DNA from: Candidatus Fraserbacteria bacterium | GTDB lineage: Bacteria > Bipolaricaulota > Bipolaricaulia > RBG-16-55-9 > DRXL01 | Assembly (NCBI GenBank): GCA_037440025.1 | Contig: JBBIUX010000002.1 | Span: 82,975-146,974 of the forward strand | DNA: 64,000 nt | Reading direction: 5' to 3' | Shown here: positions 1 to 64,000 of the stretch, one piece after another | Position numbering within the stretch: the first letter of the stretch is position 1 | Layout of the letters: every line of letters begins with the position of its first letter | Notes under the pieces: model-generated | What the model was told of the DNA's origin: nothing | Databases searched by the model: none | The model's input: the letters and a program-made list of their open reading frames with translations, nothing else | Program-made: the position numbers and the translations under genes

Positions 1-422
1 AGCTGCTTATCGGGGCTTGCCAGCGTGATCTCCGTCTGATCTTTGATCTCGGCGGTGACGCTGTTGGGAAGCGTATAAGTCACTGGATCGTGAAAACCAA
101 TCTCCAAAATCAAATCTTTCCCCTGTAACTTCGCACGATATCCCAAGCCTACCAACTGAAGCACTTTGGTGTAGGGCTGCTGCACGCCTTTGACCATATT
201 GGCCAGCAGAGCTCTGTACAACCCGTGCCGCGCCTTAAATGCTTTCTCTTCACCCTTGCGTGTGACAACCATTGTGCCGTCACTCATGTGCACGCTCACA
301 TACTGAGATTCATAGTGTTGCACGAGTTTGCCTGCCTTGCCCTCGACAACAACACGATCCGGCTGGATCGTCACCTTGACGTCCTTGGGCACCGTGATTG
401 GCTGCTTTCCGATTCTGGACAT
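1..422 (-). CDS. rplF: 50S ribosomal protein L6 (start at 422; C-terminus cut by window edge)
   Basis: Minus-strand translation from ATG at 422 gives MSRIGKQPITVPKDVKVTIQPDRVVVEGKAGKL..., typical of L6. It lies directly downstream of rpsH in spc order. Confidence 0.85.
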   Translation of the reverse strand, partial: MSRIGKQPITVPKDVKVTIQPDRVVVEGKAGKLVQHYESQYVSVHMSDGTMVVTRKGEEKAFKARHGLYRALLANMVKGVQQPYTKVLQLVGLGYRAKLQGKDLILEIGFHDPVTYTLPNSVTAEIKDQTEITLASPDKQ

Positions 423-432
423 GTAACTCCTC

Positions 433-825
433 CTACCACACGTGACAGAGTAGCTCCCCACCGACGTGCTGTTCGCGTGCCTGCTTTCCCGTCAACACCC
501 CTTGCGAGGTGCTCAAAATAGCTACTCCTAAGCCACCGCGCACTCTGGGAATCTCGTCTGCCCCTATGTAAGCACGCTGTCCCGGCTTCGATACCCGTTC
601 CAATCCCTCGATCACCGGGTCCTTCTCGCGTTTCCCCTTGTACTTCATCACGATGACCAGATCGCGCTTCTTCTCCCCCTCGATACGATAGTCTTCAATA
701 AAACCCTCTTTCTTCAAGACGCGGGCGATCTCCGCTTTAATATTCGAGTGCGGAACGTGTACCTGGCTCAGGCAACGCGCGTTTGCGTTGCGAATGGCCG
801 TCAGCATATCGCCAATGGTATCCAT
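433..825 (-). CDS. rpsH: 30S ribosomal protein S8
   Basis: ORF product MDTIGDMLTAIRNA...GGELLCHVW matches the S8 family end to end. Spc-operon context. Confidence 0.93.
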   Translation of the reverse strand: MDTIGDMLTAIRNANARCLSQVHVPHSNIKAEIARVLKKEGFIEDYRIEGEKKRDLVIVMKYKGKREKDPVIEGLERVSKPGQRAYIGADEIPRVRGGLGVAILSTSQGVLTGKQAREQHVGGELLCHVW

Positions 826-849
826 AAAGCTCCCTCTTGTATGATGCTC

Positions 850-1035
850 TTACCAGCTGGCCTTCCGGACGCCGGGAAGCTCGCCCCGGTGCGCCAGCGC
901 GCGAAAACAGAGCCGGCAGAGCCCGAAATCCCGAAGAAAACCGCGACGACGCCCACACAGGCTACATCGGTTGTACCGACGCGCTGAAAATTTGGGCGGT
1001 CTCGCCAGTCGCGCCTTCCATGCCGTCTTTCCCAT
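850..1035 (-). CDS. rpsN: 30S ribosomal protein S14 type Z (zinc-ribbon form)
   Basis: 61-aa product with CxxC...CxxC (CSLCGRR...CRLCFR) and C-terminal [11 protein letters not shown], the type-Z S14 signature. Start is likely at MGKTAW (1035). It lies between rplE and rpsH. Confidence 0.85.
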
Positions 1036-1055
1036 GTACATCCTCCTACGCCTTT

Positions 1056-1586
1056 CTAGTCTTTGAATGGCATCCCCAGGGCTTTGAGCAGATAGTAGCC
1101 TTCGCGATCCGTGTGAGCGTTCGTCACAATACAGATATCCATGCCTTGGACTTTGGCAATCTGGTCGTACTTGATCTCCGGGAAGACCAGCTGATCGTTC
1201 AAGCCCAGTGAGAAATTCCCGCGCCCATCGAACGAATCAGCGCTCACCCCCCGGAAGTCACGGATCGCCGGCAATACGATATTCACAAGTTTCTCCAAAA
1301 ACGCATATGCCCGACTCCCCCGCAGCGTTACCATGCACCCTACGGGGTCGCCTTTGGTGATCCCGAAATCTGAAATGCTCTTCTTCGCTTTCGTGATCAC
1401 CGGGCGCTGCCCAGCGATGTGCATCAAATCCTTCACGCAACCCTCGATTTTCTTGGGATCATCCTTCTCCTTGATGCCCATATTAATAACAATCTTCTGC
1501 ACCCTGGGAACCTGCATGACGTTCTTATAGTTCAGCTCTTTCATCAGCCTGGGCACGATCTCCTTTCGATAGCGTTCGTATAGCAT
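1056..1586 (-). CDS. rplE: 50S ribosomal protein L5
   Basis: 176 aa, [37 protein letters not shown]..., the L5 family. Confidence 0.93.
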
Positions 1587-1599
1587 TGCCAGTCACCAC

Positions 1600-1914
1600 T
1601 CAGTCAAAAGTCTTCTTACACTGCTTGCATTGGCGAAGTTTCTCGCCGGCTTCGCTGACCACAAAACCGACGCGTGTTGGGCGATCGCATTCTGGGCAGA
1701 CCAGCAGGACATTGGAGAGCGCCAGAGTGCCTTCTTGTTGTACGATACCGCCTTCACGATGTTTCGCCGAGGGCCGCAGATGTCGCGTGATCATCTGCAC
1801 GCCTTTCACGACAATTCTATGCTCTTTGGGAAAGACCTGCAAGACTGTGCCTACTCTGCCGCGGTCATTGCCGGTAATAACCCGCACTGTGTCGCCCTTA
1901 CGAATTTTATGCAT
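1600..1914 (-). CDS. rplX: 50S ribosomal protein L24 (Cys4 variant)
   Basis: 104 aa with the KOW motif (KGDTVRVITGNDRGRVGTV). The C-terminal region carries CPEC...CKQC. Confidence 0.9.
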   Translation of the reverse strand: MHKIRKGDTVRVITGNDRGRVGTVLQVFPKEHRIVVKGVQMITRHLRPSAKHREGGIVQQEGTLALSNVLLVCPECDRPTRVGFVVSEAGEKLRQCKQCKKTFD

Positions 1915-2282
1915 CAGAGCACCTCCGGTGCGAGCGAGAGAATACGCACCATGCCTTTCTCGCGCAGCTCGCGAGGCACCGGGCCAAAGATACGCGTTCC
2001 CAGCGGTTCCTTCGTGGCATTGATCAAGACAACAGCATTATCATCAAAGCGGATATAACTTCCGTCTTCGCGACGGTAGGGTTGGCGGGTGCGCACGATG
2101 ACGCCTTTGACGACCTCCCCTTTGTCGATCTCACTGGTCGGAATGCGCTTCTGCACGGAAGCAACGACAATATCGCCGATCTGGCCCCAGGCCGCGCTGG
2201 GTTGCCCCATCACATTGATCACCCGCACTTCCTTTACACCGGAGTTGTCCGCAACTTTCAAGATGCTGCGAATTTGAATCAT
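1914..2282 (-). CDS. rplN: 50S ribosomal protein L14
   Basis: Real start is the internal [18 protein letters not shown]... (ATG at 2282), 122 aa ending EVL. The ORF-track N-extension is rejected. ATGA overlap with rpsQ. Confidence 0.92.
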
Positions 2283-2551
2283 TGCGCTCTCCTTTGCCCT
2301 AAACTGGGGCGGGCGCGCTCCAACACTTCCGCTAAGCGCCACCGTTTGAGCCGTGAGAGCGGACGACATTCGACGATTCTCACCAGGTCGCCCTGCTTGG
2401 CTTGTTCTTGCTCGTCGTGCGCGTAGAACTTCGCTCGTTTCATATAATACTTTTTATAGAGCGGGTGCTGCACGCGCGTTTCGACAAGCACCGTGATCGT
2501 CTTTTGCATCTTGTCGCTCACCACTCGTCCGATTTTCTCTTTCTTCGGCAT
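2279..2551 (-). CDS. rpsQ: 30S ribosomal protein S17
   Basis: [35 protein letters not shown]..., the S17 family. GAGGG lies 8 nt upstream of ATG 2551. An alternative start at 2566 overlaps rpmC. Confidence 0.88.
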
Positions 2552-2562
2552 AGTTCTCGCCC

Positions 2563-2766
2563 TCACTCAGTGCTCTTCAGCTGGCGTGCGCGCAGAATCG
2601 TCTTGACTCGGGCAATCTGCCGTTTTGTCTGATTCAGTAGTGCCGTGTTGTCCTGCTGCCCGGTCGAGATGGCGAAGCGCGCATTGAAGAGCTGACGCTT
2701 CAGTTCTCGTTCTTTCTGCTGGAGTTCCGCATCGGTCATCTCACGCAATTGCTCCATATTTTCCAT
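2563..2766 (-). CDS. rpmC: 50S ribosomal protein L29
   Basis: 67 aa, ...[27 protein letters not shown]..., the L29 family. Confidence 0.88.
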
Positions 2767-2768
2767 AC

Positions 2769-3200
2769 TTAACGCTCCCCGCCCAACCTCAGACGCTCCC
2801 GCAGGCGCGTCTTGATGGGCAGCTTATACCCAACCAGCTTCTGAATCTGTTGCGCTTTGGCGCGATGTACCCCGCTGATCTCAAAGAGAATCCGCCCCGG
2901 CAACACGACAGCGCACCAGCCCACCGGGTCCCCCTTCCCCTTGCCCATGCGCGTCTCTGCAGGCTTCTTCGTCATGGGCTTATCGGGAAAGATGCGCACC
3001 CAGATTTTTGAGTTTTTCTCCAGTTCGCGCACCATCACGGTTCGACATGACTCGATCTGCTGGGCCGTGATCCACGCGGGCTCCAGCGCTTGAATGCCAA
3101 ACTCCCCAAAAGCCACCTGAGAGCCGCGAATGGCCTTGCCCTTGCGATTGCCGCGATGGTCTTTTCTAAACTTGCGCTGCTTGGGCGCCAGTAACGCCAC
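2769..3200 (-). CDS. rplP: 50S ribosomal protein L16
   Basis: ...[37 protein letters not shown]..., the L16 family. Probable GTG start at 3200 (V5 of the track ORF) gives (M)[12 protein letters not shown]. It overlaps the rpsC 3' end. The exact start is uncertain. Confidence 0.85.
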
Positions 3201-3846
3201 GGGCCTCACCACCTCGTGCCGGGTAAATGTCTCCGCGATAGAGCCAGACTTTGATCCCGATCATGCCGTACTTTGTCAGTGCTTCGGCCAATCCATAGTC
3301 AATATCAGCGCGGATCGTTTGTAGGGGAACCCGCCCGGCTTTGGTCTCAATCGAGCGAGCGATCTCGGCCCCGCCCAGGCGACCACCACACCGGATTTTG
3401 ACACCCTTGGCGCCATGTTCCATGACCCGCTGGGTCACTTCTTTCATGGCGCGTGGGGCTGGGATTCGGTTCTGTATCCGCGAAGCCACATCTTCAGCAA
3501 CCAAAATCGCCTCTAAGTCTGGGTGATCCACTTCTTTGATATATATCTTAACCTTGCGCGTGATCGCCTCTTCGAGTTCTCTTTGGAACTGGTCGATCTC
3601 TTGTCCTCCCTTGCCGATAATGATCCCCGGCCGAGCCGTATAAATCAAAATTGAAACCAATTCTTCTGTAGGGCGTTCAATGCTCACCTTGGCGATCCCT
3701 GCGCCGTGATAGCGCTTCTTAATCAAAGTCCGGATCTGCTGGTCCTCTTTAATATACTCCTGGGCTTTTTTCTCCGAGAACCAGTTCGACTTCCATTTCT
3801 TGTTGATTCCCAAGCGAATTCCGTATGGATGCGTCTTGTGTCCCAT
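3166..3846 (-). CDS. rpsC: 30S ribosomal protein S3
   Basis: 226 aa, [23 protein letters not shown]..., with KH and S3-C domains. Confidence 0.93.
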
Positions 3847-3848
3847 AG

Positions 3849-4262
3849 TTATGCTGTCGTTTCACCTTCCTGTTCCCGGTTCTTTCGTGGCTGGCCGTCC
3901 TTGGGCAGGGGATCATCACAGACGACAATCGTGATGTGGCTCGTTCGCCGTTTGCGAATAGACATCTTCCCGCGCGAGCCCGCTCGCAAACGCTTCATCA
4001 CAGGTCCTTGGTCCACGCGGGCTTCTTTGACCCACAGTGTGTCAATGTTCATTTCGTAATTATGCTCCGCGTTAGCAATCGCCGACTCCAAGCACTTGCG
4101 CACGGGTACAGCGGCTTTCACGGGAGCGAAGCGCGCCAATTGCAACGCCTCGTCCACGTGCTTGCCCTGGAGCTCGCTCGTCAAAAGACGTGCCTTCATC
4201 GGCGAGATCCGGATCCACTTCGCGACTGCTTTCGCTTCCATGGTATTTGCCTCCGTCGTCAA
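3849..4262 (-). CDS. rplV: 50S ribosomal protein L22
   Basis: 137 aa, ...EAKAVAKWIRISPMKARLLTSELQGKHVDEAL..., the L22 family. The start could be the internal MEAKAV. Confidence 0.9.
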   Translation of the reverse strand: MTTEANTMEAKAVAKWIRISPMKARLLTSELQGKHVDEALQLARFAPVKAAVPVRKCLESAIANAEHNYEMNIDTLWVKEARVDQGPVMKRLRAGSRGKMSIRKRRTSHITIVVCDDPLPKDGQPRKNREQEGETTA

Positions 4263-4267
4263 ACAGC

Positions 4268-4552
4268 TTACTTGAGCTGTGGAGCCTTCTTTTTCTTGAT
4301 GCCACCGTGCGCCTTAAACGTGCGCGTCAAGGCAAACTCTCCCAGACGATGCCCCACCATTGTCTCGACAATCGAGACCGGGATGTGCGTCTTGCCGTTA
4401 TGCACTTTAATTGTCAAGCCGACCATCTGCGGGGTGATCATGCTGGCGCGTGACCACGTCTTAATCTCTGACAATTCTCCGCGCTTCATCTTTTCGACTT
4501 TTTGTAGTAATTTCGGGTGCACAAACGGCCCCTTCTTTAAAGATCGAGCCAT
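4268..4552 (-). CDS. rpsS: 30S ribosomal protein S19
   Basis: [22 protein letters not shown]...HGGIKKKK, the S19 family. Confidence 0.93.
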
Positions 4553-4553
4553 A

Positions 4554-5390
4554 TCAAGCCCTCCCCCTTTTGCGCCGCGAGACGATCAACTTATCACTGG
4601 GCTTATTGGGTCTGCGCGTCCTGACACCCTTCGCCGGCTTTCCGGAGAAAGTGCGCGGAGGTCCACCGACGTAATGCCGGCCTTCCCCGCCGCCGTGTGG
4701 GTGATCTACCGGGTTCATCGCGGTGCCGCGCACCGTCGGGCGAATGCCCAGATGGCGCACGCGTCCAGCTTTGCCATGCACCACGTGTTTATGATCGATA
4801 TTGCCCACCTGCCCTACCGTGGCCATGCACTCTTCCTGGAAGAGCCGAATCTCCCCTGAAGGCAATCTCAAGCGGGCATACCCGCCCTCAACAGCCATCA
4901 GCTGACAAGCTGTGCCCGCCGAACGAGCCAATTTGCCTCCGGTGCCGGGCGAGAATTCCACACAATGCACTATAGCCCCGACGGGGATTTTCTTCAGAGG
5001 GAGCGCGTTGCCGACTCTGGCCTCAATATGCTCTCCAGCCTCAATGATCGAGCCTACTTCCAGATTCAGCGGCGAGAGCATATAGCGCTTCTCCCCGTCG
5101 GCATAGTGCAGCAGCGTGATCCACGCCGAGCGATTTGGATCGTATTCCTTGGAGATCACTTTCGCGGGGACGCCGAACTTGCCGCGGGCGAAGTCAATAA
5201 TTCTGTACATACGTTTGTGGCCACCACCGCGGTGACGCACGGTGACCCGCCCTTGATTGTTGCGGCCACCGGTCTTTCGCAATGGTTCTAGCAGGCTCTT
5301 CTCTGGCTCTCTTTGGGTCAGCTCGCTGAAATCAGGCAGCTCCATATGTCTGCGGCTTGGCGTGATCGGCCTGAATTTTCGTGTTGGCAT
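4554..5390 (-). CDS. rplB: 50S ribosomal protein L2
   Basis: 278 aa, ...[25 protein letters not shown]...HPHGGGEG..., L2 signatures. Confidence 0.95.
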
Positions 5391-5402
5391 CTCTTCTCTC
5401 TC

Positions 5403-5687
5403 CTACTTGTAGACTTCGATGCGCTGTCCCTCGGCAACTTGTACGATCGCCTTCTTCCAGCCCGGGAGCTGCCCCTGCTGGTAGAATTTCTTCTTCCGCG
5501 GCTTGCTGGGCATGTTCAGCGCCCACACTTTGAGCACCTGCACTTTAAAGATATTTTCAACGGCACGCTTGATTTGCGTTTTATTCGCCTTGGGATGCAC
5601 AGCAAAGACATACTTGTTCTCTTCTTGCAGTCGCCAGCCCTTCTCGCTGACGACCGGCTCGCGCAGTATATCTTCAAGAAAGACCAT
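5403..5687 (-). CDS. rplW: 50S ribosomal protein L23
   Basis: 94 aa, MVFLEDILREPVVSEKGWRLQEENKYVFAVHPKANKTQIKRAVE..., the L23 family. Confidence 0.9.
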   Translation of the reverse strand: MVFLEDILREPVVSEKGWRLQEENKYVFAVHPKANKTQIKRAVENIFKVQVLKVWALNMPSKPRKKKFYQQGQLPGWKKAIVQVAEGQRIEVYK

Positions 5688-5688
5688 A

Positions 5689-6405
5689 TCAGTTCACCGC
5701 CCCGTCAACGGCACAACGGGCTTCCAGTTCGCTCAAGGCTCGCTGCGTCACTAACAGTTGCCCATACTTCAAAATATCGTACACTGTGAGGCTGCCCGAC
5801 TCCACACACTTGGCCCAGGGCAGGTTCGAAAAAGTCTTCTTCACGGGGAGTCCATACTCTTGCCGCGAGACCACCAACAATATCTGGCTCTTGGCTTTCT
5901 CCTCGCTCTTGGGAAAGCCCATTCTTGCTAGCATTTGAACGCCTTCTTTGGTCTTGGGTCTCTCAAACGCCACACGGTCCAACACTCCGAACTGCGATTC
6001 TTGGAGTTTGGCCAGCAAGGCAGATTGCAAAGCGCGACGGCGCATCTTTTTCGGCAACCCATAGTCGTATTCTTTTGGTCTAGGCCCAAAGGTAACACCG
6101 CCTTTGCGCCAGATGGGGGACCGTCGCATACCATGACGGGCTCGTCCCGTGTGCTTTTGCGGCCACGGCTTTTTGCCCGAGCCCATTACCTCGCCGCGGG
6201 TCTTGGTCGAATGCGTCCCTTGGCGAAGGTTCATCAGATAGGTGCGCACCGCCCGATAGAGCAGATCTTTATTGACTTTGTAGCCAACGAGCTTCCCGCT
6301 CAGCTCGATCTGGCCTGGGGGACTGCCGTCGAACTTATATAACGGTGCGACGAGCTTCGCTGTCGGCACGCTCTTCTGTGTTTTCGTTCCAGCCATATAC
6401 TTCAC
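5689..6405 (-). CDS. rplD: 50S ribosomal protein L4
   Basis: ...GSGKKPWPQKHTGRARHGMRRSPIWRKGGVTFGPRP..., the L4 family. The start could be MAGTK (6396). Confidence 0.9.
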   Translation of the reverse strand: MKYMAGTKTQKSVPTAKLVAPLYKFDGSPPGQIELSGKLVGYKVNKDLLYRAVRTYLMNLRQGTHSTKTRGEVMGSGKKPWPQKHTGRARHGMRRSPIWRKGGVTFGPRPKEYDYGLPKKMRRRALQSALLAKLQESQFGVLDRVAFERPKTKEGVQMLARMGFPKSEEKAKSQILLVVSRQEYGLPVKKTFSNLPWAKCVESGSLTVYDILKYGQLLVTQRALSELEARCAVDGAVN

Positions 6406-6408
6406 CCT

Positions 6409-7035
6409 CTACGAGGCTTTGCGAATTTCTAAGAGACTGCGACGTGGACCAGGGACGGCCCCTTGTACGACGATCAAGTTCTTCTCAGGGTAGACTTTCA
6501 ATACTTTGAGATTTTTCACCGTCACTCGTTCGTGGCCCATATGCCCGGCCATACGCCACCCCTTGAACGTGCGCCCCGTGGCGCGCACGCTGCCGATGGT
6601 GCCGGGGCGTCGGTGCCATTTGCTCATGCCGTGGGAGTCCGGGCCGCCCGAAAAGTCATGGCGCTTCATGACGCCAGCAAATCCCTTGCCTTTAGAAACG
6701 CCGCTCACGTGCACCAGCTCGCCCTCTTGGAAGAGGGCAACGCTCAACTCTTGCCCGACCTTGAACTCCTCAACCTTCGCGACACGGAACTCCCGCAGGG
6801 TGCGCTTAGAAGGGAGACCAGCTTTGTTGAAATGCCCTTTCAAAGATTTCGTGACGTTCTTCTCTTTAATCGTACCATAACCAATCTGGATCGCGCTGTA
6901 ACCGTCGCTCTCCTTGGCCTTAATCTGGGTGATCACCGACGGTTCGGCATAGAGCACTGTCGCGGCCAGTGCTCTTCCACCGGTATCGAACCAGGCTATC
7001 ATTCCGGCTTTCTCGCCCAGAATCCCCAAAGCCAT
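6409..7035 (-). CDS. rplC: 50S ribosomal protein L3
   Basis: 208 aa, [20 protein letters not shown]...FKGWRMAGHMGHERVTVKNLKV..., the L3 family. Confidence 0.93.
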   Translation of the reverse strand: MALGILGEKAGMIAWFDTGGRALAATVLYAEPSVITQIKAKESDGYSAIQIGYGTIKEKNVTKSLKGHFNKAGLPSKRTLREFRVAKVEEFKVGQELSVALFQEGELVHVSGVSKGKGFAGVMKRHDFSGGPDSHGMSKWHRRPGTIGSVRATGRTFKGWRMAGHMGHERVTVKNLKVLKVYPEKNLIVVQGAVPGPRRSLLEIRKAS

Positions 7036-7343
7036 TACAGCTTCACCTCAATATCTATGCCCGCAGGCAACTCTATGTCCATCAAAGCATTAATCGTTTC
7101 TGAGGTCGGCTCTTTAATGTCAATCAATCTCTTATGGACGCGGCGTTCAAAATGCTCCATAGATTTTTTGTTGACATGGGGTGAGCGCAGGACCGTATAG
7201 CGATGCACTTCCGTCGGCAACGGCACCGGGCCAATAATCTTGGCTCGCGTCTCCTGCGCGGTCTTGACAATGCGTCGGGTAGCGTCGTCGACCAGCTCGT
7301 GATCGTAGCCTTTTAAGCGAATGCGGATCTTCTCTCGAGCCAT
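7035..7343 (-). CDS. rpsJ: 30S ribosomal protein S10
   Basis: 102 aa, [44 protein letters not shown]..., the S10 family. Its start overlaps the fusA stop. Confidence 0.93.
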
Positions 7344-9436
7344 TACTTTCTCCCCTTCAGTATTTCTTCTTTCATAGTGTTAGGCACGACGTCGTAGTGC
7401 GAGAAACGCAAATTATATGTCGCCCGGCCTTGGGAGATCGAGCGCAATTGTGTGGCATATCCAAATGTCTCGACCAACGGGATGAGCGCCCGAATGATCT
7501 GGGTATTATGACGGACTTCCATGGCTGTGATCTGCGCCCGGCGCGATTGCACGTCAGTAATGATCTCACCGACGTAGTCTTCCGGCGTGACGATCTCGCA
7601 GGCCATAATGGGTTCAAGCAAGTGTGTCGTGGTTTTCTCAAAAGCCTGGGTGAGGGCGCGTGCGGCAGCGGTCTTGAAGGCGATTTCGCTCGAATCTACA
7701 GGGTGCGACGAACCGTAGAACAACACCGCGCGCATATCAACAATAGGAAACCCTCCCAGGGGACCGCTTGCAAGCGATTCTTCCAATCCCTTCTGCACCG
7801 CCGGGATAAATTCTCTGGGGATGACGCCGCCCCTCACTTCATCCACAAACTCGAACCCGCTTCCCCTGGGGAGCGGCTCAAAGCGAATACAGACATGCGC
7901 ATACTGCCCGCGCCCACCCGTCTGTTTAACGAACTTCTCTTCGATCTCAACCGTCTCAGCGATCGTTTCGCGATAGGCGACTTGGGGACGCCCCATGTTC
8001 GCCTCTACCCGAAACTCGCGCTTGAGTCGGTCAAAGAGAATCTCCAGATGGAGTTCTCCCATGCCGGAGATGATCATTTGGTTGGTCTCGGCGTCTACTT
8101 TGTAGCGGAAGGTCGGGTCTTCTTGGGCGAGTTTATAGAGGGCCTCACCTAGTTTGCCTTCTTCGGCGTCGGTCTTTGGCTCGACGGCCGCAGTGACGAC
8201 GGGTTCGGGGAACTCAATCTTTTCTAGAACGATAGGAGCATGGGGATCACAAAGAGTGTCGCCGGTGGTCAGCTCTTTCGGGCCGACGATAGCGGCGATG
8301 TTTCCCGCAAGCACTTCATCTGCCTCTGTGCGCTTGTTGGCGTGCATATGAAAGATACGGGAGATGCGTTCGGTCTTGCCGGTGGTGCTGTTGAAGACAT
8401 GCGAGCCCTTGGTCAGCTTGCCGGAATAGACGCGCACGTAGACTAGCCTGCCTGTATACTCGTCAGTCTGGACCTTAAACGCGAGGCCTGTCAAGGGCTC
8501 ATCAGCCGTTGGGCGGCGCTGGATTCTCGCGCCATCGGCGCTGGCGCCGTTGACGCTCAGGCCTTCAATGATCCCGCGATCCAGAGGGTTTGGCAGATAG
8601 TCAATCACCGCATCCAAGAGAGGCTGAATCCCGATATTATTGAGCGAGGAGCCGCAGAGCACAGGCACGAACGCTTCCTCGGAAATACACGCCTTGCGAA
8701 CAGCTCGTTTGATCTCGTCTTCGGAGATGGGTTGCCCCTCCAGAAACTTCACTAATAAAGCTTCATCGGCTTCAGAGAGCGTTTCGAGAAGATTTTCGCG
8801 ATATTGATGGGCCAGCTCTTGATACTCCGCAGGGATTTCTTTGTATTCATAGTTGGCACCTTTAGAATCCTGGGCCCAAACGATCAGCTTCTGTTTGATA
8901 AGATCAATGACTCCCGCAAATTGATCGCCCTCACCATGGGGCAACTGTAATGGCAAGGGCGTGACTGCCAACTTCTGGACCATCGATTCGATGGCGGCTT
9001 TGAAGTCCGCACCGATCCGGTCCATTTTATTAATATATGCGATACGGGGTGTGGCGTACTTATCGGCCTGGCGCCAGACTTGCTCAGATTGCGGCTCGAC
9101 GCCGTCAACAGCAGAGAAGACCGTGATCGCTCCGTCTAAAACTCGCAACGAGCGTTCGACTTCTGCCGTAAAGTCTACGTGTCCAGGGGTGTCAATAATA
9201 TTAATTTGGTGATCGCGCCAGAAACACGTGGTGGCTGCGGAAGTGATGGTGATGCCGCGCTCGCGCTCCTGCAGCATCCAATCCATCTCGGTATCGCCCT
9301 CGTCCACGTCGCCGATATCGTGAATTCTCCCGGTGTAAAAGAGCAAGCGTTCCGTAGTGGTCGTCTTGCCCGCGTCAATGTGGGCGATGACTCCAATGTT
9401 CCTGATCTTTTCAATATCGTACCCGAGCGCTTTCAT
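7343..9436 (-). CDS. fusA: Elongation factor G
   Basis: 697 aa, ...[23 protein letters not shown]..., with the G domain and EF-G domains II-V. Located between rpsG and rpsJ. Confidence 0.95.
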
Positions 9437-9461
9437 AGGAGATCAATCGTTCATTAGGAAT

Positions 9462-9941
9462 TTACCAGCGATAGTGAGCAAAGGGGCGATTGGCTTCAGC
9501 CATGCGGTGGGCTTCGTTCTTCTTTTCTATGGCCTTGCCCTGGTTTTTGAAGGCATCAAGCATCTCGGCCGCGAGCCGTTCCGCCGTATTCCGTTCGCCG
9601 CGCTCGCGCGCCGCGCCGACAAGCCAGCGCAGAGCCAATGTACGCTGGCGATCTTCCTCGACTTCGTACGGGACCTGATAAGCCGACCCCCCCACGCGCC
9701 GTGAGCGCGTTTCGAGCTTCGGCATACAGTTTCCTAGCGCTTTGAAGAAGACCTCAAGGGCATTCTCACCCGTCTTTTCTTGAACGATCTCAAAGGCGCG
9801 ATAGACAATCCGGCGCGCGACGGATTTCTTGCCCTCGCGCATCACGTAATTAATAAGCTTTTCGGTTAATAAACTCTGGTAACGCACATCCGGCAACACA
9901 GGTCGCCCAGGAATCGCCCGATCCATTACGTGTTGTGCCAT
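9462..9941 (-). CDS. rpsG: 30S ribosomal protein S7
   Basis: 159 aa, ...KLINYVMREGKKSVARRIVYRAFEIV..., the S7 family. Confidence 0.93.
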   Translation of the reverse strand: MAQHVMDRAIPGRPVLPDVRYQSLLTEKLINYVMREGKKSVARRIVYRAFEIVQEKTGENALEVFFKALGNCMPKLETRSRRVGGSAYQVPYEVEEDRQRTLALRWLVGAARERGERNTAERLAAEMLDAFKNQGKAIEKKNEAHRMAEANRPFAHYRW

Positions 9942-9958
9942 AAGCGATCAGTCCTCCA

Positions 9959-10357
9959 CTAGGCGCCGGCTGCTCCCGCAACCACTGCGCTCTTTTTGAC
10001 ACCGTACTTAGAGCGTCCGCGCTTGCGGCCCTCGACACCTGCCGAGTCCAGCGACCCTCGCACGATGTGATAGTTCACACCCGGCAGGTCTTTCACGCGT
10101 CCACCGCGCACGAGCACCATCGAGTGCTCTTGCAGATTATGGCCCTCGCCACCAATGTAAGCTGTGACTAAATGCTTGTTGCTCAGGCGCACGCGGGCTA
10201 CTTTCCGCAAGGCCGAGTTAGGCTTCTTCGGCGTCTTGGTGAAGACGCGCACGCAGACCCCGCGTTTCTGCGGACAGTGCTCCAGCGCCTGAGAGCGCCG
10301 ATTGATCTTCTTGATGGGCGTGCGCCCGTAGCGCACCAATTGATTCAGTGTCGGCAT
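9959..10357 (-). CDS. rpsL: 30S ribosomal protein S12
   Basis: [53 protein letters not shown]..., the S12 family. Start taken at ATG 10357. The track's 11-aa N-extension is rejected. Confidence 0.93.
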
Positions 10358-10516
10358 AGCTTTACAAAACTCCTTACTCGTTGTGCTCAACGTACAAACC
10401 CTGCAACACGACCGAATGCAAACCGTTGTGCTGCTGGCAACGTTGGAGATATGAGAGATCGTTCCAGCCGAAAGATAATAACTCTCTAGGGCAAAAGCCG
10501 ATCCCTGATGGGGGCT

Positions 10517-10545
10517 ATTATAAAATATGCAGCCCTTGCTGTCAA
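10517..10545 (-). promoter_or_regulatory. Near-consensus sigma70 promoter for the rpsL-rpsG-fusA-S10-spc transcript
   Basis: The minus strand reads TTGACA, then a 17-nt spacer, then TATAAT (plus-strand tgtcaa 10540-10545 and attata 10517-10522). It sits about 160 nt upstream of the rpsL start. Confidence 0.5.
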
Positions 10546-10561
10546 GAGATAGACTCTCTCT

Positions 10562-10590
10562 CTTGCAATTTGCCCTTTAGTGCGTTATGA
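10562..10590 (+). promoter_or_regulatory. Sigma70-like promoter for rplM
   Basis: TTGCAA (10562-10567), a 17-nt spacer, then TATGAT (10585-10590). AAGGAGGA RBS at 10654-10661. Confidence 0.5.
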
Positions 10591-10664
10591 TAGCACATTC
10601 ATCATATCTCTGCAAGTTATGTCGTGCGCGGGGTGCTACACTCAATGAACCTAAGGAGGAAATA

Positions 10665-11108
10665 ATGCAGCATTCGACCCTCATGAAACGAGAAGAATTA
10701 GGGGATAAGTTTCAGCGGAACTGGTTGGTGATTGACGCGAAAGGGCAGACGTTGGGCCGATTGGCGTCACGGATCGCCAGGATTTTGATGGGCAAGCACA
10801 AGCCCGAGTATACGCCCCATGTGGACACGGGCGACTATGTGATCGTCCTCAACGCGAAAGAGATCAAAGTCACCGGAGACAAGCGCCAGCAGAAAAAGTA
10901 TTACCACTACTCCGGCTACCCAGGAGGATTGCGCGAGTGGACCTTTGCAGAGCTCATCGAGAAGCACCCGACTAAGCCCCTAGAAGAGGCCATCAAGAAT
11001 ATGCTCCCTAAAACGGTACTCGGTCGCCGAATGCTGAAGAAACTCAAAGTCTACGCTGGCGCTGAACACCCCCATCACGTGCAAACCCCTCAACCCTTGG
11101 AGCTTTGA
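10665..11108 (+). CDS. rplM: 50S ribosomal protein L13
   Basis: Start at [52 protein letters not shown]..., the L13 family. The track N-extension is rejected. A strong RBS precedes ATG 10665. Confidence 0.92.
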
Positions 11109-11140
11109 GCAGGTTAGTAGCTTGCTGATAAGAGAGGGGA

Positions 11141-11165
11141 GGGGGCTCTATTATGGAGAGCCCCC
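11141..11165 (+). terminator. GC hairpin downstream of rplM (possible terminator)
   Basis: GGGGGCTCT-attatgg-AGAGCCCCC is a perfect 9-bp stem. No clean U-tract follows, so intrinsic-terminator status is uncertain. Confidence 0.4.
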
Positions 11166-11252
11166 TGTGTATCGGAGTGGGGTGGACTATCCCTCGCTTT
11201 TATACATAGAGCGAAGTTTCTGAAAAAACCATAGCAAAAAGATTCTTTTTTC

Positions 11253-11843
11253 ATGGAAAAGAATATGCCATCACCACGAGAGATCAAGTTTGGATTTGGG
11301 CACAAGACGACGCTGTTGAATCTCATCGGCTGTCTGGACAAGCCGACCTCCGGGCGCATCGTCATTGAAGATCGAGATGTCTCAAAGCTTTCGCCCAGAG
11401 AGCTAGCGGAAGTGCGGCGTCACCGTCTGGGCTTTGTCTTCCAGACGTTCAACCTTGTGCCGGTCTTGACAGCTTATGAGAACGTTGAGCTGCCGTTGTT
11501 GCTGACGGCTGTGGGAGCGGCGGAGCGGCGGCGGGTGCAAGAACTTCTCAATGCTTTGGGGATCGGAGATTTAGCAAGTCATCGTCCAGATGAGATGTCT
11601 GGAGGTCAGCAACAGAGAGTCTCTGTAGCGAGGGCGCTGGTGACTGAGCCAGCGTTCGTATTGGCCGATGAGCCCACGGCCAATTTAGATTCTGCAACGG
11701 GTACAGCGATTATTGAACTGATGCACAATCTGAACAGAAAACAAGGAACAACGTTCGTCTTCTCAACCCATGATCCTAAAGTGATGGAGCGGGCATCGCG
11801 ATTAGTGCATATCCGAGATGGATTGATTGACGACAGCTTATAG
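11253..11843 (+). pseudogene. ABC transporter ATP-binding protein (LolD/MacB/FtsE-like), N-terminally truncated with disrupted Walker A
   Basis: Product has Q-loop, signature LSGGQQQRVSVARAL, Walker B VLADEPTANLD and H-loop. It lacks about 35-40 N-terminal residues. The P-loop region reads FGFGHKTTLLN rather than GxxGxGKST. Confidence 0.6.
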
Positions 11844-12006
11844 AATGCCTCAGAGTCTCTCTGTTCGGTAGTCCTCTGCAGAATCTTCTTGCACATATGA
11901 TCTTCGCTTGGTCTTTATATGACGAACATCATTTTTTAGGTACCGCTCTATATCGGCGAGTGGCAACCCCCCAGTGTCTATCTTGATGCGCGCTCTTACT
12001 GGGAGG

Positions 12007-12747
12007 TCAATGTCGCGAAAGTTGTGTAATTTGAGAAGCCCCGCTTTGGATCTGTCTGTGCGCTTCTAACAGGCTCATGTCCAGATACCTCCTCAGCGCC
12101 CACTCCTCCGTCACGCGTATCCCGACCGTCGTGGTGAGCACCACCAGGCTCTGCTCGTTGGGGAAGACGCCCACCACCCGCGTCCGCCGCTTGATCTCTT
12201 GAAAGAGCCGCTCCAGCCCGTTGGTGGTGCGAATCCGCCCCTGATGCCCGCTGGGAAAGTCCAAATACGTTAAGGCCTCAATGATCCCGTTCTCGAACAC
12301 CTCCACCGCCTCAGAGAACTCGGCTTTCCAACGACCGCTGAACTGCTCTGCCAGAGCTTCTGCAGTCTCGCGTCGCCGCACCGCAAAGATCGCCCGAAGA
12401 TCCGCGGCTACCTCAGCCTTGGAGACGCCCTGCAAGTACATCTCTAGCACGGCTTCTTCCACCGAGCCGGTCAGCCAGCGGTAACGCTCAAACAACTCCG
12501 TCTGGAAGGTGCCCTCTCGATCACGGGGCACTCGCAACTGCTGAATCTGCCCCACGCCGGTGACCAGATCCCGCTCATACTCTCCGTTGCGTCGGCCCTT
12601 CCGTGTCGGGGAGCGTTGGTAAGGAGTCGCGCCTAGGTGTACGGTCAGTTCCTCTTCCAGAATCTGCTCCAGCAGCGCTTTGACGCCCTCGCGCACGCGG
12701 GTCTCCAGGTCTTGCTTCACCGTCTCTTCCAGCTCTTTCCGCTCCAT
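12007..12747 (-). CDS. IS256 (mutator-type) transposase, internally deleted: N-terminal and C-terminal segments only, DDE core absent
   Basis: ...HLGATPYQRSPTRKGRRNGEYERDLVTGVGQIQQLRVPRDREGTFQTELFERYRW...YLQGVS... gives the IS256 N-region. ...IRTTNGLERLFQEIKRRTRVVGVFPNEQSLVVL...WALRRYLDMS gives the IS256 C-region. About 150-170 central residues are missing. Confidence 0.65.
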   Translation of the reverse strand: MERKELEETVKQDLETRVREGVKALLEQILEEELTVHLGATPYQRSPTRKGRRNGEYERDLVTGVGQIQQLRVPRDREGTFQTELFERYRWLTGSVEEAVLEMYLQGVSKAEVAADLRAIFAVRRRETAEALAEQFSGRWKAEFSEAVEVFENGIIEALTYLDFPSGHQGRIRTTNGLERLFQEIKRRTRVVGVFPNEQSLVVLTTTVGIRVTEEWALRRYLDMSLLEAHRQIQSGASQITQLSRH

Positions 12748-12814
12748 GCTGCACCTCCGAGCATGCTTCTAGTTTGCCTCTCGAACGGTGCCCTCTTAAT
12801 TTACACACTTTACC
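12017..12814 (-). mobile_element. Internally deleted IS256-family insertion sequence remnant
   Basis: Imperfect terminal inverted repeats (12017-12038 gaaagttgtgtaatttgagaag versus 12793-12814 ctcttaatttacacactttacc) flank a transposase ORF lacking the catalytic core. It is about 0.8 kb versus about 1.3 kb for intact IS256 elements. Confidence 0.6.
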
Positions 12815-13014
12815 AGACGCGACCCTCGAAATGCTCCAGGCACTTCAGTACTGGATCAAACAACAGACCGTTCAGGGAGCTAACAAAACGATTGATGATC
12901 TGGCCATGCTCTCGCTACTACAAAAATGGATCAAAGGAACGCCCATAAACTGATAGACCGCGCGAGTAATCGCCGGCGCAGTGCAATGCGAAAGTTCTTC
13001 GCGCTCCTATAAAT

Positions 13015-13043
13015 TTGCCTGCATCTGCACGGATTCGTATAAT
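13015..13043 (+). promoter_or_regulatory. Sigma70-like promoter
   Basis: TTGCCT (13015-13020), a 17-nt spacer, then TATAAT (13038-13043). AGGGAGGA RBS, then ATG at 13064. Confidence 0.5.
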
Positions 13044-13063
13044 GTAAAAAAGGGAGGAATCTT

Positions 13064-13411
13064 ATGAAAGCTATCGCAACGCTTGTCGTCACAGGGCTGC
13101 TCTTTATCACGCTCGTCGCTCCCGTGGCCAACGCCGCCGTGATGCAGAAAGATGAGGTCAAATGTGATCCCTTCCTAAACGCATTGGCATCGTTTTTGAT
13201 CCCCGGCTGGGGCCAGTGGCTTAATGAAGAGCGAGGGAAGGCAGTCTTTCATATTGCTGTCGGGGTAGGATTGATCGCAACACCCATACTGCTTGCGGGA
13301 ACACCCATCGCGCTCTTCGCTGCTTTGGGTCGGCTTGTCTGGGGAGGATACAGCGGCTACGATGCGTTTATGACCTGCGTCGCTAAACACGATGAGGCGG
13401 CGAAGAAGTAG
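13064..13411 (+). CDS. Small secreted or membrane protein, hypothetical
   Basis: Signal peptide MKAIATLVVTGLLFITLVAPVANA, then a hydrophobic segment with a PGWGQW motif. Preceded by a strong promoter and RBS. Confidence 0.5.
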   Translation: MKAIATLVVTGLLFITLVAPVANAAVMQKDEVKCDPFLNALASFLIPGWGQWLNEERGKAVFHIAVGVGLIATPILLAGTPIALFAALGRLVWGGYSGYDAFMTCVAKHDEAAKK

Positions 13412-13412
13412 A

Positions 13413-14570
13413 TCATAGGCTTGCCAGGCCCTCGCGAAAACGTTTCAGGCCCTCGCGCAGTTGCTCCAGCGACGTCGCATACGAGATCCTCACGCAGTTG
13501 TCTGCGCCAAAGGCTGCGCCGGGGACAACCGCGATGTGCTGGCGCTCCAGCAAGAAGCGAGCTAGCTCGACAGAGCTTGTAATCTCCCCATTGAAAAAAC
13601 GCGAGACATCGGGAAAGACAAAAAATGCCCCCTGTGGCACGGTGACGCTGAGTTTCTTGATCTTCTGTAACTCGCTCAGCGCGAACTCCCGACGACGACG
13701 GTACTCCGATAACATTTTTTCTACGCACGACTGATCGCTTGTCAGGGCCGCCAGCGCCGCCTTCTGTGAGATAGACGTGGGATGCGACGTCAGATGGCTC
13801 TGGATCGTAGCCATCGCTTTGGTAATCTCTTTGGGCGCGACAGACCAGCCCAGCCGCCAGCCGGTCATCGCGTATGTCTTTGAAGCCGAACTGACCGCAA
13901 CCACACGCTCGGTGTCAATCTCGACGGCGCTCACGTGCTCCCCTTCATAGAGAAATCTTTCGTAGCACTCGTCGTAGATCACAAAGAGCTTGCGCAACTG
14001 AGCCAGCTCAATGATCTCCTGAAGTTGCCGTCGGTTCAGCACGGTGCCCGCGGGGTTGTTGGGCGAGTTCAGAATCAGTGCTTTGGTGCGGGCCGTAATG
14101 TGCTCCTTGATCAGATCAGCGCTGAGCTGAAAATCTCCGTTCGTTCTGATACAGACCGGCTTGGCTCCCACGAGCTTGATCTGTTCGGGGTAGCTCACCC
14201 AGTAGGGTATGGGAATGAGCACTTCATCGCCGGGCTCCAATAGCGCCGCAGCAATGTTATAGAGCGCTTGCTTGGCTCCGCTGGTGACGAGCACGTGCTC
14301 CGCTGTGTAGCGCGTGCCGTAAGCGGTGTTATATTTTTGCGCGATGGCCTCGCGCAGCTCCCCAATTCCGCTTTCAGCAGTGTATTTGGTGAAATTGTGA
14401 GTCAAGGCTTCGCGCGCGGCTTGCTTGATATGCTCAGGTGTGGGGAAATCAGGCTCGCCGGGCCCAAGGTCTACCACGCTAATACCTCGGCGCTTCAGAT
14501 CGTCGGCAGCGCGTTTGACAGCCATCGTCGCTGACGGCGTGATCTGTGTCACTCTCTGGGACAACTTCAT
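13413..14570 (-). CDS. PLP-dependent aminotransferase class I (aspartate aminotransferase-like)
   Basis: 385 aa with ...LGPGEPDFPTP..., ...SGAKQALYN..., ...NSPNNPAGTV... and the SASKTYAMTGWRLGW PLP-lysine motif. Confidence 0.85.
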   Translation of the reverse strand: MKLSQRVTQITPSATMAVKRAADDLKRRGISVVDLGPGEPDFPTPEHIKQAAREALTHNFTKYTAESGIGELREAIAQKYNTAYGTRYTAEHVLVTSGAKQALYNIAAALLEPGDEVLIPIPYWVSYPEQIKLVGAKPVCIRTNGDFQLSADLIKEHITARTKALILNSPNNPAGTVLNRRQLQEIIELAQLRKLFVIYDECYERFLYEGEHVSAVEIDTERVVAVSSASKTYAMTGWRLGWSVAPKEITKAMATIQSHLTSHPTSISQKAALAALTSDQSCVEKMLSEYRRRREFALSELQKIKKLSVTVPQGAFFVFPDVSRFFNGEITSSVELARFLLERQHIAVVPGAAFGADNCVRISYATSLEQLREGLKRFREGLASL

Positions 14571-14720
14571 GGGACTCCTTCTTTCGGCTCTATGTAAGAA
14601 TTAGAATTGAGCCCTATTGTATGCCAATGAACCATCATCGGCAACCACTCCGTAACGCTGATGACTGACAATCCCTTCTGTCGCAATTATCGTAGAAGCT
14701 GTACCCAAAAGGAGGTCGGT

Positions 14721-15506
14721 ATGAAGAAGTTGCTCATAGCATTCATCGTCTTGGGAATGAGCGTGGCTGCCACTGCCCAGACCGTAGACGTGACGGTCTC
14801 GATCAGCCTGCCCCTCACCCCGTCTGGGGTCTCGCTCGACCAGTTGATCTGCTCGGTGCAAGCCCAAACGGAGATCGAGAACTGGCAGATGGGCGGTCAG
14901 CTCGACATGACGCTCATGCCCTTCAACCCGAAACAGTTGCTCTTGACCGCTCACGGCGTCATGGGCGACTTCACTATTGACAACCAAGTTGTGCTAGACT
15001 TCCAAAACCCCATCCGAGAGCAAGTTACAGTGAGCACGAAGTACGCAGAGCTCGATCTCGCGCTCACCCTGGCGTATAGCTACACGCTGATCCCAGAGTT
15101 CACATTCGATTTTGGGAGCGCCACAGTGGGCGTATCTACGACCACGACTGAGGGCGTTCACCTTGCGAGCGCCACGACGATGACCCTACAAAGTTTCTCG
15201 AAGCAAGCTTTCACGATGGGCTTCTCTGTTCAGGGGGTCTTGATCTCGCGAACGACCGAGCTGACGATGGCAGGACTCTCTCAAGAAATCTGGGAGGTCT
15301 CTCTGCGCATACAAGAGTGGGCCCTCACGCGCACAACGGTCTACACCGCTGAGGGCTTCGCGTCTGATACCCTGAGCGTGAGCAAGCTGTTTGGCGACTA
15401 TCTCTTGGTCGGGACGACGGTCTTCGACAAAACGGGTTGGGCCAAGAGCCTGACGGTGAGCCGAACGTTCACCGAGATCGCGCTCGGAGGCAGTTCTTCG
15501 CCGTAG
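14721..15506 (+). CDS. Secreted Thr/Ser-rich hypothetical protein
   Basis: Start at MKKLLIAFIVLGMSVAATAQ (signal peptide) with GGAGG RBS. The 20-aa N-extension in the ORF track is rejected. Confidence 0.55.
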   Translation: MKKLLIAFIVLGMSVAATAQTVDVTVSISLPLTPSGVSLDQLICSVQAQTEIENWQMGGQLDMTLMPFNPKQLLLTAHGVMGDFTIDNQVVLDFQNPIREQVTVSTKYAELDLALTLAYSYTLIPEFTFDFGSATVGVSTTTTEGVHLASATTMTLQSFSKQAFTMGFSVQGVLISRTTELTMAGLSQEIWEVSLRIQEWALTRTTVYTAEGFASDTLSVSKLFGDYLLVGTTVFDKTGWAKSLTVSRTFTEIALGGSSSP

Positions 15507-15534
15507 CTTTCTCTGGCTTTTTTTGGTAGGCGTA

Positions 15535-15568
15535 GGCCCGTAGAAGGGGTAGAAGCCTTCTGCGGGCC
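15535..15568. terminator. Hairpin between convergent genes (candidate bidirectional terminator)
   Basis: GGCCCGTAGAAGG-ggtagaag-CCTTCTGCGGGCC, a 13-bp stem with one G-U pair. It lies between the 3' ends of the 14721-15506 (+) gene and mutL (-). No clear U-tract. Confidence 0.35.
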
Positions 15569-15707
15569 AATCGTTCTGCAAGAGATCACGCCGGCAGTCA
15601 TCTCGAAAGACCCCCGGCTGCGCCGAGAACGCTATGCGAATCGGAGTCTACCCAGCAGTTCGGGCTTCGCGGCTTGACCCTGTTGAAGCGTTGAGATACG
15701 AATGAAA

Positions 15708-17504
15708 CTATCGCCGCCCGAACTTTTTCTCTAACTCTTCTAACGAATACACCAACACAACCGGTCGTCCATGCGGGCAGCTATACGGGTTCTGCGCTCG
15801 CTTCAATTGGCGCACCAGTTCTTGCATCTCTTCAAGTCGTAACGACTGGTTCTTCACCACGGCGCCTTCGCACGCCACCCGCGCTGCCAACGTCTTGGCA
15901 AGCTCCTCCAGCGTCGGCTCGGCTTCGTGTTCGAGGACGGAGAGCATTTGCTCGATCGCTTCTTTGAAATCGGCCTTGCTCCAGTCGCTCGTCAGCACTT
16001 GCGGCCAAGCTCTCAGAATAAAAGTCCCGCCGCCAAAGTGCTCAAGACCAATTCCCACGCGCTCGTCCAACTCTTTCCGGTGAGCCGCGAGGAGTTCAGC
16101 TTGATCTGGCGGCATTTCAATAGTGACCGGGATCAGGAGCCGCTGGCGCACGATCTTGCCCTCTTTCAGTTGAGCGAGAAATTTTTCGTAGAGAATTCGC
16201 TCGTGGGCCACGTGTTGATCAATGATCTCTAAACCAGACTCCGTCTGAACTAAGATATACGTCCCGTGGAGTTGGCCCAACACGCGAAAGGCAGACACGG
16301 GCTCGGTGGCTGCAGGGGAGGGAGAAGGTGGGGCAGAGAACTGGCGGCGTTCTTCTATCTCTGTGCGCAGATCGAGCTGCGCGGAGGGAGAGGCCCTTAC
16401 TCCTGATTCTTCACCCTCACCTCCATCTCCTCTCCCCTCGGAGGGAGAGGGGAGCAGAGGGGTGAGGGGTGAGGGGCTAGGGGGAGAGGTTGGGAGTTTT
16501 TCAAACCTCGGCATCGCATGAGCTGACGTGAGCGCCCTGGTGATCGCCTGTTTGACAAGAGCTTGCACTTTGATCGGCTCGGCAAAGCGCACTTCGGCCT
16601 TTTGGGGATGCACGTTTACATCGACAGCTTGTGGGGCAATCTCGATGAAGAGAAAGATATACGGGTGCTGCTCGCCCTTGAGAAGACTGTCATAAGCCAT
16701 CGAGATCGCGTAATTGATCTGGGGGTCTTTCACAAAGCGCCCGTTGACGAAGATGAATTGTTCGGTTCTATCTGAGCGCGTCAGCTGAGGTGCGCTGATC
16801 AGCCCGTGAATTTTCAGCCCGGGGATTTCGGCGCGCGCGTCGAGCAGCGCTTTCGCCAGCTCAGCATTGTAGAGATGAGCGATAGCCTGACGCAGATCGC
16901 AGCTTGGCGGGGCGTCGAGAATTTTTTTCGCATTATGTTCAGCGCGAAAGTGTACGCTGGGGTACGCGAGCACAAAACGCTTGATCGTTCGCACAACATG
17001 AAAAAACTCCGTCTTTTCGGATTTCAAGAACTTCCGGCGCGCCGGAAGGTTAAAGAACAGTTCGCGGACATCTATCGTCGTGCCACGGGCGCGCCCAGCA
17101 GCTTTTACAGATGTGATGTGCCCGCCCTCGATCTCAGCGCGCACGCCCTCCGGCGCCGCTTCGCTTTTGCTGATAATCACCGTCTTGGAGACCTCGACGA
17201 TGCTGGCAAGCGCCTCGCCGCGAAAACCGAGCGTGCGAATGTCAAACAGATCGTCTTCAGAAGAGATTTTGCTCGTCGTATGGCGCTGAATGGCTAACAA
17301 TACATCTTCTTGGCTCATGCCCTCGCCGTCGTCAGCGACACAGAGGCGCTGCTCGCCGCTGCCTTCGACGAAGAGTTCAATCTTCGTCGCCCCGGCATCA
17401 AGAGCGTTTTCGATCAATTCCTTGGCAACTGATGCAGGACGCTCGATCACTTCCCCCGCGGCGATCTTGTTCACCAAGTGCGAATCCAAGACTTTGACTT
17501 TCAT
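15708..17504 (-). CDS. mutL: DNA mismatch repair protein MutL
   Basis: 598 aa with N-terminal GHKL ATPase motifs (...IAAGEVIERPASVAKELIENALDAGAT...) and C-terminal dimerisation domain. The linker contains a palindromic-repeat insertion. Confidence 0.9.
   Translation of the reverse strand: MKVKVLDSHLVNKIAAGEVIERPASVAKELIENALDAGATKIELFVEGSGEQRLCVADDGEGMSQEDVLLAIQRHTTSKISSEDDLFDIRTLGFRGEALASIVEVSKTVIISKSEAAPEGVRAEIEGGHITSVKAAGRARGTTIDVRELFFNLPARRKFLKSEKTEFFHVVRTIKRFVLAYPSVHFRAEHNAKKILDAPPSCDLRQAIAHLYNAELAKALLDARAEIPGLKIHGLISAPQLTRSDRTEQFIFVNGRFVKDPQINYAISMAYDSLLKGEQHPYIFLFIEIAPQAVDVNVHPQKAEVRFAEPIKVQALVKQAITRALTSAHAMPRFEKLPTSPPSPSPLTPLLPSPSEGRGDGGEGEESGVRASPSAQLDLRTEIEERRQFSAPPSPSPAATEPVSAFRVLGQLHGTYILVQTESGLEIIDQHVAHERILYEKFLAQLKEGKIVRQRLLIPVTIEMPPDQAELLAAHRKELDERVGIGLEHFGGGTFILRAWPQVLTSDWSKADFKEAIEQMLSVLEHEAEPTLEELAKTLAARVACEGAVVKNQSLRLEEMQELVRQLKRAQNPYSCPHGRPVVLVYSLEELEKKFGRR
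16405..16490. repeat. GC-rich nested palindromic element (copy inside the mutL linker coding sequence)
   Basis: CACCCTCACC...CTCTCCCCTCGGAGGGAGAGGGGAG...GGTGAGGGGTGAGGGG. Encodes the in-frame PSPSPLTPLLPSPSEGRGDGGEGEE stretch of MutL. Confidence 0.55.
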
Positions 17505-17642
17505 GGGCGTTCTCTGTCACAATAGCAAAAGAGAAGGGAGCTGACAAATGACATAGTGAGCGCGACCAAGCTAGGAATTCTAGGACAGTAGATACTAAGC
17601 CTAGTTGCGCGATGCTCGAATCTTCCATATATTGAAAGCATC

Positions 17643-19295
17643 ATGACTCAAGATTACAAGGTGAGAGGAGCAGTTTGGACCCCACAGCCTATCGCTGAAC
17701 TGCTGGTCACCTGGGCTGTTTGCTCGGCTACCGACTCGGTGCTCGATCTAGGCTGTGGTGAAGGCGTCTTTCTCTGCGAAGCCATCAAGAGGCTCAAATC
17801 CTTAGGTGCGCCCGTAGAACAAATTGCCTATCAGCTTTCTGGGGCCGAACTGGATCAGGCTACCTACAAGGAGTTACAAGACAAATTGGAACAGTCACTA
17901 GGTCTGGTCCCGCCTCATGTGTACTCGGACGACTTTTTCAAGGCCGAATTTCCTCAGGTTGAGGCTGTTGTTGGGAACCCACCTTATGTAAGGCGTTGGT
18001 GGCTAGACGGTCTTGATGAAATACGATATGTCATCAGCGATACAGCGATAAACTTCTCTCGTTCTACAGATCTAGCTTGCTATTTCGTAGTTCACGCTGC
18101 GAAATTCTTGAAACCGGGAGGCCGACTGGCGCTCATTCTCACCGATAGTTGGCTTGATATGGACTATGGGGTGAACTTCAAGAGGTTCTTACTCGGCCGC
18201 TTCAAGATCCGTGCGATTATCGGCTTTGAAGCTAAAGTCTTTCCCGAACATCTGATCAAGGCCGTTTTGCTCCTGGCAGAAAAACGGAGTAGTGCTCCTC
18301 AAAACGAAACACACCTTCACACGGCCTTCATCCGCTGGAAAACCCTACCCTCACCTTTGGATTGGGACGCTGCTCTCTCTGAAGGTTCACCCTATGCCAT
18401 CAGTGTTTTGGTTAAACCACAGAGTGACTTAAGGCCTAAGGAATCTTGGGGTAAATTTCTCTACGCGCCCCCAACATATTTTCACCTCGCTCAACACCCC
18501 CGACTAGTACCTTTACAAGCCCTGGCCAAGACGCGCATCGGCTTCCAGAGCTTTTGCAAACAATTCTATATTGTGCCAGCGAGATCTCCATGGCCCGTTG
18601 AACCACAATACCTGAAGCCCCTCATCCACTCGCCGAAAGACATTTCTGGTCCCGTCCTGAGCCCAACACAGCCCGCTAAGCACTTTTTGCTTTACTGTGG
18701 TGAGCCCCAGAGCAAGCTTGCAGGAATGCAGGTGCTCCGTTACATTGAATGGGGAGAGTCCCAGAAAATTATCCCACGAGGGAAGGACCAAGAAGTAATC
18801 GGCTTTCACAACCTGCCCCGTGTTAGACGCGCCAGCAGGCAGCCCTGGTACAACGTGGTACCTGAAGTGAATCGCCGAGGAAGCTGGCCCGTTTTGCTTT
18901 TTCGGCGGATATTCAAACGCTATACAGTAATCTGGAATCAAGCTGGTTGGATCGCAAACGAGAATTTTATTGAGCTGCAGCCTAAGCCTGGAGTAAATCT
19001 GTTATCATTGTTAGCCTTTCTGAGCTCTTCTTTTGCCGAACTGCTTTTCCGAGCCCATGCCCATCGCTACGGAGGGGGGGTCTACAACCTCAACCCAGGA
19101 GACATTCGGAGTGTCCCCGTGCTGAACATCCTGAAATTAAGCGAAAATGAACGAAGGCAATTGGCGACAGCCTACGAGTCTTTCCTGTTTTCGGAAGGGC
19201 GAGATCGCCAAGCGCTGGACCAAGTGATTGCGAGCGTCTTAGGCTTAGAAACACCTTCTTTAGAAGACCAGGCCGAGGAAAAACTTGGAGTCTAA
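17643..19295 (+). CDS. N6-adenine DNA methyltransferase, gamma class (Eco57I/PstI-like type II MTase)
   Basis: Motif I VLDLGCGEGVFL (SAM binding) near aa 35 and motif IV VVGNPPYV (NPPY) near aa 112. A C-terminal region about 400 aa long is consistent with a target-recognition domain. Lower GC than the flanks. Confidence 0.65.
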   Translation: MTQDYKVRGAVWTPQPIAELLVTWAVCSATDSVLDLGCGEGVFLCEAIKRLKSLGAPVEQIAYQLSGAELDQATYKELQDKLEQSLGLVPPHVYSDDFFKAEFPQVEAVVGNPPYVRRWWLDGLDEIRYVISDTAINFSRSTDLACYFVVHAAKFLKPGGRLALILTDSWLDMDYGVNFKRFLLGRFKIRAIIGFEAKVFPEHLIKAVLLLAEKRSSAPQNETHLHTAFIRWKTLPSPLDWDAALSEGSPYAISVLVKPQSDLRPKESWGKFLYAPPTYFHLAQHPRLVPLQALAKTRIGFQSFCKQFYIVPARSPWPVEPQYLKPLIHSPKDISGPVLSPTQPAKHFLLYCGEPQSKLAGMQVLRYIEWGESQKIIPRGKDQEVIGFHNLPRVRRASRQPWYNVVPEVNRRGSWPVLLFRRIFKRYTVIWNQAGWIANENFIELQPKPGVNLLSLLAFLSSSFAELLFRAHAHRYGGGVYNLNPGDIRSVPVLNILKLSENERRQLATAYESFLFSEGRDRQALDQVIASVLGLETPSLEDQAEEKLGV

Positions 19296-20179
19296 TGGCG
19301 ACTGCTCGACAAGAAACGATTCTTAAGGCCATTGCTGCGGTTTTGGAGGCCATTGGCTTCCCTCGCCGCTGGAATACGAGGCAGACAGGGTACTGTCTTC
19401 TGGGGCTGCTTGACAAGACGCCGCGTAAAGGCTTGTTACCCGGCAAGACTTGCTTAAATGACGGGGCTCGCATCCATGACATCTTGGAATTCGTCCGAAA
19501 GACATTCCGCGTTAAGGTTGCCGAAAATACAAGAGAGACCTATCGAAAGACCTCTCTCAAGCAACTATTCGACCACGGACTCATCACGCGAGTGCAATCT
19601 TCAACTAATGATCCCAATACGCATTATATCCTCAACCGGGAATTTGAGAAAACGCTGCGCACCTATCTGGAAGCGCCACTCCAACGCAGAACTCAGATTC
19701 TATCCTCATTTAAGAAACCGTCAGTCATTTCAGAAGAGATCGCTGACAAGCGCGGTGTAAGAGTTACAATAGGGGATAACGTTATAGAACTCAGCCTAGG
19801 CCATCATAACCAGTTGGTCAAGCAGATTATAGAAATCTTTGCATCTGCTTTTGTGGACGATCCGGAAGTTCTGTATATAGGTGACACCGCCCATAAGCTC
19901 AAGTATCTCGGTCAGACAGCTGAGAAACTGGGGATTTTCCTTGATGAACATGCCAAGGCTCCTGATGTAATCTTGTACTCAAAAAGCAAGAACATCGTTT
20001 ATATCATCGAAGCCGTCATCAGCAGCGGGGTTTTCTCGCCAGATCGCGTACAGGATGTCGAGAGGGTCTTGTTCGGAGGGCAAGGGAAACAATTCGGTGT
20101 CGAGTATTTTACGGCCTTTCCAGATCGTGCGACCTTTCGCAAGTTCGTCGAAGAAATTGCTTGGGGGACTCAAGTCTAG
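19295..20179 (+). CDS. Candidate cognate restriction endonuclease (inference from context; no motif-level proof)
   Basis: 294-aa ORF translationally coupled to the MTase (TAATG overlap at 19293-19297), in the same low-GC island. Its size fits type II REases such as the PstI/BsuBI family partners of gamma-class A-MTases. Confidence 0.3.
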   Translation: MATARQETILKAIAAVLEAIGFPRRWNTRQTGYCLLGLLDKTPRKGLLPGKTCLNDGARIHDILEFVRKTFRVKVAENTRETYRKTSLKQLFDHGLITRVQSSTNDPNTHYILNREFEKTLRTYLEAPLQRRTQILSSFKKPSVISEEIADKRGVRVTIGDNVIELSLGHHNQLVKQIIEIFASAFVDDPEVLYIGDTAHKLKYLGQTAEKLGIFLDEHAKAPDVILYSKSKNIVYIIEAVISSGVFSPDRVQDVERVLFGGQGKQFGVEYFTAFPDRATFRKFVEEIAWGTQV

Positions 20180-20226
20180 CTGGCGCAAGAGCCGTTTGGT
20201 GTCATTATCTTTCGGAGATGGAGATG

Positions 20227-20748
20227 AAGCGTGTCTGGTTCGTCGGACTGCTCTGTCTAGCATGGAATGTGAACGCTTCGGCCCAAGAACGCGCGCCCAG
20301 TCTCGGCATCGCTACGAGTTGGATGGAACTAGACAACTTTCAGCCGGCGTTGCCGACGTTTACGATATCTCAGAAAGTTTTGCTGCTGTCGGTACGCGGG
20401 GAGACGCAGATTGAAACGGGGGTGGCGTTGCGCTTGGCCGGAGGCTGGGGCTTTGCGTTTGAGGGGCCTCCTGTGGGAATCGCCCATTATGAGACTGCCC
20501 TAGCTCTCAACTTCCCCTTTGGGCGGGCGAGCGCATCCATTGAGCTTGGCTCTGGGATTCTCCATTTGACGCAGAATGCCGAACAGGCGTGGCGGCTGAC
20601 GGGCTGGGTCGGTGCTGGAGGGAGATTTTCGCTCGTCTCAAAAATATCTGTCTTCTTTGACGTCGTGCCCTTGGTGCTGCTCGACTTCAGCCAACCAAGC
20701 CTGCCGCGGGTTTGGAGCTATCGTGGCGGGGCGCTGTGGCGGTTTTAG
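20227..20748 (+). CDS. Secreted hypothetical protein
   Basis: Start at MKRVWFVGLLCLAWNVNASAQE (signal peptide). The track N-extension is rejected. Confidence 0.5.
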   Translation, partial: KRVWFVGLLCLAWNVNASAQERAPSLGIATSWMELDNFQPALPTFTISQKVLLLSVRGETQIETGVALRLAGGWGFAFEGPPVGIAHYETALALNFPFGRASASIELGSGILHLTQNAEQAWRLTGWVGAGGRFSLVSKISVFFDVVPLVLLDFSQPSLPRVWSYRGGALWRF

Positions 20749-22619
20749 CTTGCCCGCCGCACGCGAACGGTTCCCCCCTGCTTGTGAGCTTCATAAATTC
20801 TCTCCGCGGGCTCGCTTCCGCGGACTAACTTAATACTCCCCGCGCGCGAGACCGACCCGATGAAGACGGGCTCGCCGTCTACTACGATTTCGATATTGCG
20901 CCCGCGCAGACTGGGGTCTAAGTCCACAATCACGTGCCGGTCGCTCACTTCTATGTCTATATCTTGATGGAGCGTCACCTCCATCTCGTCGTAGGAACGG
21001 ACATCAAGCCCGATGCCCAGCTCGGCTTCGAGCTCACGAATTCGGCTGCCCCCGCGGCCTAAGATCACGGGAATCTGGTCTTCGTCAACATAAAGAGTTG
21101 CTTGGTTGTCCGAGCGTATCTCGACAGTGAACCCGCCGCGCACCACCTTGCGCAGCTCGTGTTCTAAAGCTTGCGTTGCTAACCGCCAGACAGGTTTCTC
21201 CGTAGCGACTTCCTTCACTGGCATCACCACAACCTGTTCACCGAAGCTGTAGATTTCATAGACCAACCCTTTGGACTCGAATTCCCTGATCTCGATCACC
21301 GGGCGAGCCAAGTCTGAATCTCCCATGCCGCTGGGCACTTTCACTGTAAACTCGACTTCATAGATCTCTTTCACGTCACCGGCTTCGATGAAGACGACCG
21401 TGTCCACGACTTGCGGGATCATCCCCAAATCAACGCGCCCAATGAGTCGTTGCACGGCGTCAATGCCACGCGTGGCGTGCACCACGCCGATCATCCCCAC
21501 GCCGGCCAAGCGCATGTCGGCAAAGACTTCAAAGTCTTCGTCCACGCGCATCTCGTCAAAAATTGTGTAGTCGGGTCGGACGAGCAATAAAACGTCGGCG
21601 GTCTTCTTCATCTCACCGTTGAGGGCTGTATACTGGGTGATCTCGTCGGAGAGCTCTAGGTCTCTGGGTTTCTCCATTGTTTTAAGAATCCAGCCTGCTT
21701 CTTGGAGATACTCAGCTATCCCCTGGACAAACGTAGACTTGCCTGCCCCCGGTGCCCCGGAGACGAGCACGCCGCGCGAGCGTTCGCGCATGCGCTCCTT
21801 CAGCAAACCAGCATGACTATATTCATCGAGCTTTTTGTGAACGATGGGTCGAACGATAGTGATTTCTAGCGCGTCACTGAAGGGCGGGCGGGCAATGGCG
21901 ACTCGCAGATTTTTGAGCTGTATCACGGTGCTCCCGCCCGCATCCATCTCGATGAACCCGTCGGGATGTCCCTTGGCGACTTCGACGATTTCCCGGGCAA
22001 CTCGTTCCAGCTCTTTTTCCGTCATCAGTTCTTCTTTGAGCGGGACGATCTTCATCCGGCCGGGAGCGCCCCGTTTGGCCTTAGGGCGGGTCTTGGCCCG
22101 CAGGTGCACCGACATCGTTTGCTCATCGAAAAACTGCATGATTTGGAGCTGGTCGAGCCCACGGGCTCCTGCGGCGGCCCCCAAGAAGCGTGTCGGCAAC
22201 CCTTGGGCTTCGCTGACTAAAGACTGGCTGCGGCTGCTGGTGACGAGAACAGCGTCTTCTTCTTCAGCGACAGCGCGCACCATCGCGTGAATCTCGCCGG
22301 TCTCCGCAAGGCGCAACGGGTCGAACCGTGGCCGATCTCCCTTGAACACCAACTCGATCTGGCCTGCCCACGCGAGCTGTTGCATCTGTTTCAGTTCATT
22401 GAGGCCGGCATACCCCGTCTCTTGCCCACGCACAGCTTGGGCTTCCAATAACGCGAGCACAGCATGGGGAACGATAAAAACAGCTTTAGGGAATTTGTTA
22501 TTACGAATTTCTTCAGTGATGCGACCATCAACAATGATGCTCGCATCCAAGACATATCGTTCGGCTCTTGCAGCGTCTTCGTTTGGCAAAGCCTCTTTAC
22601 GAGGTCTAGCTCCAGGCAT
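20745..22619 (-). CDS. PIN domain - PhoH/PilT-like P-loop ATPase - KH domain protein (COG1855-like)
   Basis: N-terminal PIN (...YVLDASIIVDGRI...), central Walker A GAPGAGKST, and C-terminal KH (...VILGRGGSRIRELEAELG...). Confidence 0.7.
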   Translation of the reverse strand: MPGARPRKEALPNEDAARAERYVLDASIIVDGRITEEIRNNKFPKAVFIVPHAVLALLEAQAVRGQETGYAGLNELKQMQQLAWAGQIELVFKGDRPRFDPLRLAETGEIHAMVRAVAEEEDAVLVTSSRSQSLVSEAQGLPTRFLGAAAGARGLDQLQIMQFFDEQTMSVHLRAKTRPKAKRGAPGRMKIVPLKEELMTEKELERVAREIVEVAKGHPDGFIEMDAGGSTVIQLKNLRVAIARPPFSDALEITIVRPIVHKKLDEYSHAGLLKERMRERSRGVLVSGAPGAGKSTFVQGIAEYLQEAGWILKTMEKPRDLELSDEITQYTALNGEMKKTADVLLLVRPDYTIFDEMRVDEDFEVFADMRLAGVGMIGVVHATRGIDAVQRLIGRVDLGMIPQVVDTVVFIEAGDVKEIYEVEFTVKVPSGMGDSDLARPVIEIREFESKGLVYEIYSFGEQVVVMPVKEVATEKPVWRLATQALEHELRKVVRGGFTVEIRSDNQATLYVDEDQIPVILGRGGSRIRELEAELGIGLDVRSYDEMEVTLHQDIDIEVSDRHVIVDLDPSLRGRNIEIVVDGEPVFIGSVSRAGSIKLVRGSEPAERIYEAHKQGGTVRVRRAS

Positions 22620-22890
22620 ATTTCTCCCCCAAGAACACGGCAACTTTTTCTAAAAACTTCTGATCTTTCCCGGTAAACGCGTCAAGTGTGTCGCTGTCAA
22701 TGTCAATCTCTCCGACGACTTTTGAGTTGCTGAAAATGGGGACATAGTAAGACACATGATCTCGTAGAAGAGTGACCGTTTTGTGCAGGGCCGTCTCGAA
22801 ATCCGCTTGGTTGATCTCCTGGCGTAGCACGCTCAATAAGTCCATATTCCCTCCAGAACAAGCATAGCAAGGACTGACGAGTGCGCGCAA
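22606..22890 (-). CDS. Short GAF-like protein resembling only the C-terminal half of free Met-(R)-sulfoxide reductase (possible remnant)
   Basis: ...YYVPIFSNSKVVGEIDIDSDTLDAFTGKDQKFLEKVA resembles the fRMsr C-terminus. The ORF can be at most about 96 aa because gatA ends at 22897. Confidence 0.4.
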   Translation of the reverse strand: MRALVSPCYACSGGNMDLLSVLRQEINQADFETALHKTVTLLRDHVSYYVPIFSNSKVVGEIDIDSDTLDAFTGKDQKFLEKVAVFLGEKYAWS

Positions 22891-22896
22891 GCGCCC

Positions 22897-24303
22897 TTAT
22901 CGAGTTGTTTGTTCAAAAGCGTAGGCAGCTCGGAGCATCTTGGCTTCTTGCAGTTTATCTCCGACGATTTGCAGTCCAAAGGGCAAGCCCCCGACTGTGC
23001 CACCGGGGACAGAGATCGCCGGGATACCGGCCAGGCTCGCCGGTACCGTAAAAATATCCGAGAGATACATCGCTAAGGGATCGTCTACTTTCTCCCCCAG
23101 CTTGAAGGCCGGCGTCGGCGACGTAGGACAGATAATAACATCTACGGTCTTGAAGACCGTATCGAAATCTTGATGGATGAGCGCGCGGACTTTTTGAGCT
23201 TTGCCGTACCAGGCTTCGTAATACCCCGCGCTGAGCGCGTAGGTCCCGATCATAATGCGTCGCTTCACTTCCGGCCCAAAGCCCTTGTCGCGGCTCTCGG
23301 AGAACATTTCTTCCACTGAGGCGTTGCTCGCCCGTTGTGAGTAACGCACCCCGTCGTAGCGGGCCAAGTTGGCACTCGCTTCAGAAGATGAGATCAGATA
23401 GTACGCCGGGATCGTGTGCTGGCTATGAGGCAGCGAGATTTCCACAATCTGCGCTCCCAATTCTTGAAATGTCTTCCCCCAGTCGTTCACGCGCGCTTGG
23501 GCTTCTCCACTGAGGTCCGTCAAATACTCCTTCGGCAGTCCGATTTTGAAACCCTCGATATCGAATCCCAGCTCGCTCATGTAGTCATCGGTGCTGCGCT
23601 CGATGCTCGTTGAATCGTGTAGATCGCGGCCGGTGATAATATTTAGGACCAAAGCACAGTCCCGCACGTTCTTTGTGATTGGACCAATCTGATCTAAAGA
23701 ACTAGCGAACGCTACCAACCCATAGCGTGACACCAGCCCGTAGGTTGGCTTGAGCCCGACGACCCCACAGAGCGCCGAGGGCTGTCGGATCGAGCCTCCG
23801 GTGTCTGAACCGAGAGCACAGAGCGCTTCATGAGCTGCGACAGCTGCTGCTGAACCTCCTGAAGATCCGCCGGGGACGCGGGTCATATCGTGCGGGTTGC
23901 GCGTGGGGAAGAAGGCGCTGTTCTCTGTTGAAGACCCCATGCCGAACTCATCTAGATTTGTCTTGCCCAGCACAGTTGCACCGGCGTCTCTGAGATTTTT
24001 CACGGCAGTCGCCTCAAAGATCGGCTCAAAGTGCTCTAGAAATTTCGAGCCACAGGTCGTCTTGAAACCGATTGTCGAGATGTTGTCTTTCACTGAGATA
24101 GGCAAGCCATGCAATGAAGTATGAGCCAAACGCTCCACCTCACGAAGCATATCTTCCTGAGGAGCGAGGCTCACATACGCTTTGATCTGTTCTTCTGTAA
24201 CAGAGATAGCACGATAGAGATCAACAATCACCTCACGAGGGTGAATCTCCCCCTTGGTTATGAGATCAAGGAGCTCGTGCAGGGGCTTTTCGTTGAGATT
24301 CAT
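22897..24303 (-). CDS. gatA: Glutamyl-tRNA(Gln)/aspartyl-tRNA(Asn) amidotransferase subunit A
   Basis: Start at [15 protein letters not shown]...; amidase signature ...[13 protein letters not shown].... The track N-extension is rejected. Confidence 0.9.
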
Positions 24304-24310
24304 AAGAAAA

Positions 24311-24397
24311 TGGTGCCGAGGGAGGGACTTGAACCCACACGGGATTGCTCCCATACGGTCCTGAACCGTACGCGTCTGCCAGTTCCGCCACCCCGGC
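24311..24397 (-). tRNA. tRNA-Leu (anticodon CAG)
   Basis: Reverse complement: GCCGGGGTGGCGGAACTGGCAGACGCGTACGGTTCAGGACCGTATGGGAGCAATCCCGTGTGGGTTCAAGTCCCTCCCTCGGCACCA. It has a 7-bp acceptor stem, anticodon loop TTCAGGA, a long variable arm, T-loop GGTTCAAGTCC and a CCA end. Confidence 0.85.
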
Positions 24398-24458
24398 GCT
24401 GAAATATTCTAACGGCCTGCACTTGGCTTGTCAAACGGTTTCAAGCTATACTAGCTCC

Positions 24459-25352
24459 ATGCCTGACGAATGCTTCGTCGTGGTCAATCTCATCGCGGGT
24501 CGGGGACGATGTCAGCGGCTCTGGCCGGCTATTGAGCACGCCTTAAAAAATTCAAAGCTCTCATTTCGCCACGAGTTCACTGAAGCCCCGGGAGCTGCTA
24601 CTGCAGTCGCCCGACGTGTCGCCCAAGACTTTGCTACGGTGATCGCCGTCGGCGGCGATGGCACTATTCACGAAGTGGCCGCTGGGCTGATGCACACGCC
24701 TGCCAAACTCGGCATCATCCCGGCCGGTACAGGGAACGACTTCGTCAAGATGCTGGGCATTCCTCCACTGGATGTGCGTCGCGCCGTCGCGATCCTCGAA
24801 GCAGGGCAAACGAAGCGTGTAGACGTCGGTCGCATCGGCGAGCGCTATTTTGTCAATGGGCTTGGTGTCGGATTAGACGGAGCAGTCGCATGGCGGGTCT
24901 TTCGACGCTGGCATTGGCCAGGGCTGGCTCGCTGGACATATTTGTACGCCGCGACCCGCGAGGCGCTGTTCTTTCGCAGCTCTGAGTTAGAGATCAAAGC
25001 TCCGGACTGGCGAGAATCGGGCAAACTAATGATGGTCGGGGCATCCAATGGGCGCTACCACGGAGGAGACTTTAAGCTCGCCCCAGATGCCGAGATTGAC
25101 GACGGACTGTTTGATGTCTATATGATTTCTGACATGTACCCGCTGAAGCGAATTATAGAGATTCCGAAGGTGCGCCGGGGTGAGCACTTGGGATTGCCCG
25201 AAGTGCAGATCAAGCGCGCGCCACGGGTTGAGATCCTTTCAGAGAAGCCCTTACTAGGACATCTTGATGGCGAGCCGCTGGAGTTTTCTGCAGGAACGTT
25301 ACATATCGAGCTGCTGCCGAAGGCCCTAGAAGTGGTTGTGGGAGCGAACTAA
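24459..25352 (+). CDS. Diacylglycerol kinase-family lipid kinase (YegS/BmrU-like)
   Basis: Start at MPDECFVVVNLIAGRG; ...IAVGGDGTIHEVAAGL... DAGK catalytic motif. The track N-extension overlapping tRNA-Leu is rejected. Confidence 0.85.
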   Translation: MPDECFVVVNLIAGRGRCQRLWPAIEHALKNSKLSFRHEFTEAPGAATAVARRVAQDFATVIAVGGDGTIHEVAAGLMHTPAKLGIIPAGTGNDFVKMLGIPPLDVRRAVAILEAGQTKRVDVGRIGERYFVNGLGVGLDGAVAWRVFRRWHWPGLARWTYLYAATREALFFRSSELEIKAPDWRESGKLMMVGASNGRYHGGDFKLAPDAEIDDGLFDVYMISDMYPLKRIIEIPKVRRGEHLGLPEVQIKRAPRVEILSEKPLLGHLDGEPLEFSAGTLHIELLPKALEVVVGAN

Positions 25353-25358
25353 ACGTTC

Positions 25359-25529
25359 ATGGCCAAACAAAAGAAGTTCCGAGTTCCTTTGAATGCAGAG
25401 AGCACTGTTTTCTCACGGGTGGAATTTGCAATCGAGCATGGGCAAGTATTGCGCTTTGTCGTTCAAGATGATCTAAAGAAGAACTGGCACGTTTATTACG
25501 AGCGTTTTCAACGAGGTGAGTACGGATGA
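25359..25529 (+). CDS. Small hypothetical ORF (56 aa), absent from the ORF track
   Basis: ATG 25359 to TGA 25529: MAKQKKFRVPLNAESTVFSRVEFAIEHGQVLRFVVQDDLKKNWHVYYERFQRGEYG. ATGA overlap with the next ORF. Lower-GC segment. Confidence 0.3.
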   Translation: MAKQKKFRVPLNAESTVFSRVEFAIEHGQVLRFVVQDDLKKNWHVYYERFQRGEYG

Positions 25530-25825
25530 AACAAGGGCCAGAGAAAGCTATGTCGGTCGTACCCCAAGAAGAGATATGGATCCAGCGGCATACAGATTTG
25601 AGCGATCAGTTTACACGCTACTGCTTGGAACACCCTGAAATTCTCGAACAGATGCCGGATGATTCTGTCCTTTGTATGCAAGTCGAAGGAGATGACGAGT
25701 TTAACACCTGGGCACGCTCTTGGATTCAGAAATCAGCAAAGAAATCTGTGATCACCTACATTACGGTCAAGAAGCTTCGGCCGATTCGGTCGTTGATCGA
25801 GAAGGTCGAGATTGAGTTGGCCTAG
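25526..25825 (+). CDS. Hypothetical protein (99 aa)
   Basis: ORF coupled to the preceding small ORF. No recognisable family. Confidence 0.45.
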   Translation: MKQGPEKAMSVVPQEEIWIQRHTDLSDQFTRYCLEHPEILEQMPDDSVLCMQVEGDDEFNTWARSWIQKSAKKSVITYITVKKLRPIRSLIEKVEIELA

Positions 25826-25831
25826 TTAGAT

Positions 25832-26227
25832 ATGCAACGCAAGAACATCCCCACTGGCACGCCATGGGAACCGGTTGTTGGGTATTCTCGCGCTGTCCGC
25901 GTTGGACCATATGTTCATGTCGCGGGGACGACAGCTCTTGATTGGGCGACCGGCACGCTCATCAGCCCAGGCGATCCGTATGCGCAAACGGTTCAAGCTC
26001 TCAAGAACATAGAATCAGCTCTACAAAAAGCTGGGGCCGATCTGAAAGATGTCGTTCGCACGCGCATCTACGTCACGAACATTGATGATTGGGAGAAGAT
26101 CGGAAGAGCGCACGGCCAGTTCTTTGGCGAGATTCACCCCGCAACGACGATGGTCGAAGTCAGCCGTCTAGTGAATGCAGATATGCTCGTAGAAATCGAA
26201 GCGGATGCTGTCATCAGTGAAGAATAA
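25832..26227 (+). CDS. RidA/YjgF-family reactive-intermediate deaminase
   Basis: 131 aa, ...[25 protein letters not shown]...[12 protein letters not shown]..., the RidA family. Confidence 0.8.
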
Positions 26228-26232
26228 AAACG

Positions 26233-26307
26233 TGGAGCGGGCGACGGGATTCGAACCCGCGACACCTGGCTTGGGAAGCCAGTACTCTACCGCTGAGCTA
26301 CGCCCGC
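26233..26307 (-). tRNA. tRNA-Gly (anticodon CCC)
   Basis: Reverse complement: GCGGGCGTAGCTCAGCGGTAGAGTACTGGCTTCCCAAGCCAGGTGTCGCGGGTTCGAATCCCGTCGCCCGCTCCA. Anticodon loop TTCCCAA. Confidence 0.85.
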
Positions 26308-26360
26308 AACTACGCTCATTATAGCACCTCACTCTTACGGTGACAAGACCACGAAGAAGC

Positions 26361-27545
26361 TCATTGTTTCCGCAATATCTCGATGGGCAGGAGCCTGCGC
26401 CCACCCAAAAACTCCAACGTTGCTCCCCCGCCTGTCGAGAAATGAATATTTTTCGCGTTCTTGAGAACGCTGTGGTGGAGAGCCGCGGCTGTGTCACCTC
26501 CACCAATAATGGCAAAAGTGTTTGATTCAGCAATGGCCCGTGCGACCTCGCGGGTCCCGGTATCAAAGGGTGGCTTCTCGAACTTTCCTAAAGGGCCGGC
26601 CCAGACGATGGTCTTCGCGGTGTGGACGCGTCTGCTGAAAGCTTTGACGGTCTCTGGCCCAATATCCCAGCCTTGCCAACCGTCGGGGATTTCTTTCGCC
26701 GGTGCAACGGTCTTCTGCACCTCCCCTGTAGGAGATTCTTGAACGATGTGCACGTCGCTGGGTAGCACCATCTCCGTCCCGTGCTCTTGAGCTTTGCGCA
26801 GACAACCGTTGGCTTCCTCCAACATCTTTTCGTCCAGAAGCGAGTTGCCCACGTCTGCCCCTTGGGCTTTTAACAGCGTAAAGGCCACCCCTCCGCCAAT
26901 CAGAAATGCGTCAACCTTCCCGATCAGCTCTTTGAGCACTCCGATCTTATCTGTGAGCTTTGCCCCGCCGATGATGGCGAGAAAGGGATGTGGAGGATTT
27001 TGGGTCGCTCGACTGAGCATCGTGACTTCTTTCTCCAAGAGCAGACCAGCTGCAGACGGCAAGAACCGTGCCACCCCGTAGGTGCTGGCATGAGCACGAT
27101 GGGCCGTCCCGAAGGCGTCATTCACGTAGCGATCGGCCAAGCGCGCCAACTCCCGCGCGAAGCTTTCATCGTTGGCCTCCTCTTGGGGATAGAAGCGCAC
27201 GTTCTCTAACAAAACTACATCTCCGGGTTTCATCTGAGTAACGGCGCGTTGGACCGACGGTCCAATGCAGTCGTCGAGTTTGGTGACGGGGCGCTTGAGC
27301 AACTCTGAAAAACGATGTGCCACGGGGCCAAGTCGTAATTCTGAAAGGACCTTTCCCTGCGGACGGCCTAAGTGCGAAACTAAGATAACCTTGGCGCGGC
27401 GTTGGAGAAGGTATTCAACGGTCGGTAGGCTTTCGCGGAGACGAGTATCGTCTGTTACTCGTCCGTCTTTGAGCGGAACGTTATAATCTACCCGAACTAA
27501 AACGCGTTTTTCTGTGACATCCAGCTCACGCAGACTGCGGAGCAT
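26361..27545 (-). CDS. pgk: Phosphoglycerate kinase
   Basis: 394 aa, ...RVDYNVPLKDGRVTDDTRL...ILVSHLGRP... Confidence 0.93.
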   Translation of the reverse strand: MLRSLRELDVTEKRVLVRVDYNVPLKDGRVTDDTRLRESLPTVEYLLQRRAKVILVSHLGRPQGKVLSELRLGPVAHRFSELLKRPVTKLDDCIGPSVQRAVTQMKPGDVVLLENVRFYPQEEANDESFARELARLADRYVNDAFGTAHRAHASTYGVARFLPSAAGLLLEKEVTMLSRATQNPPHPFLAIIGGAKLTDKIGVLKELIGKVDAFLIGGGVAFTLLKAQGADVGNSLLDEKMLEEANGCLRKAQEHGTEMVLPSDVHIVQESPTGEVQKTVAPAKEIPDGWQGWDIGPETVKAFSRRVHTAKTIVWAGPLGKFEKPPFDTGTREVARAIAESNTFAIIGGGDTAAALHHSVLKNAKNIHFSTGGGATLEFLGGRRLLPIEILRKQ

Positions 27546-27588
27546 ACCCTTTCTCCCGTATATTGAAGTATGACGGTGCTGTGCCTCA

Positions 27589-28092
27589 CTACTGGACGAA
27601 CTTTTTGAAATCAGCCAACTTCATCTCGCCCTCAACAAAGGCCCTGAAACGGTCACTGTTCTCGCTGGTGTCGCCCTCGTCTTCGGCGGCTGGCATCTCA
27701 ACCGCAGCCACTTGGAAGACTTCATCAGATATATAGATTGGGCTGCCGATGCGCAAAGCGATCGCAATGGAGTCCGAAGGCCGCGCATCGATCTCGTGAG
27801 TCTTGCCGGTGTGGTCGCGAACATAGAGCGTCGCAAAGTACGTAGAGTTTTGAATACTATCAATGACGATCATGTCCAAGTCGCCGCCCAAGGACTTTAA
27901 GATCACCTTCACAAGATCATGTGTGAGGGGACGAGGGAAGTCCCGGTTCTGCATGATCATTGCGATTGCGGTCGCCTCGGGGTGTCCGATCCAGACGGGC
28001 ACGACCTTTCTGGATTGCGGATCGCGAAGCAACAGCACCGGCATCTTCTGCAGCGGGTCCATCACCAGCGCTTTGACCTCAACTTCGCGCAT
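27589..28092 (-). CDS. Bifunctional nuclease family protein (DUF151-like)
   Basis: 167 aa, ...LLLRDPQSRKVVPVWIGHPEATAIAM...ARPSDSIAIALR... Confidence 0.7.
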   Translation of the reverse strand: MREVEVKALVMDPLQKMPVLLLRDPQSRKVVPVWIGHPEATAIAMIMQNRDFPRPLTHDLVKVILKSLGGDLDMIVIDSIQNSTYFATLYVRDHTGKTHEIDARPSDSIAIALRIGSPIYISDEVFQVAAVEMPAAEDEGDTSENSDRFRAFVEGEMKLADFKKFVQ

Positions 28093-28252
28093 CGCACAAC
28101 CTCCTCTCGAGGTTACTTTCAGACACGCTGATTATAACATGCCGACGAGCGACTGACAAAATAGCGCAGATTACACTCGTCTTGATGCCCTATGGGCCTT
28201 GTCAGAGCGCGCGTGAGACTATATACTCGGACAACGTGCAAGGAGGCTCACG

Positions 28253-30085
28253 ATGTGTGGTATCGTTGGCTATGTCGGACGACGCCCGGCCAAAGATCTG
28301 CTGCTCGAAGCATTACAAAAACTTGAGTATCGCGGCTACGACTCTGCAGGGATCGCCCTTTTGGAGAGCGAGCGTCTCTATTTCGAGAAGAGCGCTGGGA
28401 AGGTAAGCAAGCTGGCCGGACGCTTGAGCAACAAAGTCTCTCATGCGACCATCGGCCTTGGACACACCCGTTGGGCTACCCACGGTCCTCCAACAGATGT
28501 CAATGCTCACCCCCATTGTGATTGTCACAAGAACATCGCGGTCATTCACAACGGCATTCTCGAAAACTATCTGCCCTTCAAAGAAGAGCTTCAGCGCCGG
28601 GGACATATCTTTGTGTCGCAGACAGACTCAGAAGTCATCGCCCATTTGATTGAAGAACGGTACGACGGCACCAATCTCTTACAAGCCGTGCGCGAAGTGT
28701 TGCGCCCATTACGAGGGGCCTACGCTATTGCCGTACTGGCTAAAAATTCTCCCGATGAAGTCGTAGTAGCGCGTCAGGGCAGCCCGCTCGTGCTGGGCTT
28801 GGGCCAGAACGAAAACTTTGCTGCTTCGGACATCCCCGCTCTGCTCAACTTCACCCGCCAGATGGTCTTTCTGAATGATGGCGAGCTGGCCGTCATCAGA
28901 CGAAACGGCATCGAGATATGCGATCTTGAAGGGCGAGCCATTGCGCGAACGCCCCAGCGCATCGAATGGGATGTCGTCACTGCCCAAAAGCAAGGCTACA
29001 AGCACTTTATGCTGAAAGAAATCCACGAGCAGCCCCAGGCGGTCGCCAGTACGTTGCAGAACCGCTACGAGCTCGCCGCGGGAAGAGTAATGCTCCCGGA
29101 ACTGACGGAGCTCACTGAACAACTCAAGGAAGCCCAGATGGTCTATCTGGTAGCGATGGGGACGGCGTATTATGCCGGGCTGGCGGCCAAATATCTGTGG
29201 CGCGATTTCTTTCAGATACCCATCGCCGTCGAGTTGGCTTCAGAGTTTCGCTACAGCAAGCCGTACCTAGACAAGAAGACTGTAGTCATTGCCATCTCGC
29301 AGTCCGGGGAGACGATTGACACCCTGGGGGCGATCAGAGCAGCCCGTGAGCGGGGCGCTGCGGTGCTCTCGATCGTCAATGTAATGGGCTCGACGTTGAC
29401 GCGCGAGTCCGACGCCACGCTCTATACCCACGCTGGCCCGGAGATCTGCGTCGCTTCGACAAAAGCGTTTTCGGCACAGCTTGTAGTGCTCAATCTGTTG
29501 GGATTTTATATGGGGCAGCAGCGGGGCTGGCTTTCGGCGACGCACGTGCGCACGGCATTAGAGGCGCTCGTTCAAGGGCCGGTCTTGGTAGAAAGCATCT
29601 TGCAGCAAGAACCTCAGATCGCGCGCCTGGCACAAACGTTCTACCAAAAAGAACACTTTTTGTTTCTGGGCCGAGACCTGCTCTACCCCCTCGCGTTAGA
29701 GGGCGCGCTCAAGCTCAAAGAGATTTCATATATTCACGCCGAGGGCTACGCTGCCGGGGAGCTCAAGCACGGCCCCATCGCGCTCGTTGACGCCCAGATG
29801 CCCATCGTCGTGCTCATGACCAAAAGCAGCGTCTACGAAAAGGTCTTTTCAAATATCGAAGAAGTCAAAGCGCGTCGGGGCATCGTCATCACCGTTACAG
29901 ATCAAATCAATAGAGAGATCGAGCGCGTCTCGGACTTTATCGTAGAGATTCCCCCAAGCTCGCGCTGGCTGGCCCCGTTGCTCTTCGTTGTGCCCTTACA
30001 GCTCTTTGCGTATCACATAGCAGACCTGCGCGGCACCGACGTGGATCAGCCGCGAAATTTAGCAAAAAGCGTCACGGTGGAGTGA
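28253..30085 (+). CDS. glmS: Glutamine--fructose-6-phosphate aminotransferase
   Basis: 610 aa, MCGIVGYVG N-terminal nucleophile, two SIS domains, C-terminal ...NLAKSVTVE. Confidence 0.93.
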   Translation: MCGIVGYVGRRPAKDLLLEALQKLEYRGYDSAGIALLESERLYFEKSAGKVSKLAGRLSNKVSHATIGLGHTRWATHGPPTDVNAHPHCDCHKNIAVIHNGILENYLPFKEELQRRGHIFVSQTDSEVIAHLIEERYDGTNLLQAVREVLRPLRGAYAIAVLAKNSPDEVVVARQGSPLVLGLGQNENFAASDIPALLNFTRQMVFLNDGELAVIRRNGIEICDLEGRAIARTPQRIEWDVVTAQKQGYKHFMLKEIHEQPQAVASTLQNRYELAAGRVMLPELTELTEQLKEAQMVYLVAMGTAYYAGLAAKYLWRDFFQIPIAVELASEFRYSKPYLDKKTVVIAISQSGETIDTLGAIRAARERGAAVLSIVNVMGSTLTRESDATLYTHAGPEICVASTKAFSAQLVVLNLLGFYMGQQRGWLSATHVRTALEALVQGPVLVESILQQEPQIARLAQTFYQKEHFLFLGRDLLYPLALEGALKLKEISYIHAEGYAAGELKHGPIALVDAQMPIVVLMTKSSVYEKVFSNIEEVKARRGIVITVTDQINREIERVSDFIVEIPPSSRWLAPLLFVVPLQLFAYHIADLRGTDVDQPRNLAKSVTVE

Positions 30086-30091
30086 GACCGT

Positions 30092-32110
30092 ATGGCGTTC
30101 GCCTGGACTCCTACACCCGAGTACATCGAGCACAGCAACATCTGGCGCTTCATGCAGAAATATAATATCACAGACTACGCCGAGCTTGTCCGACGCTCGA
30201 CCGACGAGATCGAATGGTTCTGGGACGCCATCGTCAAAGAGTTGCAAATCGAGTTCTTCACACCCTACAGACAAGTCTTAGACGTCTCCCAGGGGATCCC
30301 GTGGGCCAAGTGGTTCGTCGGCGGGAAGATCAATATTGCCCACAATTGCGTAGATAAGCATGCTCACGCTCGCCCAGAGAAGATCGCGCTCATCTGGGAG
30401 GGGGAAGACCGAAGCGTCCGGCGGCTCACCTACCGAGAACTCTACGAGCAGACGAATCGCTTGGCCAACGCCCTCAAGAGACTGGGTATCGTGAAGGGAG
30501 ATCGTGTCGGGATCTTTATGCCCATGCTGCCCGAGACGGTCATGGCTCTCTTAGCGTGCGCCAAGATTGGTGCGATCTGTACCCCGATCTTTTCGGGTTT
30601 TGGCGCTCACGCCGTGGCCGCACGGCTGAATGACTGTGAGGCCAAGCTCCTGATCACGGCTGAGAGCTTCTCGCGCAAGGGAGCGCGCATCGAGATGGGC
30701 AAGATCGCCCAAGAGGCCGTCAGGCTCAGCCCGACGGTAGAGCATCTGATTGTCTGTGAGCAGCGGGCCCTCACCCCCGACCCGGACCTAACCCCAACCC
30801 CTTCCCTAACTAAGGGAAGGGGCTCCCCTCCCTCTTTAGGGGAGGGGCTGGGGGAGAGGTCAAGGGAAGGGGGCCAGGGGGGTAGGTCGGTCAGATGGCA
30901 CGAGCTCACTCAGCGAGAACCTTCAGAATGCCCCACAGAGCAGACAGACTCCGAAGACCCGTTTATGATCATCTATACGTCGGGGACGACGGGCCGGCCC
31001 AAGGGCGCTGTGCACGTTCATGGGGGATTTTTGGTGAAGATCGCTCAAGAAGTGGCCCATCAAGTCGATCTCCATCCCGAAGATATTCTCTACTGGGTGA
31101 CGGACATGGGTTGGATCATGGGGCCCTGGGAGGTCGTGGGCGGGTTGGCCTTGGGTGGCACAGTCTTTCTCTATGAGGGAGCACCGGACTATCCCCACGT
31201 AGACCGATTATGGGAGATGGTCGAGCGCCATAAGATCTCTATTTTGGGTATTTCGCCGACGCTGATTCGGGCGCTGATGAAGTTCGGCGAAGGTCCGATC
31301 AAAAAGCATAATCTCAGCAGTCTGAGAATTTTAGCTTCGACGGGGGAGCCGTGGAACCCCGCTCCGTGGCTATGGTTCTTTGAGCACGTCGGCGGCAGGC
31401 GCTGTCCTATTATTAATCTTTCCGGAGGGACGGAGGTCGGGGCGTGCTTCTTATCGCCCTTGCCCATTACGCCCTTAAAACCCTGTGCCTTGGTCGGCCC
31501 GGCGTTGGGGATGGCTGTAGACGTCTTCGACGCGGACGGCCATCCGTTGCGTGGCGGCGTTGGGGAGTTAGTCTGTAAAAAGCCTTGGCCGGGGATGACT
31601 CGCGGGGTCTGGAAGGACCCGGAGCGATATATTCAGACCTATTGGTCGCGCTGGGAGAACGTCTGGGTGCATGGGGACTGGGCTTCGATTGACGCGGACG
31701 GCTTGTGGTATCTGCACGGGCGCAGTGACGATACGATAAAAATTGCGGGGAAGCGTCTTGGGCCGGCGGAGATCGAGTCTGTGTTGGTGGGCCATCCAGG
31801 AGTGGCCGAGTCGGCAGCCATCGGCGTACCGCACGAATTGAAGGGTGAAGCCATCTGGTGCTATGCCGTTTTGAGGCCAGGCTATGAGCCCAATGACGCT
31901 TTGAGGAAGGAGCTACGCGAGCGGGTCATAGAAGCCTTGGGCAAGTCCTTTGCGCCGGAGCAGATAAAATTTGTCCAAGAGCTGCCCAAGACGCGCAACG
32001 CCAAGATTCTCCGCCGGGCGATCCGCGCGAAAGTTTTGGGCCAAGAGTTGGGCGATCTTTCTAATCTTGAGAACCCTCAGGCGTTGGAGGAGATCGCTCA
32101 AGCTGTGTGA
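30092..32110 (+). CDS. acs: Acetyl-CoA synthetase-like AMP-forming acyl-CoA synthetase
   Basis: 672 aa with the AMP-binding motif IIYTSGTTGRPKG and ACS-like N- and C-termini. A low-complexity insertion of about 35 aa is encoded by a palindromic repeat. Confidence 0.85.
   Translation: MAFAWTPTPEYIEHSNIWRFMQKYNITDYAELVRRSTDEIEWFWDAIVKELQIEFFTPYRQVLDVSQGIPWAKWFVGGKINIAHNCVDKHAHARPEKIALIWEGEDRSVRRLTYRELYEQTNRLANALKRLGIVKGDRVGIFMPMLPETVMALLACAKIGAICTPIFSGFGAHAVAARLNDCEAKLLITAESFSRKGARIEMGKIAQEAVRLSPTVEHLIVCEQRALTPDPDLTPTPSLTKGRGSPPSLGEGLGERSREGGQGGRSVRWHELTQREPSECPTEQTDSEDPFMIIYTSGTTGRPKGAVHVHGGFLVKIAQEVAHQVDLHPEDILYWVTDMGWIMGPWEVVGGLALGGTVFLYEGAPDYPHVDRLWEMVERHKISILGISPTLIRALMKFGEGPIKKHNLSSLRILASTGEPWNPAPWLWFFEHVGGRRCPIINLSGGTEVGACFLSPLPITPLKPCALVGPALGMAVDVFDADGHPLRGGVGELVCKKPWPGMTRGVWKDPERYIQTYWSRWENVWVHGDWASIDADGLWYLHGRSDDTIKIAGKRLGPAEIESVLVGHPGVAESAAIGVPHELKGEAIWCYAVLRPGYEPNDALRKELRERVIEALGKSFAPEQIKFVQELPKTRNAKILRRAIRAKVLGQELGDLSNLENPQALEEIAQAV
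30770..30895. repeat. GC-rich nested palindromic element (copy in-frame inside acs)
   Basis: Hairpins CCCCTTCCC-taactaa-GGGAAGGGG and CCCCTCCC-tcttta-GGGGAGGGG, with outer CCGGACCTAACCCC / GGGGGGTAGGTCGG. Translated as ...TPTPSLTKGRGSPPSLGEGLGERSREGGQGG.... Confidence 0.6.
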
Positions 32111-32232
32111 AAGCAGGGGGCACGGTGCGCTATGCTCTCTAAGCAGCTCTTCCATACTCATGGGGCGTGAGTCGTTGAGCATGAGCATCATACCTCCTAG
32201 GATTTCGACTCACGCCGCCTGGGGCAACCCCC

Positions 32233-32290
32233 CTGCTCAGGCTCATCTTGCATGAGAAAGAAGGGCGGGCTTCAGGCTCATCTTGCGTGA
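32233..32290 (+). repeat. Direct repeats CAGGCTCATCTTGC(A/G)TGAGA, two copies 38 bp apart, spanning the start of the first paralog gene
   Basis: Copies at 32233-32252 and 32271-32290. The second contains the TTG start of ORF 32283. Confidence 0.5.
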
Positions 32291-32783
32291 GACAAGACTA
32301 TCGTTAGGGTGGGTCGGCGGCCTCTCCCAGACGTCGCAGATCGTCACCATCAACGTCAGCCAATCGCTCTATCTGGACTGCTCAGCCTCGGCAAACATCA
32401 CCTATACCGTCACTCAGAGCAATATCGAGGGCTCACAACCGTTCAACATCGGGACGTGGAGCTGCAACGTGGACTCGCTGACGAATTTCACATTGAGCGC
32501 CGATATGACCATGACGTCTACAGCAGATATTCTCAATTCGAGTGCTGATGATTTCTCCGAGACCTGTACGACAGCTTCTGGCGGCGGCACTCCAATCTGT
32601 GGCGCGGGCGGCACCTTTGGCCCGATCACCCTGGGCAGCGGCGGCAATACTGCTGGGAGTTTAGGCGCAGTTCTTTCAGGGAACGTCTGGCTCAACGTGA
32701 GCGACTGGGATGTCAAGTCCATCCCGCCAACACGAAGCGTCAGCGGGACGATCAATTACTCCGTGTCAGACTCGACACCATAG
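32283..32783 (+). CDS. Small paralog 1 of a secreted-protein triad (degenerate N-terminus, no intact signal peptide)
   Basis: TTG start. Shares QSLYLDC, W(S/G)CNVD, the ADDF...C pair, WDV and the C-terminal GTINYSVSDSTP motif with paralogs 2 and 3. Its N-terminus aligns only to the end of the paralog-3 signal peptide. Confidence 0.5.
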   Translation: MRETRLSLGWVGGLSQTSQIVTINVSQSLYLDCSASANITYTVTQSNIEGSQPFNIGTWSCNVDSLTNFTLSADMTMTSTADILNSSADDFSETCTTASGGGTPICGAGGTFGPITLGSGGNTAGSLGAVLSGNVWLNVSDWDVKSIPPTRSVSGTINYSVSDSTP

Positions 32784-32813
32784 CGCAAAAATCTTGAAAG
32801 TAGGGCATGCATC

Positions 32814-33368
32814 ATGACCAGAAAGCTTCTCATCGCGCTGCTCGTCGGGGCTATCGGCTTATCTCTGTCCTCGGGGCTAGTCGCCCAGCAGAACGTGACT
32901 ATCGAGATCGGCCAGTCGCTCTATCTTGACTGTGTGCCTCCGGTTCAGCCGGGAGATATTTATTATATCATCTTGCAGGCTGATATCGAAGCGCCACAGC
33001 CCATTGACATCGGCGACTGGGGCTGCAACGTTGATGCCGTGACACAATACAGACTGAACTCTCAGTTCACGTCCTTCTCTGCGCCCTATGTTGTCAACGC
33101 CGACACATCCGACTTCACGGCTGACTGCTATAGTGCTGACGACTTCGGCGCTTGTGCACCAAATCAGTCGCTCACGATGGGCGATGTAGACCCCAACACG
33201 CGACGCGGCACGGGCTACAACACCGCCGGCACAGATGGCGCGGACTTTGAGGGCGATATTTTCGTGAACATGGGCGTCGGCCCCGCAGGCTGGGATGTTC
33301 AGTCCTCACAGCTGCCCGTCTTTGTGACCGGCACGATCACCTACACGGTGACGGATACTACTCCCTAA
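32814..33368 (+). CDS. Small secreted paralog 2
   Basis: Signal peptide MTRKLLIALLVGAIGLSLSSGLVAQQ, two Cys pairs, and C-terminal VTGTITYTVTDTTP. Confidence 0.6.
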   Translation: MTRKLLIALLVGAIGLSLSSGLVAQQNVTIEIGQSLYLDCVPPVQPGDIYYIILQADIEAPQPIDIGDWGCNVDAVTQYRLNSQFTSFSAPYVVNADTSDFTADCYSADDFGACAPNQSLTMGDVDPNTRRGTGYNTAGTDGADFEGDIFVNMGVGPAGWDVQSSQLPVFVTGTITYTVTDTTP

Positions 33369-33405
33369 CGAGCTTAAGTATCGCTAGAATCTGGGGGAGA
33401 TTTTT

Positions 33406-33930
33406 ATGAGGACTCCAAGGGTCACCGTGGTGCTGATGCTCTTGACCGCGCTGCTCCCCTGGGGCGGCTTGGCTCAGACGAGCCAAACTGTGCGCGTGAC
33501 GCTCGTCATCCCCCAGCCGCTCTTCATCCAAGCCGTTATCCCATCTATTACGGTCGAGATCACGCCCTTGGAGATCGAGGGGCCGCAGCCGTTCAAGATC
33601 GGCGATTGGCACGTCAACATTGACGCTCTGACGCCCTACCGGCTCAACTCGTCGGTCGTGACCGTAGACACGAATATCTTCGATGCCGGGCCTGAAGACT
33701 TTTCCACCGATTGCGATTTCGCTGACGACTTCGGCGTCTGCACGGATAAGACGTCGCTGTCGGAGCCCGATCCCCAGAACCGCCGCGGCTTTGGGGAGAA
33801 CACCGCAGGGCTCAATGGCGCAGACTTTAGGGGCGAGATCTTCTTGGATATTCGCTCGTGGGACGTGAGCACGCTGCCGGGATTCTATCTCGGTGTCATT
33901 CTCTTTACGACGACAGACACGACACCTTAG
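33406..33930 (+). CDS. Small secreted paralog 3
   Basis: Signal peptide MRTPRVTVVLMLLTALLPWGGLAQTSQ, the Cys pair TDC...GVC, and C-terminal ...TTTDTTP. Confidence 0.6.
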   Translation: MRTPRVTVVLMLLTALLPWGGLAQTSQTVRVTLVIPQPLFIQAVIPSITVEITPLEIEGPQPFKIGDWHVNIDALTPYRLNSSVVTVDTNIFDAGPEDFSTDCDFADDFGVCTDKTSLSEPDPQNRRGFGENTAGLNGADFRGEIFLDIRSWDVSTLPGFYLGVILFTTTDTTP

Positions 33931-33939
33931 GAGTAGAGC

Positions 33940-34863
33940 ATGAAGCTCATACGTGCCTTGGGATTGCTTGTGCTCGTGCTCACCGTGGGGAGCTTGCTTG
34001 TGCAGGCCGTCTCCCAAGGCCCAAACTATGCCAGCACTTTTTCTAATGTAGGGTGGACAGACCCCTCTAACGCTACGGGCACCCCAGATAATCTCTGCGC
34101 GTCGCGCAGCGCTCCCGGAGGAGCATTAGATCTCACAGGTTTTGGCTTCACCATCCCCGATGCAGCCGTCATTCAGGGGATCACCGTCGAAGTGAAATTT
34201 GCTGGCTCTGATACTACTGATGGCGTACGAGCGCGCCTGCTCAAGGGCGGATCTCCCGTGGGCAATACCCAAGATATTTTCGGGGTCGCAGGGCAGACCG
34301 ACTGCAGCACCAGTGCCTTCCGCACAGTGGGCAGCCCCACGGATCTCTGGGGCACCACCTGGACCGCCACAGAGATCAACGCCGCAAACTTTGGGGTGCG
34401 CCTGTCAAAACTCGGTTCCACAGGCACTTCGTATGTGGACTCCGTGCGCATCACGGTTGAATACCAAGACGTGATGACCGTGACCGTGATCTCTGGCGGG
34501 GCGCTCTCGGCCAACGTCAATAGCGCTTCCGTCGTCGAGTCCGGCAAGGTCGAGTTTCTCAGTCAGACGACGCTGCAAGTCGTCTCGACGAAGAACTGGC
34601 GCGTCCGGGCCGTTGCATCGGTGACAAGCTACCCCCCTGGAGCCGATGACCCCACGGGCAACGCCGTCGAAGTGAAGAATTATCTGGGGAATTTCGAGCC
34701 TGCGGGGAGCCTCCCCGGCGTCATCGTGGCCACGGGTACACCGACCCCAGCCGGCGGCGTGACCGTGAACGTTGATATGCGGGTGATGCTCGATGATTTT
34801 GGCGACGGCAAGATCGGCTCGTATCAGTTTACCGTGAATTACTCTATCGAAGAAGATATCTGA
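33940..34863 (+). CDS. Secreted two-domain protein; the C-terminal domain shows WxL-like features
   Basis: Signal peptide MKLIRALGLLVLVLTVGSLLVQA. C-terminal domain has ...STKNWRVRAVAS... and terminal ...YQFTVNYSIEEDI. AGGAG RBS. Confidence 0.55.
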   Translation: MKLIRALGLLVLVLTVGSLLVQAVSQGPNYASTFSNVGWTDPSNATGTPDNLCASRSAPGGALDLTGFGFTIPDAAVIQGITVEVKFAGSDTTDGVRARLLKGGSPVGNTQDIFGVAGQTDCSTSAFRTVGSPTDLWGTTWTATEINAANFGVRLSKLGSTGTSYVDSVRITVEYQDVMTVTVISGGALSANVNSASVVESGKVEFLSQTTLQVVSTKNWRVRAVASVTSYPPGADDPTGNAVEVKNYLGNFEPAGSLPGVIVATGTPTPAGGVTVNVDMRVMLDDFGDGKIGSYQFTVNYSIEEDI

Positions 34864-34875
34864 AGGGGTGTCTCT

Positions 34876-35700
34876 ATGAGCAAGAGCGTGGTGCGATGGA
34901 GCTTTCTCGCTGTATTGCTGTGGGCCAGCTCGCTCATTGTGCAGGCCCAGATCGGCATATCTGCTCTCAGTGTGGACGTCAATCTCCCTCCCGGAGGCAG
35001 TTTTACCGGAGCGTTTGAAGTGATCAACAGCAGCGATCAGCCCCGCGAGTTCACCGTCGAACTGAAAGATTATGAGAGAAATATCGAGGGCGGCTTGGTC
35101 CTCCTCAATCCGGGGACGCACCAGCGCTCGCTCGCCAAGTTCTTATCGTTTACCCCGGCGCAGTTTGCGCTTGCCCCCAAGCAGAAACAGCTTATCACAT
35201 TCAAGATCGAGATTCCTGCGACGAAGCGTGGGCCGCACTGGGCGGCGCTCGCTGTGACGAGTCCAGCGCCGTCGTCGGGCGCTCAGCCGCCGCCTCCGCC
35301 GCCGGGACAGCAGCCTTCTATTCCCGTCAGTATCGGCACAGCCGAACAATTTGTCGTCAAAATTCGCCATACTGATCCAACAAACGCTGTCAATCGCGGT
35401 CGAATTGTAAGCGTACAGACGTTGCTGCCGGAGCGCGACAAGCCCTTGCGCATCGTCGTCGAGTACGAGAACACCGGGACAACATTTCAAATAGCAAAGA
35501 CGCAGCTACGCATTGTGAACGCCAATGGGGAGATCGTTGTGCAGAAAGCAGCCGAAGAAATGGCGATGCTCCCCGGCGGCAAGCGACGCTTGGAGATCCC
35601 CGTGACGGAGAGATTGCCGTCGGGAACGTACTTGGCGTTGGTGATCATTGATTTTGGCGGCGACTTTTTAGTTGCCGGGCAGGTGCGGTTTCAGATTTGA
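34876..35700 (+). CDS. Secreted protein with two Ig-like beta-sandwich domains joined by a Pro-rich linker (DUF916/DUF3324-like, or chaperone-like)
   Basis: Signal peptide, domain 1 (...FTVELKDY...LITFKIEIP...), linker SPAPSSGAQPPPPPPGQQP, domain 2 (...IVVEYENTGTTFQIAKTQLRIVNANGEIVV...LPSGTYLALVIIDFGGD...). No C-terminal membrane anchor. Confidence 0.55.
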   Translation: MSKSVVRWSFLAVLLWASSLIVQAQIGISALSVDVNLPPGGSFTGAFEVINSSDQPREFTVELKDYERNIEGGLVLLNPGTHQRSLAKFLSFTPAQFALAPKQKQLITFKIEIPATKRGPHWAALAVTSPAPSSGAQPPPPPPGQQPSIPVSIGTAEQFVVKIRHTDPTNAVNRGRIVSVQTLLPERDKPLRIVVEYENTGTTFQIAKTQLRIVNANGEIVVQKAAEEMAMLPGGKRRLEIPVTERLPSGTYLALVIIDFGGDFLVAGQVRFQI

Positions 35701-35709
35701 AAAAATATA

Positions 35710-35796
35710 CCCCCTCACCCCGGATGGAGGTTCGCAAGTTCGCGAGTTCACGGGTTCGAACTCGTGAACCTTCGAACCCCCTTGAGGGGTGAGGGT
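35710..35796. repeat. GC-rich nested palindromic element (intergenic copy)
   Basis: CCCCTCACCCC ... inner palindrome GAGTTCACGGGTTCGAACTCGTGAAC ... GGGGTGAGGGTG. Confidence 0.55.
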
Positions 35797-35813
35797 GCAT
35801 CAGGGAGGCTTTC

Positions 35814-38744
35814 ATGGTGAAGAGAGCGTGTGCGGGGATTGCGCTCGTGCTCATGGCGGTTTGCACAGCCCTTGCCCAAGGGCAGCCCATTGAGCTGATT
35901 GCGCCGCCGCCACGCTCGACCCTGCCCGGCGATATCGTCACCCTCACGTTTTTGGCCATCAACCGCGGAACAGCAGCCGATACTTATCTCTTCTCGGTAG
36001 ACGCACCGGCAACCTTTCAGGTCATCGGGGCGATCCCGCCGCTGACGCTCGCCCCCGGCGCTCAGGAGCCGGTCTTCGTCACCCTGCTCGTTTTGCAAGA
36101 GGCGCCCGCTGGAACGTACACTATCGCGCTCGAAGCCGTCTCTCAGGGCGACCCTGCTGTGAGAGCCCGCGCCCAGACGACGATCACCATCGAGAAGACC
36201 GCCGGGGTCATAGTGCGTGCCCCCGATTCCCAAGAAGTCGACCCCGGCAGCGAAGTGATTCTCTCGTTCAGTGTGACCAACCGGGGCAACGTTATAGACG
36301 CATTCCGGCTGGAGGCTTTCACGCCACGGGGCTTTGCGACGCGCGTTGAGCCGGGGCTGGTGGAGCTGCTGCCGGGCGAGACGCGCTCGGTCTTGGTTAC
36401 TGTAAGAATTCCCCAAGACGCCCCGGCGGGGTTTGAGCCGGTCACGCTTACGGCGGTCTCGCTGCGCAGCGAAGGGGTACAAGCCAACGGTGCGACGACG
36501 CTGATCATTCTGCCGCCGGAAGCTGCCAAAGTCCCCACAGCGCTTCACTTGCTCGCCCCCGCGGAGCTCGCCGTGAGTGCTAACGTCGCCTTGAGCAGCA
36601 GTACCTTGACCCCGCTCATCTCGTTTCTGACCTACGCGACGCTGCCCGAAGAGCAACGCTTTAGTTTCAAGATCACAATCTCGGATATTGTGCGATCTCA
36701 GATTCCTTCTGGCTTGCCCATCAGCGTGAAAGAGTTTTTCTTCACCTCGCAGCGCGAGACGTTCTTTGTGCATCTGGGGGATCTCCCGCAGTCGCCCTTG
36801 ATCTATAACGCGCTGCCGCGACGCGGCGTCGAGCTGGGATTCACGAATTTCTTTTCGCTGATGGCGACGTTTGAAGACCAAGATGGGGATTTCACCCAAG
36901 AGCAGAAAGCCCTAGCTTTGAACTTCAACGGGGCGAGCGTGCGGGCGTCGCTGGCACGTCTCAGCGTCTTCGGTGCTACTCCCTACACGCTCACGGCAGC
37001 GAACTTCCGCAGCGGCGTGCTCGCTGCCGAAGGAGCCGTCGCCGAAGTGAGTGCTGGCCTGCGCCGCATGTTCTTCTTGCGTGCCGCTCCCTCGTTCTTC
37101 GGGGTGACATTGGGTGGGGAATACTTGCGAGTTGAACCGGACTTCCCTAGCTTGACCGGTGTGCCCGCTGTCATATCTGATACCCAGATCTGGTCGCTCT
37201 TCGGCACCGGATCGGCCGGAGCACTGGCGTTCGGTGCCCTGGTCTCCGGCAAGAGAACCGATCTCTTCAGCCAGCCAACTATCCAAGAGCTCACCGCTAT
37301 CACATCGCAAGGGCGGCTTATTATAAGAAGTTTCTTACTGGGGTTGCCCAGCGTCTTCTTCGACGTCAAATTCATCTCTCGACGGAGCAACGATCCCCCG
37401 TTTGCGCCCTTGAGCACCGACGAGGATATCAAATCTCTCACGATTGCTGACATCGCCAGCCCCATCAGCTATGTGCTGACTTTCCAGAGTAATCTCTTCC
37501 GGGACAATCTCAATCCCGCTAATAATACTGATACGTTCGAGTTCTCCAGCTCGCTCATTACGCGCCCGTTGCTAGGCGTTGAAGGGCTTTCGCTTAATCT
37601 GAGTGCCAAGGGCACTTTCCAAGTCGACCCTAATACGAACACCACGCTCGATCATCAGGTGACGGTCATCGGGCGCTTGGCGTTCACGACCGCTCGCGTC
37701 TCCATGTTCTTGCTTTTGGGGCTGAACACGAATCTGCTCTACTCGTTCTTCTCGAGCTACTTCGGGTCGTTCAGCGCGACGCTCTTCGGCCCGGTGAGCG
37801 CCTCGTTCTCGTTTGCCTTCACCGAGCCGTCGTCGCTCAGCTTTACTCTCGAAGTGCGCACGAAGTTCGCCATGCCCTTCGAGTCTGTGATCATCAAGGG
37901 GCGCGTCGAGGGCTATCTCTTCGTAGACTTAAACAACAACGGCCAACGCGATCAGGGCGAACCTGGCGTCAAAGACGCGCTCTTACGATTAGACAATCAA
38001 CTCGCTCGCACCGATGCCCAAGGGTACTTCAGGTTCCCGCCCGTCGCCCCCGGCTCATACAGAGTCGAGATCGCACGAGCGCCCGTGGGCCTCGTCCCGA
38101 CCGTGCCTCTGCCCGTCTCAGTGGCGGTCGCCGTCGGACAAGTAGTCTCTTTAGAAATCCCCATGCGCTCGGTGGGCATCGTCACTGGACGAGTCTTCGA
38201 CGACAAGAACCGCAACGGCAAAGCCGATCCTGATGAACCCGGTTTAGCCAATGTGCGCGTCTTCGCCGTCGGCGCAACAAGCGTCGAAACCCGCTCCGGC
38301 GCCAACGGCCAGTACGTCTTGCAGGTGCCGCCGGGCAGCTACACCGTGACGTTGGATCGAACGACCCTGCCCAAGCGCTATGAGCCGACGACGCCGCTCA
38401 GCGCGACCGTGACAGTACAAACCGGCCAGACGGTCACTCTAGATTTCGGCGCGTACGAAGTCCCGCGCCCGGTGCTCTTTGCCCCCATCGCTGACTTTAC
38501 GTTCACACTGGCTCAGCCCAGAGTCGGCGAGAGAGTGCTCTTCGACGCGTCGGCGTCTACAGACAGCGACGGCCAGATCGTGCGCTACGAGTGGGACTTC
38601 AACGGCGACGGCAAGCCCGATGCTGTGGGCAAGATCGTCGAGTGGACTTTCACCAGAGCGGGCGACTTCCCCGTCAAACTCACGGTCACGGACAACGACG
38701 ATCTCCAGAATTCTATTACCAAGACCGTCCCCGTGCGGCCATGA
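35814..38744 (+). CDS. Large secreted multidomain protein: N-terminal CARDB/DUF11-like Ig repeats, beta-strand-rich core, three Cna-B/SdrD-B-like domains, C-terminal PKD domain
   Basis: Signal peptide MVKRACAGIALVLMAVCTALAQG. Repeats with PG(T/S)Y...I...A.S. The central roughly 350 aa are rich in alternating F/S/T/L. Three ...DxNxNGxxDxGExG...TDAxGxYxF..PGxYxV... modules. ...RYEWDFNGDGKPDAVG...FPVKLTVTDNDDL... is a PKD domain. Confidence 0.65.
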   Translation: MVKRACAGIALVLMAVCTALAQGQPIELIAPPPRSTLPGDIVTLTFLAINRGTAADTYLFSVDAPATFQVIGAIPPLTLAPGAQEPVFVTLLVLQEAPAGTYTIALEAVSQGDPAVRARAQTTITIEKTAGVIVRAPDSQEVDPGSEVILSFSVTNRGNVIDAFRLEAFTPRGFATRVEPGLVELLPGETRSVLVTVRIPQDAPAGFEPVTLTAVSLRSEGVQANGATTLIILPPEAAKVPTALHLLAPAELAVSANVALSSSTLTPLISFLTYATLPEEQRFSFKITISDIVRSQIPSGLPISVKEFFFTSQRETFFVHLGDLPQSPLIYNALPRRGVELGFTNFFSLMATFEDQDGDFTQEQKALALNFNGASVRASLARLSVFGATPYTLTAANFRSGVLAAEGAVAEVSAGLRRMFFLRAAPSFFGVTLGGEYLRVEPDFPSLTGVPAVISDTQIWSLFGTGSAGALAFGALVSGKRTDLFSQPTIQELTAITSQGRLIIRSFLLGLPSVFFDVKFISRRSNDPPFAPLSTDEDIKSLTIADIASPISYVLTFQSNLFRDNLNPANNTDTFEFSSSLITRPLLGVEGLSLNLSAKGTFQVDPNTNTTLDHQVTVIGRLAFTTARVSMFLLLGLNTNLLYSFFSSYFGSFSATLFGPVSASFSFAFTEPSSLSFTLEVRTKFAMPFESVIIKGRVEGYLFVDLNNNGQRDQGEPGVKDALLRLDNQLARTDAQGYFRFPPVAPGSYRVEIARAPVGLVPTVPLPVSVAVAVGQVVSLEIPMRSVGIVTGRVFDDKNRNGKADPDEPGLANVRVFAVGATSVETRSGANGQYVLQVPPGSYTVTLDRTTLPKRYEPTTPLSATVTVQTGQTVTLDFGAYEVPRPVLFAPIADFTFTLAQPRVGERVLFDASASTDSDGQIVRYEWDFNGDGKPDAVGKIVEWTFTRAGDFPVKLTVTDNDDLQNSITKTVPVRP

Positions 38745-39469
38745 GAAAGAGCGTCCTCTTTGCGCTCGGCGGGGCCCTGATTTTCGTCGTCGTCGCTCTG
38801 TGGGCCTGGCAGAGATTTTCCGTGCAATACGAAGAGAGCGCCGGCCCGATCAGGGTCTCACCAGTGAAGACAACCGTACAGGGCGACCCCGACGACTTTG
38901 TGACCGTCGTCTTCACGCTGCGCAATCTCAGCGACCAAGAACGCTCTTACGAACTCTCCGTCGAAGCTCCGGAGGGCTGGACGCTGCTCGACGGGCTCTC
39001 GAGCATCGCTGTTGGCTCTCACGCTCAGCAAGAGATCTTTCTCACCATGCAGATCCCGCCGGGGACGCCGCCGGGACGCTATTGGCTCACGCTTCGTGCT
39101 CATAGCGATTCCGATTCCGCTGTCGGGAAAACTCAGATTGTCGTACGGGCTCGCGAGCGCCTCAAGCTTGCGCTCACTTCGTCTGATCTGATTGCCCGCC
39201 CTAATGAAGAGACGACTCTTGCATTGACAGTGACCAATCGTGGGAACGTCTCGGCTCGCGTCACGCTTGCAGTCACAGCGGCGCCGGTGGGGTGGCAGTT
39301 TCGGCTGCGCGAGGACTCTTTCGCGCTCGTGCCGGGCGAGAGTAAAGCTGTCGAACTGACTGTCAAGCCCTTGGCTGAGGCAGAGCTTGCGCCGGGGCGG
39401 TTCACGGTGCAGGCGACGTCCCCCTCCGCTCGCGACGAGCTCTCTCTTACGGTTGTGCTCTCGCCCTAG
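38741..39469 (+). CDS. N-terminally membrane-anchored protein with two CARDB/DUF11-like domains
   Basis: Start MRKSVLFALGGALIFVVVALWAW (TM anchor), ATGA overlap with the previous gene. Two repeats of ...PG.Y.L.L.A.S.... Confidence 0.55.
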   Translation: MRKSVLFALGGALIFVVVALWAWQRFSVQYEESAGPIRVSPVKTTVQGDPDDFVTVVFTLRNLSDQERSYELSVEAPEGWTLLDGLSSIAVGSHAQQEIFLTMQIPPGTPPGRYWLTLRAHSDSDSAVGKTQIVVRARERLKLALTSSDLIARPNEETTLALTVTNRGNVSARVTLAVTAAPVGWQFRLREDSFALVPGESKAVELTVKPLAEAELAPGRFTVQATSPSARDELSLTVVLSP

Positions 39470-39488
39470 CATGTGGTACACTACAGCT

Positions 39489-40382
39489 ATGTTCAAGGTC
39501 TTGATCAGTGACCCGTTACATCCCGAAGCTATCGCATGGCTGCAGCAGCAGCCCGGCGCGCACGTCGCCGTCCAGCCAGATATCTCCCCCGACGAATTGC
39601 TGGAAGCGATCTCAGAGTATGACGCGCTCATCGTGCGCAGCCGCACCAAAGTCACGAAAGAAGTCATTATCGCGGGCAAGAAGCTCAAAGTGATCGGGCG
39701 CGCCGGAACTGGCTTGGATAATATTGACGTCGAAGCGGCTCAAAAAGCGAATATTCTCGTGCTCAACGCACCGGGGGCCAATGCCAACGCCGTCGCTGAA
39801 CTCACTGTAGGGTTTATGATCGCGCTCGCACGCGATCTGCCCCAAGCCATACGCGCTGTCTCTGCCGGGGAGAGAGTGAAGGGCTATGGGATCGAGCTTG
39901 CCGGGAAAACTTTGGGACTGATCGGCTACGGCCGCATCGGGCGATTGGTGGCTCACTTGGCGTTAGCCTTCGGCATGAAGGTGCTGGCTTATGACATTAT
40001 CACGCCGGAGCACATTGAGCCGGGAGTGCGCTTGGTCCCGTTAGCAGGGCTATTGCACAGTTCGGACTTTGTCAGCCTGCATATCCCGCTGACGCCAGAG
40101 ACGCGCGGGCTGGTTGACGCCAAGCTCTTGGAGCAATGCAAACCGGGAAGCTTTCTCATCAATACGGCGCGCGCCGAGCTCGTGGACGAAGCAGCAGTGC
40201 TTGAGGCGTTGCAATCGGGAAGACTCAAACGATACGCCGCCGATCTCTTTGTTGCAAAGTCTCCTTTGATGGGACATTCCCAGGTGCTCTTGACGCCCCA
40301 TATCGGTGCGTCAACGCAAGAGGCCCAGCGGCGGGCGGGGCTGGAGATCGTCGAAAAAGTCTGGCAGGCCATCAAAAGCTAA
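39489..40382 (+). CDS. D-isomer-specific 2-hydroxyacid dehydrogenase (D-3-phosphoglycerate dehydrogenase-like)
   Basis: Start at MFKVLISDPLHPEAIAWL.... NAD-binding GxIGxGxIG (GLIGYGRIGRLVA) and catalytic ...LLTPHIGAST.... The track N-extension is rejected. Confidence 0.8.
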   Translation: MFKVLISDPLHPEAIAWLQQQPGAHVAVQPDISPDELLEAISEYDALIVRSRTKVTKEVIIAGKKLKVIGRAGTGLDNIDVEAAQKANILVLNAPGANANAVAELTVGFMIALARDLPQAIRAVSAGERVKGYGIELAGKTLGLIGYGRIGRLVAHLALAFGMKVLAYDIITPEHIEPGVRLVPLAGLLHSSDFVSLHIPLTPETRGLVDAKLLEQCKPGSFLINTARAELVDEAAVLEALQSGRLKRYAADLFVAKSPLMGHSQVLLTPHIGASTQEAQRRAGLEIVEKVWQAIKS

Positions 40383-40500
40383 CAACTCTACCCTCTTCCT
40401 GGAAGGGAGGGGGACGGACGGGTTGGGGGGCTGTTGAAGGACGCCATCCGAAGTGCTAGAATGAAACCGTGCAGGAGTTATTCGATGAGGAGGATGTAGG

Positions 40501-42657
40501 TTGAACTTTCCCAATGATGACGAACAACAGAGGCGGAACCGCAATTTTCGCAATATCGCGTTGGTGATCGTTGTGGTGATCTTCTCTGTCATTCTGCTGC
40601 AATCTTTTCTAGGGAGCTCAGACTCTGCTGAGAAGCAGATTCGGTACACGGAATTTCTCGCGCTGGTCCAGGCCGGCCAAGTGACGACCGTCACGATCAA
40701 GGGATCGGGGTTGGCCACGGCGACAGGGCGCGTGCGCCCCCTCAGCGAGAACAACCAGCTCCGTGCGCTCGATGCCCAGATTGAGCGCGAGCAACAGCGC
40801 AGGAACAGCGTGCAAAAGCTCCTCGAGCTGCAGGGGCGCCGGCTCGCCTGGATACAGGCGTTCCGCCAAGAATTCCCCGCGCCTGAACGCTCTATCCAAC
40901 GCCAGGTGGTCGGCTTGACCGTGCGGGCCGAAAGCTTAGATCGTTCGGTGGAGGCACTCCTGCGCGCTCGCAAAGAGAAGGCCGACGAGATCAGCGCTCT
41001 GATGCAAAAGATCTTAGGTACGGCAGAACGCTTTCGCACGGAAGCCGTTATAAGCGATTCGCTCTTAGAAGAACTGACAAAGAGCAACGTCATGGTGAGC
41101 TTTGAAGGTTCCAGCGATTCTTCGTGGATCTTTTCAGTTTTGCTCTCGCTCTTGCCGTTCTTTATTATCTTATTGCTTTGGTACGCGATGATGCGACGGA
41201 TGCAGGGCGAGAGTTCTGGGGCACTGAACTTTGGTCGAAGTCAAGCCAAATTAGTCAACAAAGAATATTCGCGCGTTACCTTTGCTGATGTTGCTGGCAT
41301 TGACGAAGTAAAAGAAGAAGTTCAAGAGATCGTGGACTATCTGCGGGACCCGCAGAAATTCACCCGGATCGGGGCCCAGATTCCCAAAGGCGTTCTCTTG
41401 GTGGGCCCGCCCGGGACGGGCAAGACGCTGTTGGCACGAGCCATTGCCGGTGAGGCCGATGTGCCCTTTTTCTCCATATCGGGCTCGGACTTTGTCGAGA
41501 TGTTCGTGGGCGTCGGCGCAGCTCGCGTGCGCGATCTGTTCAGAAGAGCGAAAGAAGAGGGCAAGGGCAAGCGCGGCGTGATTATCTTCATAGATGAGAT
41601 AGACGCCGTGGGACGGAAGCGCGGCGCGGGGATCGGTGGCGGCCATGACGAAAGAGAACAGACGCTCAACCAATTGCTCTCGGAGATGGACGGCTTTGAC
41701 AAGAACGAGCACGTCATTATTTTAGCAGCTACGAATCGTCCAGATATTTTGGACATGGCGCTGTTGCGGCCGGGGCGCTTTGACCGAAAGATCTCCGTTC
41801 CGGCGCCCGATTCCAAAGGACGGGAAGAGATTCTCAGGGTGCATGTCAAGAACAAAAAACTCGCGCCTGATGTTGAGCTGAACGTGCTCGCGCGGCGCAC
41901 GCCGGGTTTTGTCGGAGCCGATCTGGAGAATCTGTGCAATGAAGCCGCGCTTTTGGCCGCGCGCCGCAACAAAGAATCGATAGGCATGAAAGACTTCGAA
42001 GACGCGATTGACCGAGTGATCGCCGGGATTGAACGGAAAGGGCGGTTACTCAGCGAAGAAGAAAAAGTGAAAATTGCGTATCACGAAGCGGGCCACGCGC
42101 TGCTGGGAAAGCTCTTGCCCAAAGCCGATCCCGTCCATAGAATTTCGATTGTCCCCCGCGGCGAAGCACTGGGCTATACTTTACAGTTGCCCTTAAACGA
42201 TAAATATCTCTTCACCAAAGAAGAGCTGCTGGATCGCATGACCGGAATTTTAGGGGGCCGCGCTGCCGAGGAGATCATCTTCGGTGAGATCTCGACCGGT
42301 GCGTATGATGACCTCAAAAAAACGACCGAGATCGCCAAGCGCATGGTGGTCAGCTACGGTATGAGCGAGCGGGTTGGTCCGATCAATTTGGGCCAAGAGA
42401 ACGGAAATGTCTTTTTGGGAGTGGACCTGGTGCTCAACCGCGAGCACAGCGAGAAGATATCGTCGTTGGTGGACGAAGAGATTAAGAACATTATCGAGTC
42501 GTGCTATCGGCGGGCGCGGGAGTCGCTCCAGCGCAACGTCGAAGCCCTGCACAAGCTGGCCAAGAGACTGCTCGAGGTCGAAGTGCTGGAGGGCGAGCAA
42601 CTCGACGCGTTGCTGAAGGACTCGCTGGTGCTCCCGCGCACCCCGCAAGTGGCTTAA
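40501..42657 (+). CDS. ftsH: ATP-dependent zinc metalloprotease FtsH (with extended periplasmic coiled-coil region)
   Basis: 718 aa, TTG start after GGAGGA. AAA+ Walker [17 protein letters not shown] zinc site. A periplasmic insert of about 100 aa relative to typical FtsH proteins (about 610-650 aa). Confidence 0.88.
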
Positions 42658-42721
42658 CCCCTGCGGTACTTGACTGACAGCCTGCAACACCCTATACTCA
42701 TTGGTGTGAGGTGATTTCTCT

Positions 42722-43897
42722 ATGAAGCCCTCTCGGATCGCCTTAACTCTCTTCATCATCGTCGTCCTCCTCCTCCTCCCTTATGGGGCCCACGCTCAAG
42801 TGACCGGAACGCTCGGCATCTCCGCCGGTTGGCTCTCTCTGCCTCTATCGGAGTTAAATTCCCTGCTCCATGTGTATAACTATCCCGGCGTCAGTGAGCA
42901 CTTTTTCTCATTTGGGCTGCACACGATCTTGGGGGTGCATGACTTTCCTCTGCGGCTGGGGATTGGGGGGCAATTAGCCCTGGCCTTGCCAGAGCTAAGC
43001 AGCTCTCAAGAGCAAGGGGAGACAGCGTTCATCTTCCTCTATGGCGGGCTGGTCACCGAGCTCACACAGAGCATCGTTGGGCTGGGACAAGTCTCCGTCG
43101 GTTCCCTCGTGGGCATTGGCGGCGCGTTTCTCGAGCTCTCGCGATCTCGTCGTGACCTCACCACGTTTGATCATGCCCTCACTGAGCTCGTTCACGCCAC
43201 AGGGGAGCTCGCCCGTGGCTACTGGGTGGTGCAACCCTATCTGAGTGTCTCTGTGCCTGTCCCCATAGAGAAGGTAGACATCCAAGTGCCCAAAGGCAGA
43301 AGACTGCAAGGCAAGCCCGTCAATCCCGCACTGAGCCTGACCGTCGGGTATGTGTATGCCTTCCCGTGGAGCGGCTGGGGGATCAATAGTGAAGAGGGGG
43401 GCAATCTCAGCTGGCCCGGCCCACTCGATCGGCTCAGCGGCCCCACCGTGACCGTTGCTTTCACCATGGGCATCGAGAGCTTAATCCCCCCTCGCATCGT
43501 CATTGACTCTCTTCGTTATCGTGGTGACGATGAGGTCGTCACCTTGGGCAACGCGGGGCAGGGGGAGGTAGATCTCTCCGGGTGGCAGCTGTTTAGTAGC
43601 ACCTCGGAGCGCGAGCGGATCGCTCAGGCCTTTGTCTTTCCCCCAGGGTGCGTGGTGCCAGCAGGCGGGAGGGTGCGGGTGCACTCTGGACCTGCAGTCA
43701 CTGGGAAGACCAATGCCCCCTGTGGCCAAGCAGAGATCGATCTGTACGGGCCTTGGACTGGCGTGGACTCCCCAAGCGCTGAGGTCTGGGATGACCGCGC
43801 CGATCTTGCGTGGCTCCGCGATGCCTATGGCGAGGAAGTAGCCAGGTGTTCTTACAAAGCCAAACCGGAGCTGGATGCCACCGAGTGCCATAAGTAA
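42722..43897 (+). CDS. Secreted protein with C-terminal lamin-tail (LTD) domain
   Basis: Signal peptide MKPSRIALTLFIIVVLLLLPYGAHA. C-terminal ...VIDSLRYRGDDEVVTLGNAGQGEVDLSGWQLFSS...VFPPGCVVPAGGRVRVHSG... is LTD-like. Confidence 0.55.
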   Translation: MKPSRIALTLFIIVVLLLLPYGAHAQVTGTLGISAGWLSLPLSELNSLLHVYNYPGVSEHFFSFGLHTILGVHDFPLRLGIGGQLALALPELSSSQEQGETAFIFLYGGLVTELTQSIVGLGQVSVGSLVGIGGAFLELSRSRRDLTTFDHALTELVHATGELARGYWVVQPYLSVSVPVPIEKVDIQVPKGRRLQGKPVNPALSLTVGYVYAFPWSGWGINSEEGGNLSWPGPLDRLSGPTVTVAFTMGIESLIPPRIVIDSLRYRGDDEVVTLGNAGQGEVDLSGWQLFSSTSERERIAQAFVFPPGCVVPAGGRVRVHSGPAVTGKTNAPCGQAEIDLYGPWTGVDSPSAEVWDDRADLAWLRDAYGEEVARCSYKAKPELDATECHK

Positions 43898-45104
43898 GCG
43901 CATAGCGATCTTAGGTTCGACCGGCTCGATTGGCACGCAAACGCTTGCAGTCATTGAAGCCCTCAATCGGGCCGGTCATAGCTTCTCCGTCGTGGCTCTT
44001 GCCGCGGGGAAGAATTTAGAGCTTTTGGCCGCGCAAGCCCAGCGCTTCCAGCCAGAGCTGATCGCCATCGAACGCGCCAAAGACCTCGGTCGGTTCAGAC
44101 AGCTCGTGAAGGCTTTTTGGAGCGGCGAGATCGTCGTCGGCGGAGAGGGGCTGCACGCTGCAGCGACGTTACCCCAGGCCGATCTCGTCGTCAACGCCCT
44201 CGTCGGCGCAGCAGGTCTGCTTCCCACTCTCGAAGCATTGAAGGCGAACAAAACGCTTGCTTTAGCGAACAAAGAGTCGCTGGTCATCGGTGGACATCTG
44301 GTGAAAAAAAGTCTAGAGTCTGGGGGTCTAGAGTCTCTCGACTCTTCGACTCTCGACTCTCGACTCTCGACTCCTCGCTTGATCCCCATAGACAGCGAGC
44401 ACAGTGCGCTCTTGCAGCTTCTGCAACACCGCCGGTCCGCCGAGATCGCACGGATCATCTTGACGGCCTCCGGTGGACCGTTTCGTACGAGGCCGTTAGA
44501 TTCGTTTGACGCGATCACAGCCGCCGAAGCTCTCCAACACCCCACGTGGCAGATGGGCAAGCGCATTACTATAGACTCGGCAACGCTTGTCAACAAAGCG
44601 TTTGAAGTCATCGAGGCCCATTGGCTCTTTAATATGCCTTACGAAAAGATCTCCGTGCTCATTCACCCCCAGAGTGTCGTGCACGGGTTGGTGGAGCTGG
44701 CAGACGGCAATATCATAGCCCATCTGAGCGCGACGGACATGAAGCTGCCCATTCAGTATGCGCTCACCTACCCTGAGCGCGTCCCTTCTTTGGGAGAGAG
44801 ATTGGACTTGGTCAAGCAGAGATTGGAGTTTGCACCAGTAGGACGAGCACGCTATCCGGCGTTCTGGCTTATGTATGAAGCCGGACGTCACGGTGGAACG
44901 CTCCCTGCTGTCGCCAACGCCGCCGACGAGGTGGTAGTACAAAGATTTTTAAATAGCGAAGTGCCGTTCACCGGGATCGCCCGCGTTTTGGAGAGAATTC
45001 TCTCAGAACACAGCGTCGTCTCTGATCCGAGCTTGGAGCAGATCAGCGAGGCCGACCGCTGGGCTCGCCAGCGAGCTAGCGAGATCGGAAAAGATTCGCT
45101 ATGA
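43875..45104 (+). CDS. dxr: 1-deoxy-D-xylulose 5-phosphate reductoisomerase
   Basis: ...IAILGSTGSIGTQTLAVIE..., ...LANKESLV..., ...PIDSEHSA..., ...VLIHPQSVVHGLVE.... Contains a low-complexity loop insertion encoded by short tandem repeats. Confidence 0.88.
   Translation: MPPSAISKRIAILGSTGSIGTQTLAVIEALNRAGHSFSVVALAAGKNLELLAAQAQRFQPELIAIERAKDLGRFRQLVKAFWSGEIVVGGEGLHAAATLPQADLVVNALVGAAGLLPTLEALKANKTLALANKESLVIGGHLVKKSLESGGLESLDSSTLDSRLSTPRLIPIDSEHSALLQLLQHRRSAEIARIILTASGGPFRTRPLDSFDAITAAEALQHPTWQMGKRITIDSATLVNKAFEVIEAHWLFNMPYEKISVLIHPQSVVHGLVELADGNIIAHLSATDMKLPIQYALTYPERVPSLGERLDLVKQRLEFAPVGRARYPAFWLMYEAGRHGGTLPAVANAADEVVVQRFLNSEVPFTGIARVLERILSEHSVVSDPSLEQISEADRWARQRASEIGKDSL
44304..44372 (+). 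repeat. Simple-sequence repeats inside dxr: A7 tract, (GTCTAGAGTCT)x2, (CGACTCT)x3-5
   Basis: aaaaaaaGTCTAGAGTCTgggGGTCTAGAGTCTctCGACTCTtCGACTCTCGACTCTCGACTCTCGACTCc. Encodes KKSLESGGLESLDSSTLDSRLST. Confidence 0.7.
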
Positions 45105-45131
45105 TAGGGCACCAAAGGAGAAAAATAGATT

Positions 45132-46319
45132 ATGCTGAACGCTCGCAAATGGTTCGCTGTGTCAGCTGTTTTATTATTGTTATTGGTCTTCATCGTCGCC
45201 CTGGACAATTACAACCAAGAATGGAAACAGTATCAACGAGCGTATCTGACGAAAATCTTCACGGACAAAGCTAGAACAGAGAAGGGGTCGCTTTCGTTGC
45301 TCGATCAGCTCATGATCGCTGTCAATGCCGAAACGAACCTTCAGATCAAAAAAGTCGTCACCGAAGTGGGCCGTAGCGCCGACTTGTGTATGAGCTGCCA
45401 TGCCAATATTGGCGTTTCGGGTTTCGAGCGAGAGCCTCTCCGGGACTTACGAGAGACCCACAAAGATGTGGCAGTTGTTCAAGAGCTTCCGTTCGATCAG
45501 ATTGGCTGTACGGCGTGTCATGGGGGCAATGCTCTGGCGCTGCGCGCCGAGCCGGCCCACCACGAGATGCGCACACGGTTTGCTCAGATTTTTGAAGAGA
45601 GCATCGAAAAGCTGCACTCAGGGAGTTGGGTTGAGCGCCAGCGGGGGATCGAGCGCATCCGCTGGATGACCGCCAACGATTTCGGTTTTCTCTTCAATGA
45701 CCCTCAAGAGAAGCGCGACGAAGTCATTCAGAAGATCGTCGCCTGGTGGCAACTGCACAAAGACACTTTCTTGGTCGAAGGTTTTGGGGAGCGCAGTTCA
45801 CCCTTCCGTACTGAAAACCCTCAAGCAAACGTGATCGAGCAGCGCACCGACGTCGCGGTCACCGGCGAGCCGTTGCAGTTTGTCGGATCGGCGACCTGTG
45901 TCGCGTGCCATGGCTACCCAGAGATCAGCGATGTCTACATCCCTGAGTCGAGCAAGCAACATGTCGAGCGCTGGTTCCGAGAAGAGTTTATGACGAGTAC
46001 AAACCCCGAAGAGTACCAAGATCATCCGTTCATAGACCAAGAGACGCTCAAGACGATGGACGTGACTTGTGAGGCCTGTCACGGTCCGGGGAGCGAGTAT
46101 ACGAAACTGATGCAAAAGGGCATGGCTCTGGAAGCAGCAGGCCAGAGCGTGGATGCGGCAGCGCTGATCGTAAAGGCGAAAGAAATCGCGCGGGTCAATG
46201 CTCGCCAGAACATCAGCGAGCATGACCCTGCGACAGGGTATGCTCGCATCTGGGCGATCTTCGAACGCTTGCTTGACAAAGCCCTCGCCAGCAAAGGACA
46301 AGTCCAGCCGACCGAATGA
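45132..46319 (+). CDS. Membrane-anchored tetraheme c-type cytochrome
   Basis: N-terminal TM helix and four CxxCH motifs (CMSCH, CTACH, CVACH, CEACH). Confidence 0.7.
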   Translation: MLNARKWFAVSAVLLLLLVFIVALDNYNQEWKQYQRAYLTKIFTDKARTEKGSLSLLDQLMIAVNAETNLQIKKVVTEVGRSADLCMSCHANIGVSGFEREPLRDLRETHKDVAVVQELPFDQIGCTACHGGNALALRAEPAHHEMRTRFAQIFEESIEKLHSGSWVERQRGIERIRWMTANDFGFLFNDPQEKRDEVIQKIVAWWQLHKDTFLVEGFGERSSPFRTENPQANVIEQRTDVAVTGEPLQFVGSATCVACHGYPEISDVYIPESSKQHVERWFREEFMTSTNPEEYQDHPFIDQETLKTMDVTCEACHGPGSEYTKLMQKGMALEAAGQSVDAAALIVKAKEIARVNARQNISEHDPATGYARIWAIFERLLDKALASKGQVQPTE

Positions 46320-46334
46320 CAGAAATCTTCACGG

Positions 46335-46363
46335 TTGACTTTCGCTCCAGTCTTTTCTAGAAT
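46335..46363 (+). promoter_or_regulatory. Sigma70-like promoter of the Rrf2 regulator operon
   Basis: TTGACT (46335-46340), a 17-nt spacer, then TAGAAT (46358-46363). Confidence 0.5.
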
Positions 46364-46366
46364 GAA

Positions 46367-46387
46367 CTCAGAGTATTTTACTCGGAG
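46367..46387 (+). promoter_or_regulatory. Candidate operator (imperfect inverted repeat) overlapping the transcription start
   Basis: CTCAGAGTA-ttt-TACTCGGAG, immediately downstream of the -10 and upstream of the Rrf2 gene. Consistent with autoregulation. Confidence 0.35.
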
Positions 46388-46402
46388 TTTGGAATTCTCC
46401 CT

Positions 46403-46834
46403 ATGAAAGTGACCCGAAAAAGCGATTACGGGCTGCGGGCGCTCTGCACCCTCGCCCGACAGTACAACCGAGAGCCGGTGTCCATTGGCCAGCTCTCAGC
46501 GGAGCACAAGATCCCGGAGCCCTTTCTGGAGAAGATCATGCAGGAGCTACGCGAGCATGGCTTGGTGGAGGCCACCCACGGGCGCGGCGGTGGGTACTTG
46601 CTCAAAAAACGCCCATCGCACATATCGCTGCGCGAGATCGTCAAGGCCCTGGACGGCCCCATCGCACTGGTGACCTGTCTCGATCCAGCACTGAAGTGTG
46701 CCATCGAAGCCGACTGCCCCACAAGCTCCGTCTGGGAGATCATTAACCAAAAGCTCGACGAGTATCTCGCGTCGTTAACCTTGGGCGACGTTATGACCAT
46801 GCAGCAGACCGAACGGGTGAAGGTCTCATCATGA
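46403..46834 (+). CDS. Rrf2-family transcriptional regulator (IscR/NsrR-like, putative Fe-S cluster ligands)
   Basis: MKVTRKSDYGLRALCTLA... wHTH domain. Cys cluster C92...C98...C104 (LVTCLDPALKCAIEADC). Confidence 0.8.
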   Translation: MKVTRKSDYGLRALCTLARQYNREPVSIGQLSAEHKIPEPFLEKIMQELREHGLVEATHGRGGGYLLKKRPSHISLREIVKALDGPIALVTCLDPALKCAIEADCPTSSVWEIINQKLDEYLASLTLGDVMTMQQTERVKVSS

Positions 46835-47880
46835 CACTCAGCGAGCGTGCCCGCACAGCCTTGCAAACCGTTGAGATTCCCACCGTACACCGACCACTGA
46901 ACGATTTAGTCGAGCATCTCTCGGTTGACGAGAAGCGATGTGCCCATGTGCGGATGCGCCTCATGCCAGCGTATGCCTCCAAATCCCAACTAAAAACGTG
47001 GACCGAGCAAGCGCTGAAAACAATCCCGGAAATCGAGAGCGTTCAGATAGAATTCGCTCAATCCCCCCGGCCCCACCCCCAAACAATGCATCCAACGCAT
47101 AAGCTGCACTTTCCCCAGATCGCTCATATGCTTGCAGTCTTCAGCGGCAAGGGCGGGGTGGGCAAGAGCACAGTGAGCGTCAATTTGGCTGTAGCACTGG
47201 CGCAGCAGGGCGCGCGAGTCGGGCTCTTTGACGCCGACGTGCATGGGCCCAATATTCCCACTTTACTCGGACTGCAAGGACAGCCCGAAGTGCAGGAGTC
47301 AAAGCTTATTCCCGTTTTCAAATACGGCATTCACGCCATGTCTATCGGGCTGCTCGTAGCCGGGAGCGATCCGCTCATCTGGCGCGGCCCGATGATCTCT
47401 AAAGCGATTAACGAACTCTTAGAGAGCACAGCCTGGCCGGAGCTGGACTATCTGATTTTGGATCTGCCACCGGGAACTGGGGATGCCCAGCTAGGCTTAG
47501 CCCAAGACGTGACGCTCGCCGGGGCTGTCGCTGTCACGACACCCCAAGAAGTAGCACTCTCAGATGTGCGTCGCGGCATCGGGGCGTTTCAGAAGCTCAA
47601 TGTGCCTATTGTGGGATTGATCGAGAATATGGCTTACTATGTTTGTCCCAAGTGTGGTCATCGGGAGTATATCTTTGGGCAGGGGGGCGGCGAAGCTGAA
47701 GCACGACGCCAGAATATCCCTTTGCTGGGACAAATTCCGCTTGACCCAAAGCTGCGCGAGGGCGGCGACTCCGGTATGCCCATCGTCATCGCTGAGCCAT
47801 CATCGCCGGCAGCACAAGGGTTCAAAGAGATCGCTGATTTTTTGATCGAGCGATTTGGCAAACAGCAAACAAAGGGGTGA
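46831..47880 (+). CDS. Fe-S cluster carrier ATPase Mrp/ApbC
   Basis: N-terminal DUF59-like domain, then deviant Walker A SGKGGVGKST and the CPKCGH motif. Confidence 0.85.
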   Translation: MTLSERARTALQTVEIPTVHRPLNDLVEHLSVDEKRCAHVRMRLMPAYASKSQLKTWTEQALKTIPEIESVQIEFAQSPRPHPQTMHPTHKLHFPQIAHMLAVFSGKGGVGKSTVSVNLAVALAQQGARVGLFDADVHGPNIPTLLGLQGQPEVQESKLIPVFKYGIHAMSIGLLVAGSDPLIWRGPMISKAINELLESTAWPELDYLILDLPPGTGDAQLGLAQDVTLAGAVAVTTPQEVALSDVRRGIGAFQKLNVPIVGLIENMAYYVCPKCGHREYIFGQGGGEAEARRQNIPLLGQIPLDPKLREGGDSGMPIVIAEPSSPAAQGFKEIADFLIERFGKQQTKG

Positions 47881-48191
47881 TAGCAGTGACCGCTGACGAT
47901 GTGCGCGAAGTGATCCGCGAGAACGTCTTCGACCCGGAGCTGGGCTACAACGTAGTGGATTTGGGGTTGCTGTATGACGTTGACATCCGCGGCGACAAAG
48001 ATATTCGCTTGGAGCTGACGCTCACGACTGTAGGCTGCCCTCTCTACGAGCAGATTCAAGCCGATTGTGAGCGCGCGATCAAAGAGCATTACGGCGAGGA
48101 CATCAATGTCGAAGTCGAGTTCGTCTTCGACCCGCCTTGGAACCCGGAGATGATGTCGGAAGAGATCCGCGCGGAAATGGGATTTATTTAA
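47877..48191 (+). CDS. DUF59 (MIP18/SufT-like) Fe-S assembly protein
   Basis: 104 aa, ...FDPELGYNVVDLGLLYDVDI...LTLTTVGCPLYEQI... Confidence 0.7.
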   Translation: MIAVTADDVREVIRENVFDPELGYNVVDLGLLYDVDIRGDKDIRLELTLTTVGCPLYEQIQADCERAIKEHYGEDINVEVEFVFDPPWNPEMMSEEIRAEMGFI

Positions 48192-48817
48192 TGTCCCTTT
48201 GTGTGTACTGTAGCAAGCGAGCAGGCAAGCGGGCCTGTCCGGCCTTGGGAGGGCTGATCTGCCCGACGTGCTGTGGGCAGCATCGCGGGGTTGATATTAA
48301 CTGCCCCATCAGTTGCAAGTATTTCAGAACGCACGAGAGCTATCAACGCCTCCGGCTCGCTGAAGAGTTTCATGCCCTCTGGATCGAAAAGACGGAGCCG
48401 CTCTACAAAGCGGGTAAAGAGAGGTTGATTGATTTTATCGCAATGGTAGAAATGCTCGTCTATCAATTCTATCGCGAGCGGGCCTTGGGCACGGACAGCG
48501 AAGTCTTGGAAGCTTTAGAATCGCTACGGCGTCGGTTCAGCCCCTTAATGATTGTGGAAGCGGGGGGGACAGCTCTGGCGAACCATCTTTGGAATGGGCT
48601 GCAAGAGTATTCAAAAAAAGAGCCGCTGGTTCCCGAAGAAGCCCAAGAAGGGATAGGGAAGAGTTTGGAGATTTTCAAAGCGTACTCAGACGCAACACAG
48701 CCGAGAAAGTATCTAAACGGGCTGTTAGGGCATGTCGAGCGATATTTTACGCTGCCCGCTGAACTCAAAGAGAGCCTGTCACTCATTGCTACTCCACAGA
48801 TTATCACACCGGAGTAA
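48191..48817 (+). CDS. Hypothetical protein with N-terminal 8-Cys cluster
   Basis: Start MSLCVYCSKRAGKRACPALGGLICPTCCGQHRGVDINCPISCKYF.... The track N-extension is rejected. Confidence 0.5.
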   Translation: MSLCVYCSKRAGKRACPALGGLICPTCCGQHRGVDINCPISCKYFRTHESYQRLRLAEEFHALWIEKTEPLYKAGKERLIDFIAMVEMLVYQFYRERALGTDSEVLEALESLRRRFSPLMIVEAGGTALANHLWNGLQEYSKKEPLVPEEAQEGIGKSLEIFKAYSDATQPRKYLNGLLGHVERYFTLPAELKESLSLIATPQIITPE

Positions 48818-48821
48818 TAGC

Positions 48822-49874
48822 TTATTGCCAGGGGATAACCCATTCCCATTGGGGCCCGCGGAAGTATTGCCCAATAATAATGAGCACAATAGCAGTGACA
48901 ATCATCACCGTAAAGAGCGCCGTCGTCACTGGGCGATCTCGCAGACGCCGCCCCACCGGCTTGCTCTTGTCTTTGCGCCAAAACTCTAAGTACGGCTCGA
49001 TGTAGGGAATTCCTAAGAGCAAGAGCACGAAAACCCCCGGCGCGATCACCCCGCCGATGGCCACGCTCGTAAACGGCCCTAGATTGGGTGAGATCGCCAA
49101 CAGCTCTTGAATGCCTACAAAGTACCAGGGGGCTTTCTCAGGGTTGGGCGTGAACGATGGGGTCGCTGGTTCTTCGAGAGGCGCATCCCGAAAGACTGAA
49201 TAAATCCCCAGCCCCGCCGTCAGCAAGAACAAGATTGTAAATGCTACATAGAGAAAATACGGATACGAGATGATCTCCTCTTCTTCGGCGGGTAAACGCT
49301 TGGCGAACGCATCCAGAATTTTTTGCACCTTCTCGTCGGTCAGTTCGAACTCGGTCGGGATCTCCTTCACTTTGTGCTCTTTCGACACATAATTAAAGAT
49401 CGTATGCAGGGTTTCAAAATCTCGCGGATCGCCGCCGCCTTCTAGTAACGACTCCGTGCGGTTGCTCAAGTCTTTAAGTCTTTTTACAGTGAGCGTTTGC
49501 GTCGAAGGAAGCTGGCGCAACGGGGCTTTTTCGGCGGCGTAGGCTAAGACATCGCGAATCAGGTCCGGTTCAACCTGGAGGGCTTCCGCGACTTCATAGC
49601 CGGGGATTTCAACTTCAATATCTTGGGTGACGTTGATCTGGCAGGTCAGCCGCCAGCCCTTGGCAATCTGCTCCTCGCCCAGGACATCAAGTTCGTTCTG
49701 GTTAGGATCGCCGCCGCCCTGTAAGACGCGCGCCGCGCAAGTTGAGCACTGCCCTTGGCCGCCGCAGGTCGCCGGAAGCTGGTCATCGTAGCGATTCTCT
49801 TGAATGAACTTTAAGAGATTGGTCCCCGGACGGACTTCAAACTCTTTCTGGCCAAGAATGACGACTTTGGGCAT
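48822..49874 (-). CDS. Fusion protein: plant-type 2Fe-2S ferredoxin (N-terminal) + cytochrome b C-terminal / b6f subunit IV (PetD)-like membrane domain
   Basis: N-terminal ...ATCGGQGQCSTCAARV...RLTCQ... (Fer2). C-terminal ...EEPATPSFTPNPEKAPWYFVGIQELLAI... plus three TM helices resembling PetD or the cytochrome b C-terminus. Confidence 0.65.
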   Translation of the reverse strand: MPKVVILGQKEFEVRPGTNLLKFIQENRYDDQLPATCGGQGQCSTCAARVLQGGGDPNQNELDVLGEEQIAKGWRLTCQINVTQDIEVEIPGYEVAEALQVEPDLIRDVLAYAAEKAPLRQLPSTQTLTVKRLKDLSNRTESLLEGGGDPRDFETLHTIFNYVSKEHKVKEIPTEFELTDEKVQKILDAFAKRLPAEEEEIISYPYFLYVAFTILFLLTAGLGIYSVFRDAPLEEPATPSFTPNPEKAPWYFVGIQELLAISPNLGPFTSVAIGGVIAPGVFVLLLLGIPYIEPYLEFWRKDKSKPVGRRLRDRPVTTALFTVMIVTAIVLIIIGQYFRGPQWEWVIPWQ

Positions 49875-49875
49875 A

Positions 49876-50562
49876 CTAGCTCGCTTTCACGCCAGCTTCG
49901 GTTACGGCTTTCTGTAGCTTCTCCAAGACCGGCTTGCCGCCGGGGTAACAGCCATCCAGCCGCGCTTTGTTTACTGCTAAAGCTTCAGCGAATTCTTCAC
50001 ACGTGGGGTAGCCACAAGCAAGACAGTCAAACCCCGGCAGCACAGCGCGCAATTTCGCCGCCGCGGGCGAGAGCGCTGGGGCAGCGGGCTTAGTCACTTC
50101 TTCGGCCTTCCCCTCAACTTTGGGCCAAGACATCACCAAGGGCTTAAAGAGCTCTATCTTCAGGTCGTTCTTCATCGAAACTTGGCAGGAGAGCACCCAG
50201 CCCTCCTTGCGCAGTTTATCGCTCAACGGGCCCAACATCGCCGTGGTGATCTGATCGGCCGGCAACCCTTCGATTGCCTTGACGCGACAGGTCGCGCAGG
50301 TGCCCTTGCCACCGCATTGAGCAAAGAGGTCATAGCCCGCTTTTTTGAGCGCCTGCATCAGATTCTGTTCTAAGGGCAAAACCAGCTCGTTGCCGTCGTT
50401 GGTGATTTTGACGCGCGCCTCTCCCTCAACGGTGAGCAAGTTTTTTACCAGACCCAAAACGAAAGCCACCGAGATGGCCATGAGGGCCATTGTCGCAACC
50501 GGTACGAGATAAACCATAAGATCAGTCACAAGCCCTTGTGAAAAGCTTGAAGCTGTTCTCAT
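49876..50562 (-). CDS. RnfB-like subunit: TM helix + 2Fe-2S ferredoxin domain + RnfB-type CxxCGxxxC Fe-S domain (start uncertain)
   Basis: ...QCGGKGTCATCRV...LSCQ... (Fer2) and ...DCLACGYPTCEEFAEA...DGCYPGG. The track's long N-extension overlapping rnfA is rejected. Start at 50562 or 50517. Confidence 0.55.
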   Translation of the reverse strand: MRTASSFSQGLVTDLMVYLVPVATMALMAISVAFVLGLVKNLLTVEGEARVKITNDGNELVLPLEQNLMQALKKAGYDLFAQCGGKGTCATCRVKAIEGLPADQITTAMLGPLSDKLRKEGWVLSCQVSMKNDLKIELFKPLVMSWPKVEGKAEEVTKPAAPALSPAAAKLRAVLPGFDCLACGYPTCEEFAEALAVNKARLDGCYPGGKPVLEKLQKAVTEAGVKAS

Positions 50563-51155
50563 CCTCCAAAGTCCCGAATATTGATCATCCCGGAAAAGCC
50601 GACGAAGCTCATAGCCATCAGGCCGGCGATAATCAGCGCTAAGCCGGGGCCCTTGAGGCCCTCCGGTATGGGAGCAAATCGTAAGCGCTCCCGGATCGCG
50701 GCCATCAAGATAATCGCTAAGGCCCAGCCTACACCGCCGCCAAAGCCATAGGCGACGCTCTGGGCAAACCCCAGATTCCACGTAGCAAGGGCAAAGAGCA
50801 CTCCACCCAAAATGGCGCAGTTGACTGTGATCAAAGGCAGAAAGACTCCTAACGACGTATACAGGGCAGGGAGGAAGCGCTTCATGAACATCTCCACGAC
50901 TTGCACCAAGAACGCAATGGTCACGATGTAGACAATGAGCGCAAGATAGCTCACTCCCAGGGGGTCGAGGACAAAGTGCTTGATGAGCCAATTGGCGGGC
51001 AAGGTCATAGTCAGCACGAAGATCACGGCCATGCCCATCCCCGACGCCGACGCGTATTCGCCCGAAACCCCGATAAATGGGCAGATTCCCAAGAACGTCG
51101 TGAGCAAAATGTTATTCGTCAGGATCGCACCCAGAACGATGAGAAAGACATCCAT
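50559..51155 (-). CDS. rnfA: Rnf complex subunit A (RnfA/NqrE family)
   Basis: 198 aa polytopic; ...NNILLTTFLGICPFIGVS.... Confidence 0.8.
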   Translation of the reverse strand: MDVFLIVLGAILTNNILLTTFLGICPFIGVSGEYASASGMGMAVIFVLTMTLPANWLIKHFVLDPLGVSYLALIVYIVTIAFLVQVVEMFMKRFLPALYTSLGVFLPLITVNCAILGGVLFALATWNLGFAQSVAYGFGGGVGWALAIILMAAIRERLRFAPIPEGLKGPGLALIIAGLMAMSFVGFSGMINIRDFGG

Positions 51156-51158
51156 ACG

Positions 51159-51857
51159 TTACGCGCCTCCTCCGATCTGGCCCCCCGGCGAATACTGACG
51201 CACGATCCCCACGTAAAGCCCCACGACCAGAAAAGCCCCCGCAGGGATGATCATGATGACCCAAGAAGTCCAACTGCTGAAGATCTGAATCCCAAATAAG
51301 CTGCCGAAGCCCAGCAGCTCACGGATGATGCCCAACAGTGTGAGAGACATCGTGAAGCCTAAGCCCACACCGATGGCATCTAAGGCCGACAGGCCCGGGC
51401 TGTTCTGGCTGGCAAAGGCTTCCGCGCGTCCCAGCACAAAACAGTTCGTAATAATCAACGGAACGTACGGCCCCAGGGCCGCCGACAACGGCGGCAGGTA
51501 CGCTCGCAGAGAGATGTCAACCACGGTGACCCAGAAGGCGATGACGATCATATACGCAGGCAGCCGCACCTCAGCAGGGATGACGTTGCGCAGGACAGCT
51601 ACGGTGGCGCTCGATGCGATGGTAGCGATCATGGTGGCCAACCCCATAGCCATGCCGTTGATGGCCATGTTGGTTGCACCCATGGTTGGACACATCGCTA
51701 AGATCATTCGAAACGTCGGGTTGTCGTCCCAGATATCTCGGACCAGCTCCTTCCATGATTTGGTCTGGGGCAGACGTTGTGTCAATGGAATCGCTGGGGC
51801 TGATGCTTGCATGACATTCGAAATTGCTGCTGTCTTCACTTCAGCCATGTGCCTCAA
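51159..51857 (-). CDS. rnfE: Rnf complex subunit E (RnfE/NqrD family)
   Basis: 232 aa polytopic; ...DDNPTFRMILAMCPTMG.... Confidence 0.8.
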   Translation of the reverse strand: MRHMAEVKTAAISNVMQASAPAIPLTQRLPQTKSWKELVRDIWDDNPTFRMILAMCPTMGATNMAINGMAMGLATMIATIASSATVAVLRNVIPAEVRLPAYMIVIAFWVTVVDISLRAYLPPLSAALGPYVPLIITNCFVLGRAEAFASQNSPGLSALDAIGVGLGFTMSLTLLGIIRELLGFGSLFGIQIFSSWTSWVIMIIPAGAFLVVGLYVGIVRQYSPGGQIGGGA

Positions 51858-51932
51858 CTCCTTCCGGCTTCTTAGGGTCAGCTATAAAAAGCATACTATA
51901 GTAGTCCGCTTTTTTCAAGGTCGTTCTTTGCC

Positions 51933-52634
51933 CTATTTTTTCTGGTCTTTCAGGGCCTTTCTCAAGTTGGCCATCGCTTCGTTCAGTAGGTCGCGCACCG
52001 TCGTTGACGTATACGTCGCCCCGGTGATGGCGTCGAACTGATAGGGAGCCTTAGGAGTGCTTTCATCCCGAAATTTGACGAACTCGATCTTCGGTCCAGT
52101 CTTGACCCCCTTGAACTGGCTCCAGAACTTCTCTTCGGTCATGCGAAAGCCCAAGCCGGGAGTCTCGCCGATCTCGAACTCGACCACATGGGCCCCCAGA
52201 ATTTCAGAGAGATCGGTCTTGAGAGCTGCTTGCATCGCGACCACGCCCTGAAAGCCGCTGCCCGTAATACGAACGACATAGGCCGACAGCTCCCCACCGA
52301 TCTTGTCCTGATAAAACTTCCAGTAGACGAAGCTGTCGGTCTTGATCTCTTCAATGTGCTCTTTGAAATACTGGTCGACCTGGGCAGGGGTCAGCTGGGG
52401 AAGCCCTTCTTTGGGGAAGAGTTCTTCAGCAGTGTAAGCACCCAAGGCCACGAGAATACTGGAGCGCAGACGGGCTTTCGCGTTAGCGGCGATAGTCGCC
52501 TTGGTCACTTCGTTGACGAGGGCCAAGAGCCCGCCAGCCACCACAGCGATGGCCGTGAGCACGAAGATCATGCGCCACTCGTGCGCACCGATCAGTGGTT
52601 TCTTCTTTTTAGTGGGGGTGTGTTGCTCAGCCAT
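51933..52634 (-). CDS. rnfG: Rnf complex subunit G (FMN-binding)
   Basis: N-terminal TM anchor and FMN-binding domain with ...ITGATYTSTTV... flavinylation motif. Confidence 0.75.
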   Translation of the reverse strand: MAEQHTPTKKKKPLIGAHEWRMIFVLTAIAVVAGGLLALVNEVTKATIAANAKARLRSSILVALGAYTAEELFPKEGLPQLTPAQVDQYFKEHIEEIKTDSFVYWKFYQDKIGGELSAYVVRITGSGFQGVVAMQAALKTDLSEILGAHVVEFEIGETPGLGFRMTEEKFWSQFKGVKTGPKIEFVKFRDESTPKAPYQFDAITGATYTSTTVRDLLNEAMANLRKALKDQKK

Positions 52635-52637
52635 GGG

Positions 52638-53756
52638 TCACCTCTTTTGCACAGCTGGTGCAGAGAAGCTCTTGGGAATCGTAAAACGATCGAGCAAGGG
52701 CGTGAACATGTTCCCTATTAAGATAGAGAACGTCACCCACTCGGCATAGCCTGTGAGGCCGCGCCCCAGCACAGTCAAAACTCCTAACATTATACCGAAG
52801 ATCCAACGTCCACGAACGGTCATGGGACTAGTAACGGGGTCGGTGGCGTTGAGAAAGGCTGCAAAGAGCAGCCCGCCGGAGAGCACGGCGTACAAGCCGT
52901 CGGGGAAGTCATTCGGCGCGGCAAAACTGAGCAACTGGGAGAGAAGCCCTGCGCTGAGGATCATCACAACGGAGACGCGCCAGTCAATGACCCGCGTTGA
53001 TAACAGATACAGCCCCCCCAGCAGGACGAGAATAGCTGACGTCGCCCCTAAACTATCAGCCCGGCCAAAGCCCGTCAAGAGCGTCAAGAGATCGGGATTA
53101 GCTATATCAGGAGAATTGAACGCCCCCAAGGGTGTCGCCTTAGCGATGGCATCTACAGCTTCAGCCGTCTCCGGGGACCAGTGCACCAAGCCCCCTAAGC
53201 CGTCGGTCAACGGATTGAAGGGCACGTACCATCTGGTAGTCATCGCCGAGGGGAACGCTAATAACAAAAAAGCTCGTCCACTGATAGCCGGATTGAAAAT
53301 GTTGTAGCCTGAGCCGCCAAAAAGTTCTTTGATGACAATAGCAAAGGCGATCCCAACCGCCACCATCCAGAAGGGCAGCGTCGGAGGCAGCGCCAGCGCA
53401 TACAACATGCACGTCACCAACAAGCCTTCGGTAATCTCGTGTTTGCGGATCGCACAGAACGTGAGTTCGACGATCCCCCCGATGAGATATGTCAAAAGAA
53501 TGATCGCCAGCGAACGCCAGCCATAAAAATAAATGCTCGCTAAGACCAAGGGAATGCAGGCAATGATCGGTGCTCCCATGTACCGTTGCATGCCGATGGC
53601 ATCACGAATGTAGGGTGCTTGGCGGGCAGATTTGTCGCTCCCGCCAAAGATCGAGTCTTTCAAGCCCTCCCAGAGAATGGCGAAACCGTCGCGGCGACGG
53701 GCTTGCAGATCGTGATGGATTTTTTCGAAGAAATTATAGATTCTGTCTTTTAACAT
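52638..53756 (-). CDS. rnfD: Rnf complex subunit D (RnfD/NqrB family)
   Basis: 372 aa polytopic membrane protein, NqrB/RnfD-like. Confidence 0.8.
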   Translation of the reverse strand: MLKDRIYNFFEKIHHDLQARRRDGFAILWEGLKDSIFGGSDKSARQAPYIRDAIGMQRYMGAPIIACIPLVLASIYFYGWRSLAIILLTYLIGGIVELTFCAIRKHEITEGLLVTCMLYALALPPTLPFWMVAVGIAFAIVIKELFGGSGYNIFNPAISGRAFLLLAFPSAMTTRWYVPFNPLTDGLGGLVHWSPETAEAVDAIAKATPLGAFNSPDIANPDLLTLLTGFGRADSLGATSAILVLLGGLYLLSTRVIDWRVSVVMILSAGLLSQLLSFAAPNDFPDGLYAVLSGGLLFAAFLNATDPVTSPMTVRGRWIFGIMLGVLTVLGRGLTGYAEWVTFSILIGNMFTPLLDRFTIPKSFSAPAVQKR

Positions 53757-53765
53757 TCTGGCTCC

Positions 53766-55190
53766 TTAGACCGCCTCTTCTATGATTTTGCGTTTGCCCT
53801 CGCGGATCTGTTCGAGCAACGGGATTTTACTGGGGCAGACATACGCACAGAGTCCGCACTCGATACACGCAAAGAGATCAATATGCTGGGCTTCGCTTAG
53901 AAGACCGTTGGCCGAGTATTCTCCCAAGAGAGCCGGCACCAAATTCTGTGGACAAATGTCAACACAATACCCGCATTTGACGCAAGGGCGAGGGTTCCCA
54001 TTGAGGCTCGTCGTAGCCCGCTTCGTTTTGACCCAGGGCAGACTGAGATAGGCCCCCGTAAAAGAATCCCGGTCAAAACCGGGGCCGGCAACGGGAAAGA
54101 GCTCTCTCTCGGCTTCTCTGAGGGCGATGACTGCCGGGGTATCTTTGAGAATGGGCGCCTCGACATCGCCTTGGGCTTGTCCACGCAAGACGCCTCCCAG
54201 GACAATGCGTCCGTTGCTCTTGAGGTTATTGTCGAGCAAGTCCTGCAACGGTGTCCCTACTCGCACGCGGAAGTTCCCCGGTTCTTTGAGGGCCGATCCG
54301 GCGACGGAGACAACACGCTCCACAAAGGGCCGCCCTTCGACCACGGCCTTATACGTAGCGACACAGTGCTGAACATCTTGCACAACACACTGAACGTCCG
54401 TGGCGTAGCCCCGCTGGGGCATGAGCAGCCCCAGCAGCGTGCGGATCAAGACGGCGTCGTCGCCCTGGGGGTATTTGGGGCGCAATTGATGAATTGTGCA
54501 CCAGTCATAGTATTCGAATCGCGTGACCAATTCTTCGTAGATTCTGGGCTTGTTATAGCCGAGCCCAATATGGACCTGCACGTTGCCCAGGGCTTGCCGA
54601 AGAATTTTGATGCCGTTGACGAACTGGTCAAACTCTTCGTACATTAATTGATCAGTCGCTTCGCAGAACGGTTCAGTTTCTATGGCGTTGATCAATAAAT
54701 AGCGAATGCGATCGGGTGTGGTCAGGGCCGAGTGAAAGACTGTGGGAAAGCCGGCTTGGCCTCCGGAAGTCACTCCGGCTTCGTAGAGAATCTTCCCCAG
54801 CTCTGCTGGGGAGAGGCGCTCGTAGTTGGCCGGGCGGTCGAGCAATTTCCAATCGTCTCTGCCGTCAGATTCGATAATGACAGAGAGCACCTCGCCGCTC
54901 AGGGGGTGCGGGCGCTTCTCTATTTTGAGAATTTTTCCCGAGATGCTAGTGTGAACCGGCGTTGATGGCTTTTGCGGATCGGGCTCATTGCGTCCGATGA
55001 TCTGTCCTGCCTTGACGCGGTCACCTTCTTTGACACCAGGCGCCACTTCGGCGCCGAAGCCCTGACGCAAAGGGATAATAACTTTCTTTGGGAGTGACGC
55101 GGTTTTCAATCGCTTGCCGCGCGGGGTCCCCTCAAAGAGCCCAAAATAGTGTCCGCCCTGAAAGGTCTTTAGCGATCCCAGAACGGCCAT
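53766..55190 (-). CDS. rnfC: Rnf complex subunit C (NADH-binding, two [4Fe-4S] clusters)
   Basis: Start MAVLGSLKTFQGGHY (ATG 55190). ...LLINAIETEPF..., and C-terminal CVKCGYCVDICP + CIECGLCAYVCP, which distinguish RnfC from NqrA. The track N-extension is rejected. Confidence 0.8.
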   Translation of the reverse strand: MAVLGSLKTFQGGHYFGLFEGTPRGKRLKTASLPKKVIIPLRQGFGAEVAPGVKEGDRVKAGQIIGRNEPDPQKPSTPVHTSISGKILKIEKRPHPLSGEVLSVIIESDGRDDWKLLDRPANYERLSPAELGKILYEAGVTSGGQAGFPTVFHSALTTPDRIRYLLINAIETEPFCEATDQLMYEEFDQFVNGIKILRQALGNVQVHIGLGYNKPRIYEELVTRFEYYDWCTIHQLRPKYPQGDDAVLIRTLLGLLMPQRGYATDVQCVVQDVQHCVATYKAVVEGRPFVERVVSVAGSALKEPGNFRVRVGTPLQDLLDNNLKSNGRIVLGGVLRGQAQGDVEAPILKDTPAVIALREAERELFPVAGPGFDRDSFTGAYLSLPWVKTKRATTSLNGNPRPCVKCGYCVDICPQNLVPALLGEYSANGLLSEAQHIDLFACIECGLCAYVCPSKIPLLEQIREGKRKIIEEAV

Positions 55191-55191
55191 C

Positions 55192-55950
55192 TTATTGTTT
55201 CTTCCTTTCTTCGGTCCAATATGGCTTGCTGTACTCGTCTTTACGAATTCTCCAGAAATGCAGCGCGACCAGAAAGACCAACGCCATCGGGAGAACGAAG
55301 ACATGAATGACGTACCAGCGCAAGAGCGAGGGCTGCCAGAGATCCGTGCCTCCCAAGAGAATCTGTTGCACATAGAACCCGATAAACGGCGTGCCATCGG
55401 CGATGTTGCTGGCAATCTTAGCTGCATAGTAGCCTAATTGATCCCAAGGCAAGATATACCCACTGAAAGCGAACATAATCGTAATCACCAAGAGCAAGAC
55501 GCCGATGACCCAGTTGAACTCACGCGGCTTCTGATACGATCCGGTAAAGAAAACTCTCAACATATGGAAGAAGACGGCGAAGACCATCAGCTCGGCGGCC
55601 CACTTGTGCATGTTGCGCATGAAACGTCCCAAAGGGACAGCGTTGACGATCTCGCGGATCGAATCATACGCCCGCTCGGCGGAGGGCACATAGTAAAACA
55701 TCAGAAAGACCCCGGTAATCACTGTGATCAGAAAGAGCCAGGTGGAGACGACTCCCATCCAGAGCCAATTGTAGCTGAGCCGCGCGGATTCTCTGTGAAT
55801 TTTGGCGGGCAAGATGTGCACGAAGAAGTTGCGGCGGTTCATCGCCAGCAGATCGGCCTTGGTCTGAGGGAGTCCCTCGCGACGGAAGATCGAGAGCCAG
55901 AGGCGCGAGCGCCGAATGCTCTGGAGAACGAGCAGGAGCCTATCCATCAT
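55192..55950 (-). CDS. petB: Cytochrome b6-type subunit (N-terminal half of cytochrome b; PetB-like)
   Basis: Four TM helices with bis-His haem ligands (...HKWAAELMVFAVFFHML... and ...HVFVLPMALVFLVALHFW...). No C-terminal half. Confidence 0.75.
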   Translation of the reverse strand: MMDRLLLVLQSIRRSRLWLSIFRREGLPQTKADLLAMNRRNFFVHILPAKIHRESARLSYNWLWMGVVSTWLFLITVITGVFLMFYYVPSAERAYDSIREIVNAVPLGRFMRNMHKWAAELMVFAVFFHMLRVFFTGSYQKPREFNWVIGVLLLVITIMFAFSGYILPWDQLGYYAAKIASNIADGTPFIGFYVQQILLGGTDLWQPSLLRWYVIHVFVLPMALVFLVALHFWRIRKDEYSKPYWTEERKKQ

Positions 55951-56519
55951 GAGAACTTGATGTCACTCCCATCGGGCGCAGGTCCCTCGATGGCTTTTCC
56001 ATCGGCAGTCAGATACTGCGTGTTCGAGGCGATCTTGGCGTTGTCGACTTGGAGACGTCCGTCAGGCGTGAGGGTCAGCTCATAAAACGGCAGTGGTCGC
56101 GGCGCTGGTCCTCCCAAGACTCGCCCGTCCCGCGCGAAGACGCTGCCGTGACAAGGGCAGAGGGCATGTACTTCTTGATACTCTTTGCTAGGAGGCCCAA
56201 AGGGTTTATAGCTACATCCCAGATGCGTGCAGACCATCGAGAGTGCCTGAAAACCAATTGGTGTGCGAAAGATGAAAACCCGTTTCGCTTCGATGGGCCT
56301 CATCTCGCCAATTTGATAATCACCGGGACGACCCACGGTAAACGTCGTGGTGGGCTCATAGGTTAATTGCGGCTTGAGATAGTAGGGAATACTTTGGGCA
56401 ACCCCGCCCATGGCCAACGCGAACGAGCCCCAGCCCAGCCATCCAAGGAATTTCCTTCGCGTCAGCGAGCTTCTCTCTGTGGGAAATTCAAAACTTGAGT
56501 CTTTGTCCGCCTCCATCAA
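55947..56519 (-). CDS. petC: Rieske [2Fe-2S] iron-sulfur protein with Tat signal
   Basis: RRKFLGW twin-arginine motif; CTHLGC...CPCHGS Rieske boxes. Confidence 0.8.
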   Translation of the reverse strand: MMEADKDSSFEFPTERSSLTRRKFLGWLGWGSFALAMGGVAQSIPYYLKPQLTYEPTTTFTVGRPGDYQIGEMRPIEAKRVFIFRTPIGFQALSMVCTHLGCSYKPFGPPSKEYQEVHALCPCHGSVFARDGRVLGGPAPRPLPFYELTLTPDGRLQVDNAKIASNTQYLTADGKAIEGPAPDGSDIKFS

Positions 56520-56587
56520 AATCTTTCTCCTCGTTTTATGCGCTGATTATAACAGGGGCTCTGAGGCCTGTCAAACACGGTAAAGCC

Positions 56588-57913
56588 CTACGGCTTGATC
56601 CGGTAGAGCATTCGCGGGAAGGGGATCGCCTCGCGTAGATGCTCTATTCCGGCGATCCACGCTGTGAGACGCTCCACACCCAGACCAAAACCGGCGTGGG
56701 GAACGCCCCCGTATTTTCTCAGATCTATGTACCATTGATAGGGCTCTTCGGGAAGCCCAAAGTCTTTCAAACGCTGGCGCAAGAGATTTATATCGGAGAT
56801 GCGCTGGCTCCCTCCGATGATCTCCCCGTAGCCTTCAGGGGCGATCAAGTCCGCAGCAAGAGCAAGCTCTGGGGTATCGGGCTTAGGTTCCATATAGAAC
56901 GCCTTCATCTTGGCTGGGAAGAATTCGATGAAGACGGGCCGGCCAAAGTGCTGTCCTAAAGCTTCTTCGTGAGGTGCGCCGAGGTCATCGCCCCAGTTCA
57001 GCTTTTCAATCTCACCTGAAGCGATTTTTTCTTTGAGTAGGTCATTGACCAGCCTGAGAGACTCTTCATATGTAACACGAGCAAATGGCTCTTGAACATA
57101 CTTTGCCAGGACCTCAGTGTGGCGCCCCAGCTCCTTGAGCTCTCGTGAACGCTTTTGCAGACAGCGCTGAACGATGTATTTCACCAGCCTTTCTTGCAAT
57201 GTGAGATTCTGCTCGTGCTCACAGAAGGCAACTTCAGCTTCAGCCATCCAAAACTCTGTCAAGTGTTTGCGCGTCTTCGATTTTTCGGCGCGGAACGCCG
57301 GGCCGATCCAATAGACTTTTCCCAGAGCCATCGCCGTCGCTTCCAGATAGAGCTGTCCGCTTTGGGAGAGATATGCTTTTTGGTCAAAATAATTGACTTC
57401 AAAAAGCGTCGTCGTGCCCTCGCACGCGGATGGGGTGAGAATAGGTGACTCGGTCGCAATGAAGCCTTGCTCATCGAAGAAGTCCCGAATGGACTGCATG
57501 ACCTCGTGGCGCAATCTCAAGATTGCTGCTTGGCGGGGGCTGCGAACCCATAAGTGCCGGTGATCGAGCAGAAAGCCCGGTCCGTGCTCTTTGAGCGAGA
57601 TGGGGTACTCTTCTTCGACATGCTGTACGATCTCTATGGCTTTGATCTGTAGCTCATAGCCGCCAGGGGCACGGGTATCTTCGCGCACGATGCCGCGCAC
57701 TTTGAACGATGACTCTTGAGTGAGTTCCCGGGCTTTTTCGAACGCTGCCCCATCGGCTTTGGTGACCACGGCCTGTATGAGACCCGTCCCGTCACGAATC
57801 AATAAAAACTGAATCTTGCCGCTCTCGCGGCGGTTGTAGAGCCAGCCGCAGATGAGCACTTCATCTCCAACCTTGCTGCCAATCTCTTCAATGTATGTCT
57901 GCTCCATCGTCAC
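56588..57913 (-). CDS. asnS: Asparagine--tRNA ligase
   Basis: 441 aa class II aaRS with N-terminal OB fold; the motif 3 region ...GFGLGVERL... Confidence 0.88.
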
Positions 57914-58692
57914 TCACGTTCGCCCTGGAGAATGCTGATCATCTCATTATGAATCTTGCCATTGCTCGCCAGGACTTCGCCGCCATGAAGATCAAGCGGG
58001 CCGCCGCACAGATCGCTCACTCTCCCTCCGGCCTCCTGCACGATCAGCACGGCTGCCGCTATGTCCCACGGTTTTAAATCCAACTCCCAATACCCGTCGG
58101 CTCGGCCGGCGGCCAGATACGAGAGCGCCAACGCCGACGAGCCCAGTCGGCGCAACGTCTGTGCTGCTGCTGAAAACCGCCCCCACCACGCCAGATGTCG
58201 TGCTGCCAAGCGCTCGTCGTAGGGGAAGCCGGTCATGACCAAGCTCTCGTGCAGGGTCTCGGTCTGCGAGACCCTGATGGGCTGGCCGTTGAGGTGCGCT
58301 CCGCGCCCGGCTTCGCCGACGAACAGCTCGTCATGGATGGGATTATACACCACGCCCACGAGTGCTTCATCTTGATAGTAGAGCCCAATCGAGATGGCGA
58401 AGAACGGGAGGCCGTGGGCGAAGTTGGTCGTGCCGTCAATGGGGTCTATGATCCACTGATACGGGGCTGTATCTGTAGGGCGCACCGAGCCTTCTTCGGT
58501 GAGAATAGAGTGTTCGGGGAAATGCTTTTTGATCAGAGAGACGATGATCTCTTCGGCGTGGTGGTCGAACTTCGTGACCAGATCGCGGAAGCCGCTTTTG
58601 ACTTCAAAAGAGTGTCCGTGGCGAAAATTGTCGCGCAGGAGTTTTCCGGCCTGATGGGCCGCTTCGATGGAGAGGGTTGTGAAGTCTTTCAT
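57910..58692 (-). CDS. Inositol monophosphatase family protein (SuhB-like)
   Basis: Start MKDFTT (ATG 58692). ...[12 protein letters not shown]... and ...WDIAAA... motifs. The 78-aa track N-extension is rejected. Confidence 0.8.
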
Positions 58693-58939
58693 CCGATGAG
58701 TATAAAGCGAGCGCTTTGGCGAAGCAAGAAACTTAAGCCGTGATAGTGAACTCCTAAGGCTGCTCTTCTGCATAAGCCCACCAGCAAGTGGGCTCCTCAA
58801 ATGGTGAATTGATGATGGGGTTATCAACGAGCAGGGACATGGCCTTTCACCTGCATTCCTGGATTGTCTTCTGTGCAATGCTGATGGCATTCTGAACGCA
58901 GTGTTTAAGGTTAGGAACTTGATCATCTAGTCTCTCCAA

Positions 58940-59329
58940 TCAAACGGCATGGGATATCTCTGGCTCTCTGAAGTCCGTGGTTAGCTGCAACCACCCGTTC
59001 GTATCGGCAAGAAGGTCAATGAACTCGGATTCAGCATCCTCAATGCGCTCTAGGACCGATTTATCGTACTGCTTCAGTCGTACATAAAAGGCCAAGTATG
59101 CATCCTCGATTTCTTGGTCATAAGAAACTTGCAGGACGAGCTGCGCCTTTGGCAGATGCTTGTGAGCAGCCCTTACCGCTACGGGCACAACATCGAGTAA
59201 GTCGGGGAAGTTCAGGAGATATTGCCTGATCTCGTTTGGGTTGATTAGGCGCACGCCGTTTTCGATGAGCCATTTCAACAGACGCTCGATATCTTGAGAA
59301 ATAGCAGAAGTTCCGATGGTGCTTGTCAT
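58940..59329 (-). CDS. Hypothetical protein (lower-GC segment)
   Basis: Start MTSTIGTSAISQD with GGGAG RBS. No family recognised. Confidence 0.4.
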   Translation of the reverse strand: MTSTIGTSAISQDIERLLKWLIENGVRLINPNEIRQYLLNFPDLLDVVPVAVRAAHKHLPKAQLVLQVSYDQEIEDAYLAFYVRLKQYDKSVLERIEDAESEFIDLLADTNGWLQLTTDFREPEISHAV

Positions 59330-59537
59330 CTTAGGCTCCCTGAGGGGACCGTTCCTATACTTGCCCATAGACCACTGCCTCCTTTTCTAAACTCGCCACT
59401 CTCACCACCTCGTTCCCTCTAAAGCACCTTGACAGCGATCCGCTTGTGCTCTCCGTTCTGGAAAGCAAACAGAACGGTGCTTCATGTCATAGGGCGGGTC
59501 CATGCAGATCATCTGCACTCCCATTGTTCTTGTGCAG

Positions 59538-60170
59538 TCACCCTCCAAGACGCTGTGTGAGCGCTCGCACGATCGCCGCGCGCTTCTCTTGCGCCTGCCG
59601 GGCCAGCCGCTCCCGCTCACGAGTATACTCGCTCGTAAAAGACTCGTCAGCAATCGCCGAGAGATTGATGGCAACGTTGAGCACCGCCGCGTGCACCGCA
59701 GCCTCGGCGAGCACAGCCGCCGCACCCCCGTCGCTCACCGCGCTCTTGCTCCCCTTCGTGACCACAAGCTCAGCTAACTCTAAGACACGAGAGCAGCGCA
59801 GCGCCGTCTGATAGGGGACCTCGGTCGCTCCCTTGAGCGCCAACTGAATCGCTTGCTCTCTCTCAGCACGATCTGCCTCTGTCTCCTTGGGGAGCTTGTA
59901 CGCGGCCATCACGGCATTGAACGATTCGCTGTCGCGCTCGGCAAGCCCTACAAGCTCGTCGCGGAGCGTGAGCGCCTCGGAGAGCACACCGCGCATCTCC
60001 GCCTCGACGGATTGATAGGCTTTTTTCCCAAGAGTTACCCCCGCGACCATCGCCACGAGAGAAGTCGCAATGCTCCCCACACAGGCCGCAGCACTGCCCC
60101 CACCCGGCGTGGGCGTCGCTGCGGAAAATTTCTCTAAGAGAGCGCCGAGGCTCTCCTCGCGAATAGACAT
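59538..60170 (-). CDS. Cyclodeaminase/cyclohydrolase family protein (FTCD C-terminal domain-like)
   Basis: 210 aa all-alpha; ...TPTPGGGSAAACVGSIATSLVAMV... is typical of the family. Confidence 0.7.
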   Translation of the reverse strand: MSIREESLGALLEKFSAATPTPGGGSAAACVGSIATSLVAMVAGVTLGKKAYQSVEAEMRGVLSEALTLRDELVGLAERDSESFNAVMAAYKLPKETEADRAEREQAIQLALKGATEVPYQTALRCSRVLELAELVVTKGSKSAVSDGGAAAVLAEAAVHAAVLNVAINLSAIADESFTSEYTRERERLARQAQEKRAAIVRALTQRLGG

Positions 60171-60671
60171 TTATTTGGGTTTTGGCTGGTCGTCGCGGTG
60201 CCAGTAGACGCGGGCGAACCGGTCTCCTTCAGAGTATTTGACATCGAGCTGGCCCTTGTGGGCTTGATGGATCGCCTCGCCGATGCGGCGGGCCAAGTGG
60301 AAATTCGTCGTAGCTATCTCTAGACCATTCCCATTGGGCTTGATCCACATGATGCGTTGGAGGGGCCGCTGCTCGCGGGCTAACTTTTCTTGGTTCTTGG
60401 CGACATTGAGAAGTTCATCGCGGCGAGCTTGCAAGTACGAGCCGTCTAAGTAGACGACACCACCGGGGTTGCGATCTTGCGTGCGCCTGCAAGCTGGACA
60501 GAGCCCTCTGTTGGCGCCAGAAGGTGCAGAAAGACCATTGGTCCAGCGCCCCTTGTGATAAACCAAACTGCAGACGGAGCAGACCGTGGGTTCTGGATAC
60601 TTGCGTAGCTCATAGTATGGGCTACCGGTGTCTTCGGATAAAATCTCTCGGCGGGTTTGGTGTCTCATCAT
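60171..60671 (-). CDS. Hypothetical protein with CxxC...CxxC zinc-ribbon
   Basis: ...TVCSVCSLVYHKGRW...GLCPACRR... (NMD3 N-terminus-like). Unknown function. Confidence 0.45.
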   Translation of the reverse strand: MMRHQTRREILSEDTGSPYYELRKYPEPTVCSVCSLVYHKGRWTNGLSAPSGANRGLCPACRRTQDRNPGGVVYLDGSYLQARRDELLNVAKNQEKLAREQRPLQRIMWIKPNGNGLEIATTNFHLARRIGEAIHQAHKGQLDVKYSEGDRFARVYWHRDDQPKPK

Positions 60672-60789
60672 CTTACCCTCCCAGGGGTACTACTATAACT
60701 GCGCCCTAGCGTCTTGTCAAACGACGTACATGGAAGCCTTCTCTTGCGCAGCCGCATGGAAAAGAGTACAATACGCTTGGAGGTGGGAG

Positions 60790-61371
60790 ATGGCATCCCA
60801 CAGGGGCGCGCCCGTGCGCGAGCACATAGCATACCAGTTGCTCTATGAGCTGAGAGACGCCTCTGTCGGGCGGCGCACGCTTGTGGAGCGAACGGGGTTG
60901 ACCGAGAGCGTTGTGCGCACGGAATTAGAGAAACTCGCAACCCTGCGGCTCGTTGTTTTCTCCAAGCTGGGTACCGTACTGACAGAGCGCGGGCAGCAGA
61001 TGCTCTTGGCAAAGCTCAACTCGGTCGTAGACGTTCGAGAAGTTCGCCTGCACAACCTGATGCTCGATCGCTACAACCGCATGGCCCAAGTGCGTGGGGC
61101 AGCCACCGGCTTTCAAACGTGGCTCTATCGAGATATAGCGATCCGAGAGGGCGCAACGGCAGCGCTCTTTCTCACCAAGCAGAAGGAGGCAATATACTTC
61201 ATCGAGGAAGAAAGACCCCTTGCGGAGCACAACCCCTACGATAGCCGGCTGCTCGAACAGGCGTTTCCACAGCTACGCAACGGTGATCTGATCGTGATCG
61301 TCTTTGGACCGGCTCGAGGAGCGGCGGCGCGCGGGCTGTGGGCCGTCTTGTGGGCTTTGGCATCGAAATAG
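60790..61371 (+). CDS. Winged-helix domain protein, hypothetical regulator
   Basis: Start MASHRGAP (GGAGGTGGGAG RBS). N-terminal ...HIAYQLLYELRDASVGRRTLVERTGLTESVVRTELEKL... is wHTH-like. Appears co-transcribed with the ABC importer. The track N-extension is rejected. Confidence 0.45.
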   Translation: MASHRGAPVREHIAYQLLYELRDASVGRRTLVERTGLTESVVRTELEKLATLRLVVFSKLGTVLTERGQQMLLAKLNSVVDVREVRLHNLMLDRYNRMAQVRGAATGFQTWLYRDIAIREGATAALFLTKQKEAIYFIEEERPLAEHNPYDSRLLEQAFPQLRNGDLIVIVFGPARGAAARGLWAVLWALASK

Positions 61372-61404
61372 AGTAATTCTCACAGAACAGTAAGGAGGAG
61401 TTCT

Positions 61405-62295
61405 ATGCGCTGGACACGCTGGAAGTTGTTCGGGCTGGTCGCTTTGTTGCTTGTAGGGATAGTCGTGCCGTCGCTGGCAGATTACCCTGTCACAATCACC
61501 GACGACCGCGGCAAACAGATCACTATTACAAAGCGTCCTGAGAGAATTGTCGTCGCCGGGACGCCGCTCTACACGGAGATCCTCATCGATCTAGGGGCTC
61601 TAAATCGTATTGTCGGCGTGAGCGAGTCGGCCGATAACCCCCCGGAAGTAGCCAACGTGCCGCGCGTCGGGCCGGCCTTCAACCCCAATGTCGAAGCGAT
61701 CATCTCGCTCAAGCCCGATGTCGTCTTTGGGGCGATTGGAGCGATACGCGATACCCTCGAACGGGCCGGCTTGATCGTCGTCAGCTTGGGCAAGAAGGGG
61801 AGCGGAGCCATTGACAGCGTCACTGAGATTTTTAGAACGATTCGCTCAGTTGGGCTCGTCATCGAGGGCGACACCAAGAGAGCCGATACGCTGATCGGCA
61901 AGATCGCCGAGGAGATCGTGACGATAGAAGGGACGGTACTAGACAGATTCAAGCCGACGGTGGCGATTCTTTATCCGGCGGGGGAGCAGCCGCCGTTTGC
62001 TGCCGGTCGCGGCACCCCGGAGAACGAGATCGTGCTGCGCGCCGGGGGGATTAATATCTTCCCCGACGTCGCAGATTATAAACAAGTGAGCTTTGAGGAG
62101 ATCGTCAAGCGCGACCCAAGCGTCATCTTCACTGACCCATTGCTGATCCCGCTGATTACGCAGCATCGTCTGCTGCAAGGGGTGAAGGCCGTGCGAGAGA
62201 AGCGCGTCTACGGGATCGGGGCGTCGCAGTGGGTCAGCTCGCGCATCGCGCAGACGATCAAGACCGTCGCGGACTTGTTGCATCCGAATCGGTAA
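61405..62295 (+). CDS. ABC transporter periplasmic substrate-binding protein (iron-siderophore/cobalamin class, BtuF/FepB-like)
   Basis: Signal/anchor MRWTRWKLFGLVALLLVGIVVPSLA; class III (TroA-like) SBP fold sequence features. Confidence 0.8.
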   Translation: MRWTRWKLFGLVALLLVGIVVPSLADYPVTITDDRGKQITITKRPERIVVAGTPLYTEILIDLGALNRIVGVSESADNPPEVANVPRVGPAFNPNVEAIISLKPDVVFGAIGAIRDTLERAGLIVVSLGKKGSGAIDSVTEIFRTIRSVGLVIEGDTKRADTLIGKIAEEIVTIEGTVLDRFKPTVAILYPAGEQPPFAAGRGTPENEIVLRAGGINIFPDVADYKQVSFEEIVKRDPSVIFTDPLLIPLITQHRLLQGVKAVREKRVYGIGASQWVSSRIAQTIKTVADLLHPNR

Positions 62296-62303
62296 GGATG
62301 GTT

Positions 62304-62412
62304 GGCCCTCACCCCCTGTGACCTCTCCCCCGACCCCTCCCCTAAAGAGGGAGGGGAGTTCCCCCTTCCCTTTAGGGAAGGGGGCTTGGGGGTTAGGGCG
62401 GGGGTGAGGGCC
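62304..62412. repeat. GC-rich nested palindromic element (intergenic, between the SBP and permease genes)
   Basis: Outer GGCCCTCACCCCC / GGGGGTGAGGGCC. Inner hairpins CCCCTCCC-ctaaaga-GGGAGGGG and CCCCCTTCCC-ttta-GGGAAGGGGG. Confidence 0.6.
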
Positions 62413-62425
62413 AGGAAGGTGCGCC

Positions 62426-63412
62426 ATGAGGCAGTGTAAAGGCCCGCTGGCTCTCAGCAGCTTAAGCATCTTGCTTGTAGGAGCTGTGGCGACGGGCATC
62501 GCCATCGGGGCTGTGCCCCTGTCGCCCTTCGATTTGGATTCGACGCATCTCTTCATTCTGACGCAGATCCGGCTTCCTCGGGTGCTCCTTGCTGCTCTTG
62601 TCGGCGGGGCGCTGGCGCTCTGCGGGGCTGTCATGCAGGGGCTCTTTCGCAACCCGTTAGCCGATCCGTATCTATTGGGGATTGCCAGCGGGGCGACCGC
62701 GGGAGCAGCTCTAGTCATCGCACTCCATCTTGATAGCTATCTGGGGGCACTCCCCCTCGGGGCGTTTCTCGGCGGCCTACTTGTCGTGGGGATCGTCTAC
62801 CGTATAGCGAAGACGCGCGTAGCGCAGTTGGACAATTATGCGCTCATTCTTGCCGGGGTGGCGCTCGCGGCGCTCTTCTCAGCAGTGACGAGCTTCCTGC
62901 TCTTCTACGGGGGGGCCTCCCAAGACGCGCGGCGTCTGATCTTTTGGATCTTAGGCGGGCTTGGTGGCGCTCAGTGGCTCTACGTTCTTGGGCTAGTGGG
63001 AACGCTTCTTGTGACCGGAGCAGTGCTGCTGCTCTTCGCACGCGATCTCAACGCCCTCTCTTTGGGAGAAGAGATGGCAGCCCATTTGGGAGTCGAGCCG
63101 CGCCATTTGAGAAAAATTTTATTGTTGGCCGTGACGGTGCTCACGGCTGTGGCCGTGGCCGTTTCGGGCACGATTGGCTTTGTCGGGCTGATCGTGCCCC
63201 ATATACTCAGACTGATAGTTGGGCCGGATCACCGAATGCTCTTGCCCACGTCAGCGCTGGGCGGGGCAGTCTTGCTCGTGCTCTGTGACGCTTTGGCGCG
63301 GACGGTGCTCGCTCCGGCGGAGCTGCCGGTGGGGATTATTACAGCGCTGTTGGGCGCGCCGTTCTTCTTGTTCTTGCTGCGCCGGCGTGCGCAGGCGGGA
63401 GTCCCGTTATGA
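62426..63412 (+). CDS. ABC transporter permease, FecCD/BtuC family
   Basis: 328 aa polytopic; ...ILLAGVALAALFSAVTSFLLF..., typical of the FecCD family. Confidence 0.85.
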   Translation: MRQCKGPLALSSLSILLVGAVATGIAIGAVPLSPFDLDSTHLFILTQIRLPRVLLAALVGGALALCGAVMQGLFRNPLADPYLLGIASGATAGAALVIALHLDSYLGALPLGAFLGGLLVVGIVYRIAKTRVAQLDNYALILAGVALAALFSAVTSFLLFYGGASQDARRLIFWILGGLGGAQWLYVLGLVGTLLVTGAVLLLFARDLNALSLGEEMAAHLGVEPRHLRKILLLAVTVLTAVAVAVSGTIGFVGLIVPHILRLIVGPDHRMLLPTSALGGAVLLVLCDALARTVLAPAELPVGIITALLGAPFFLFLLRRRAQAGVPL

Positions 63413-64000
63413 TCCGTTTGGAAGAAGTACGCTTGGGCTACAACGGTCTGCTCGTGGTGCGCGATCTCAATCTAACGATCTCGCCCGGCGAAGTCTTTGG
63501 GCTCGTGGGGCCCAATGGCTCCGGCAAGACTACGCTCCTGCGGGCGATCTCAGGAAGGCTTGCTCCCCAAACCGGCACGGTCTATCTCAATTTTCGCCGG
63601 TTGAGCGAGCTTGGACCTAAGGCGCTCGCGCGGGAGATCGCTGCCCTGGAACAGGAAGTCTCTTGCTCGTTCGATTTCACGGTGAGAGAGATCGTCGAGC
63701 TAGGGCGGCTGCCCCACCTGGAGCGTTGGCAGCGGCTCTCTTTTCAAGATCACGAGATCGTGACCCGCGCGCTGGCGCTGACACATACGCTCGAGTTCGC
63801 CGACAGAACGATTCACAGCTTAAGCAGCGGGGAGCGCCAGCGCGTCTGGATTGCTTTAGCTTTGGCCCAAGAGCCGAAAATCTTGCTGGTGGACGAACCG
63901 ACGGCCCATCTCGATCTGAACTACCAGATCGAGATTATGGAATTACTTCGCTCGCTCGCCCAAAGAGACCTGACGGTGCTCGTCTCGCTGCATGATCTCA
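63409..64000 (+). CDS. ABC transporter ATP-binding protein (FecE/BtuD-like), 3' end beyond window
   Basis: ATG 63409 overlaps the permease stop (ATGA). Walker A GPNGSGKTT, signature LSSGERQRVWIALAL, Walker B ILLVDEPTAHLD. Confidence 0.8.
   Translation, partial: MIRLEEVRLGYNGLLVVRDLNLTISPGEVFGLVGPNGSGKTTLLRAISGRLAPQTGTVYLNFRRLSELGPKALAREIAALEQEVSCSFDFTVREIVELGRLPHLERWQRLSFQDHEIVTRALALTHTLEFADRTIHSLSSGERQRVWIALALAQEPKILLVDEPTAHLDLNYQIEIMELLRSLAQRDLTVLVSLHDL

Follow-up and report, generated by a model that had tools for sequence, protein, structure and literature searches.

Four GC-rich nested-palindrome loci in the window (the whole stretch of 64,000 nucleotides that was analysed, from an uncultured Bipolaricaulota bacterium) are, judged from their sequences, modular composites within one nested-palindrome family and not four copies of a single element. 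On the same grounds the family belongs to the BoxC/PIT/TM-ECO class, is not peculiar to the source genome, and forms part of an expansion of this class in some Bipolaricaulota lineages, the source lineage included. The loci are at 16.4 kb (in mutL), 30.8 kb (in acs), and 35.7 kb and 62.3 kb (both intergenic). Comparison of orthologous sites shows that copies have been gained, lost and remodelled over the time that separates relatives whose adjoining genes are about 75-95% identical in nucleotide sequence. We regard as probable a joint explanation, in which a modular family of the BoxC/PIT/TM-ECO class undergoes turnover, insertion is blind to coding and filtered by selection, and movement proceeds via hairpins or gene conversion.

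Architecture and membership of the family

The palindromic sequences listed in an initial annotation of this DNA were confirmed, at the positions given there, by reading the sequence. The dispersed family of nested palindromes that it described is real, with 8 occurrences of CCCTCACCCC/GGGGTGAGGG in the window against 0.10 expected. The pattern that it had suggested for counting copies was searched as CCCCTYCCC-N3-10-GGGRAGGGG and gave two hairpins (0 expected), and polypyrimidine/polypurine hairpins are restricted to the 16.4, 30.8 and 62.3 kb loci. The basic unit has the order CCCTCACCCC – short spacer – C-rich arm – loop – G-rich arm – spacer – GGGGTGAGGG; the architecture found in many phyla is CCCTCACCCC–CCCCTCTCCC–loop–GGGAGAGGGG–GGGGTGAGGG. 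The central hairpin is exchangeable for other palindromic modules, namely a double-hairpin unit of about 80 nt, three copies of which align with 89% column identity, or a GTTCG-rich palindrome. The inner arms of the window copies carry C/G runs of 4-5 nt (CCCCTCCCC, CCCCTTCCC, CCTCTCCCC), and the elements terminate in GGCCCTCACCCC / GGGGTGAGGGCC. The proposal that four copies share both hairpins and outer stems stands in part. The GGGAGGGG and GGGAAGGGG hairpins are carried by the acs and 62.3 kb copies only, which lie in opposite orientation and share 95% identity along 40 nt; in mutL both the hairpin and the left stem are different, and the 35.7 kb copy has only its outer stems in common with the family.

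A covariance model (R1), built exclusively from 20 elements of other genomes, recognised the mutL copy over its full length (56 bits, E=1e-10). The acs copy was found with E=0.007, the 62.3 kb copy with E=0.015, and the 35.7 kb copy by its outer stems only (E=0.9). An exact-pattern scan with one genome per species gave at least 120 loci in many phyla, and the inner CCCCTCTCCC/GGGAGAGGGG hairpin is present in nearly all of the matches listed. An R1 search of 76 loci from other phyla gave no copies. A search of the whole window against Rfam 15 at the gathering score gave two tRNAs only and no match to the elements; by E-value, the elements yielded nothing but sub-threshold miRNA-hairpin noise. 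The intergenic features are as follows.

35710 to 35795: intergenic composite with BoxC-like outer stems (35710-35721 and 35786-35795), fold z=-6.0
35729 to 35778: core of the 35.7 kb copy, a GTTCG-rich palindrome unrelated to the cores of the other copies
61405 to 62295: substrate-binding-protein gene flanking the 62.3 kb copy
62304 to 62412: intergenic composite with outer stems at 62304-62316 and 62400-62412, fold z=-6.7
62320 to 62399: inverted 80-nt unit of the 62.3 kb copy, hairpins at 62334-62356 and 62361-62384
62426 to 63412: FecCD permease gene flanking the 62.3 kb copy
40390 to 40440: doubtful remnant, a short CCCTCTTCC/GGAAGGGAGGG hairpin with a G-rich run

The last of these had been put forward as a possible partial copy. 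It was rejected as a member of the family, as neither the R1 match (E=4.7) nor the fold (z=-0.43) is significant. In relatives the same spacer holds CCCCTTCCCTAAGGGA (L123), another palindrome (L125) or nothing (L001).

Each intergenic copy is placed exactly in the gap between one gene's stop codon and the RBS of the next gene, and no terminator-like T tracts are found there. Their RNA hairpins are predicted at -56 kcal/mol (35.7 kb) and -93 kcal/mol (62.3 kb, z=-5.4). By analogy with REP elements, such very stable hairpins could protect the mRNA upstream of them or reduce translation of the gene downstream. With regard to the folding into hairpins or cruciforms that was initially suggested, the DNA fold z-scores of the intergenic copies are strong (-6.7, -6.0) and those of the coding copies weak (-2.8, -0.8). 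Six of the seven inner pairs have changes on both sides with pairing kept, i.e., compensatory changes. G4-type motifs occur in three loci (among them 16443-16469 in mutL and a run at 62375-62398), with no overall enrichment in the window (6 against 3 expected).

These features bear on the reading in which the elements are kept for a function of DNA or RNA structure (an intrastrand triplex, a G-quadruplex/hairpin switch, an mRNA stabiliser or an inter-cistron translation brake), with the coding copies incidental. Hairpin stability, exact placement, preserved pairing and the three loci with G4-type motifs fit it, as do the triplex formed by TM-ECO in vitro, its link to local genomic instability, and the G4/hairpin switch proposed in the literature. 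We nevertheless consider it quite unlikely. Close relatives with the same operon structure have empty intergenic sites, T tracts of terminator type and an enrichment of G4 motifs are both absent, and symmetric changes can also arise by arm-to-arm copying. Earlier tests of PIT elements in vivo are cited as showing no promoter, terminator or polymerase-blocking activity.

In-frame copies in mutL and acs

The features of the two coding loci are as follows.

15708 to 17504, minus strand: mutL ORF of 598 aa, host of the 16.4 kb element, translation intact
16412 to 16470: BoxC-like element, a canonical single hairpin in the MutL interdomain linker (aa 345-365), matched by R1
16414 to 16423: left stem CCCTCACCTC of the mutL element
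16427 to 16454: inner hairpin of the mutL element, CCTCTCCCC/GGGGAGAGG
16459 to 16476: right stem GGGGTGAGGG of the mutL element, a tandem duplicate
16477 to 16494: G-rich tail CTAGGGGGAGAGGTTGGG adjoining the mutL element, read from the sequence
30092 to 32110, plus strand: acs ORF of 672 aa, host of the 30.8 kb element, translation intact
30765 to 30892: composite element in acs (aa ~225-268) of left stem, 80-nt unit and right arm
30765 to 30778: left outer stem GGGCCCTCACCCCC of the acs element
30785 to 30861: 80-nt double-hairpin unit of the acs element, hairpins at 30798-30822 and 30825-30847
30863 to 30892: degenerate, G-rich right arm of the acs element

Both peptides quoted in the initial annotation lie in frame within these ORFs, and from their intact state we infer that the inserts are translated. 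The host genes had been called essential; MutL and Acs are housekeeping proteins, not strictly essential ones. P0121 is 100% identical to the MutL of the window, which contains the Pfam domains HATPase_c_3 (25-115), DNA_mis_repair (208-325) and MutL_C (409-555). The insert is placed between the last two of these, in a linker that is hypervariable across all relatives compared. The G-rich tail is similar to the GGGGGAGAGGTC terminus of the 80-nt unit.

The acs copy has no clean right outer stem. It is open in one of three frames per strand, the open one being the acs frame. Homologues of Acs have the ACAS_N, AMP-binding and AMP-binding_C domains, and in the alignment to solved structures of Acs, aa 6-222 and 276-660 are matched and the insert between them is skipped. 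The insert is predicted to be disordered (AF2 pLDDT ~30 over aa 228-263), and the loop is hypervariable within the clade. The expected location of both inserts in surface loops is supported in so far as they occupy permissive places. Comparison with orthologues, which had been proposed as a check, found the acs site empty in a relative with 83% identity (L001), the net difference being +129 nt or 43 codons.

Insertion or remodelling would take no account of coding, and purifying selection would spare only copies that keep the frame, lack stops and fall in structurally unconstrained segments. The two survivors would be those in the disordered MutL linker and in an Acs surface hairpin immediately ahead of the AMP-binding motif. 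Their translation would give disordered spacers that are rich in Pro, Ser, Gly, Glu and Arg and have no function of their own. The inserts are apparently tolerated as floppy surface loops, and the elements are probably neutral passenger DNA. An adaptive role of the in-gene segments as protein, e.g., as flexible MutL and Acs linkers to which the palindromic DNA is secondary, is very unlikely. Their Pro/Gly/Ser/Glu-rich composition resembles that of natural linkers and many lineages carry inserts in the same two loops, but the peptides are not conserved between lineages, the same loops hold unrelated palindrome families in different lineages and none in some, what is conserved is the DNA palindrome recognised by R1, and the same elements occur in intergenic DNA. 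That the same loops are used again and again could be due to targeting and not solely to tolerance.

Turnover and movement of copies

The 35.7 kb site is empty in two relatives (L123, L124), and holds a canonical CCCCTCTCCC core at identical junctions in L001. The same spacer was hit twice independently, with the insertion of L125 at another position. The 62.3 kb site is empty in L223, and in L221 and L222 carries a canonical core with identical junctions. At both sites the core thus differs between conserved outer stems. Five R1 copies were found in 22 kb of L125, and none in L123 and L124. Such presence/absence polymorphism would fit either mobile elements or turnover by recombination.

Assembly chimeras at repeats, or slippage expansion of low-complexity sequence, scarcely provide a credible account of the loci. 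MAG assemblies do break at repeats (the L220 contig begins exactly at an element edge), the mutL element has two tandem copies of its right stem, and L027 has tandem half-elements. Yet 15.85 kb of the window, with the mutL copy, recur at 100% identity in an independent Logan assembly (L219), the same types of insert recur across independent samples and assemblies, and slippage does not yield palindromic sequences that match a model built from other genomes.

The initial suggestion of mobile, MITE-like elements or recombination hotspots fits the polymorphism in its general sense. MITE-type transposition is unsupported: inverted repeats form the termini, as they would in any palindrome, and each of the four sites that were set against an empty orthologue lacks target-site duplications. 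A transposase of the cut-and-paste type, with duplication of the target, would be unlikely. The window contains a single transposase-like ORF (12007-12747), a truncated fragment of the IS256 family without any connection to the elements, and a Pfam scan of 10 window ORFs gave neither a Y1 transposase nor a RAYT.

REP/REPIN-type repeats mobilised in trans by a RAYT, an IS200/IS605-like tyrosine transposase that works on single-stranded hairpins and leaves no target duplication, would account for empty and filled sites without such duplications, for lineage-specific bursts, and for the hairpin architecture, inverted doublets and nesting inside other palindromes. REPs are short GC-rich palindromes, often inverted dimers, mostly intergenic with a minority in-frame within genes. 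Intragenic REPs are documented in several species, many of them in replication and repair genes such as uvrA, uvrD, polA and recBCD (Di Nocera et al. 2013, PMC3733652), which MutL parallels here, and a GTAG-type REP is present in a relative (L124, 11932-11965). However, the window elements have no GTAG or CGTC tag at the palindrome end, REP families are normally species-specific while the window sequence recurs across phyla, and Holder et al. (2015, PMC4666352) did not find TM-ECO to be associated with mobile elements. Together with the lack of a RAYT among the 10 ORFs scanned, this makes the REP/REPIN reading unlikely. UvrA, LigA and UvrD-like genes with elements were seen in passing, a parallel to the intragenic REPs.

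Under the joint explanation, movement would probably use hairpin or single-strand intermediates, or ectopic gene conversion or template switching, for which the conserved outer stems of 10-13 nt could serve as an anchor. This is its weakest step.

Relation to known repeats and significance

The BoxC/PIT/TM-ECO class of E. coli has been known since the 1990s. In E. coli and other Proteobacteria its members are described as motifs that form intrastrand triplexes (Holder et al. 2015), and these sequences have also been interpreted as a switch between G-quadruplex, hairpin and duplex (Kaplan et al. 2016, PMC5100583). The window elements resemble them in arm vocabulary and order (CCCTCNCCC – loop – GGGNGAGGG – short spacer – GGGTGAGGG), in frequent inverted pairing that gives a nested palindrome, in being multi-copy, variable among close strains and tied to local rearrangement, and in having no known transposase. 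They differ in holding foreign modules between the outer stems and in their Bipolaricaulota host; copies in E. coli K-12 are reported to be always intergenic, whereas two of the four window loci lie inside intact ORFs.

The strict pattern of Holder et al., CCCTCNCCC N3-6 GGGNGAGGG N3 GGGNGAGGG, was searched on both strands by a fuzzy regex in which the second loop could be 2-4 nt long, and gave no window matches at up to two substitutions. At three substitutions the acs and 62.3 kb copies match, against 0 in shuffles. The broader cross-phylum nested palindrome (outer CCCTCACCCC/GGGGTGAGGG, inner C-rich/G-rich hairpin, recognition by R1) is present, and the locus variability of the class is seen at acs, 35.7 kb and 62.3 kb, in empty, filled and differently cored states.

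Rickettsia palindromic elements (RPEs) are confined to Rickettsia, AT-rich, about 100-150 bp long, and encode a conserved peptide. They too are found in-frame in unrelated housekeeping genes, translated and tolerated at the surface, and have intergenic copies. The likeness is functional only: by eye no sequence relationship is apparent, host and base composition differ, and the window peptide varies with which of several frames is used. Cyanobacterial small dispersed repeats and nested MITEs are very small palindromic modules, nested and occasionally inside genes. Their likeness lies in nesting and in-gene copies; the sequences are not known to be related. In-frame palindromic repeats are already known from RPEs and from intragenic REPs in repair genes, and the latter, described in several species (PMC3733652), show that in-frame copies occur beyond Rickettsia too.

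Some thirty years after they became known, there is still no agreement on where BoxC/PIT/TM-ECO repeats come from, how they spread or what they do. The present locus and its relatives show the same site in its natural states before and after change (empty, with a canonical core, or with another core), and also provide in-frame copies in intact MutL and Acs and several unrelated palindrome families that compete for the same loops of proteins. These make two questions testable: whether movement follows a hairpin or gene-conversion route rather than transposition, and how freely enzymes accept disordered insertions of 20-45 residues. In practice, the inserts raise the apparent amount of low-complexity sequence in the proteomes of MAGs and cause breaks in assemblies. 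A simple selfish-repeat model does not explain a 54-nt sequence that is near-identical across phyla. It is a tentative possibility that a pan-bacterial BoxC-like class repeatedly colonises the same permissive loops of housekeeping enzymes (Acs and MutL in the window; IleRS, ValRS, LigA, UvrA-like and PrmC in other phyla) and is remodelled in place by core exchange inside conserved outer stems. In the case in which this is true, it would imply a transposase-independent mechanism of hairpin-templated copying or gene conversion, and would represent a general route for creating protein loops and linkers.

Architecture of the window elements and their host genes

The elements form a modular family of nested palindromes. 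Sequence inspection places them at the four main loci reported in the initial annotation, namely 16.4 kb (in mutL), 30.8 kb (in acs), 35.7 kb and 62.3 kb (both intergenic). They were described there as four copies of one element; this does not hold, as the cores differ (a single hairpin, an 80-nt double-hairpin unit and a GTTCG-rich palindrome). The supposed partial copy at 40.4 kb was rejected as a family member, being not significant in the fold test and with R1, a covariance model of the BoxC-like element built without window sequences. BoxC-like elements are nested palindromes of the BoxC/PIT/TM-ECO class (outer stems around an inner C-rich/G-rich hairpin), and a core with an inner hairpin of that type is called canonical. 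Overall, the observation made in the initial annotation is partly confirmed and its interpretation partly supported.

Features of the elements and of the genes at mutL and acs
15708-17504 (-): MutL ORF, intact; insert peptide PSPSPLTPLLPSPSEGRGDGGEGEE
16412-16470: mutL copy, single nested hairpin, CCCTCACCTC … CTCCTCTCCCCTC-gga-GGGAGAGGGGAG … GGGGTGAGGG
17643-20179 (+): type II restriction-modification pair adjoining mutL, read through L219 (a locus from another assembly); N6_Mtase/Eco57I-type methylase (550 aa) and BsuBI/PstI-type endonuclease (294 aa), both on the basis of Pfam marks on the L219 gene table
30092-32110 (+): Acs ORF, intact; residues about 225-268 element-encoded; insert peptide SLTKGRGSPPSLGEGLGER
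30.8 kb (acs) and 62.3 kb: copies with the ~80-nt double-hairpin unit, ends GACCTAACCCC / GGGGGAGAGGTC
35.7 kb: copy with outer stems retained; core is a GTTCG-rich palindrome

The pattern CCCCTYCCC-N3-10-GGGRAGGGG occurs twice in the window (0 expected), and the 64 kb contain 8 occurrences of CCCTCACCCC or its complement, versus 0.10 expected from shuffles. Polypyrimidine/polypurine hairpins were found in the window scan only at 16.4, 30.8 and 62.3 kb. The mutL copy contains a tandem duplication of its right stem. The acs and 62.3 kb copies have 40 nt in common at 95% identity in opposite orientation; in the latter, perfect outer stems enclose the 80-nt unit in inverted orientation. A lone exact CCCTCACCCC at 14812-14821, followed by GTCTGGGG within ORF 14661-15506 (+), has no partner stem and no R1 match and may be due to chance or a decayed remnant. 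The window elements carry no GTAG/CGTC tags, a point that bears on mobilisation by a RAYT transposase, and have no Rfam match at gathering score, and the overall enrichment of G-quadruplex motifs in the window is not significant.

As single-stranded DNA, the intergenic copies are much more stably folded than shuffles (z=-6.7 and -6.0), unlike the coding copies (z=-2.8 and -0.8). RNA folding of the two intergenic spacers gave -93 and -56 kcal/mol. The intergenic copies have a stop codon on one side and the next ribosome binding site on the other, with no T tract. A reading of the hairpins as terminators was rejected, as no T tracts lie 3' of them.

The copies in mutL and acs are predicted to be translated, as had been proposed: both ORFs are intact, with the element in the reading frame and at an unconstrained position. 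In MutL the Pfam domains stop at residue 325 and restart at residue 409, and residues 345-365 of the linker are element-encoded. Acs aligns with solved structures in two blocks (6-222 and 276-660), and the 53 residues between these blocks stand where 8rpk has 25. In an AlphaFold model of Acs, residues 228-263, between strands 218-222 and 265-268, have a pLDDT of about 30 versus 84-96 in the flanks; the model (AF2) is mediocre (mean pLDDT 64, shallow alignment) and was used only for this contrast of insert and flanks. On the acs strand, one of the three frames of the element is stop-free, and it is the frame in use. The Logan assembly of SRR11582161 matches window 11655-27504 at 100% identity; this stretch takes in the mutL copy, which is therefore not an assembly artefact. 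Acs, MutL and the FecCD permease have their closest homologues in Candidatus Bipolaricaulota (Acetothermia).

Two other genes were noted in the window. A truncated IS256/Mutator-family transposase ORF (12007-12747, minus strand, 246 aa, profile positions 18-121 of 379) has no evident connection to the palindromes. A long FtsH (40501-42657, plus strand, 718 aa) has about 220 residues between FtsH_ext (22-72) and AAA (298-434); by eye, this extra segment is not element-like.

Gain, loss and core differences between relatives

Comparison with orthologues revealed gain and loss of the elements as well as differences in their cores, with empty sites in relatives at the acs loop, 35.7 kb and 62.3 kb. 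The acs loop measures 11 nt in L001 (a relative's locus encoding an 83% identical protein) versus ~139 nt in the window, a net gain of 43 codons. The 35.7 kb spacer is empty in the related loci L123 and L124. L001 has a canonical element there, with a CCCCTCTCCC/GGGGAGAGGGG core and junctions as in the window, and the canonical element of L125 sits elsewhere in the spacer and is therefore an independent insertion. The 62.3 kb spacer is empty in L223 (34 nt); L221 and L222 carry a canonical core, with outer stems and junctions as in the window, where the window has the 80-nt unit. Comparison with L001 at 35.7 kb and with L221/L222 at 62.3 kb thus gives unlike cores within the same outer stems and junctions at two sites, and these differences are read as exchange of the core in place. 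At the acs, 35.7 kb and 62.3 kb sites, comparison of filled sites with empty relatives shows no target-site duplication. In L220, a Logan contig from a relative with a 98% identical FecCD gene, position 1 coincides with the right edge of the 62.3 kb element (…ccaggaaggtgcgccATG), which points to these repeats as likely break points of short-read assemblies.

The 33 Acs orthologues compared are about 80% identical outside the segment that precedes the AMP-binding motif, and that segment is hypervariable. The DNA of this loop is a GTTCG-type palindrome of the same family as the 35.7 kb core in L124, a third palindrome encoding …FVWTVRLAAEGGKTNGPGEAW… in L125, and an AT-richer palindrome in L123. 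The MutL linkers of relatives contain the same palindrome families.

The second family consists of GTTCGNNA octamer repeats and their complement; it supplies the 35.7 kb core (35729-35778) and, in other Bipolaricaulota lineages, is inserted in frame within the Acs loop (L124 ~10690-10770; proteins P0013, P0019 and P0025), with the peptide …SQVRQFRTFEPSNPRT…. The third (…CCAGACTTCGTCTGGAC…GTCCAGGCGAAGCCTGG…, peptide FAWTVRRAAAGGTTNSPDEVW; L125 10640-10710 and 20850-20900) recurs in different lineages in the Acs loop (P0021, P0024, P0027), the MutL linker (P0146, P0147, P0153) and the serA-ftsH spacer. The fourth, AT-richer family (GTGCAACATTTT / AAAATGTTGCAC, peptides VQHF / KMLH) is present in Acs of L123 and MutL P0122. 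Just downstream of acs, L124 has a classical GTAG-tagged REP-like palindrome (11932-11965, GTAGGGGCGTACGGCCGTACGCCCCTAC); this locus has no BoxC-like copies in 22 kb.

Distribution across bacteria and relation to known repeats

A scan for CCCTCACCCC-N31-91-GGGGTGAGGG with one genome per species identified at least 120 loci. Among those listed, Chloroflexota are commonest, with Bipolaricaulota, Proteobacteria including Enterobacter, Cyanobacteria, Acidobacteriota, Planctomycetota, Armatimonadota and others also represented, and the inner CCCCTCTCCC-loop-GGGAGAGGGG hairpin is found in nearly all, in single (~54 nt) or double (80-110 nt) form. The palindrome family is thus not private to the source genome. 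A strict hairpin scan (arms ≥14 nt, ≤2 mismatches) was too insensitive for a census, most loci being not above shuffles. Viral contigs gave only 16 pattern matches, and there is therefore no sign of phage carriage. In an Anaerolineales MAG (L027 6309-6415), a tandem array of three left halves (CCCCTCACCCCTTCCCCTCTCCCAGCGGGAGAG) followed by stacked GGGTGAGGG right arms sits inside a long open reading frame and may have arisen by slippage or snap-back amplification of half-elements.

R1, trained on 20 single forms (none from the window), finds the mutL copy with 56 bits (E=1e-10). Across 107 aligned matches, pairing of the inner helix is kept and both sides are changed at 6 of 7 pairs (37 cells versus 15.5 in shuffles); in DNA palindromes this signal is ambiguous, as copying from arm to arm would produce it too. 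R1 was also run on 0.95 Mb of acs neighbourhoods from a metagenome scan with Acs, not selected for elements; of the 80 loci listed, 4 are close (Bipolaricaulota) and 76 served as unselected background. Among the matches listed, all are in Bipolaricaulota loci, with five in the 22 kb of L125 and a single one in L001; L123 and L124 have none, and neither do the 76 loci of other phyla. The distribution of the family is patchy.

In-frame BoxC-like palindromes were identified in real housekeeping genes at ten loci of other phyla (L018, L025, L049, L104, L072, L085, L089, L082, L084 and L061). Intragenic calls were kept only with at least 100 aa on either side; stop-to-stop spanning ORFs over-call intragenic location because several frames of the elements are stop-free and run on into adjacent ORFs. 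In six hosts checked with Pfam, domains flank the insert on both sides or span it: IleRS (Methylibium), a carboxyltransferase (Gemmataceae), a UvrA-like protein (L049, a betaproteobacterium), ValRS (Chloroflexi), PrmC and LigA. The insert of L104, judged by eye only, is at the same UvrA-like site as that of L049. Also by eye only, several inserts each were seen in a UvrD/AddA-like helicase and an HsdR-like protein, and L061, from a MAG labelled Thermotogae, has a complete BoxC-like element in the linker of a Bipolaricaulota-type MutL. The insert peptides have the signature P-[SLH]-P … G-[ERV]-G. The HsdR-like ORF of a Victivallales MAG (L084 4017-7814) contains four BoxC-like inserts, two of which flank a segment of ~110 aa resembling, by eye, a DUF559/Vsr-type endonuclease domain, which gives the impression of a module acquired between two elements.

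BoxC was rediscovered as PIT elements and TM-ECO, with the pattern CCCTCNCCC N3-6 GGGNGAGGG N3 GGGNGAGGG (PMC4666352). Holder et al. reported 3610 TM-ECO copies in 262 proteobacterial genomes, an intrastrand triplex of a TM-ECO oligonucleotide in vitro and unusual rearrangement of TM-ECO loci among E. coli strains; they saw no association with mobile elements, and in E. coli K-12 every copy lies between genes (PMC4666352). Kaplan et al. described TM-ECO-type sequences as a G-quadruplex/hairpin switch (PMC5100583). The window elements have BoxC architecture, but do not match the strict TM-ECO pattern, and are filed as a variant of the broader BoxC/PIT/TM-ECO family. The comparison with E. coli rests on published TM-ECO sequences, because a blastn search of E. 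coli genomes with the mutL element gave no match, probably since the query is short and low-complexity sequence is filtered. Palindromic repeats that lie in frame have been described in Rickettsia and other bacteria (PMC10969869, PMC3184786), and intragenic REPs in several species, many in replication and repair genes (PMC3733652). No report of such repeats in Bipolaricaulota, or of in-frame BoxC-type copies, was found in the literature searched, the coverage of which is incomplete.

Possible movement and role of the elements

The coding copies would be neutral passengers that selection has spared where they keep the frame, bring in no stops and lie at tolerated positions, and the intergenic copies may serve as RNA hairpins between cistrons. 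The elements could move through hairpin or single-strand intermediates, or the outer stems could serve as anchors for ectopic conversion. Two threads are of most interest: the unlike cores at conserved junctions, and the occurrence of in-frame BoxC-like elements in housekeeping genes of several phyla, which was seen in passing.

Follow-up and report, generated by a model that had tools for sequence, protein, structure and literature searches.

Restriction-modification (R-M) systems of the EcoGIII/BsuBI/PstI type act on CTGCAG. In the copy used here for comparison, which is carried by Stx2a prophages of E. coli strains including O104:H4 and O145:H28, the methyltransferase gene (M) precedes the endonuclease gene (R), and the stop codon of the first overlaps the start codon of the second. 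The EcoGIII-type enzyme has been shown experimentally to methylate CTGCAG (PMC3893438). The sole solved relative of the nuclease described below is SdaI (PDB 2ixs; CCTGCAGG). Among gamma-class methylases, M.BseCI and M.TaqI modify ATCGAT and TCGA, respectively, specificities that are uninformative about the methylase described here. R-M decay usually begins with loss of the nuclease while the methylase is retained. For example, the endonuclease gene of the HpyAXII system of H. pylori is knocked out by a nonsense mutation, whereas the methylase is conserved (PMC2588503).

Here, we have analyzed a 64-kb stretch of a Bipolaricaulota genome (hereafter the window) that contains a related pair of genes beside mutL. 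We consider it likely that these genes represent an ordinary PstI/BsuBI-type cassette that was inserted beside mutL, and that its nuclease has been truncated by a nonsense mutation whereas its methylase is intact. The features of the locus are as follows (positions refer to the window):

15708–17504, minus strand: mutL (598 aa), a flanking host gene outside the cassette; Pfam MutL_C and DNA_mis_repair, motifs DQHVAHERILYE and CPHGRP.
17494–17523, plus strand: promoter-like site TTGACT-18-CACAAT with an upstream TG, in the 5′ end of mutL, from a consensus scan.
17548–17551, plus strand: left ATGA, the ancestral start codon of h174, now heading a two-codon mini-ORF (ATG ACA TAG).
17552–17642, plus strand: 91-bp leader of the inserted cassette; part of it is conserved at two orthologous sites that carry the cassette (L058 and L003) but not in the cassette at L002, which lies in an unrelated context.
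17643–19295, plus strand: intact gene for a gamma-class N6-adenine DNA methyltransferase (550 aa), with motif I, NPPY, a C-terminal target-recognition domain (TRD) and profile matches.
19295–20179, plus strand: truncated gene for a BsuBI/PstI-family type II endonuclease (294 aa), with an N-terminal wHTH and a C-terminal PD-(D/E)xK-type domain; D224 and E239 retained.
20177–20179, plus strand: premature amber codon TAG, a G-to-A change at 20178 in a conserved TGG (Trp) codon that is TGG in L058 and L003.
20180–20227, plus strand: remnant of the endonuclease 3′ end, in frame, encoding LAQEPFGVIIFRRWR and then the ancestral TGA stop.
20224–20227, plus strand: right ATGA, in which the h174 start codon overlaps the ancestral endonuclease stop.
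20224–20748, plus strand: host gene h174 (174 aa) with a signal-peptide-like N-terminus; divergent beside mutL in relatives without the cassette, here downstream of it.

The two cassette ORFs had been given exactly these coordinates in the first-pass annotation. Their junction, gagtcTAATGgcg, contains a TAATG overlap in which one base is common to the TAA stop and the ATG start, and the translational coupling proposed earlier is thus seen in the sequence. As in orthodox type II R-M systems, M and R are separate adjacent genes, which is evident from this overlap and from their pairing across loci: a methyltransferase gene lies directly upstream on the same strand in 49 of 50 loci with an endonuclease homolog, and the same M and R pair occurs in an unrelated genomic context at L002. 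No controller (C) protein or other accessory gene was found in the insert, which holds only the two ORFs and the 91-bp leader. With regard to the earlier proposal of a type II R-M system, the M-then-R cassette therefore stands, whereas its status as a working system is put in doubt by the amber codon in the nuclease gene.

The composition of this segment is deviant. Its GC content (positions 17643–20179) is 49.9%, compared with 56.1% for the rest of the 64-kb window, and it is the lowest-GC stretch of its length in the window, ∼3 SD under the mean of sliding windows; as few as 0.6% of these windows were equally low in GC and each of them overlapped the segment. GC3 values of the methylase and nuclease ORFs (0.525 and 0.529, respectively) were the two lowest among 52 long ORFs, for which the range extended up to 0.77. 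The view of the segment as an AT-richer island with distinct codon usage was thereby borne out, and the GC and codon profile that had been suggested as a check reaches its lowest GC and lowest GC3 there. The GC content given earlier for the flanks (58–60%) was right in direction and slightly too high in value, the measured figure being 56–58%.

In the methylase, motif I reads VLDLGCGEG (aa 33–41) and motif IV reads NPPY (aa 112–115), followed by the long C-terminal TRD, an order that places the protein in the gamma class. NPPY had been expected near aa 112, where it was found; motif I had been expected near aa 35, which was correct in position, but it is a GxGxG variant and not the literal FxGxG. 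Matches included Pfam N6_Mtase (1.1e-17) and Eco57I (1.3e-15), PADLOC MTase_II (2.1e-45, spanning aa 4–502) and, in PDB, M.BseCI (2.4e-8) and M.TaqI (1.3e-3); PF22837 (M_Eco57I_C) was also recorded for the 550-aa protein, whereas no NCBIfam name could be given, all matches being far under the family cut-offs. The protein is full length, keeps every invariant column in an alignment with five homologs and has a dN/dS of 0.13 against L058; judged by its sequence, the gene is intact. Its assignment in the first-pass annotation as a gamma-class N6-adenine methylase like M.TaqI and M.PstI holds for the class but not for the likeness to M.PstI: the M.EcoGIII-like enzyme of the Stx2a prophage is 25% identical (E 2e-8) over aa 9–240 only, that is, the catalytic domain, and nothing was found in the TRD. 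The M.PstI/M.BsuBI/M.EcoGIII subfamily was considered and rejected, because full-length similarity to this M.EcoGIII-like relative of CTGCAG methylases was absent. Across the loci of the endonuclease family, 13 have a methylase of the window type and ∼36 others one of the EcoGIII/PstI type. Plasmid relatives of the methylase were just 21–26% identical and annotated as 'N-6 DNA methylase'.

The 294-aa product matched PF17728 (BsuBI_PstI_RE_N, wHTH; 3.2e-15, 56.6 bits against a cut-off of 27, aa 11–127), PF06616 (3.2e-37, 127.7 bits against a cut-off of 27, aa 157–294, profile positions 3–139 of 154) and PADLOC REase_II (1.7e-44). SdaI was matched by phmmer (1.7e-20 and 76.7 bits, rising to 3.5e-24 and 88.8 bits with the tail restored) and also ranked first in a Foldseek search (2.1e-22) with the modelled structure of a homolog of 85% identity. 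Both D224 and E239 occur in the ORF and are invariant across the family (95 sequences), and the recognition-helix motif AENTRETYRK is likewise invariant in 95 nuclease homologs. These matches confirm the earlier suggestion of a possible PstI/BsuBI-type enzyme, and by sequence the ORF is a member of the BsuBI/PstI family by descent, in the form of a truncated copy; a complete catalytic domain, including the C-terminal W...E...F hairpin, is not present in it. A total of 245 homologs were found, and almost all of the 120 among the matches listed are 303–324 aa long.

It had previously escaped notice that this ORF is shortened at its 3′ end: its TAG actually replaces a conserved Trp codon. Trp occupies this position in 14 out of 14 and 12 out of 12 homologs (two alignments), and also in SdaI and the EcoGIII-like enzyme. 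W296 and E300, which are invariant in 95 sequences, are both lost with the last 16 residues, and the lost segment comprises 2 of the 28 family-invariant positions and two near-invariant ones (F307 is near-invariant). Downstream of the stop, the tail LAQEPFGVIIFRRWR is 14/15 identical to that of homolog P0002. In an AF2 model of the 85%-identical homolog (pLDDT 91.7), the lost segment forms most of a beta-hairpin (strands 294–297 and 300–306). In a tblastn survey of 49 genome loci, every complete uninterrupted homolog extended to query residue 304–310, the exceptions being contig-end cuts, out-of-frame splits and fragments. Since invariant positions and a confidently predicted hairpin fall within the lost 16 residues, the endonuclease is probably inactive, so that restriction-modification at this locus has likely ceased to work. 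A reassigned or suppressed TAG was also considered and rejected: TAG ends 14 of the 52 long ORFs, including mutL, and the window encodes Leu-CAG and Gly-CCC tRNAs only, with no suppressor tRNA among them.

It should be noted that a loss of 16 C-terminal residues is not proof of inactivity, as the protein retains its catalytic D224 and E239 and a complete DNA-binding domain. If the lost hairpin were dispensable, the 294-aa endonuclease would still cut and the type II system would be fully active, a reading in keeping with the intact wHTH, D224 and E239, with the intact and translationally coupled methylase and with the low dN/dS over the retained part of the nuclease (0.19 against L058). We regard it as unlikely, because the truncation removes two of the invariant and two near-invariant positions together with a confidently predicted part of the catalytic domain, because no complete uninterrupted homolog among the 49 genome loci ends there, and because almost all of the 120 homologs among the matches listed reach 303–324 aa.

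The sequence comes from a metagenome-assembled genome, in which the TAG may reflect variation within the population or an error, the latter being less likely for a substitution. The corresponding explanation, that the stop was introduced by sequencing or assembly or belongs to a minority allele and that the endonuclease of the population is an intact 310-aa protein, would fit both the metagenomic source and the 15 readable downstream codons, 14 of which agree with the homolog, as expected if the stop were unreal or very young. However, the change is a substitution rather than a homopolymer indel; an independent Logan assembly of run SRR11582161 (L001) has the same TAG and gives an identical 294-aa product, although both assemblies may rest on the same reads; and other decay is present nearby, where a GAF-domain gene has lost 69 codons and a transposase persists only in part. 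We therefore consider an artefact or minority allele quite improbable.

Comparison with related Bipolaricaulota contigs revealed that the cassette is a 2,676-bp insertion with ATGA on both sides. In four relatives (L054, L055, L056 and L057; MutL 76–85% identical), mutL and h174 are immediate neighbors, and R-M genes are absent from the interval. Homology to these empty sites stops at 17551 and resumes at the ATGA at 20224–20227. The occupied locus L058 has the same ATGA overlap, with its endonuclease gene at 2852–3787 and the next gene starting from 3784. Empty syntenic sites combined with the lowest GC and GC3 identify the segment as a horizontally acquired islet, in agreement with the earlier description of a lower-GC island. 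Mobility genes and terminal inverted repeats were not found at the ends of the insert, where just the 4-bp ATGA repeat is present; a 19-nt inverted pair falls outside it, in mutL and h174, both of them host genes. A distance of 5 kb separates the insert from the nearest transposase fragment, and the 69-codon deletion mentioned above affects a GAF-domain gene nearby. In addition, dS was lower for the cassette (0.42–0.70) than for the flanks (1.24–1.31), which hints at transfer of the cassette by homologous recombination as an alternative to one insertion in the subclade. No Pfam family was assigned to h174. The promoter-like site in the 5′ end of mutL, whose sequence is conserved in an alignment of the empty-site relatives L054, L055 and L057, is a candidate promoter of h174 and now perhaps of an M-R-h174 unit, as suggested by the consensus match only.

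In the scenario that we favor, a two-gene promoter-less cassette was inserted into the Bipolaricaulota chromosome exactly at the start codon of h174, and is probably transcribed from the captured h174 promoter. The methylase would methylate adenine within the target site, and the endonuclease, before its truncation, would have cleaved sites lacking this methylation by means of its wHTH and PD-(D/E)xK domain, as SdaI and PstI do. Purifying selection kept the cassette in the lineage before truncation (dN/dS against L058 of 0.13 for M and 0.19 for R). A recent TGG-to-TAG transition at 20177–20179 then removed the final 16 endonuclease residues, which would have abolished restriction; the outcome would be a methyltransferase that still works but stands alone, next to the pseudogene of its endonuclease.

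The target site of the cassette would most likely be CTGCAG or a close relative of it, because a relative of EcoGIII, an enzyme specific for CTGCAG, shares the invariant recognition helix AENTRETYRK. It should also be mentioned that the partner methylase lies outside the CTGCAG-methylase subfamily, which counts against this assignment. No avoidance of CTGCAG is seen in the window, where it occurs 17 times against 22.5 expected (O/E 0.76, rank 26 of 64 palindromes). Pooled O/E was 0.81 (rank 21) for window-type loci, and 0.74 (non-actinobacterial) and 0.56 (actinobacterial) for EcoGIII-type loci; since EcoGIII/PstI-type loci themselves avoid CTGCAG weakly, the avoidance test has no power to discriminate. 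A further proposal, which we find unlikely when its parts are taken jointly, is that the PstI-family clade paired with Eco57I-like methylases (13 loci) has a new, non-CTGCAG specificity, and that anchoring to a host gene aids expression of the cassette and makes its deletion costly. Under such anchoring, h174 would be the distal, ATGA-coupled cistron of an R-M operon. To our knowledge, anchoring of a promoter-less R-M cassette on a host start codon has not been described.

As for mutL, homologs of its product are named 'DNA mismatch repair endonuclease MutL' and come from Candidatus Bipolaricaulota. The DQHVAHERILYE and CPHGRP motifs mark endonuclease-type MutL, which acts in MutH/Dam-independent mismatch repair, and the locus thus differs from a Dam/MutH-type mismatch repair module, which has a non-endonuclease MutL. 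A functional tie, with the methylation mark guiding or interacting with mismatch repair, is hardly credible in spite of the adjacency and of the same mutL-M-R-h174 order in three related genomes, because these three loci share the same junctions and represent one insertion event, four relatives have no cassette at the same site, mutL is near none of the other surveyed cassette loci, MutL carries motifs of methyl-independent repair, and the insertion hits the start codon of h174 and not mutL. The juxtaposition, to which the first-pass annotation had attached meaning through DNA methylation state, looks incidental: relatives of the cassette occur in unrelated contexts and this MutL is of the endonuclease type.

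An annotation pipeline would call the locus an intact BsuBI/PstI R-M system, and NCBI names an 80%-identical relative in this way. As the endonuclease gene is a 3′-truncated copy, the genome probably has a solitary m6A methylase, which, if true, would alter both the expected barrier to foreign DNA and the expected methylome of this uncultured Bipolaricaulota lineage. Close relatives offer empty, occupied-intact and occupied-decayed sites, and hence a clean and datable case of R-M gain and first-step decay. Nothing new in principle is added to R-M biology, and the locus matters mainly for annotation.

Compared with described systems, the methylase shares with M.BseCI and M.TaqI a gamma-class, Eco57I-type catalytic domain and the order of motif I, motif IV (NPPY) and C-terminal TRD, but beyond the catalytic domain no similarity is seen. 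The nuclease shares with SdaI an N-terminal wHTH and a C-terminal PD-(D/E)xK-like domain, and its D224 and E239 align with D233 and E248 of SdaI, which we take to be active-site residues; on the other hand, identity is ∼27%, the C-terminus of SdaI is complete and the SdaI site is 8 bp. K251 of SdaI, presumably also a catalytic residue, aligns with I242; across the PstI-like clade this position is occupied by T or I, and the residue completing the catalytic set must therefore be a different one in all members of the clade. The locus resembles HpyAXII in having a nonsense-truncated R gene beside an intact M gene, and differs from it in family and organism and in that inactivation is here deduced from sequence only. 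With respect to EcoGIII, the methylase falls into a different subfamily of the gamma class (25% identity, confined to aa 9–240), the endonuclease is amber-truncated, and the cassette is a Bipolaricaulota chromosomal insertion rather than prophage-borne. Nevertheless, homology to the EcoGIII-like endonuclease spans the entire protein, lost tail included (30% identity, 7e-39); that enzyme has the same two-domain plan of wHTH and nuclease, and carries the nearly identical helix motif NTRETFRR where the window enzyme has NTRETYRK.

The cassette beside mutL is a restriction-modification (R-M) system that has probably just taken its first step towards decay. Its two genes lie exactly where the first-pass annotation had placed them and are coupled as described there, the methyltransferase stop overlapping the endonuclease start (TAATG). 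The features of the locus are as follows:

17494-17523, promoter-like site TTGACT-18-CACAAT, just upstream of the insert, conserved in empty sites
17548-17551, left ATGA
17552-20227, insert of 2,676 bp between the two ATGA copies
17643..19295, + strand, methyltransferase ORF (550 aa)
19295..20179, + strand, endonuclease ORF (294 aa)
20224-20227, right ATGA

The GC content of the cassette segment was 49.9%, compared with 56.1% in the remainder of the window, which is the minimum for its length in the 64 kb scanned (~3 SD under the mean), and GC3 values of the two genes (0.525 and 0.529) were the two lowest among 52 long ORFs. Thus, the proposed lower-GC island with distinct codon usage was confirmed, but its flanks have a GC content of 56-58% and not 58-60%.

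The 550-aa protein contains motif I LDLGCGEG (aa 34-41), followed by NPPY (aa 112-115) and a long C-terminal domain, and matched Pfam N6_Mtase (1.1e-17) and Eco57I (1.3e-15); the PADLOC type II methyltransferase model spans nearly the whole protein (2.1e-45). Solved structures of gamma-class M.BseCI (2.4e-8) and M.TaqI (1.3e-3) matched the catalytic domain only. These features agree with the suggested gamma-class N6-adenine methyltransferase, which is full length and keeps all invariant columns of its closest relatives. The 294-aa protein carries both Pfam domains of the BsuBI/PstI family (PF17728, 3.2e-15; PF06616, 3.2e-37) and matched PADLOC REase_II (1.7e-44) and the SdaI crystal-structure sequence (1.7e-20); therefore, the earlier guess of a PstI/BsuBI-type endonuclease was correct. 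For structural comparison, we used the AlphaFold2 model of an 85%-identical homolog (pLDDT 91.7), whose sole strong structural match was also SdaI (Foldseek 2.1e-22) and whose N-terminal half looks like MarR-type winged-helix proteins. A methyltransferase gene was found immediately upstream on the same strand in 49 of 50 loci with an endonuclease homolog, 13 being of the window type (40-85% identity) and ∼36 of the EcoGIII/PstI type. On Bacillus cereus plasmid pBCK802 (60646-63153), a PstI-type methyltransferase and a BsuBI/PstI endonuclease are fused into one protein of 835 aa, annotated merely as restriction endonuclease; a PADLOC model with 840 positions is arranged as a fusion in the same way.

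Family membership and gene pairing thus support the proposed type II R-M system, but the endonuclease is truncated by a TAG that replaces a conserved Trp codon. Among the 120 homologs listed, nearly all have lengths of 303-324 aa, and the aligned ones all run past the last residue of the window protein with W-L-A-x-E-P-x-x-(V/I/L)-I-x-F. In frame, the window sequence reads ...AWGTQV, stop, LAQEPFGVIIFRRWR, stop: the TAG stands at the Trp position, and beyond it the homologous tail stays readable as far as the ancestral TGA. At this codon, both orthologous loci, L058 and L003, carry TGG versus TAG in the window, a G-to-A transition at 20178. The lost Trp, shared by SdaI and the Escherichia coli EcoGIII-like enzyme, and the Glu four residues on are 2 of the 28 invariant positions in a 95-sequence alignment. 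Restoring the tail raised the SdaI score from 76.7 to 88.8 bits, and the missing segment comprises most of a confident beta-hairpin in the homolog model (strands 294-297 and 300-306). In a tblastn survey of 49 genome loci, complete, uninterrupted homolog genes all reached query residue 304-310; the exceptions ran into a contig end, were broken up into out-of-frame pieces or survived as fragments. Three findings indicate that the stop is real: TAG is an ordinary stop in this genome (ending 14 of 52 ORFs), no suppressor tRNA was found in the window, and run SRR11582161, assembled independently by Logan, yields the same 294-aa product. Measured against its family, the endonuclease is incomplete, and we infer that the truncated nuclease would be inactive. 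Comparison with L058 gave dN/dS values of 0.13 (methylase) and 0.19 (endonuclease); therefore, purifying selection acted on both genes during most of their past, and the stop arose recently.

MutL homologs identify the host as Candidatus Bipolaricaulota. In four related contigs (MutL 76-85% identical), mutL adjoins the host gene h174 (174 aa) and a PilT-like ATPase gene divergently, with nothing between (empty site, ...GCTGACAAATGAAGCA...). Homology to this site stops at 17551 and restarts at the right ATGA (blastn detects it from 20263); these boundaries and the ATGA at both insert ends place the insertion on the h174 start codon. Apart from a 91-bp leader, the insert holds just the two genes, and its end coincides with the ancestral endonuclease stop codon, which overlaps the true h174 start (AGATGAAG); the former h174 start has become the first codon of a 2-codon mini-ORF. 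Judging from its consensus match, the promoter-like site may now drive both cassette genes and h174. Mobility genes are absent from the insert, as are terminal repeats other than ATGA. L058 (GCA_053494795.1) and L003 share this insertion, including its junctions, and their endonucleases are intact; a cassette 70-74% identical lies in an unrelated context in L002, between murC and an ABC-transporter gene. Between the window (16498-20744) and L058, dS was 0.70 for the methylase and 0.42 for the endonuclease versus 1.31 for mutL and 1.24 for h174, which could reflect exchange between lineages after their split or distortion by atypical codon usage. L003 (JAWAFZ010000105.1), a 3.1-kb contig labelled Candidatus Caldarchaeum sp., is 75% identical to window 17351-20354 and includes h174 and the 5' end of the bacterial mutL (94% aa identity, 53 residues); it almost certainly comes from Bipolaricaulota and was mis-binned into an archaeal MAG.

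The juxtaposition with mutL, previously linked to DNA methylation, is explained by the insertion site: mutL and h174 diverge from an intergenic region of 43 bp, and the cassette sits there on the start codon of h174. Such adjacency is confined to three genomes with this single insertion, and mutL was absent near cassette relatives at every other locus surveyed. Moreover, the window MutL carries DQHVAHERILYE and CPHGRP, motifs of endonuclease-type MutL, a type that operates without Dam/MutH methyl direction. A methylation link is thus not supported. The mutL surroundings are variable on both sides: a 4.4-kb efflux operon (MacB/FtsX permease, ABC ATPase, RND-type adaptor and outer-membrane factor) lies directly downstream of mutL in two empty-site contigs, L054 (9806-14165) and L055, and its first genes are present in the short contig L056; it is absent from L057 and from the window (site ∼15580-15641, just past the mutL 3' end).

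Several neighboring genes were also characterized. A GAF-domain gene (22606-22890, - strand), between the PilT-like ATPase gene and gatA, has 69 codons (207 bp) deleted in frame (junction near 22744/22745); three relatives encode 148-149 aa with a clear Pfam GAF match, versus ∼79 aa from the conserved Met without a GAF match in the window. Besides the truncated endonuclease, this deletion also points to gene decay in this genome. The ATPase (20745-22643, - strand; 624-632 aa) has a PilT/T2SSE-type P-loop domain, C-terminal KH_1 at the Pfam cut-off and KH_2 just above it, and a very weak N-terminal PIN match below cut-off (E 0.065); its identity in relatives (90-97%) is far above that of neighboring genes. 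A Mutator/IS256-family transposase fragment of 246 aa (12007-12747, - strand) matched only part of the 379-position PF00872 profile (8e-49), and gene calling gave no transposase at the equivalent position in either L054 or L057.

With regard to target specificity, the third wHTH helix starts with AENTRETYRK, which does not vary among 95 homologs; the corresponding residues are APNTRETFRR in the EcoGIII-like enzyme and ATGSREDFRK in SdaI. M.EcoGIII, a close relative of the EcoGIII-like enzyme of Stx2a prophages, methylates CTGCAG (PMC3893438). From this comparison, CTGCAG, or a site containing it, would be the most likely target, with moderate confidence. Avoidance of CTGCAG gave no usable signal. 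In the whole window, other palindromic hexamers were strongly under-represented relative to maximal-order Markov expectation (CGATCG, 12 vs 45.6; CTCGAG, 9 vs 33.1; GGATCC, 3 vs 10.0; CCCGGG, 7 vs 20.9), which may be the trace of other R-M pressures that act, or once acted, on this lineage.

On the basis of these results, the annotation should be corrected to a likely solitary methylase beside a truncated endonuclease gene. The window and its relatives also offer a clean series that runs from an empty site through an occupied-intact to an occupied-decayed one. Loss of the endonuclease gene by nonsense mutation with the methylase retained is documented, for example, for HpyAXII in Helicobacter pylori (PMC2588503). 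Compared with the EcoGIII-like system, the endonuclease is 30% identical across its full length and by descent belongs to the PstI/BsuBI/EcoGIII-type family, whereas the methylase is only 25% identical, over the catalytic domain only. The suggested M.PstI likeness therefore did not hold, and the methylase represents another gamma-class subfamily. Judged from its sequence, the locus would resemble a PstI/BsuBI/EcoGIII-type orthodox type II R-M system in its working.

Follow-up and report, generated by a model that had tools for sequence, protein, structure and literature searches.

The question raised by this locus was whether seven genes at positions 32283 to 39469 of the window (the whole 64,000-nucleotide stretch of DNA analyzed) encode a surface fibre and, if so, how it would be assembled. 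The original prediction was of an undescribed, divergent surface-assembly system echoing both chaperone-usher (CU) pili and WxL loci. This idea holds on the strength of the homology of one product to WxLIP, the pilin-like fold of others and the conservation of the genes as a unit, and on balance the locus probably encodes a donor-strand-type surface fibre (pilus) together with the machinery for its assembly, in a member of the Bipolaricaulota, a diderm phylum bearing a toga. The genes (g1 to g7) and the predicted barrel region of g6 are as follows.

g1, 32283-32783, + strand: small pilin-like paralog of 166 aa, with a TTG start
g2, 32814-33368, + strand: small pilin-like paralog of 184 aa
g3, 33406-33930, + strand: small pilin-like paralog of 174 aa
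g4, 33940-34863, + strand: two-domain secreted protein of 307 aa, with a pilin-like C-terminal half
g5, 34876-35700, + strand: secreted two-domain beta-sandwich protein of 274 aa, WxLIP homolog
g6, 35814-38744, + strand: multidomain protein of 976 aa with a signal peptide
g6 central region (residues 249-686), 36558-37871, + strand: predicted transmembrane beta-barrel
g7, 38741-39469, + strand: 242-aa protein, membrane-anchored at its N terminus, with two NPCBM_assoc Ig domains

All seven open reading frames were recovered at these coordinates, co-directional on the + strand, and calling genes independently on a Logan contig gave seven identical products, bearing out the predicted tight head-to-tail arrangement. 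Shine-Dalgarno-like purine-rich stretches precede g2 to g6, as the ribosome-binding sites proposed for most of the genes would require, and the ATGA overlap was verified in the sequence at the g6/g7 junction, through which g7 is translationally coupled to g6. N-terminal hydrophobic segments resembling signal peptides were found in g2 to g6 and an N-terminal membrane anchor in g7, while a promoter and terminator scan of the locus gave no signal beyond chance.

At least 12 metagenome-assembled genome (MAG) or metagenome loci share the order of the seven genes, flanked by glmS/acs and ftsH, at 65 to 92% identity. A core comprising the small secreted proteins, g5 and g6 is kept down to approximately 30 to 35% identity in more divergent loci (L010, L012, L013, L015, L027, L030, and L031). 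In Bipolaricaulota/Acetothermia MAGs the seven genes thus stay together as a conserved unit rather than being scattered over related genomes. The host belongs to an uncultured lineage of the Bipolaricaulota, a phylum with an outer, toga-like membrane, the only isolate of which was observed to bear a few pili (bioRxiv 10.1101/2025.11.21.689855); an earlier genome survey did not find pilus genes in the phylum (PMC6092417). The diderm, toga-bearing nature of the phylum had escaped the earlier reading of the locus.

The products of g1 to g3, expected to be three tandem small paralogs, share 35 to 45% identity (BLASTP E, 1e-23 to 4e-37), with g1 being 35 to 39% identical to g2 and g3. In g2 a signal peptide precedes a mature N-terminal strand that is conserved (QQNVTIEI), and the protein also carries the C-terminal motif GTITYTVTDTTP and two Cys pairs, the first of which is missing from g3. 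From a 24-sequence alignment it was found that the Cys pairs and the C-terminal motif, G(T/V)ITYTVTDTTP, are conserved as foreseen, and across the g1-g3 family the mature N-terminal strand, which has alternating hydrophobic residues, is conserved above the protein average. Individual loci have between 1 and 6 small paralogs. Searched exhaustively with HMMER, 1.84 billion representatives yielded only 20 clusters for the g1-g3 profile, so the family is narrow; no bridge to any annotated family came from this search.

Using Foldseek, the top match to the predicted structure of g2 (pLDDT 94.4) was TasA (8aur_A; E, 4.7e-4; probability 1.0), and TLP-1a was matched with a probability of 0.97. Polymerising pilins dominate the best structural matches of this model, which shows the fold of the TLP-1a/b protomer, whereas 9i25_A, the solved WxL chain, does not appear there. 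On this modelling, the small proteins have a pilin-like fold. A profile search of the PDB with the g1-g3 family profile (A2) gave no match, and hhalign of the g1-g3 profile against the partial TLP-1a sequence was negative.

The two-domain secreted nature of g4 was confirmed, and its C-terminal domain (approximately residues 170 to 307) was found to be pilin-like; relatives of the N-terminal domain (approximately residues 25 to 170) were not detectable. When g1 to g3 were compared with full-length g4 by hhalign, only the last strand was aligned, and the link between them emerged only once stand-alone proteins similar to the g4 C-terminal domain and L015-type proteins had joined the alignment. 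The stand-alone domains, of 152 to 166 aa, adjoin g5 homologs in L012, L013 and L029. An alignment containing the g4 C-terminal domain (A5) then matched the g1-g3 family (hhalign, 96.7%; E, 3.4e-10), placing g1 to g3 and the g4 C-terminal domain in one pilin-like superfamily. In profile searches of the PDB, TLP-1a/b were the sole matches of g4 (profile A4; E, 0.037 and 0.058), and A5 matched TLP-1a (E, 0.0018) and a second TLP-1 chain (E, 0.012), a marginal sequence similarity; A5 against the partial TLP-1a sequence reached only 23.5% in hhalign. The g4 protein is a candidate tip subunit or adhesin.

The closest solved relatives of the subunits are the TLP-1a/TLP-1b fibrils (CryoSeek, Tsinghua Lotus Pond; PDB 9ikj/9ikk), for which no producer or genes were known at their description (PMC11494351). 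TLP-1 protomers are approximately 236 aa and carry long extra loops, whereas the mature subunits of the locus are 140 to 160 aa. The N-terminal strand of a TLP-1 protomer completes the fold of protomer n+4 in a tubular helix. This relationship of the small subunits had also escaped the earlier reading. Jelly-roll/Ig-like subunits and donor-strand exchange likewise characterise the TasA fibres of Bacillus subtilis and archaeal TasA-like filaments (ABP, 0406 threads, and cannulae), with TapA assisting the TasA fibre by strand complementation (PMC10151520). The predicted small subunits share a beta-sandwich fold with TasA, but the Peptidase_M73 domain, SipW signal peptidase and TapA that mark the TasA/camelysin family are all absent from the locus.

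A DUF916/DUF3324-like identity had been proposed for g5. The g5 family aligned with four bona fide WxLIPs over both domains (hhalign, 92.7%; E, 4.3e-7; 205 columns), residues 29 to 254 of g5 corresponding to residues 41 to 263 of WxLIP, and the sole significant match of the family profile in the PDB was EfmWxLIP1 (9i1y_A; E, 1.3e-4). Pfam scores of g5 were below the gathering threshold (PF06030, 1.2e-4 at best; PF11797, none). Profile comparison thus identifies g5 as a homolog of WxLIP (DUF916+DUF3324) over both domains. A Pro/Gln-rich segment separates its two beta-rich halves, in agreement with the Pro-rich linker proposed for it, and its signal peptide is its sole hydrophobic segment, so that the C-terminal transmembrane helix is lacking, also as proposed; more than 20 g5 homologs all share the same end position. 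The PapD-like chaperone family, likewise considered in the original prediction, was not detected: g5 and 22 + 20 homologs gave no match to PF00345/PF02753 at E values up to 1, and at the sequence-profile level PDB searches with the g5 family gave no PapD-like chain. The g5 gene invariably adjoins a small pilin-like gene, even where the locus is minimal (L028 and L029), and its product is a candidate periplasmic chaperone or scaffold. In Firmicutes, WxLIP is regarded as a scaffold and not as a polymerisation chaperone. A hairpin strand of WxLIP is predicted to enter the WxL protein that it partners (PMC10599100).

The domain content of g5, g6 and g7 agreed with the prediction. In g6, two NPCBM_assoc/FixG_C-type Ig domains (residues 26 to 232) are followed, beyond the central region, by three beta-sandwich domains (residues 696 to 885; two SdrD_B and one CarboxypepD_reg) and a PKD domain (residues 890 to 975). 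SdrD_B and PKD domains are typical parts of extracellular stalks and adhesins. The central region (residues 249 to 686) has no Pfam match; a beta-rich core had been predicted and is present, but its modelling as an outer-membrane beta-barrel of approximately 26 strands had been overlooked. Confidence in this model is medium (pLDDT 55 to 83, pTM 0.39, from a 25-sequence alignment), and it resembles TonB-dependent receptors and porins no less than ushers. Strand amphipathicity did not tell the barrel strands of g6 from its sandwich strands, and a homolog search with the central region returned eight fragments only. The model makes this region a candidate outer-membrane pore. An even number of strands would place the SdrD_B and PKD domains and the N-terminal Ig pair together on one side, so that the topology proposed here is tentative. 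The g7 protein has a hydrophobic segment at residues 1 to 26 and two NPCBM_assoc domains (Pfam), and shares 30% identity with residues 38 to 198 of g6 (E, 2e-18); it is a membrane-anchored paralog of the N-terminal Ig pair of g6.

Pfam and NCBIfam scans of the seven proteins and their family members detected no WxL, SCPU, fimbrial, PapD, Usher or Peptidase_M73 domain, with fimbrial/SCPU families represented by PF00419 and PF05229. Classical Csu-type CU membership was rejected on these failed family tests at E values up to 1 to 10. The small proteins had been described as Csu/SCPU-like, of which the pilin-like fold stands and SCPU membership does not. Unrelated glycoside-hydrolase accessory families had been named as a further possibility; the NPCBM_assoc, CarboxypepD_reg and PKD domains are generic Ig-like modules and there is no catalytic domain, and this reading was dismissed.

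Fibre assembly by donor strands is known in three kinds: chaperone-usher, proteolytic type V, and chaperone-light (TasA, archaeal threads, and CPR Pam pili). The components of the locus are best read as those of a CU-like donor-strand pilus built of parts not detectably homologous to the classical ones; polymerisation, the chaperone and pore roles, topology and subunit order are what we infer. All seven products would leave the cytoplasm via Sec. As TLP-1/TasA-class beta-sandwich pilins, g1 to g3 would form the fibre, the N-terminal strand (Q-x-V-T-I-x-I) of each completing the fold of a neighbouring subunit by donor-strand exchange, and g4, with its pilin domain behind an extra N-terminal domain, would be a tip adhesin like FimH or PapG. 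A strand inserted from the polar/Pro-rich loop region of g5, which is soluble, would let it hold subunits in the periplasm until they polymerise. The g6 barrel, with its approximately 26 strands and Ig-like flanks, would serve as outer-membrane exit and assembly platform, an analog of the usher in function with no detectable homology to it, and g7, the inner-membrane-anchored copy of the g6 Ig pair, may act in capture or hand-over at the inner membrane. That the locus is moreover the prototype of an independent CU-type pathway, combining TLP-1-class donor-strand pilins, a WxLIP-class chaperone and a non-usher platform of approximately 26 strands, is a tentative proposal.

An alternative that we consider unlikely is a non-polymeric display complex like that of WxL clusters, in which g5 as scaffold would bind one or a few small proteins and g4 by strand insertion and present them at the cell surface, g6 would be an outer-membrane anchor with adhesive domains, and no long fibre would form. 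A WxL cluster joins one WxLIP to small proteins and to a larger protein of several domains (PMC9772566, PMC10599100), and in the locus too a WxLIP-class protein, homologous over both domains, stands beside small, beta-rich secreted proteins and a larger protein of several domains with the SdrD_B and PKD parts common in adhesins. At their C termini the small proteins and g4 share a motif (G-x-Y-x-x-T-I-x-Y-x-I/V) that also recalls the distal motif of real WxL proteins. Nevertheless, the claim that the small proteins are WxL-like was not upheld. PF13731 had no match in g1 to g4 and 24 + 12 family members at E values up to 10, and hhalign against five real small WxL proteins gave 0.35% and 1.2%; real small WxL proteins themselves score 28 to 29 bits on PF13731, so that these sequence tests are of limited power. 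The structural matches favour polymerising pilins over 9i25_A, and three tandem paralogs with a two-domain variant are the customary layout of major, minor and tip pilins. WxLIP has a transmembrane helix, an LPXTG partner and a monoderm Firmicute host, whereas g5 lacks the anchor that makes WxLIP a scaffold, the locus has neither an LPXTG protein nor a sortase, and the host is diderm. The predicted outer-membrane barrel protein also has no equivalent in WxL clusters. Taken together, the sequences indicate that the locus is not a member of the WxL system.

Rather improbable is a structural or uptake module of the toga that does not form fibres, with g6 as a large porin or transporter bearing periplasmic and surface domains and the small proteins as substrate-binding, lectin-like or envelope- or S-layer-associated proteins of pilin-like fold by chance. 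It draws on weak NCBIfam similarities of g6 and g7 to choice-of-anchor-T and PACE-CTERM S-layer families, on the housekeeping neighbours of the locus (glmS, acs, ftsH, and dxr), and on the S-layer and specialised toga ends of Bipolaricaulota (10.1101/2025.11.21.689855). However, g6 has no TonB box or plug domain and the locus no transporter or energising genes; the tight coupling of pilin-fold genes to a WxLIP-like protein across divergent loci argues for an assembly function, and a paralog number that varies between loci is how pilin genes behave. It is very improbable that the locus is a diverged archaic Csu-type CU member (SCPU pilins, a PapD-like g5, and an usher g6), as although its gene count, sizes and order are like those of csuA/B-A-B-C-D-E, no protein matched SCPU, PapD_N/C or Usher at E values up to 1 to 10, g5 is homologous to WxLIP instead of the PapD-like chaperone of CU pili, g7 has no counterpart in CU systems, and the usher (PF00577) considered for the locus, with its 24-strand barrel, plug and N- and C-terminal periplasmic domains, was not detected in g6, which has approximately 26 strands, a different domain set and none of these domains recognised.

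For the preferred reading, a donor-strand pilus, a further parallel is offered by the recently described, lineage-specific Pam pili of CPR bacteria, in which several donor-strand pilins, a tip pilin and two-domain chaperones are encoded in one operon, and the assembly of which its authors read as analogous to, yet distinct from, CU (10.64898/2026.03.03.709456). Compared by description, Pam chaperones are structurally PapD/FimC-like and have a C-terminal helix anchor, whereas g5 is an anchorless WxLIP homolog; the Pam system has no outer membrane and no barrel, and its pilins have a different two-domain architecture.

If the tentative proposal of an independent pathway is true, the locus would represent a fourth assembly combination, in a deep-branching toga-bearing phylum, where the logic of a chaperone plus an outer-membrane pore was either reached by different protein families or has diverged past recognition. 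It would give the orphan TLP-1 environmental fibrils their first genetic and mechanistic context. The locus also supplies candidates for the genes behind the pili of the first Bipolaricaulota isolate, in a phylum whose surveys found no pilus genes, and the pili of the phylum would then be identified. The Firmicute WxLIP (DUF916/DUF3324) would descend from strand-donating chaperones of pili, or have an ancestor in common with them, and would have been kept with a membrane anchor in lineages with no outer membrane. Linking this poorly understood family, found in gut Firmicutes and pathogens, to strand complementation of the pilus type would redirect studies of WxL clusters.

The g1 copy in this genome differs from its orthologs, which are 172 to 179 aa, have a full signal peptide and are preceded by TTGACA-N17-TATAAT and AAGGAGG. 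Unlike these, it lacks the upstream TTGACA/TATAAT promoter and the AAGGAGG site; a 24-nt deletion has shortened its signal peptide, and the protein may be poorly exported.

The seven genes at 32283-39469 form a system that is real, conserved and so far undescribed. It is probably a variant of pilus biogenesis of the donor-strand, chaperone-usher-like type, with components that resemble the classical families without belonging to them. Seven co-directional ORFs were called in the window, and an independent gene call on a public Logan contig gave the same seven products:

32283-32783 (+), g1, small protein, 166 aa
32814-33368 (+), g2, small protein, 184 aa
33406-33930 (+), g3, small protein, 174 aa
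33940-34863 (+), g4, two-domain protein, 307 aa
34876-35700 (+), g5, 274 aa
35814-38744 (+), g6, 976 aa
38741-39469 (+), g7, 242 aa

The original prediction of this layout was borne out, including three tandem small paralogs (g1 to g3; mutual identity, 35 to 45%) and an ATGA overlap between g6 and g7. The N termini of g2 to g6 resemble signal peptides, and g7 carries an N-terminal membrane anchor. Pfam domains agreed with the domain description made from the sequence: g6 contains two NPCBM_assoc/FixG_C-type Ig domains, an unmatched center of approximately 460 aa, two SdrD_B domains, one CarboxypepD_reg domain and one PKD domain, while g7 contains two NPCBM_assoc domains. No Pfam match was obtained for g1 to g4, and NCBIfam added nothing for g6 and g7 beyond weak choice-of-anchor-T and S-layer-like similarities.

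Homologs of g2 and g5 were found only in Candidatus Bipolaricaulota/Acetothermia, including metagenome-assembled genomes labeled "Fraserbacteria." At least 12 genome or metagenome loci carry the complete g1-to-g7 order between glmS/acs and ftsH, at 65 to 92% identity. More distant loci (L numbers) retain a core and vary in the remainder:

L010 and L024: two small genes plus g4 and g5 and, upstream in the opposite orientation, a g6-like gene (g7 was seen in L010 but not in L024, whose contig stops inside g6)
L012 and L013: stand-alone proteins of 152 to 174 aa resembling the C-terminal half of g4, then g5 and g6
L015 and L027: six small paralogs in tandem, then g5, g6 and g7
L030 and L031: small ORFs with g5 and g6, at approximately 35% identity
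L028 and L029 (another lineage): nothing but small proteins flanking a g5-like protein with terminal dockerin repeats

Thus, the gene set is conserved as a unit, with g5 and a small secreted protein as its most constant pair. The g1-to-g3 family is narrow, as its profile, run exhaustively with HMMER against 1.84 billion cluster representatives, recovered only 20 clusters.

Two of the variants have features of their own. In the "Fraserbacteria"-labeled relatives (L015:5638-9947 and L027:1653-5956), the six pilin-like paralogs that replace three are 184 to 322 aa long; several carry a Cys-rich N-terminal motif (CSNEGTxAGSESCD) together with an LWTGGNxxGG loop, and the last (322 aa) apparently has its domain duplicated in tandem. 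In the GC-rich lineage (L029:5860-7503 and L028:1557-4666), the g5-like proteins end in dockerin type I/EF-hand repeats (Pfam E = 2e-5) and are flanked by pilin-like proteins of 161 to 166 aa with a literal W-x-L (SWKLQV and NWVLSS). An 820- to 930-aa protein follows, by eye a right-handed beta-helix with a fused binding domain, and no g6-like barrel is present; these loci may represent the module in a monoderm or cohesin-docked form.

Sequence methods (Pfam and a PDB profile search) did not place g1 to g3. The very confident model of mature g2, built with 54 sequences (pLDDT, 94.4; pTM, 0.86), has a pilin-like fold, with top Foldseek matches in the PDB to the TasA fiber (E = 4.7e-4; probability, 1.0), TLP-1a (probability, 0.97) and TLP-1b (TM, 0.51), as well as the PapG pilin domain, CS20, FimA/FimI, SafA, archaeal bundling pili, the 0406 thread, cannulae and PapH. 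A profile (A5) that combines the g4 C-terminal domain with its stand-alone relatives and the paralogs of L015 matched only TLP-1a/b in the PDB (E = 0.0018 and 0.012), as did the full g4 profile (E = 0.037 and 0.058). Since hhalign linked the g1-to-g3 family to A5 (96.7%, E = 3.4e-10, 138 columns), the three small proteins and the C-terminal half of g4 form one superfamily. TLP-1a/b, tubular 8-nm fibrils that cryo-EM revealed in pond water, assemble by donor-strand exchange of the N-terminal strand and were described without a known producer or genes (PMC11494351). The mature N terminus of g1 to g3, QQNVTIEIGQSLYLDC, is similar to the TLP-1 donor strand, QNVTVTMDLQPVLQL, and is conserved above the rest of the protein (0.98 versus 1.17 bits). 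In g4, an additional N-terminal domain precedes the pilin domain, an arrangement known from tip adhesins (FimH and PapG, for example).

As a single sequence, g5 gave only a below-threshold DUF916 match in Pfam. A 20-sequence g5 profile found the WxL-interacting protein (WxLIP) EfmWxLIP1 (9i1y_A) in the PDB at E = 1.3e-4, the runner-up being at E = 0.41. Against four genuine WxLIP genes carried on plasmids of Lactobacillales (Pfam assignment verified for one, L032; the other three are record annotations), the g5 family aligned over 205 columns (hhalign 92.7%, E = 4.3e-7) covering both DUF916 and DUF3324. g5 is therefore homologous to WxLIP, although the C-terminal transmembrane helix of WxLIP is absent from g5 and all of its relatives. 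The Pro/Gln-rich "linker" of g5 aligned with the polar loop of WxLIP, which we read as the region that, in AlphaFold predictions, enters the WxL partner as a strand (PMC10599100).

No WxL domain was detectable in the small proteins. Against aligned real small WxL proteins, hhalign gave 0.35% and 1.2%, with the C-terminal motif alone lining up, and WxL membership is not supported; such sequence negatives are weak, because real small WxL proteins scarcely clear their own Pfam model (28 to 29 bits). In real WxL clusters (L032 to L035), some "small WxL" proteins have Y for W in the distal motif; that of L032, AGTYSGTIDYNIS, almost matches the end of g4, IGSYQFTVNYSIE. As one Y-for-W protein has no PF13731 match whatever, the model seems to leave some members of the WxL family undetected. 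Likewise, the Csu/SCPU-like layout did not extend to family membership, as no SCPU, fimbrial, PapD or Usher family was detected in any protein of the locus; classical Csu membership is essentially excluded.

The AF2 model of g6, built with orthologs, is of medium confidence (pLDDT, 75.3). It comprises a signal helix, two Ig-like domains (residues 26 to 232), a predicted barrel of 26 antiparallel strands of 7 to 15 residues (residues 249 to 686; loops mostly short, with longer ones interspersed) and three beta-sandwich domains plus a PKD domain (pLDDT, 84 to 91). The barrel is the least conserved part. g7 matched the N-terminal Ig pair of g6 (30% identity, E = 2e-18) and is a membrane-anchored paralog of it. 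The literature supports an outer membrane in Bipolaricaulota: BamA-like proteins are encoded (PMC6092417), and in the first isolate a toga-like outer membrane and an S-layer were described, along with a few pili at the ends of the toga (bioRxiv 10.1101/2025.11.21.689855). A 2018 genome survey of the phylum found no pilus genes (PMC6092417).

The locus is read most economically as a donor-strand pilus equipped with chaperone-like and usher-like parts of its own, a mechanism that we hold to be slightly on the probable side. The analysis shows the folds, the homology of g5 to WxLIP, the predicted barrel and the conserved gene order; beyond these, the pilin-like small proteins would polymerize, g5 would serve as chaperone, g6 would span the outer membrane as the pore, and g7 may also act in the pilus system. 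The main rival is a nonpolymeric, WxL-style display complex; the WxLIP homology of g5 fits it, and the pilin-like folds and unsupported WxL membership of the small proteins speak against it. A structural or uptake module of the toga is less likely. The donor-strand pilus is plausible because lineage-specific pili of this kind, the CPR Pam pili, with two-domain chaperones encoded in the operon, exist elsewhere (preprint 10.64898/2026.03.03.709456), and for the same reason the general concept is not new. The value of the system lies in its links to the orphan TLP-1 fibrils, the WxLIP family and the unexplained pili of Bipolaricaulota.

Compared with its orthologs, g1 in this genome carries a 24-nt deletion within its signal peptide, in the hydrophobic core. 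The TTGACA-N17-TATAAT promoter and AAGGAGG site that precede g1 orthologs are absent, and the sequence upstream of g1 (32111-32300) shares no homology with the corresponding promoter region at the orthologous loci. It contains two direct copies of a 21-nt sequence, tcaggctcatcttgc[a/g]tgaga, that differ at one position (32237-32257 and 32272-32292), the second copy containing the TTG start of g1. The Logan contig, of the same organism and sequence, starts at approximately 32230, at this anomaly, which could be a real rearrangement or deletion disabling g1 export and expression, or else an assembly join.

Four further genes in the window were noted:

20745-22643 (-), 632-aa protein, weak T2SSE-type secretion ATPase match (E = 8e-8)
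30092-32110 (+), acetyl-CoA synthetase-like gene
42722-43897 (+), secreted 391-aa protein, C-terminal lamin-tail domain (PF00932, E = 8e-14)
45132-46319 (+), 395-aa protein, weak CXXCH multiheme-cytochrome-type matches (Paired_CXXCH_1, E = 6.6e-6; Cytochrome_CBB3, E = 3.9e-6)

Neither the 632-aa nor the 395-aa protein is linked to the locus in relatives. The acetyl-CoA synthetase-like gene has a low-complexity Pro/Gly/Ser/Glu-rich stretch (…PDPDLTPTPSLTKGRGSPPSLGEGLGERSREGGQGGRS…) within its AMP-binding domain, an insertion that seems to vary between strains, as orthologs range from 638 to 673 aa. The 391-aa protein is conserved beside ftsH in some relatives (L006 and L007). Its N-terminal half (approximately 230 aa) matches no family and abounds in Gly, aromatic and hydrophobic residues; the protein may be another envelope or outer membrane protein.
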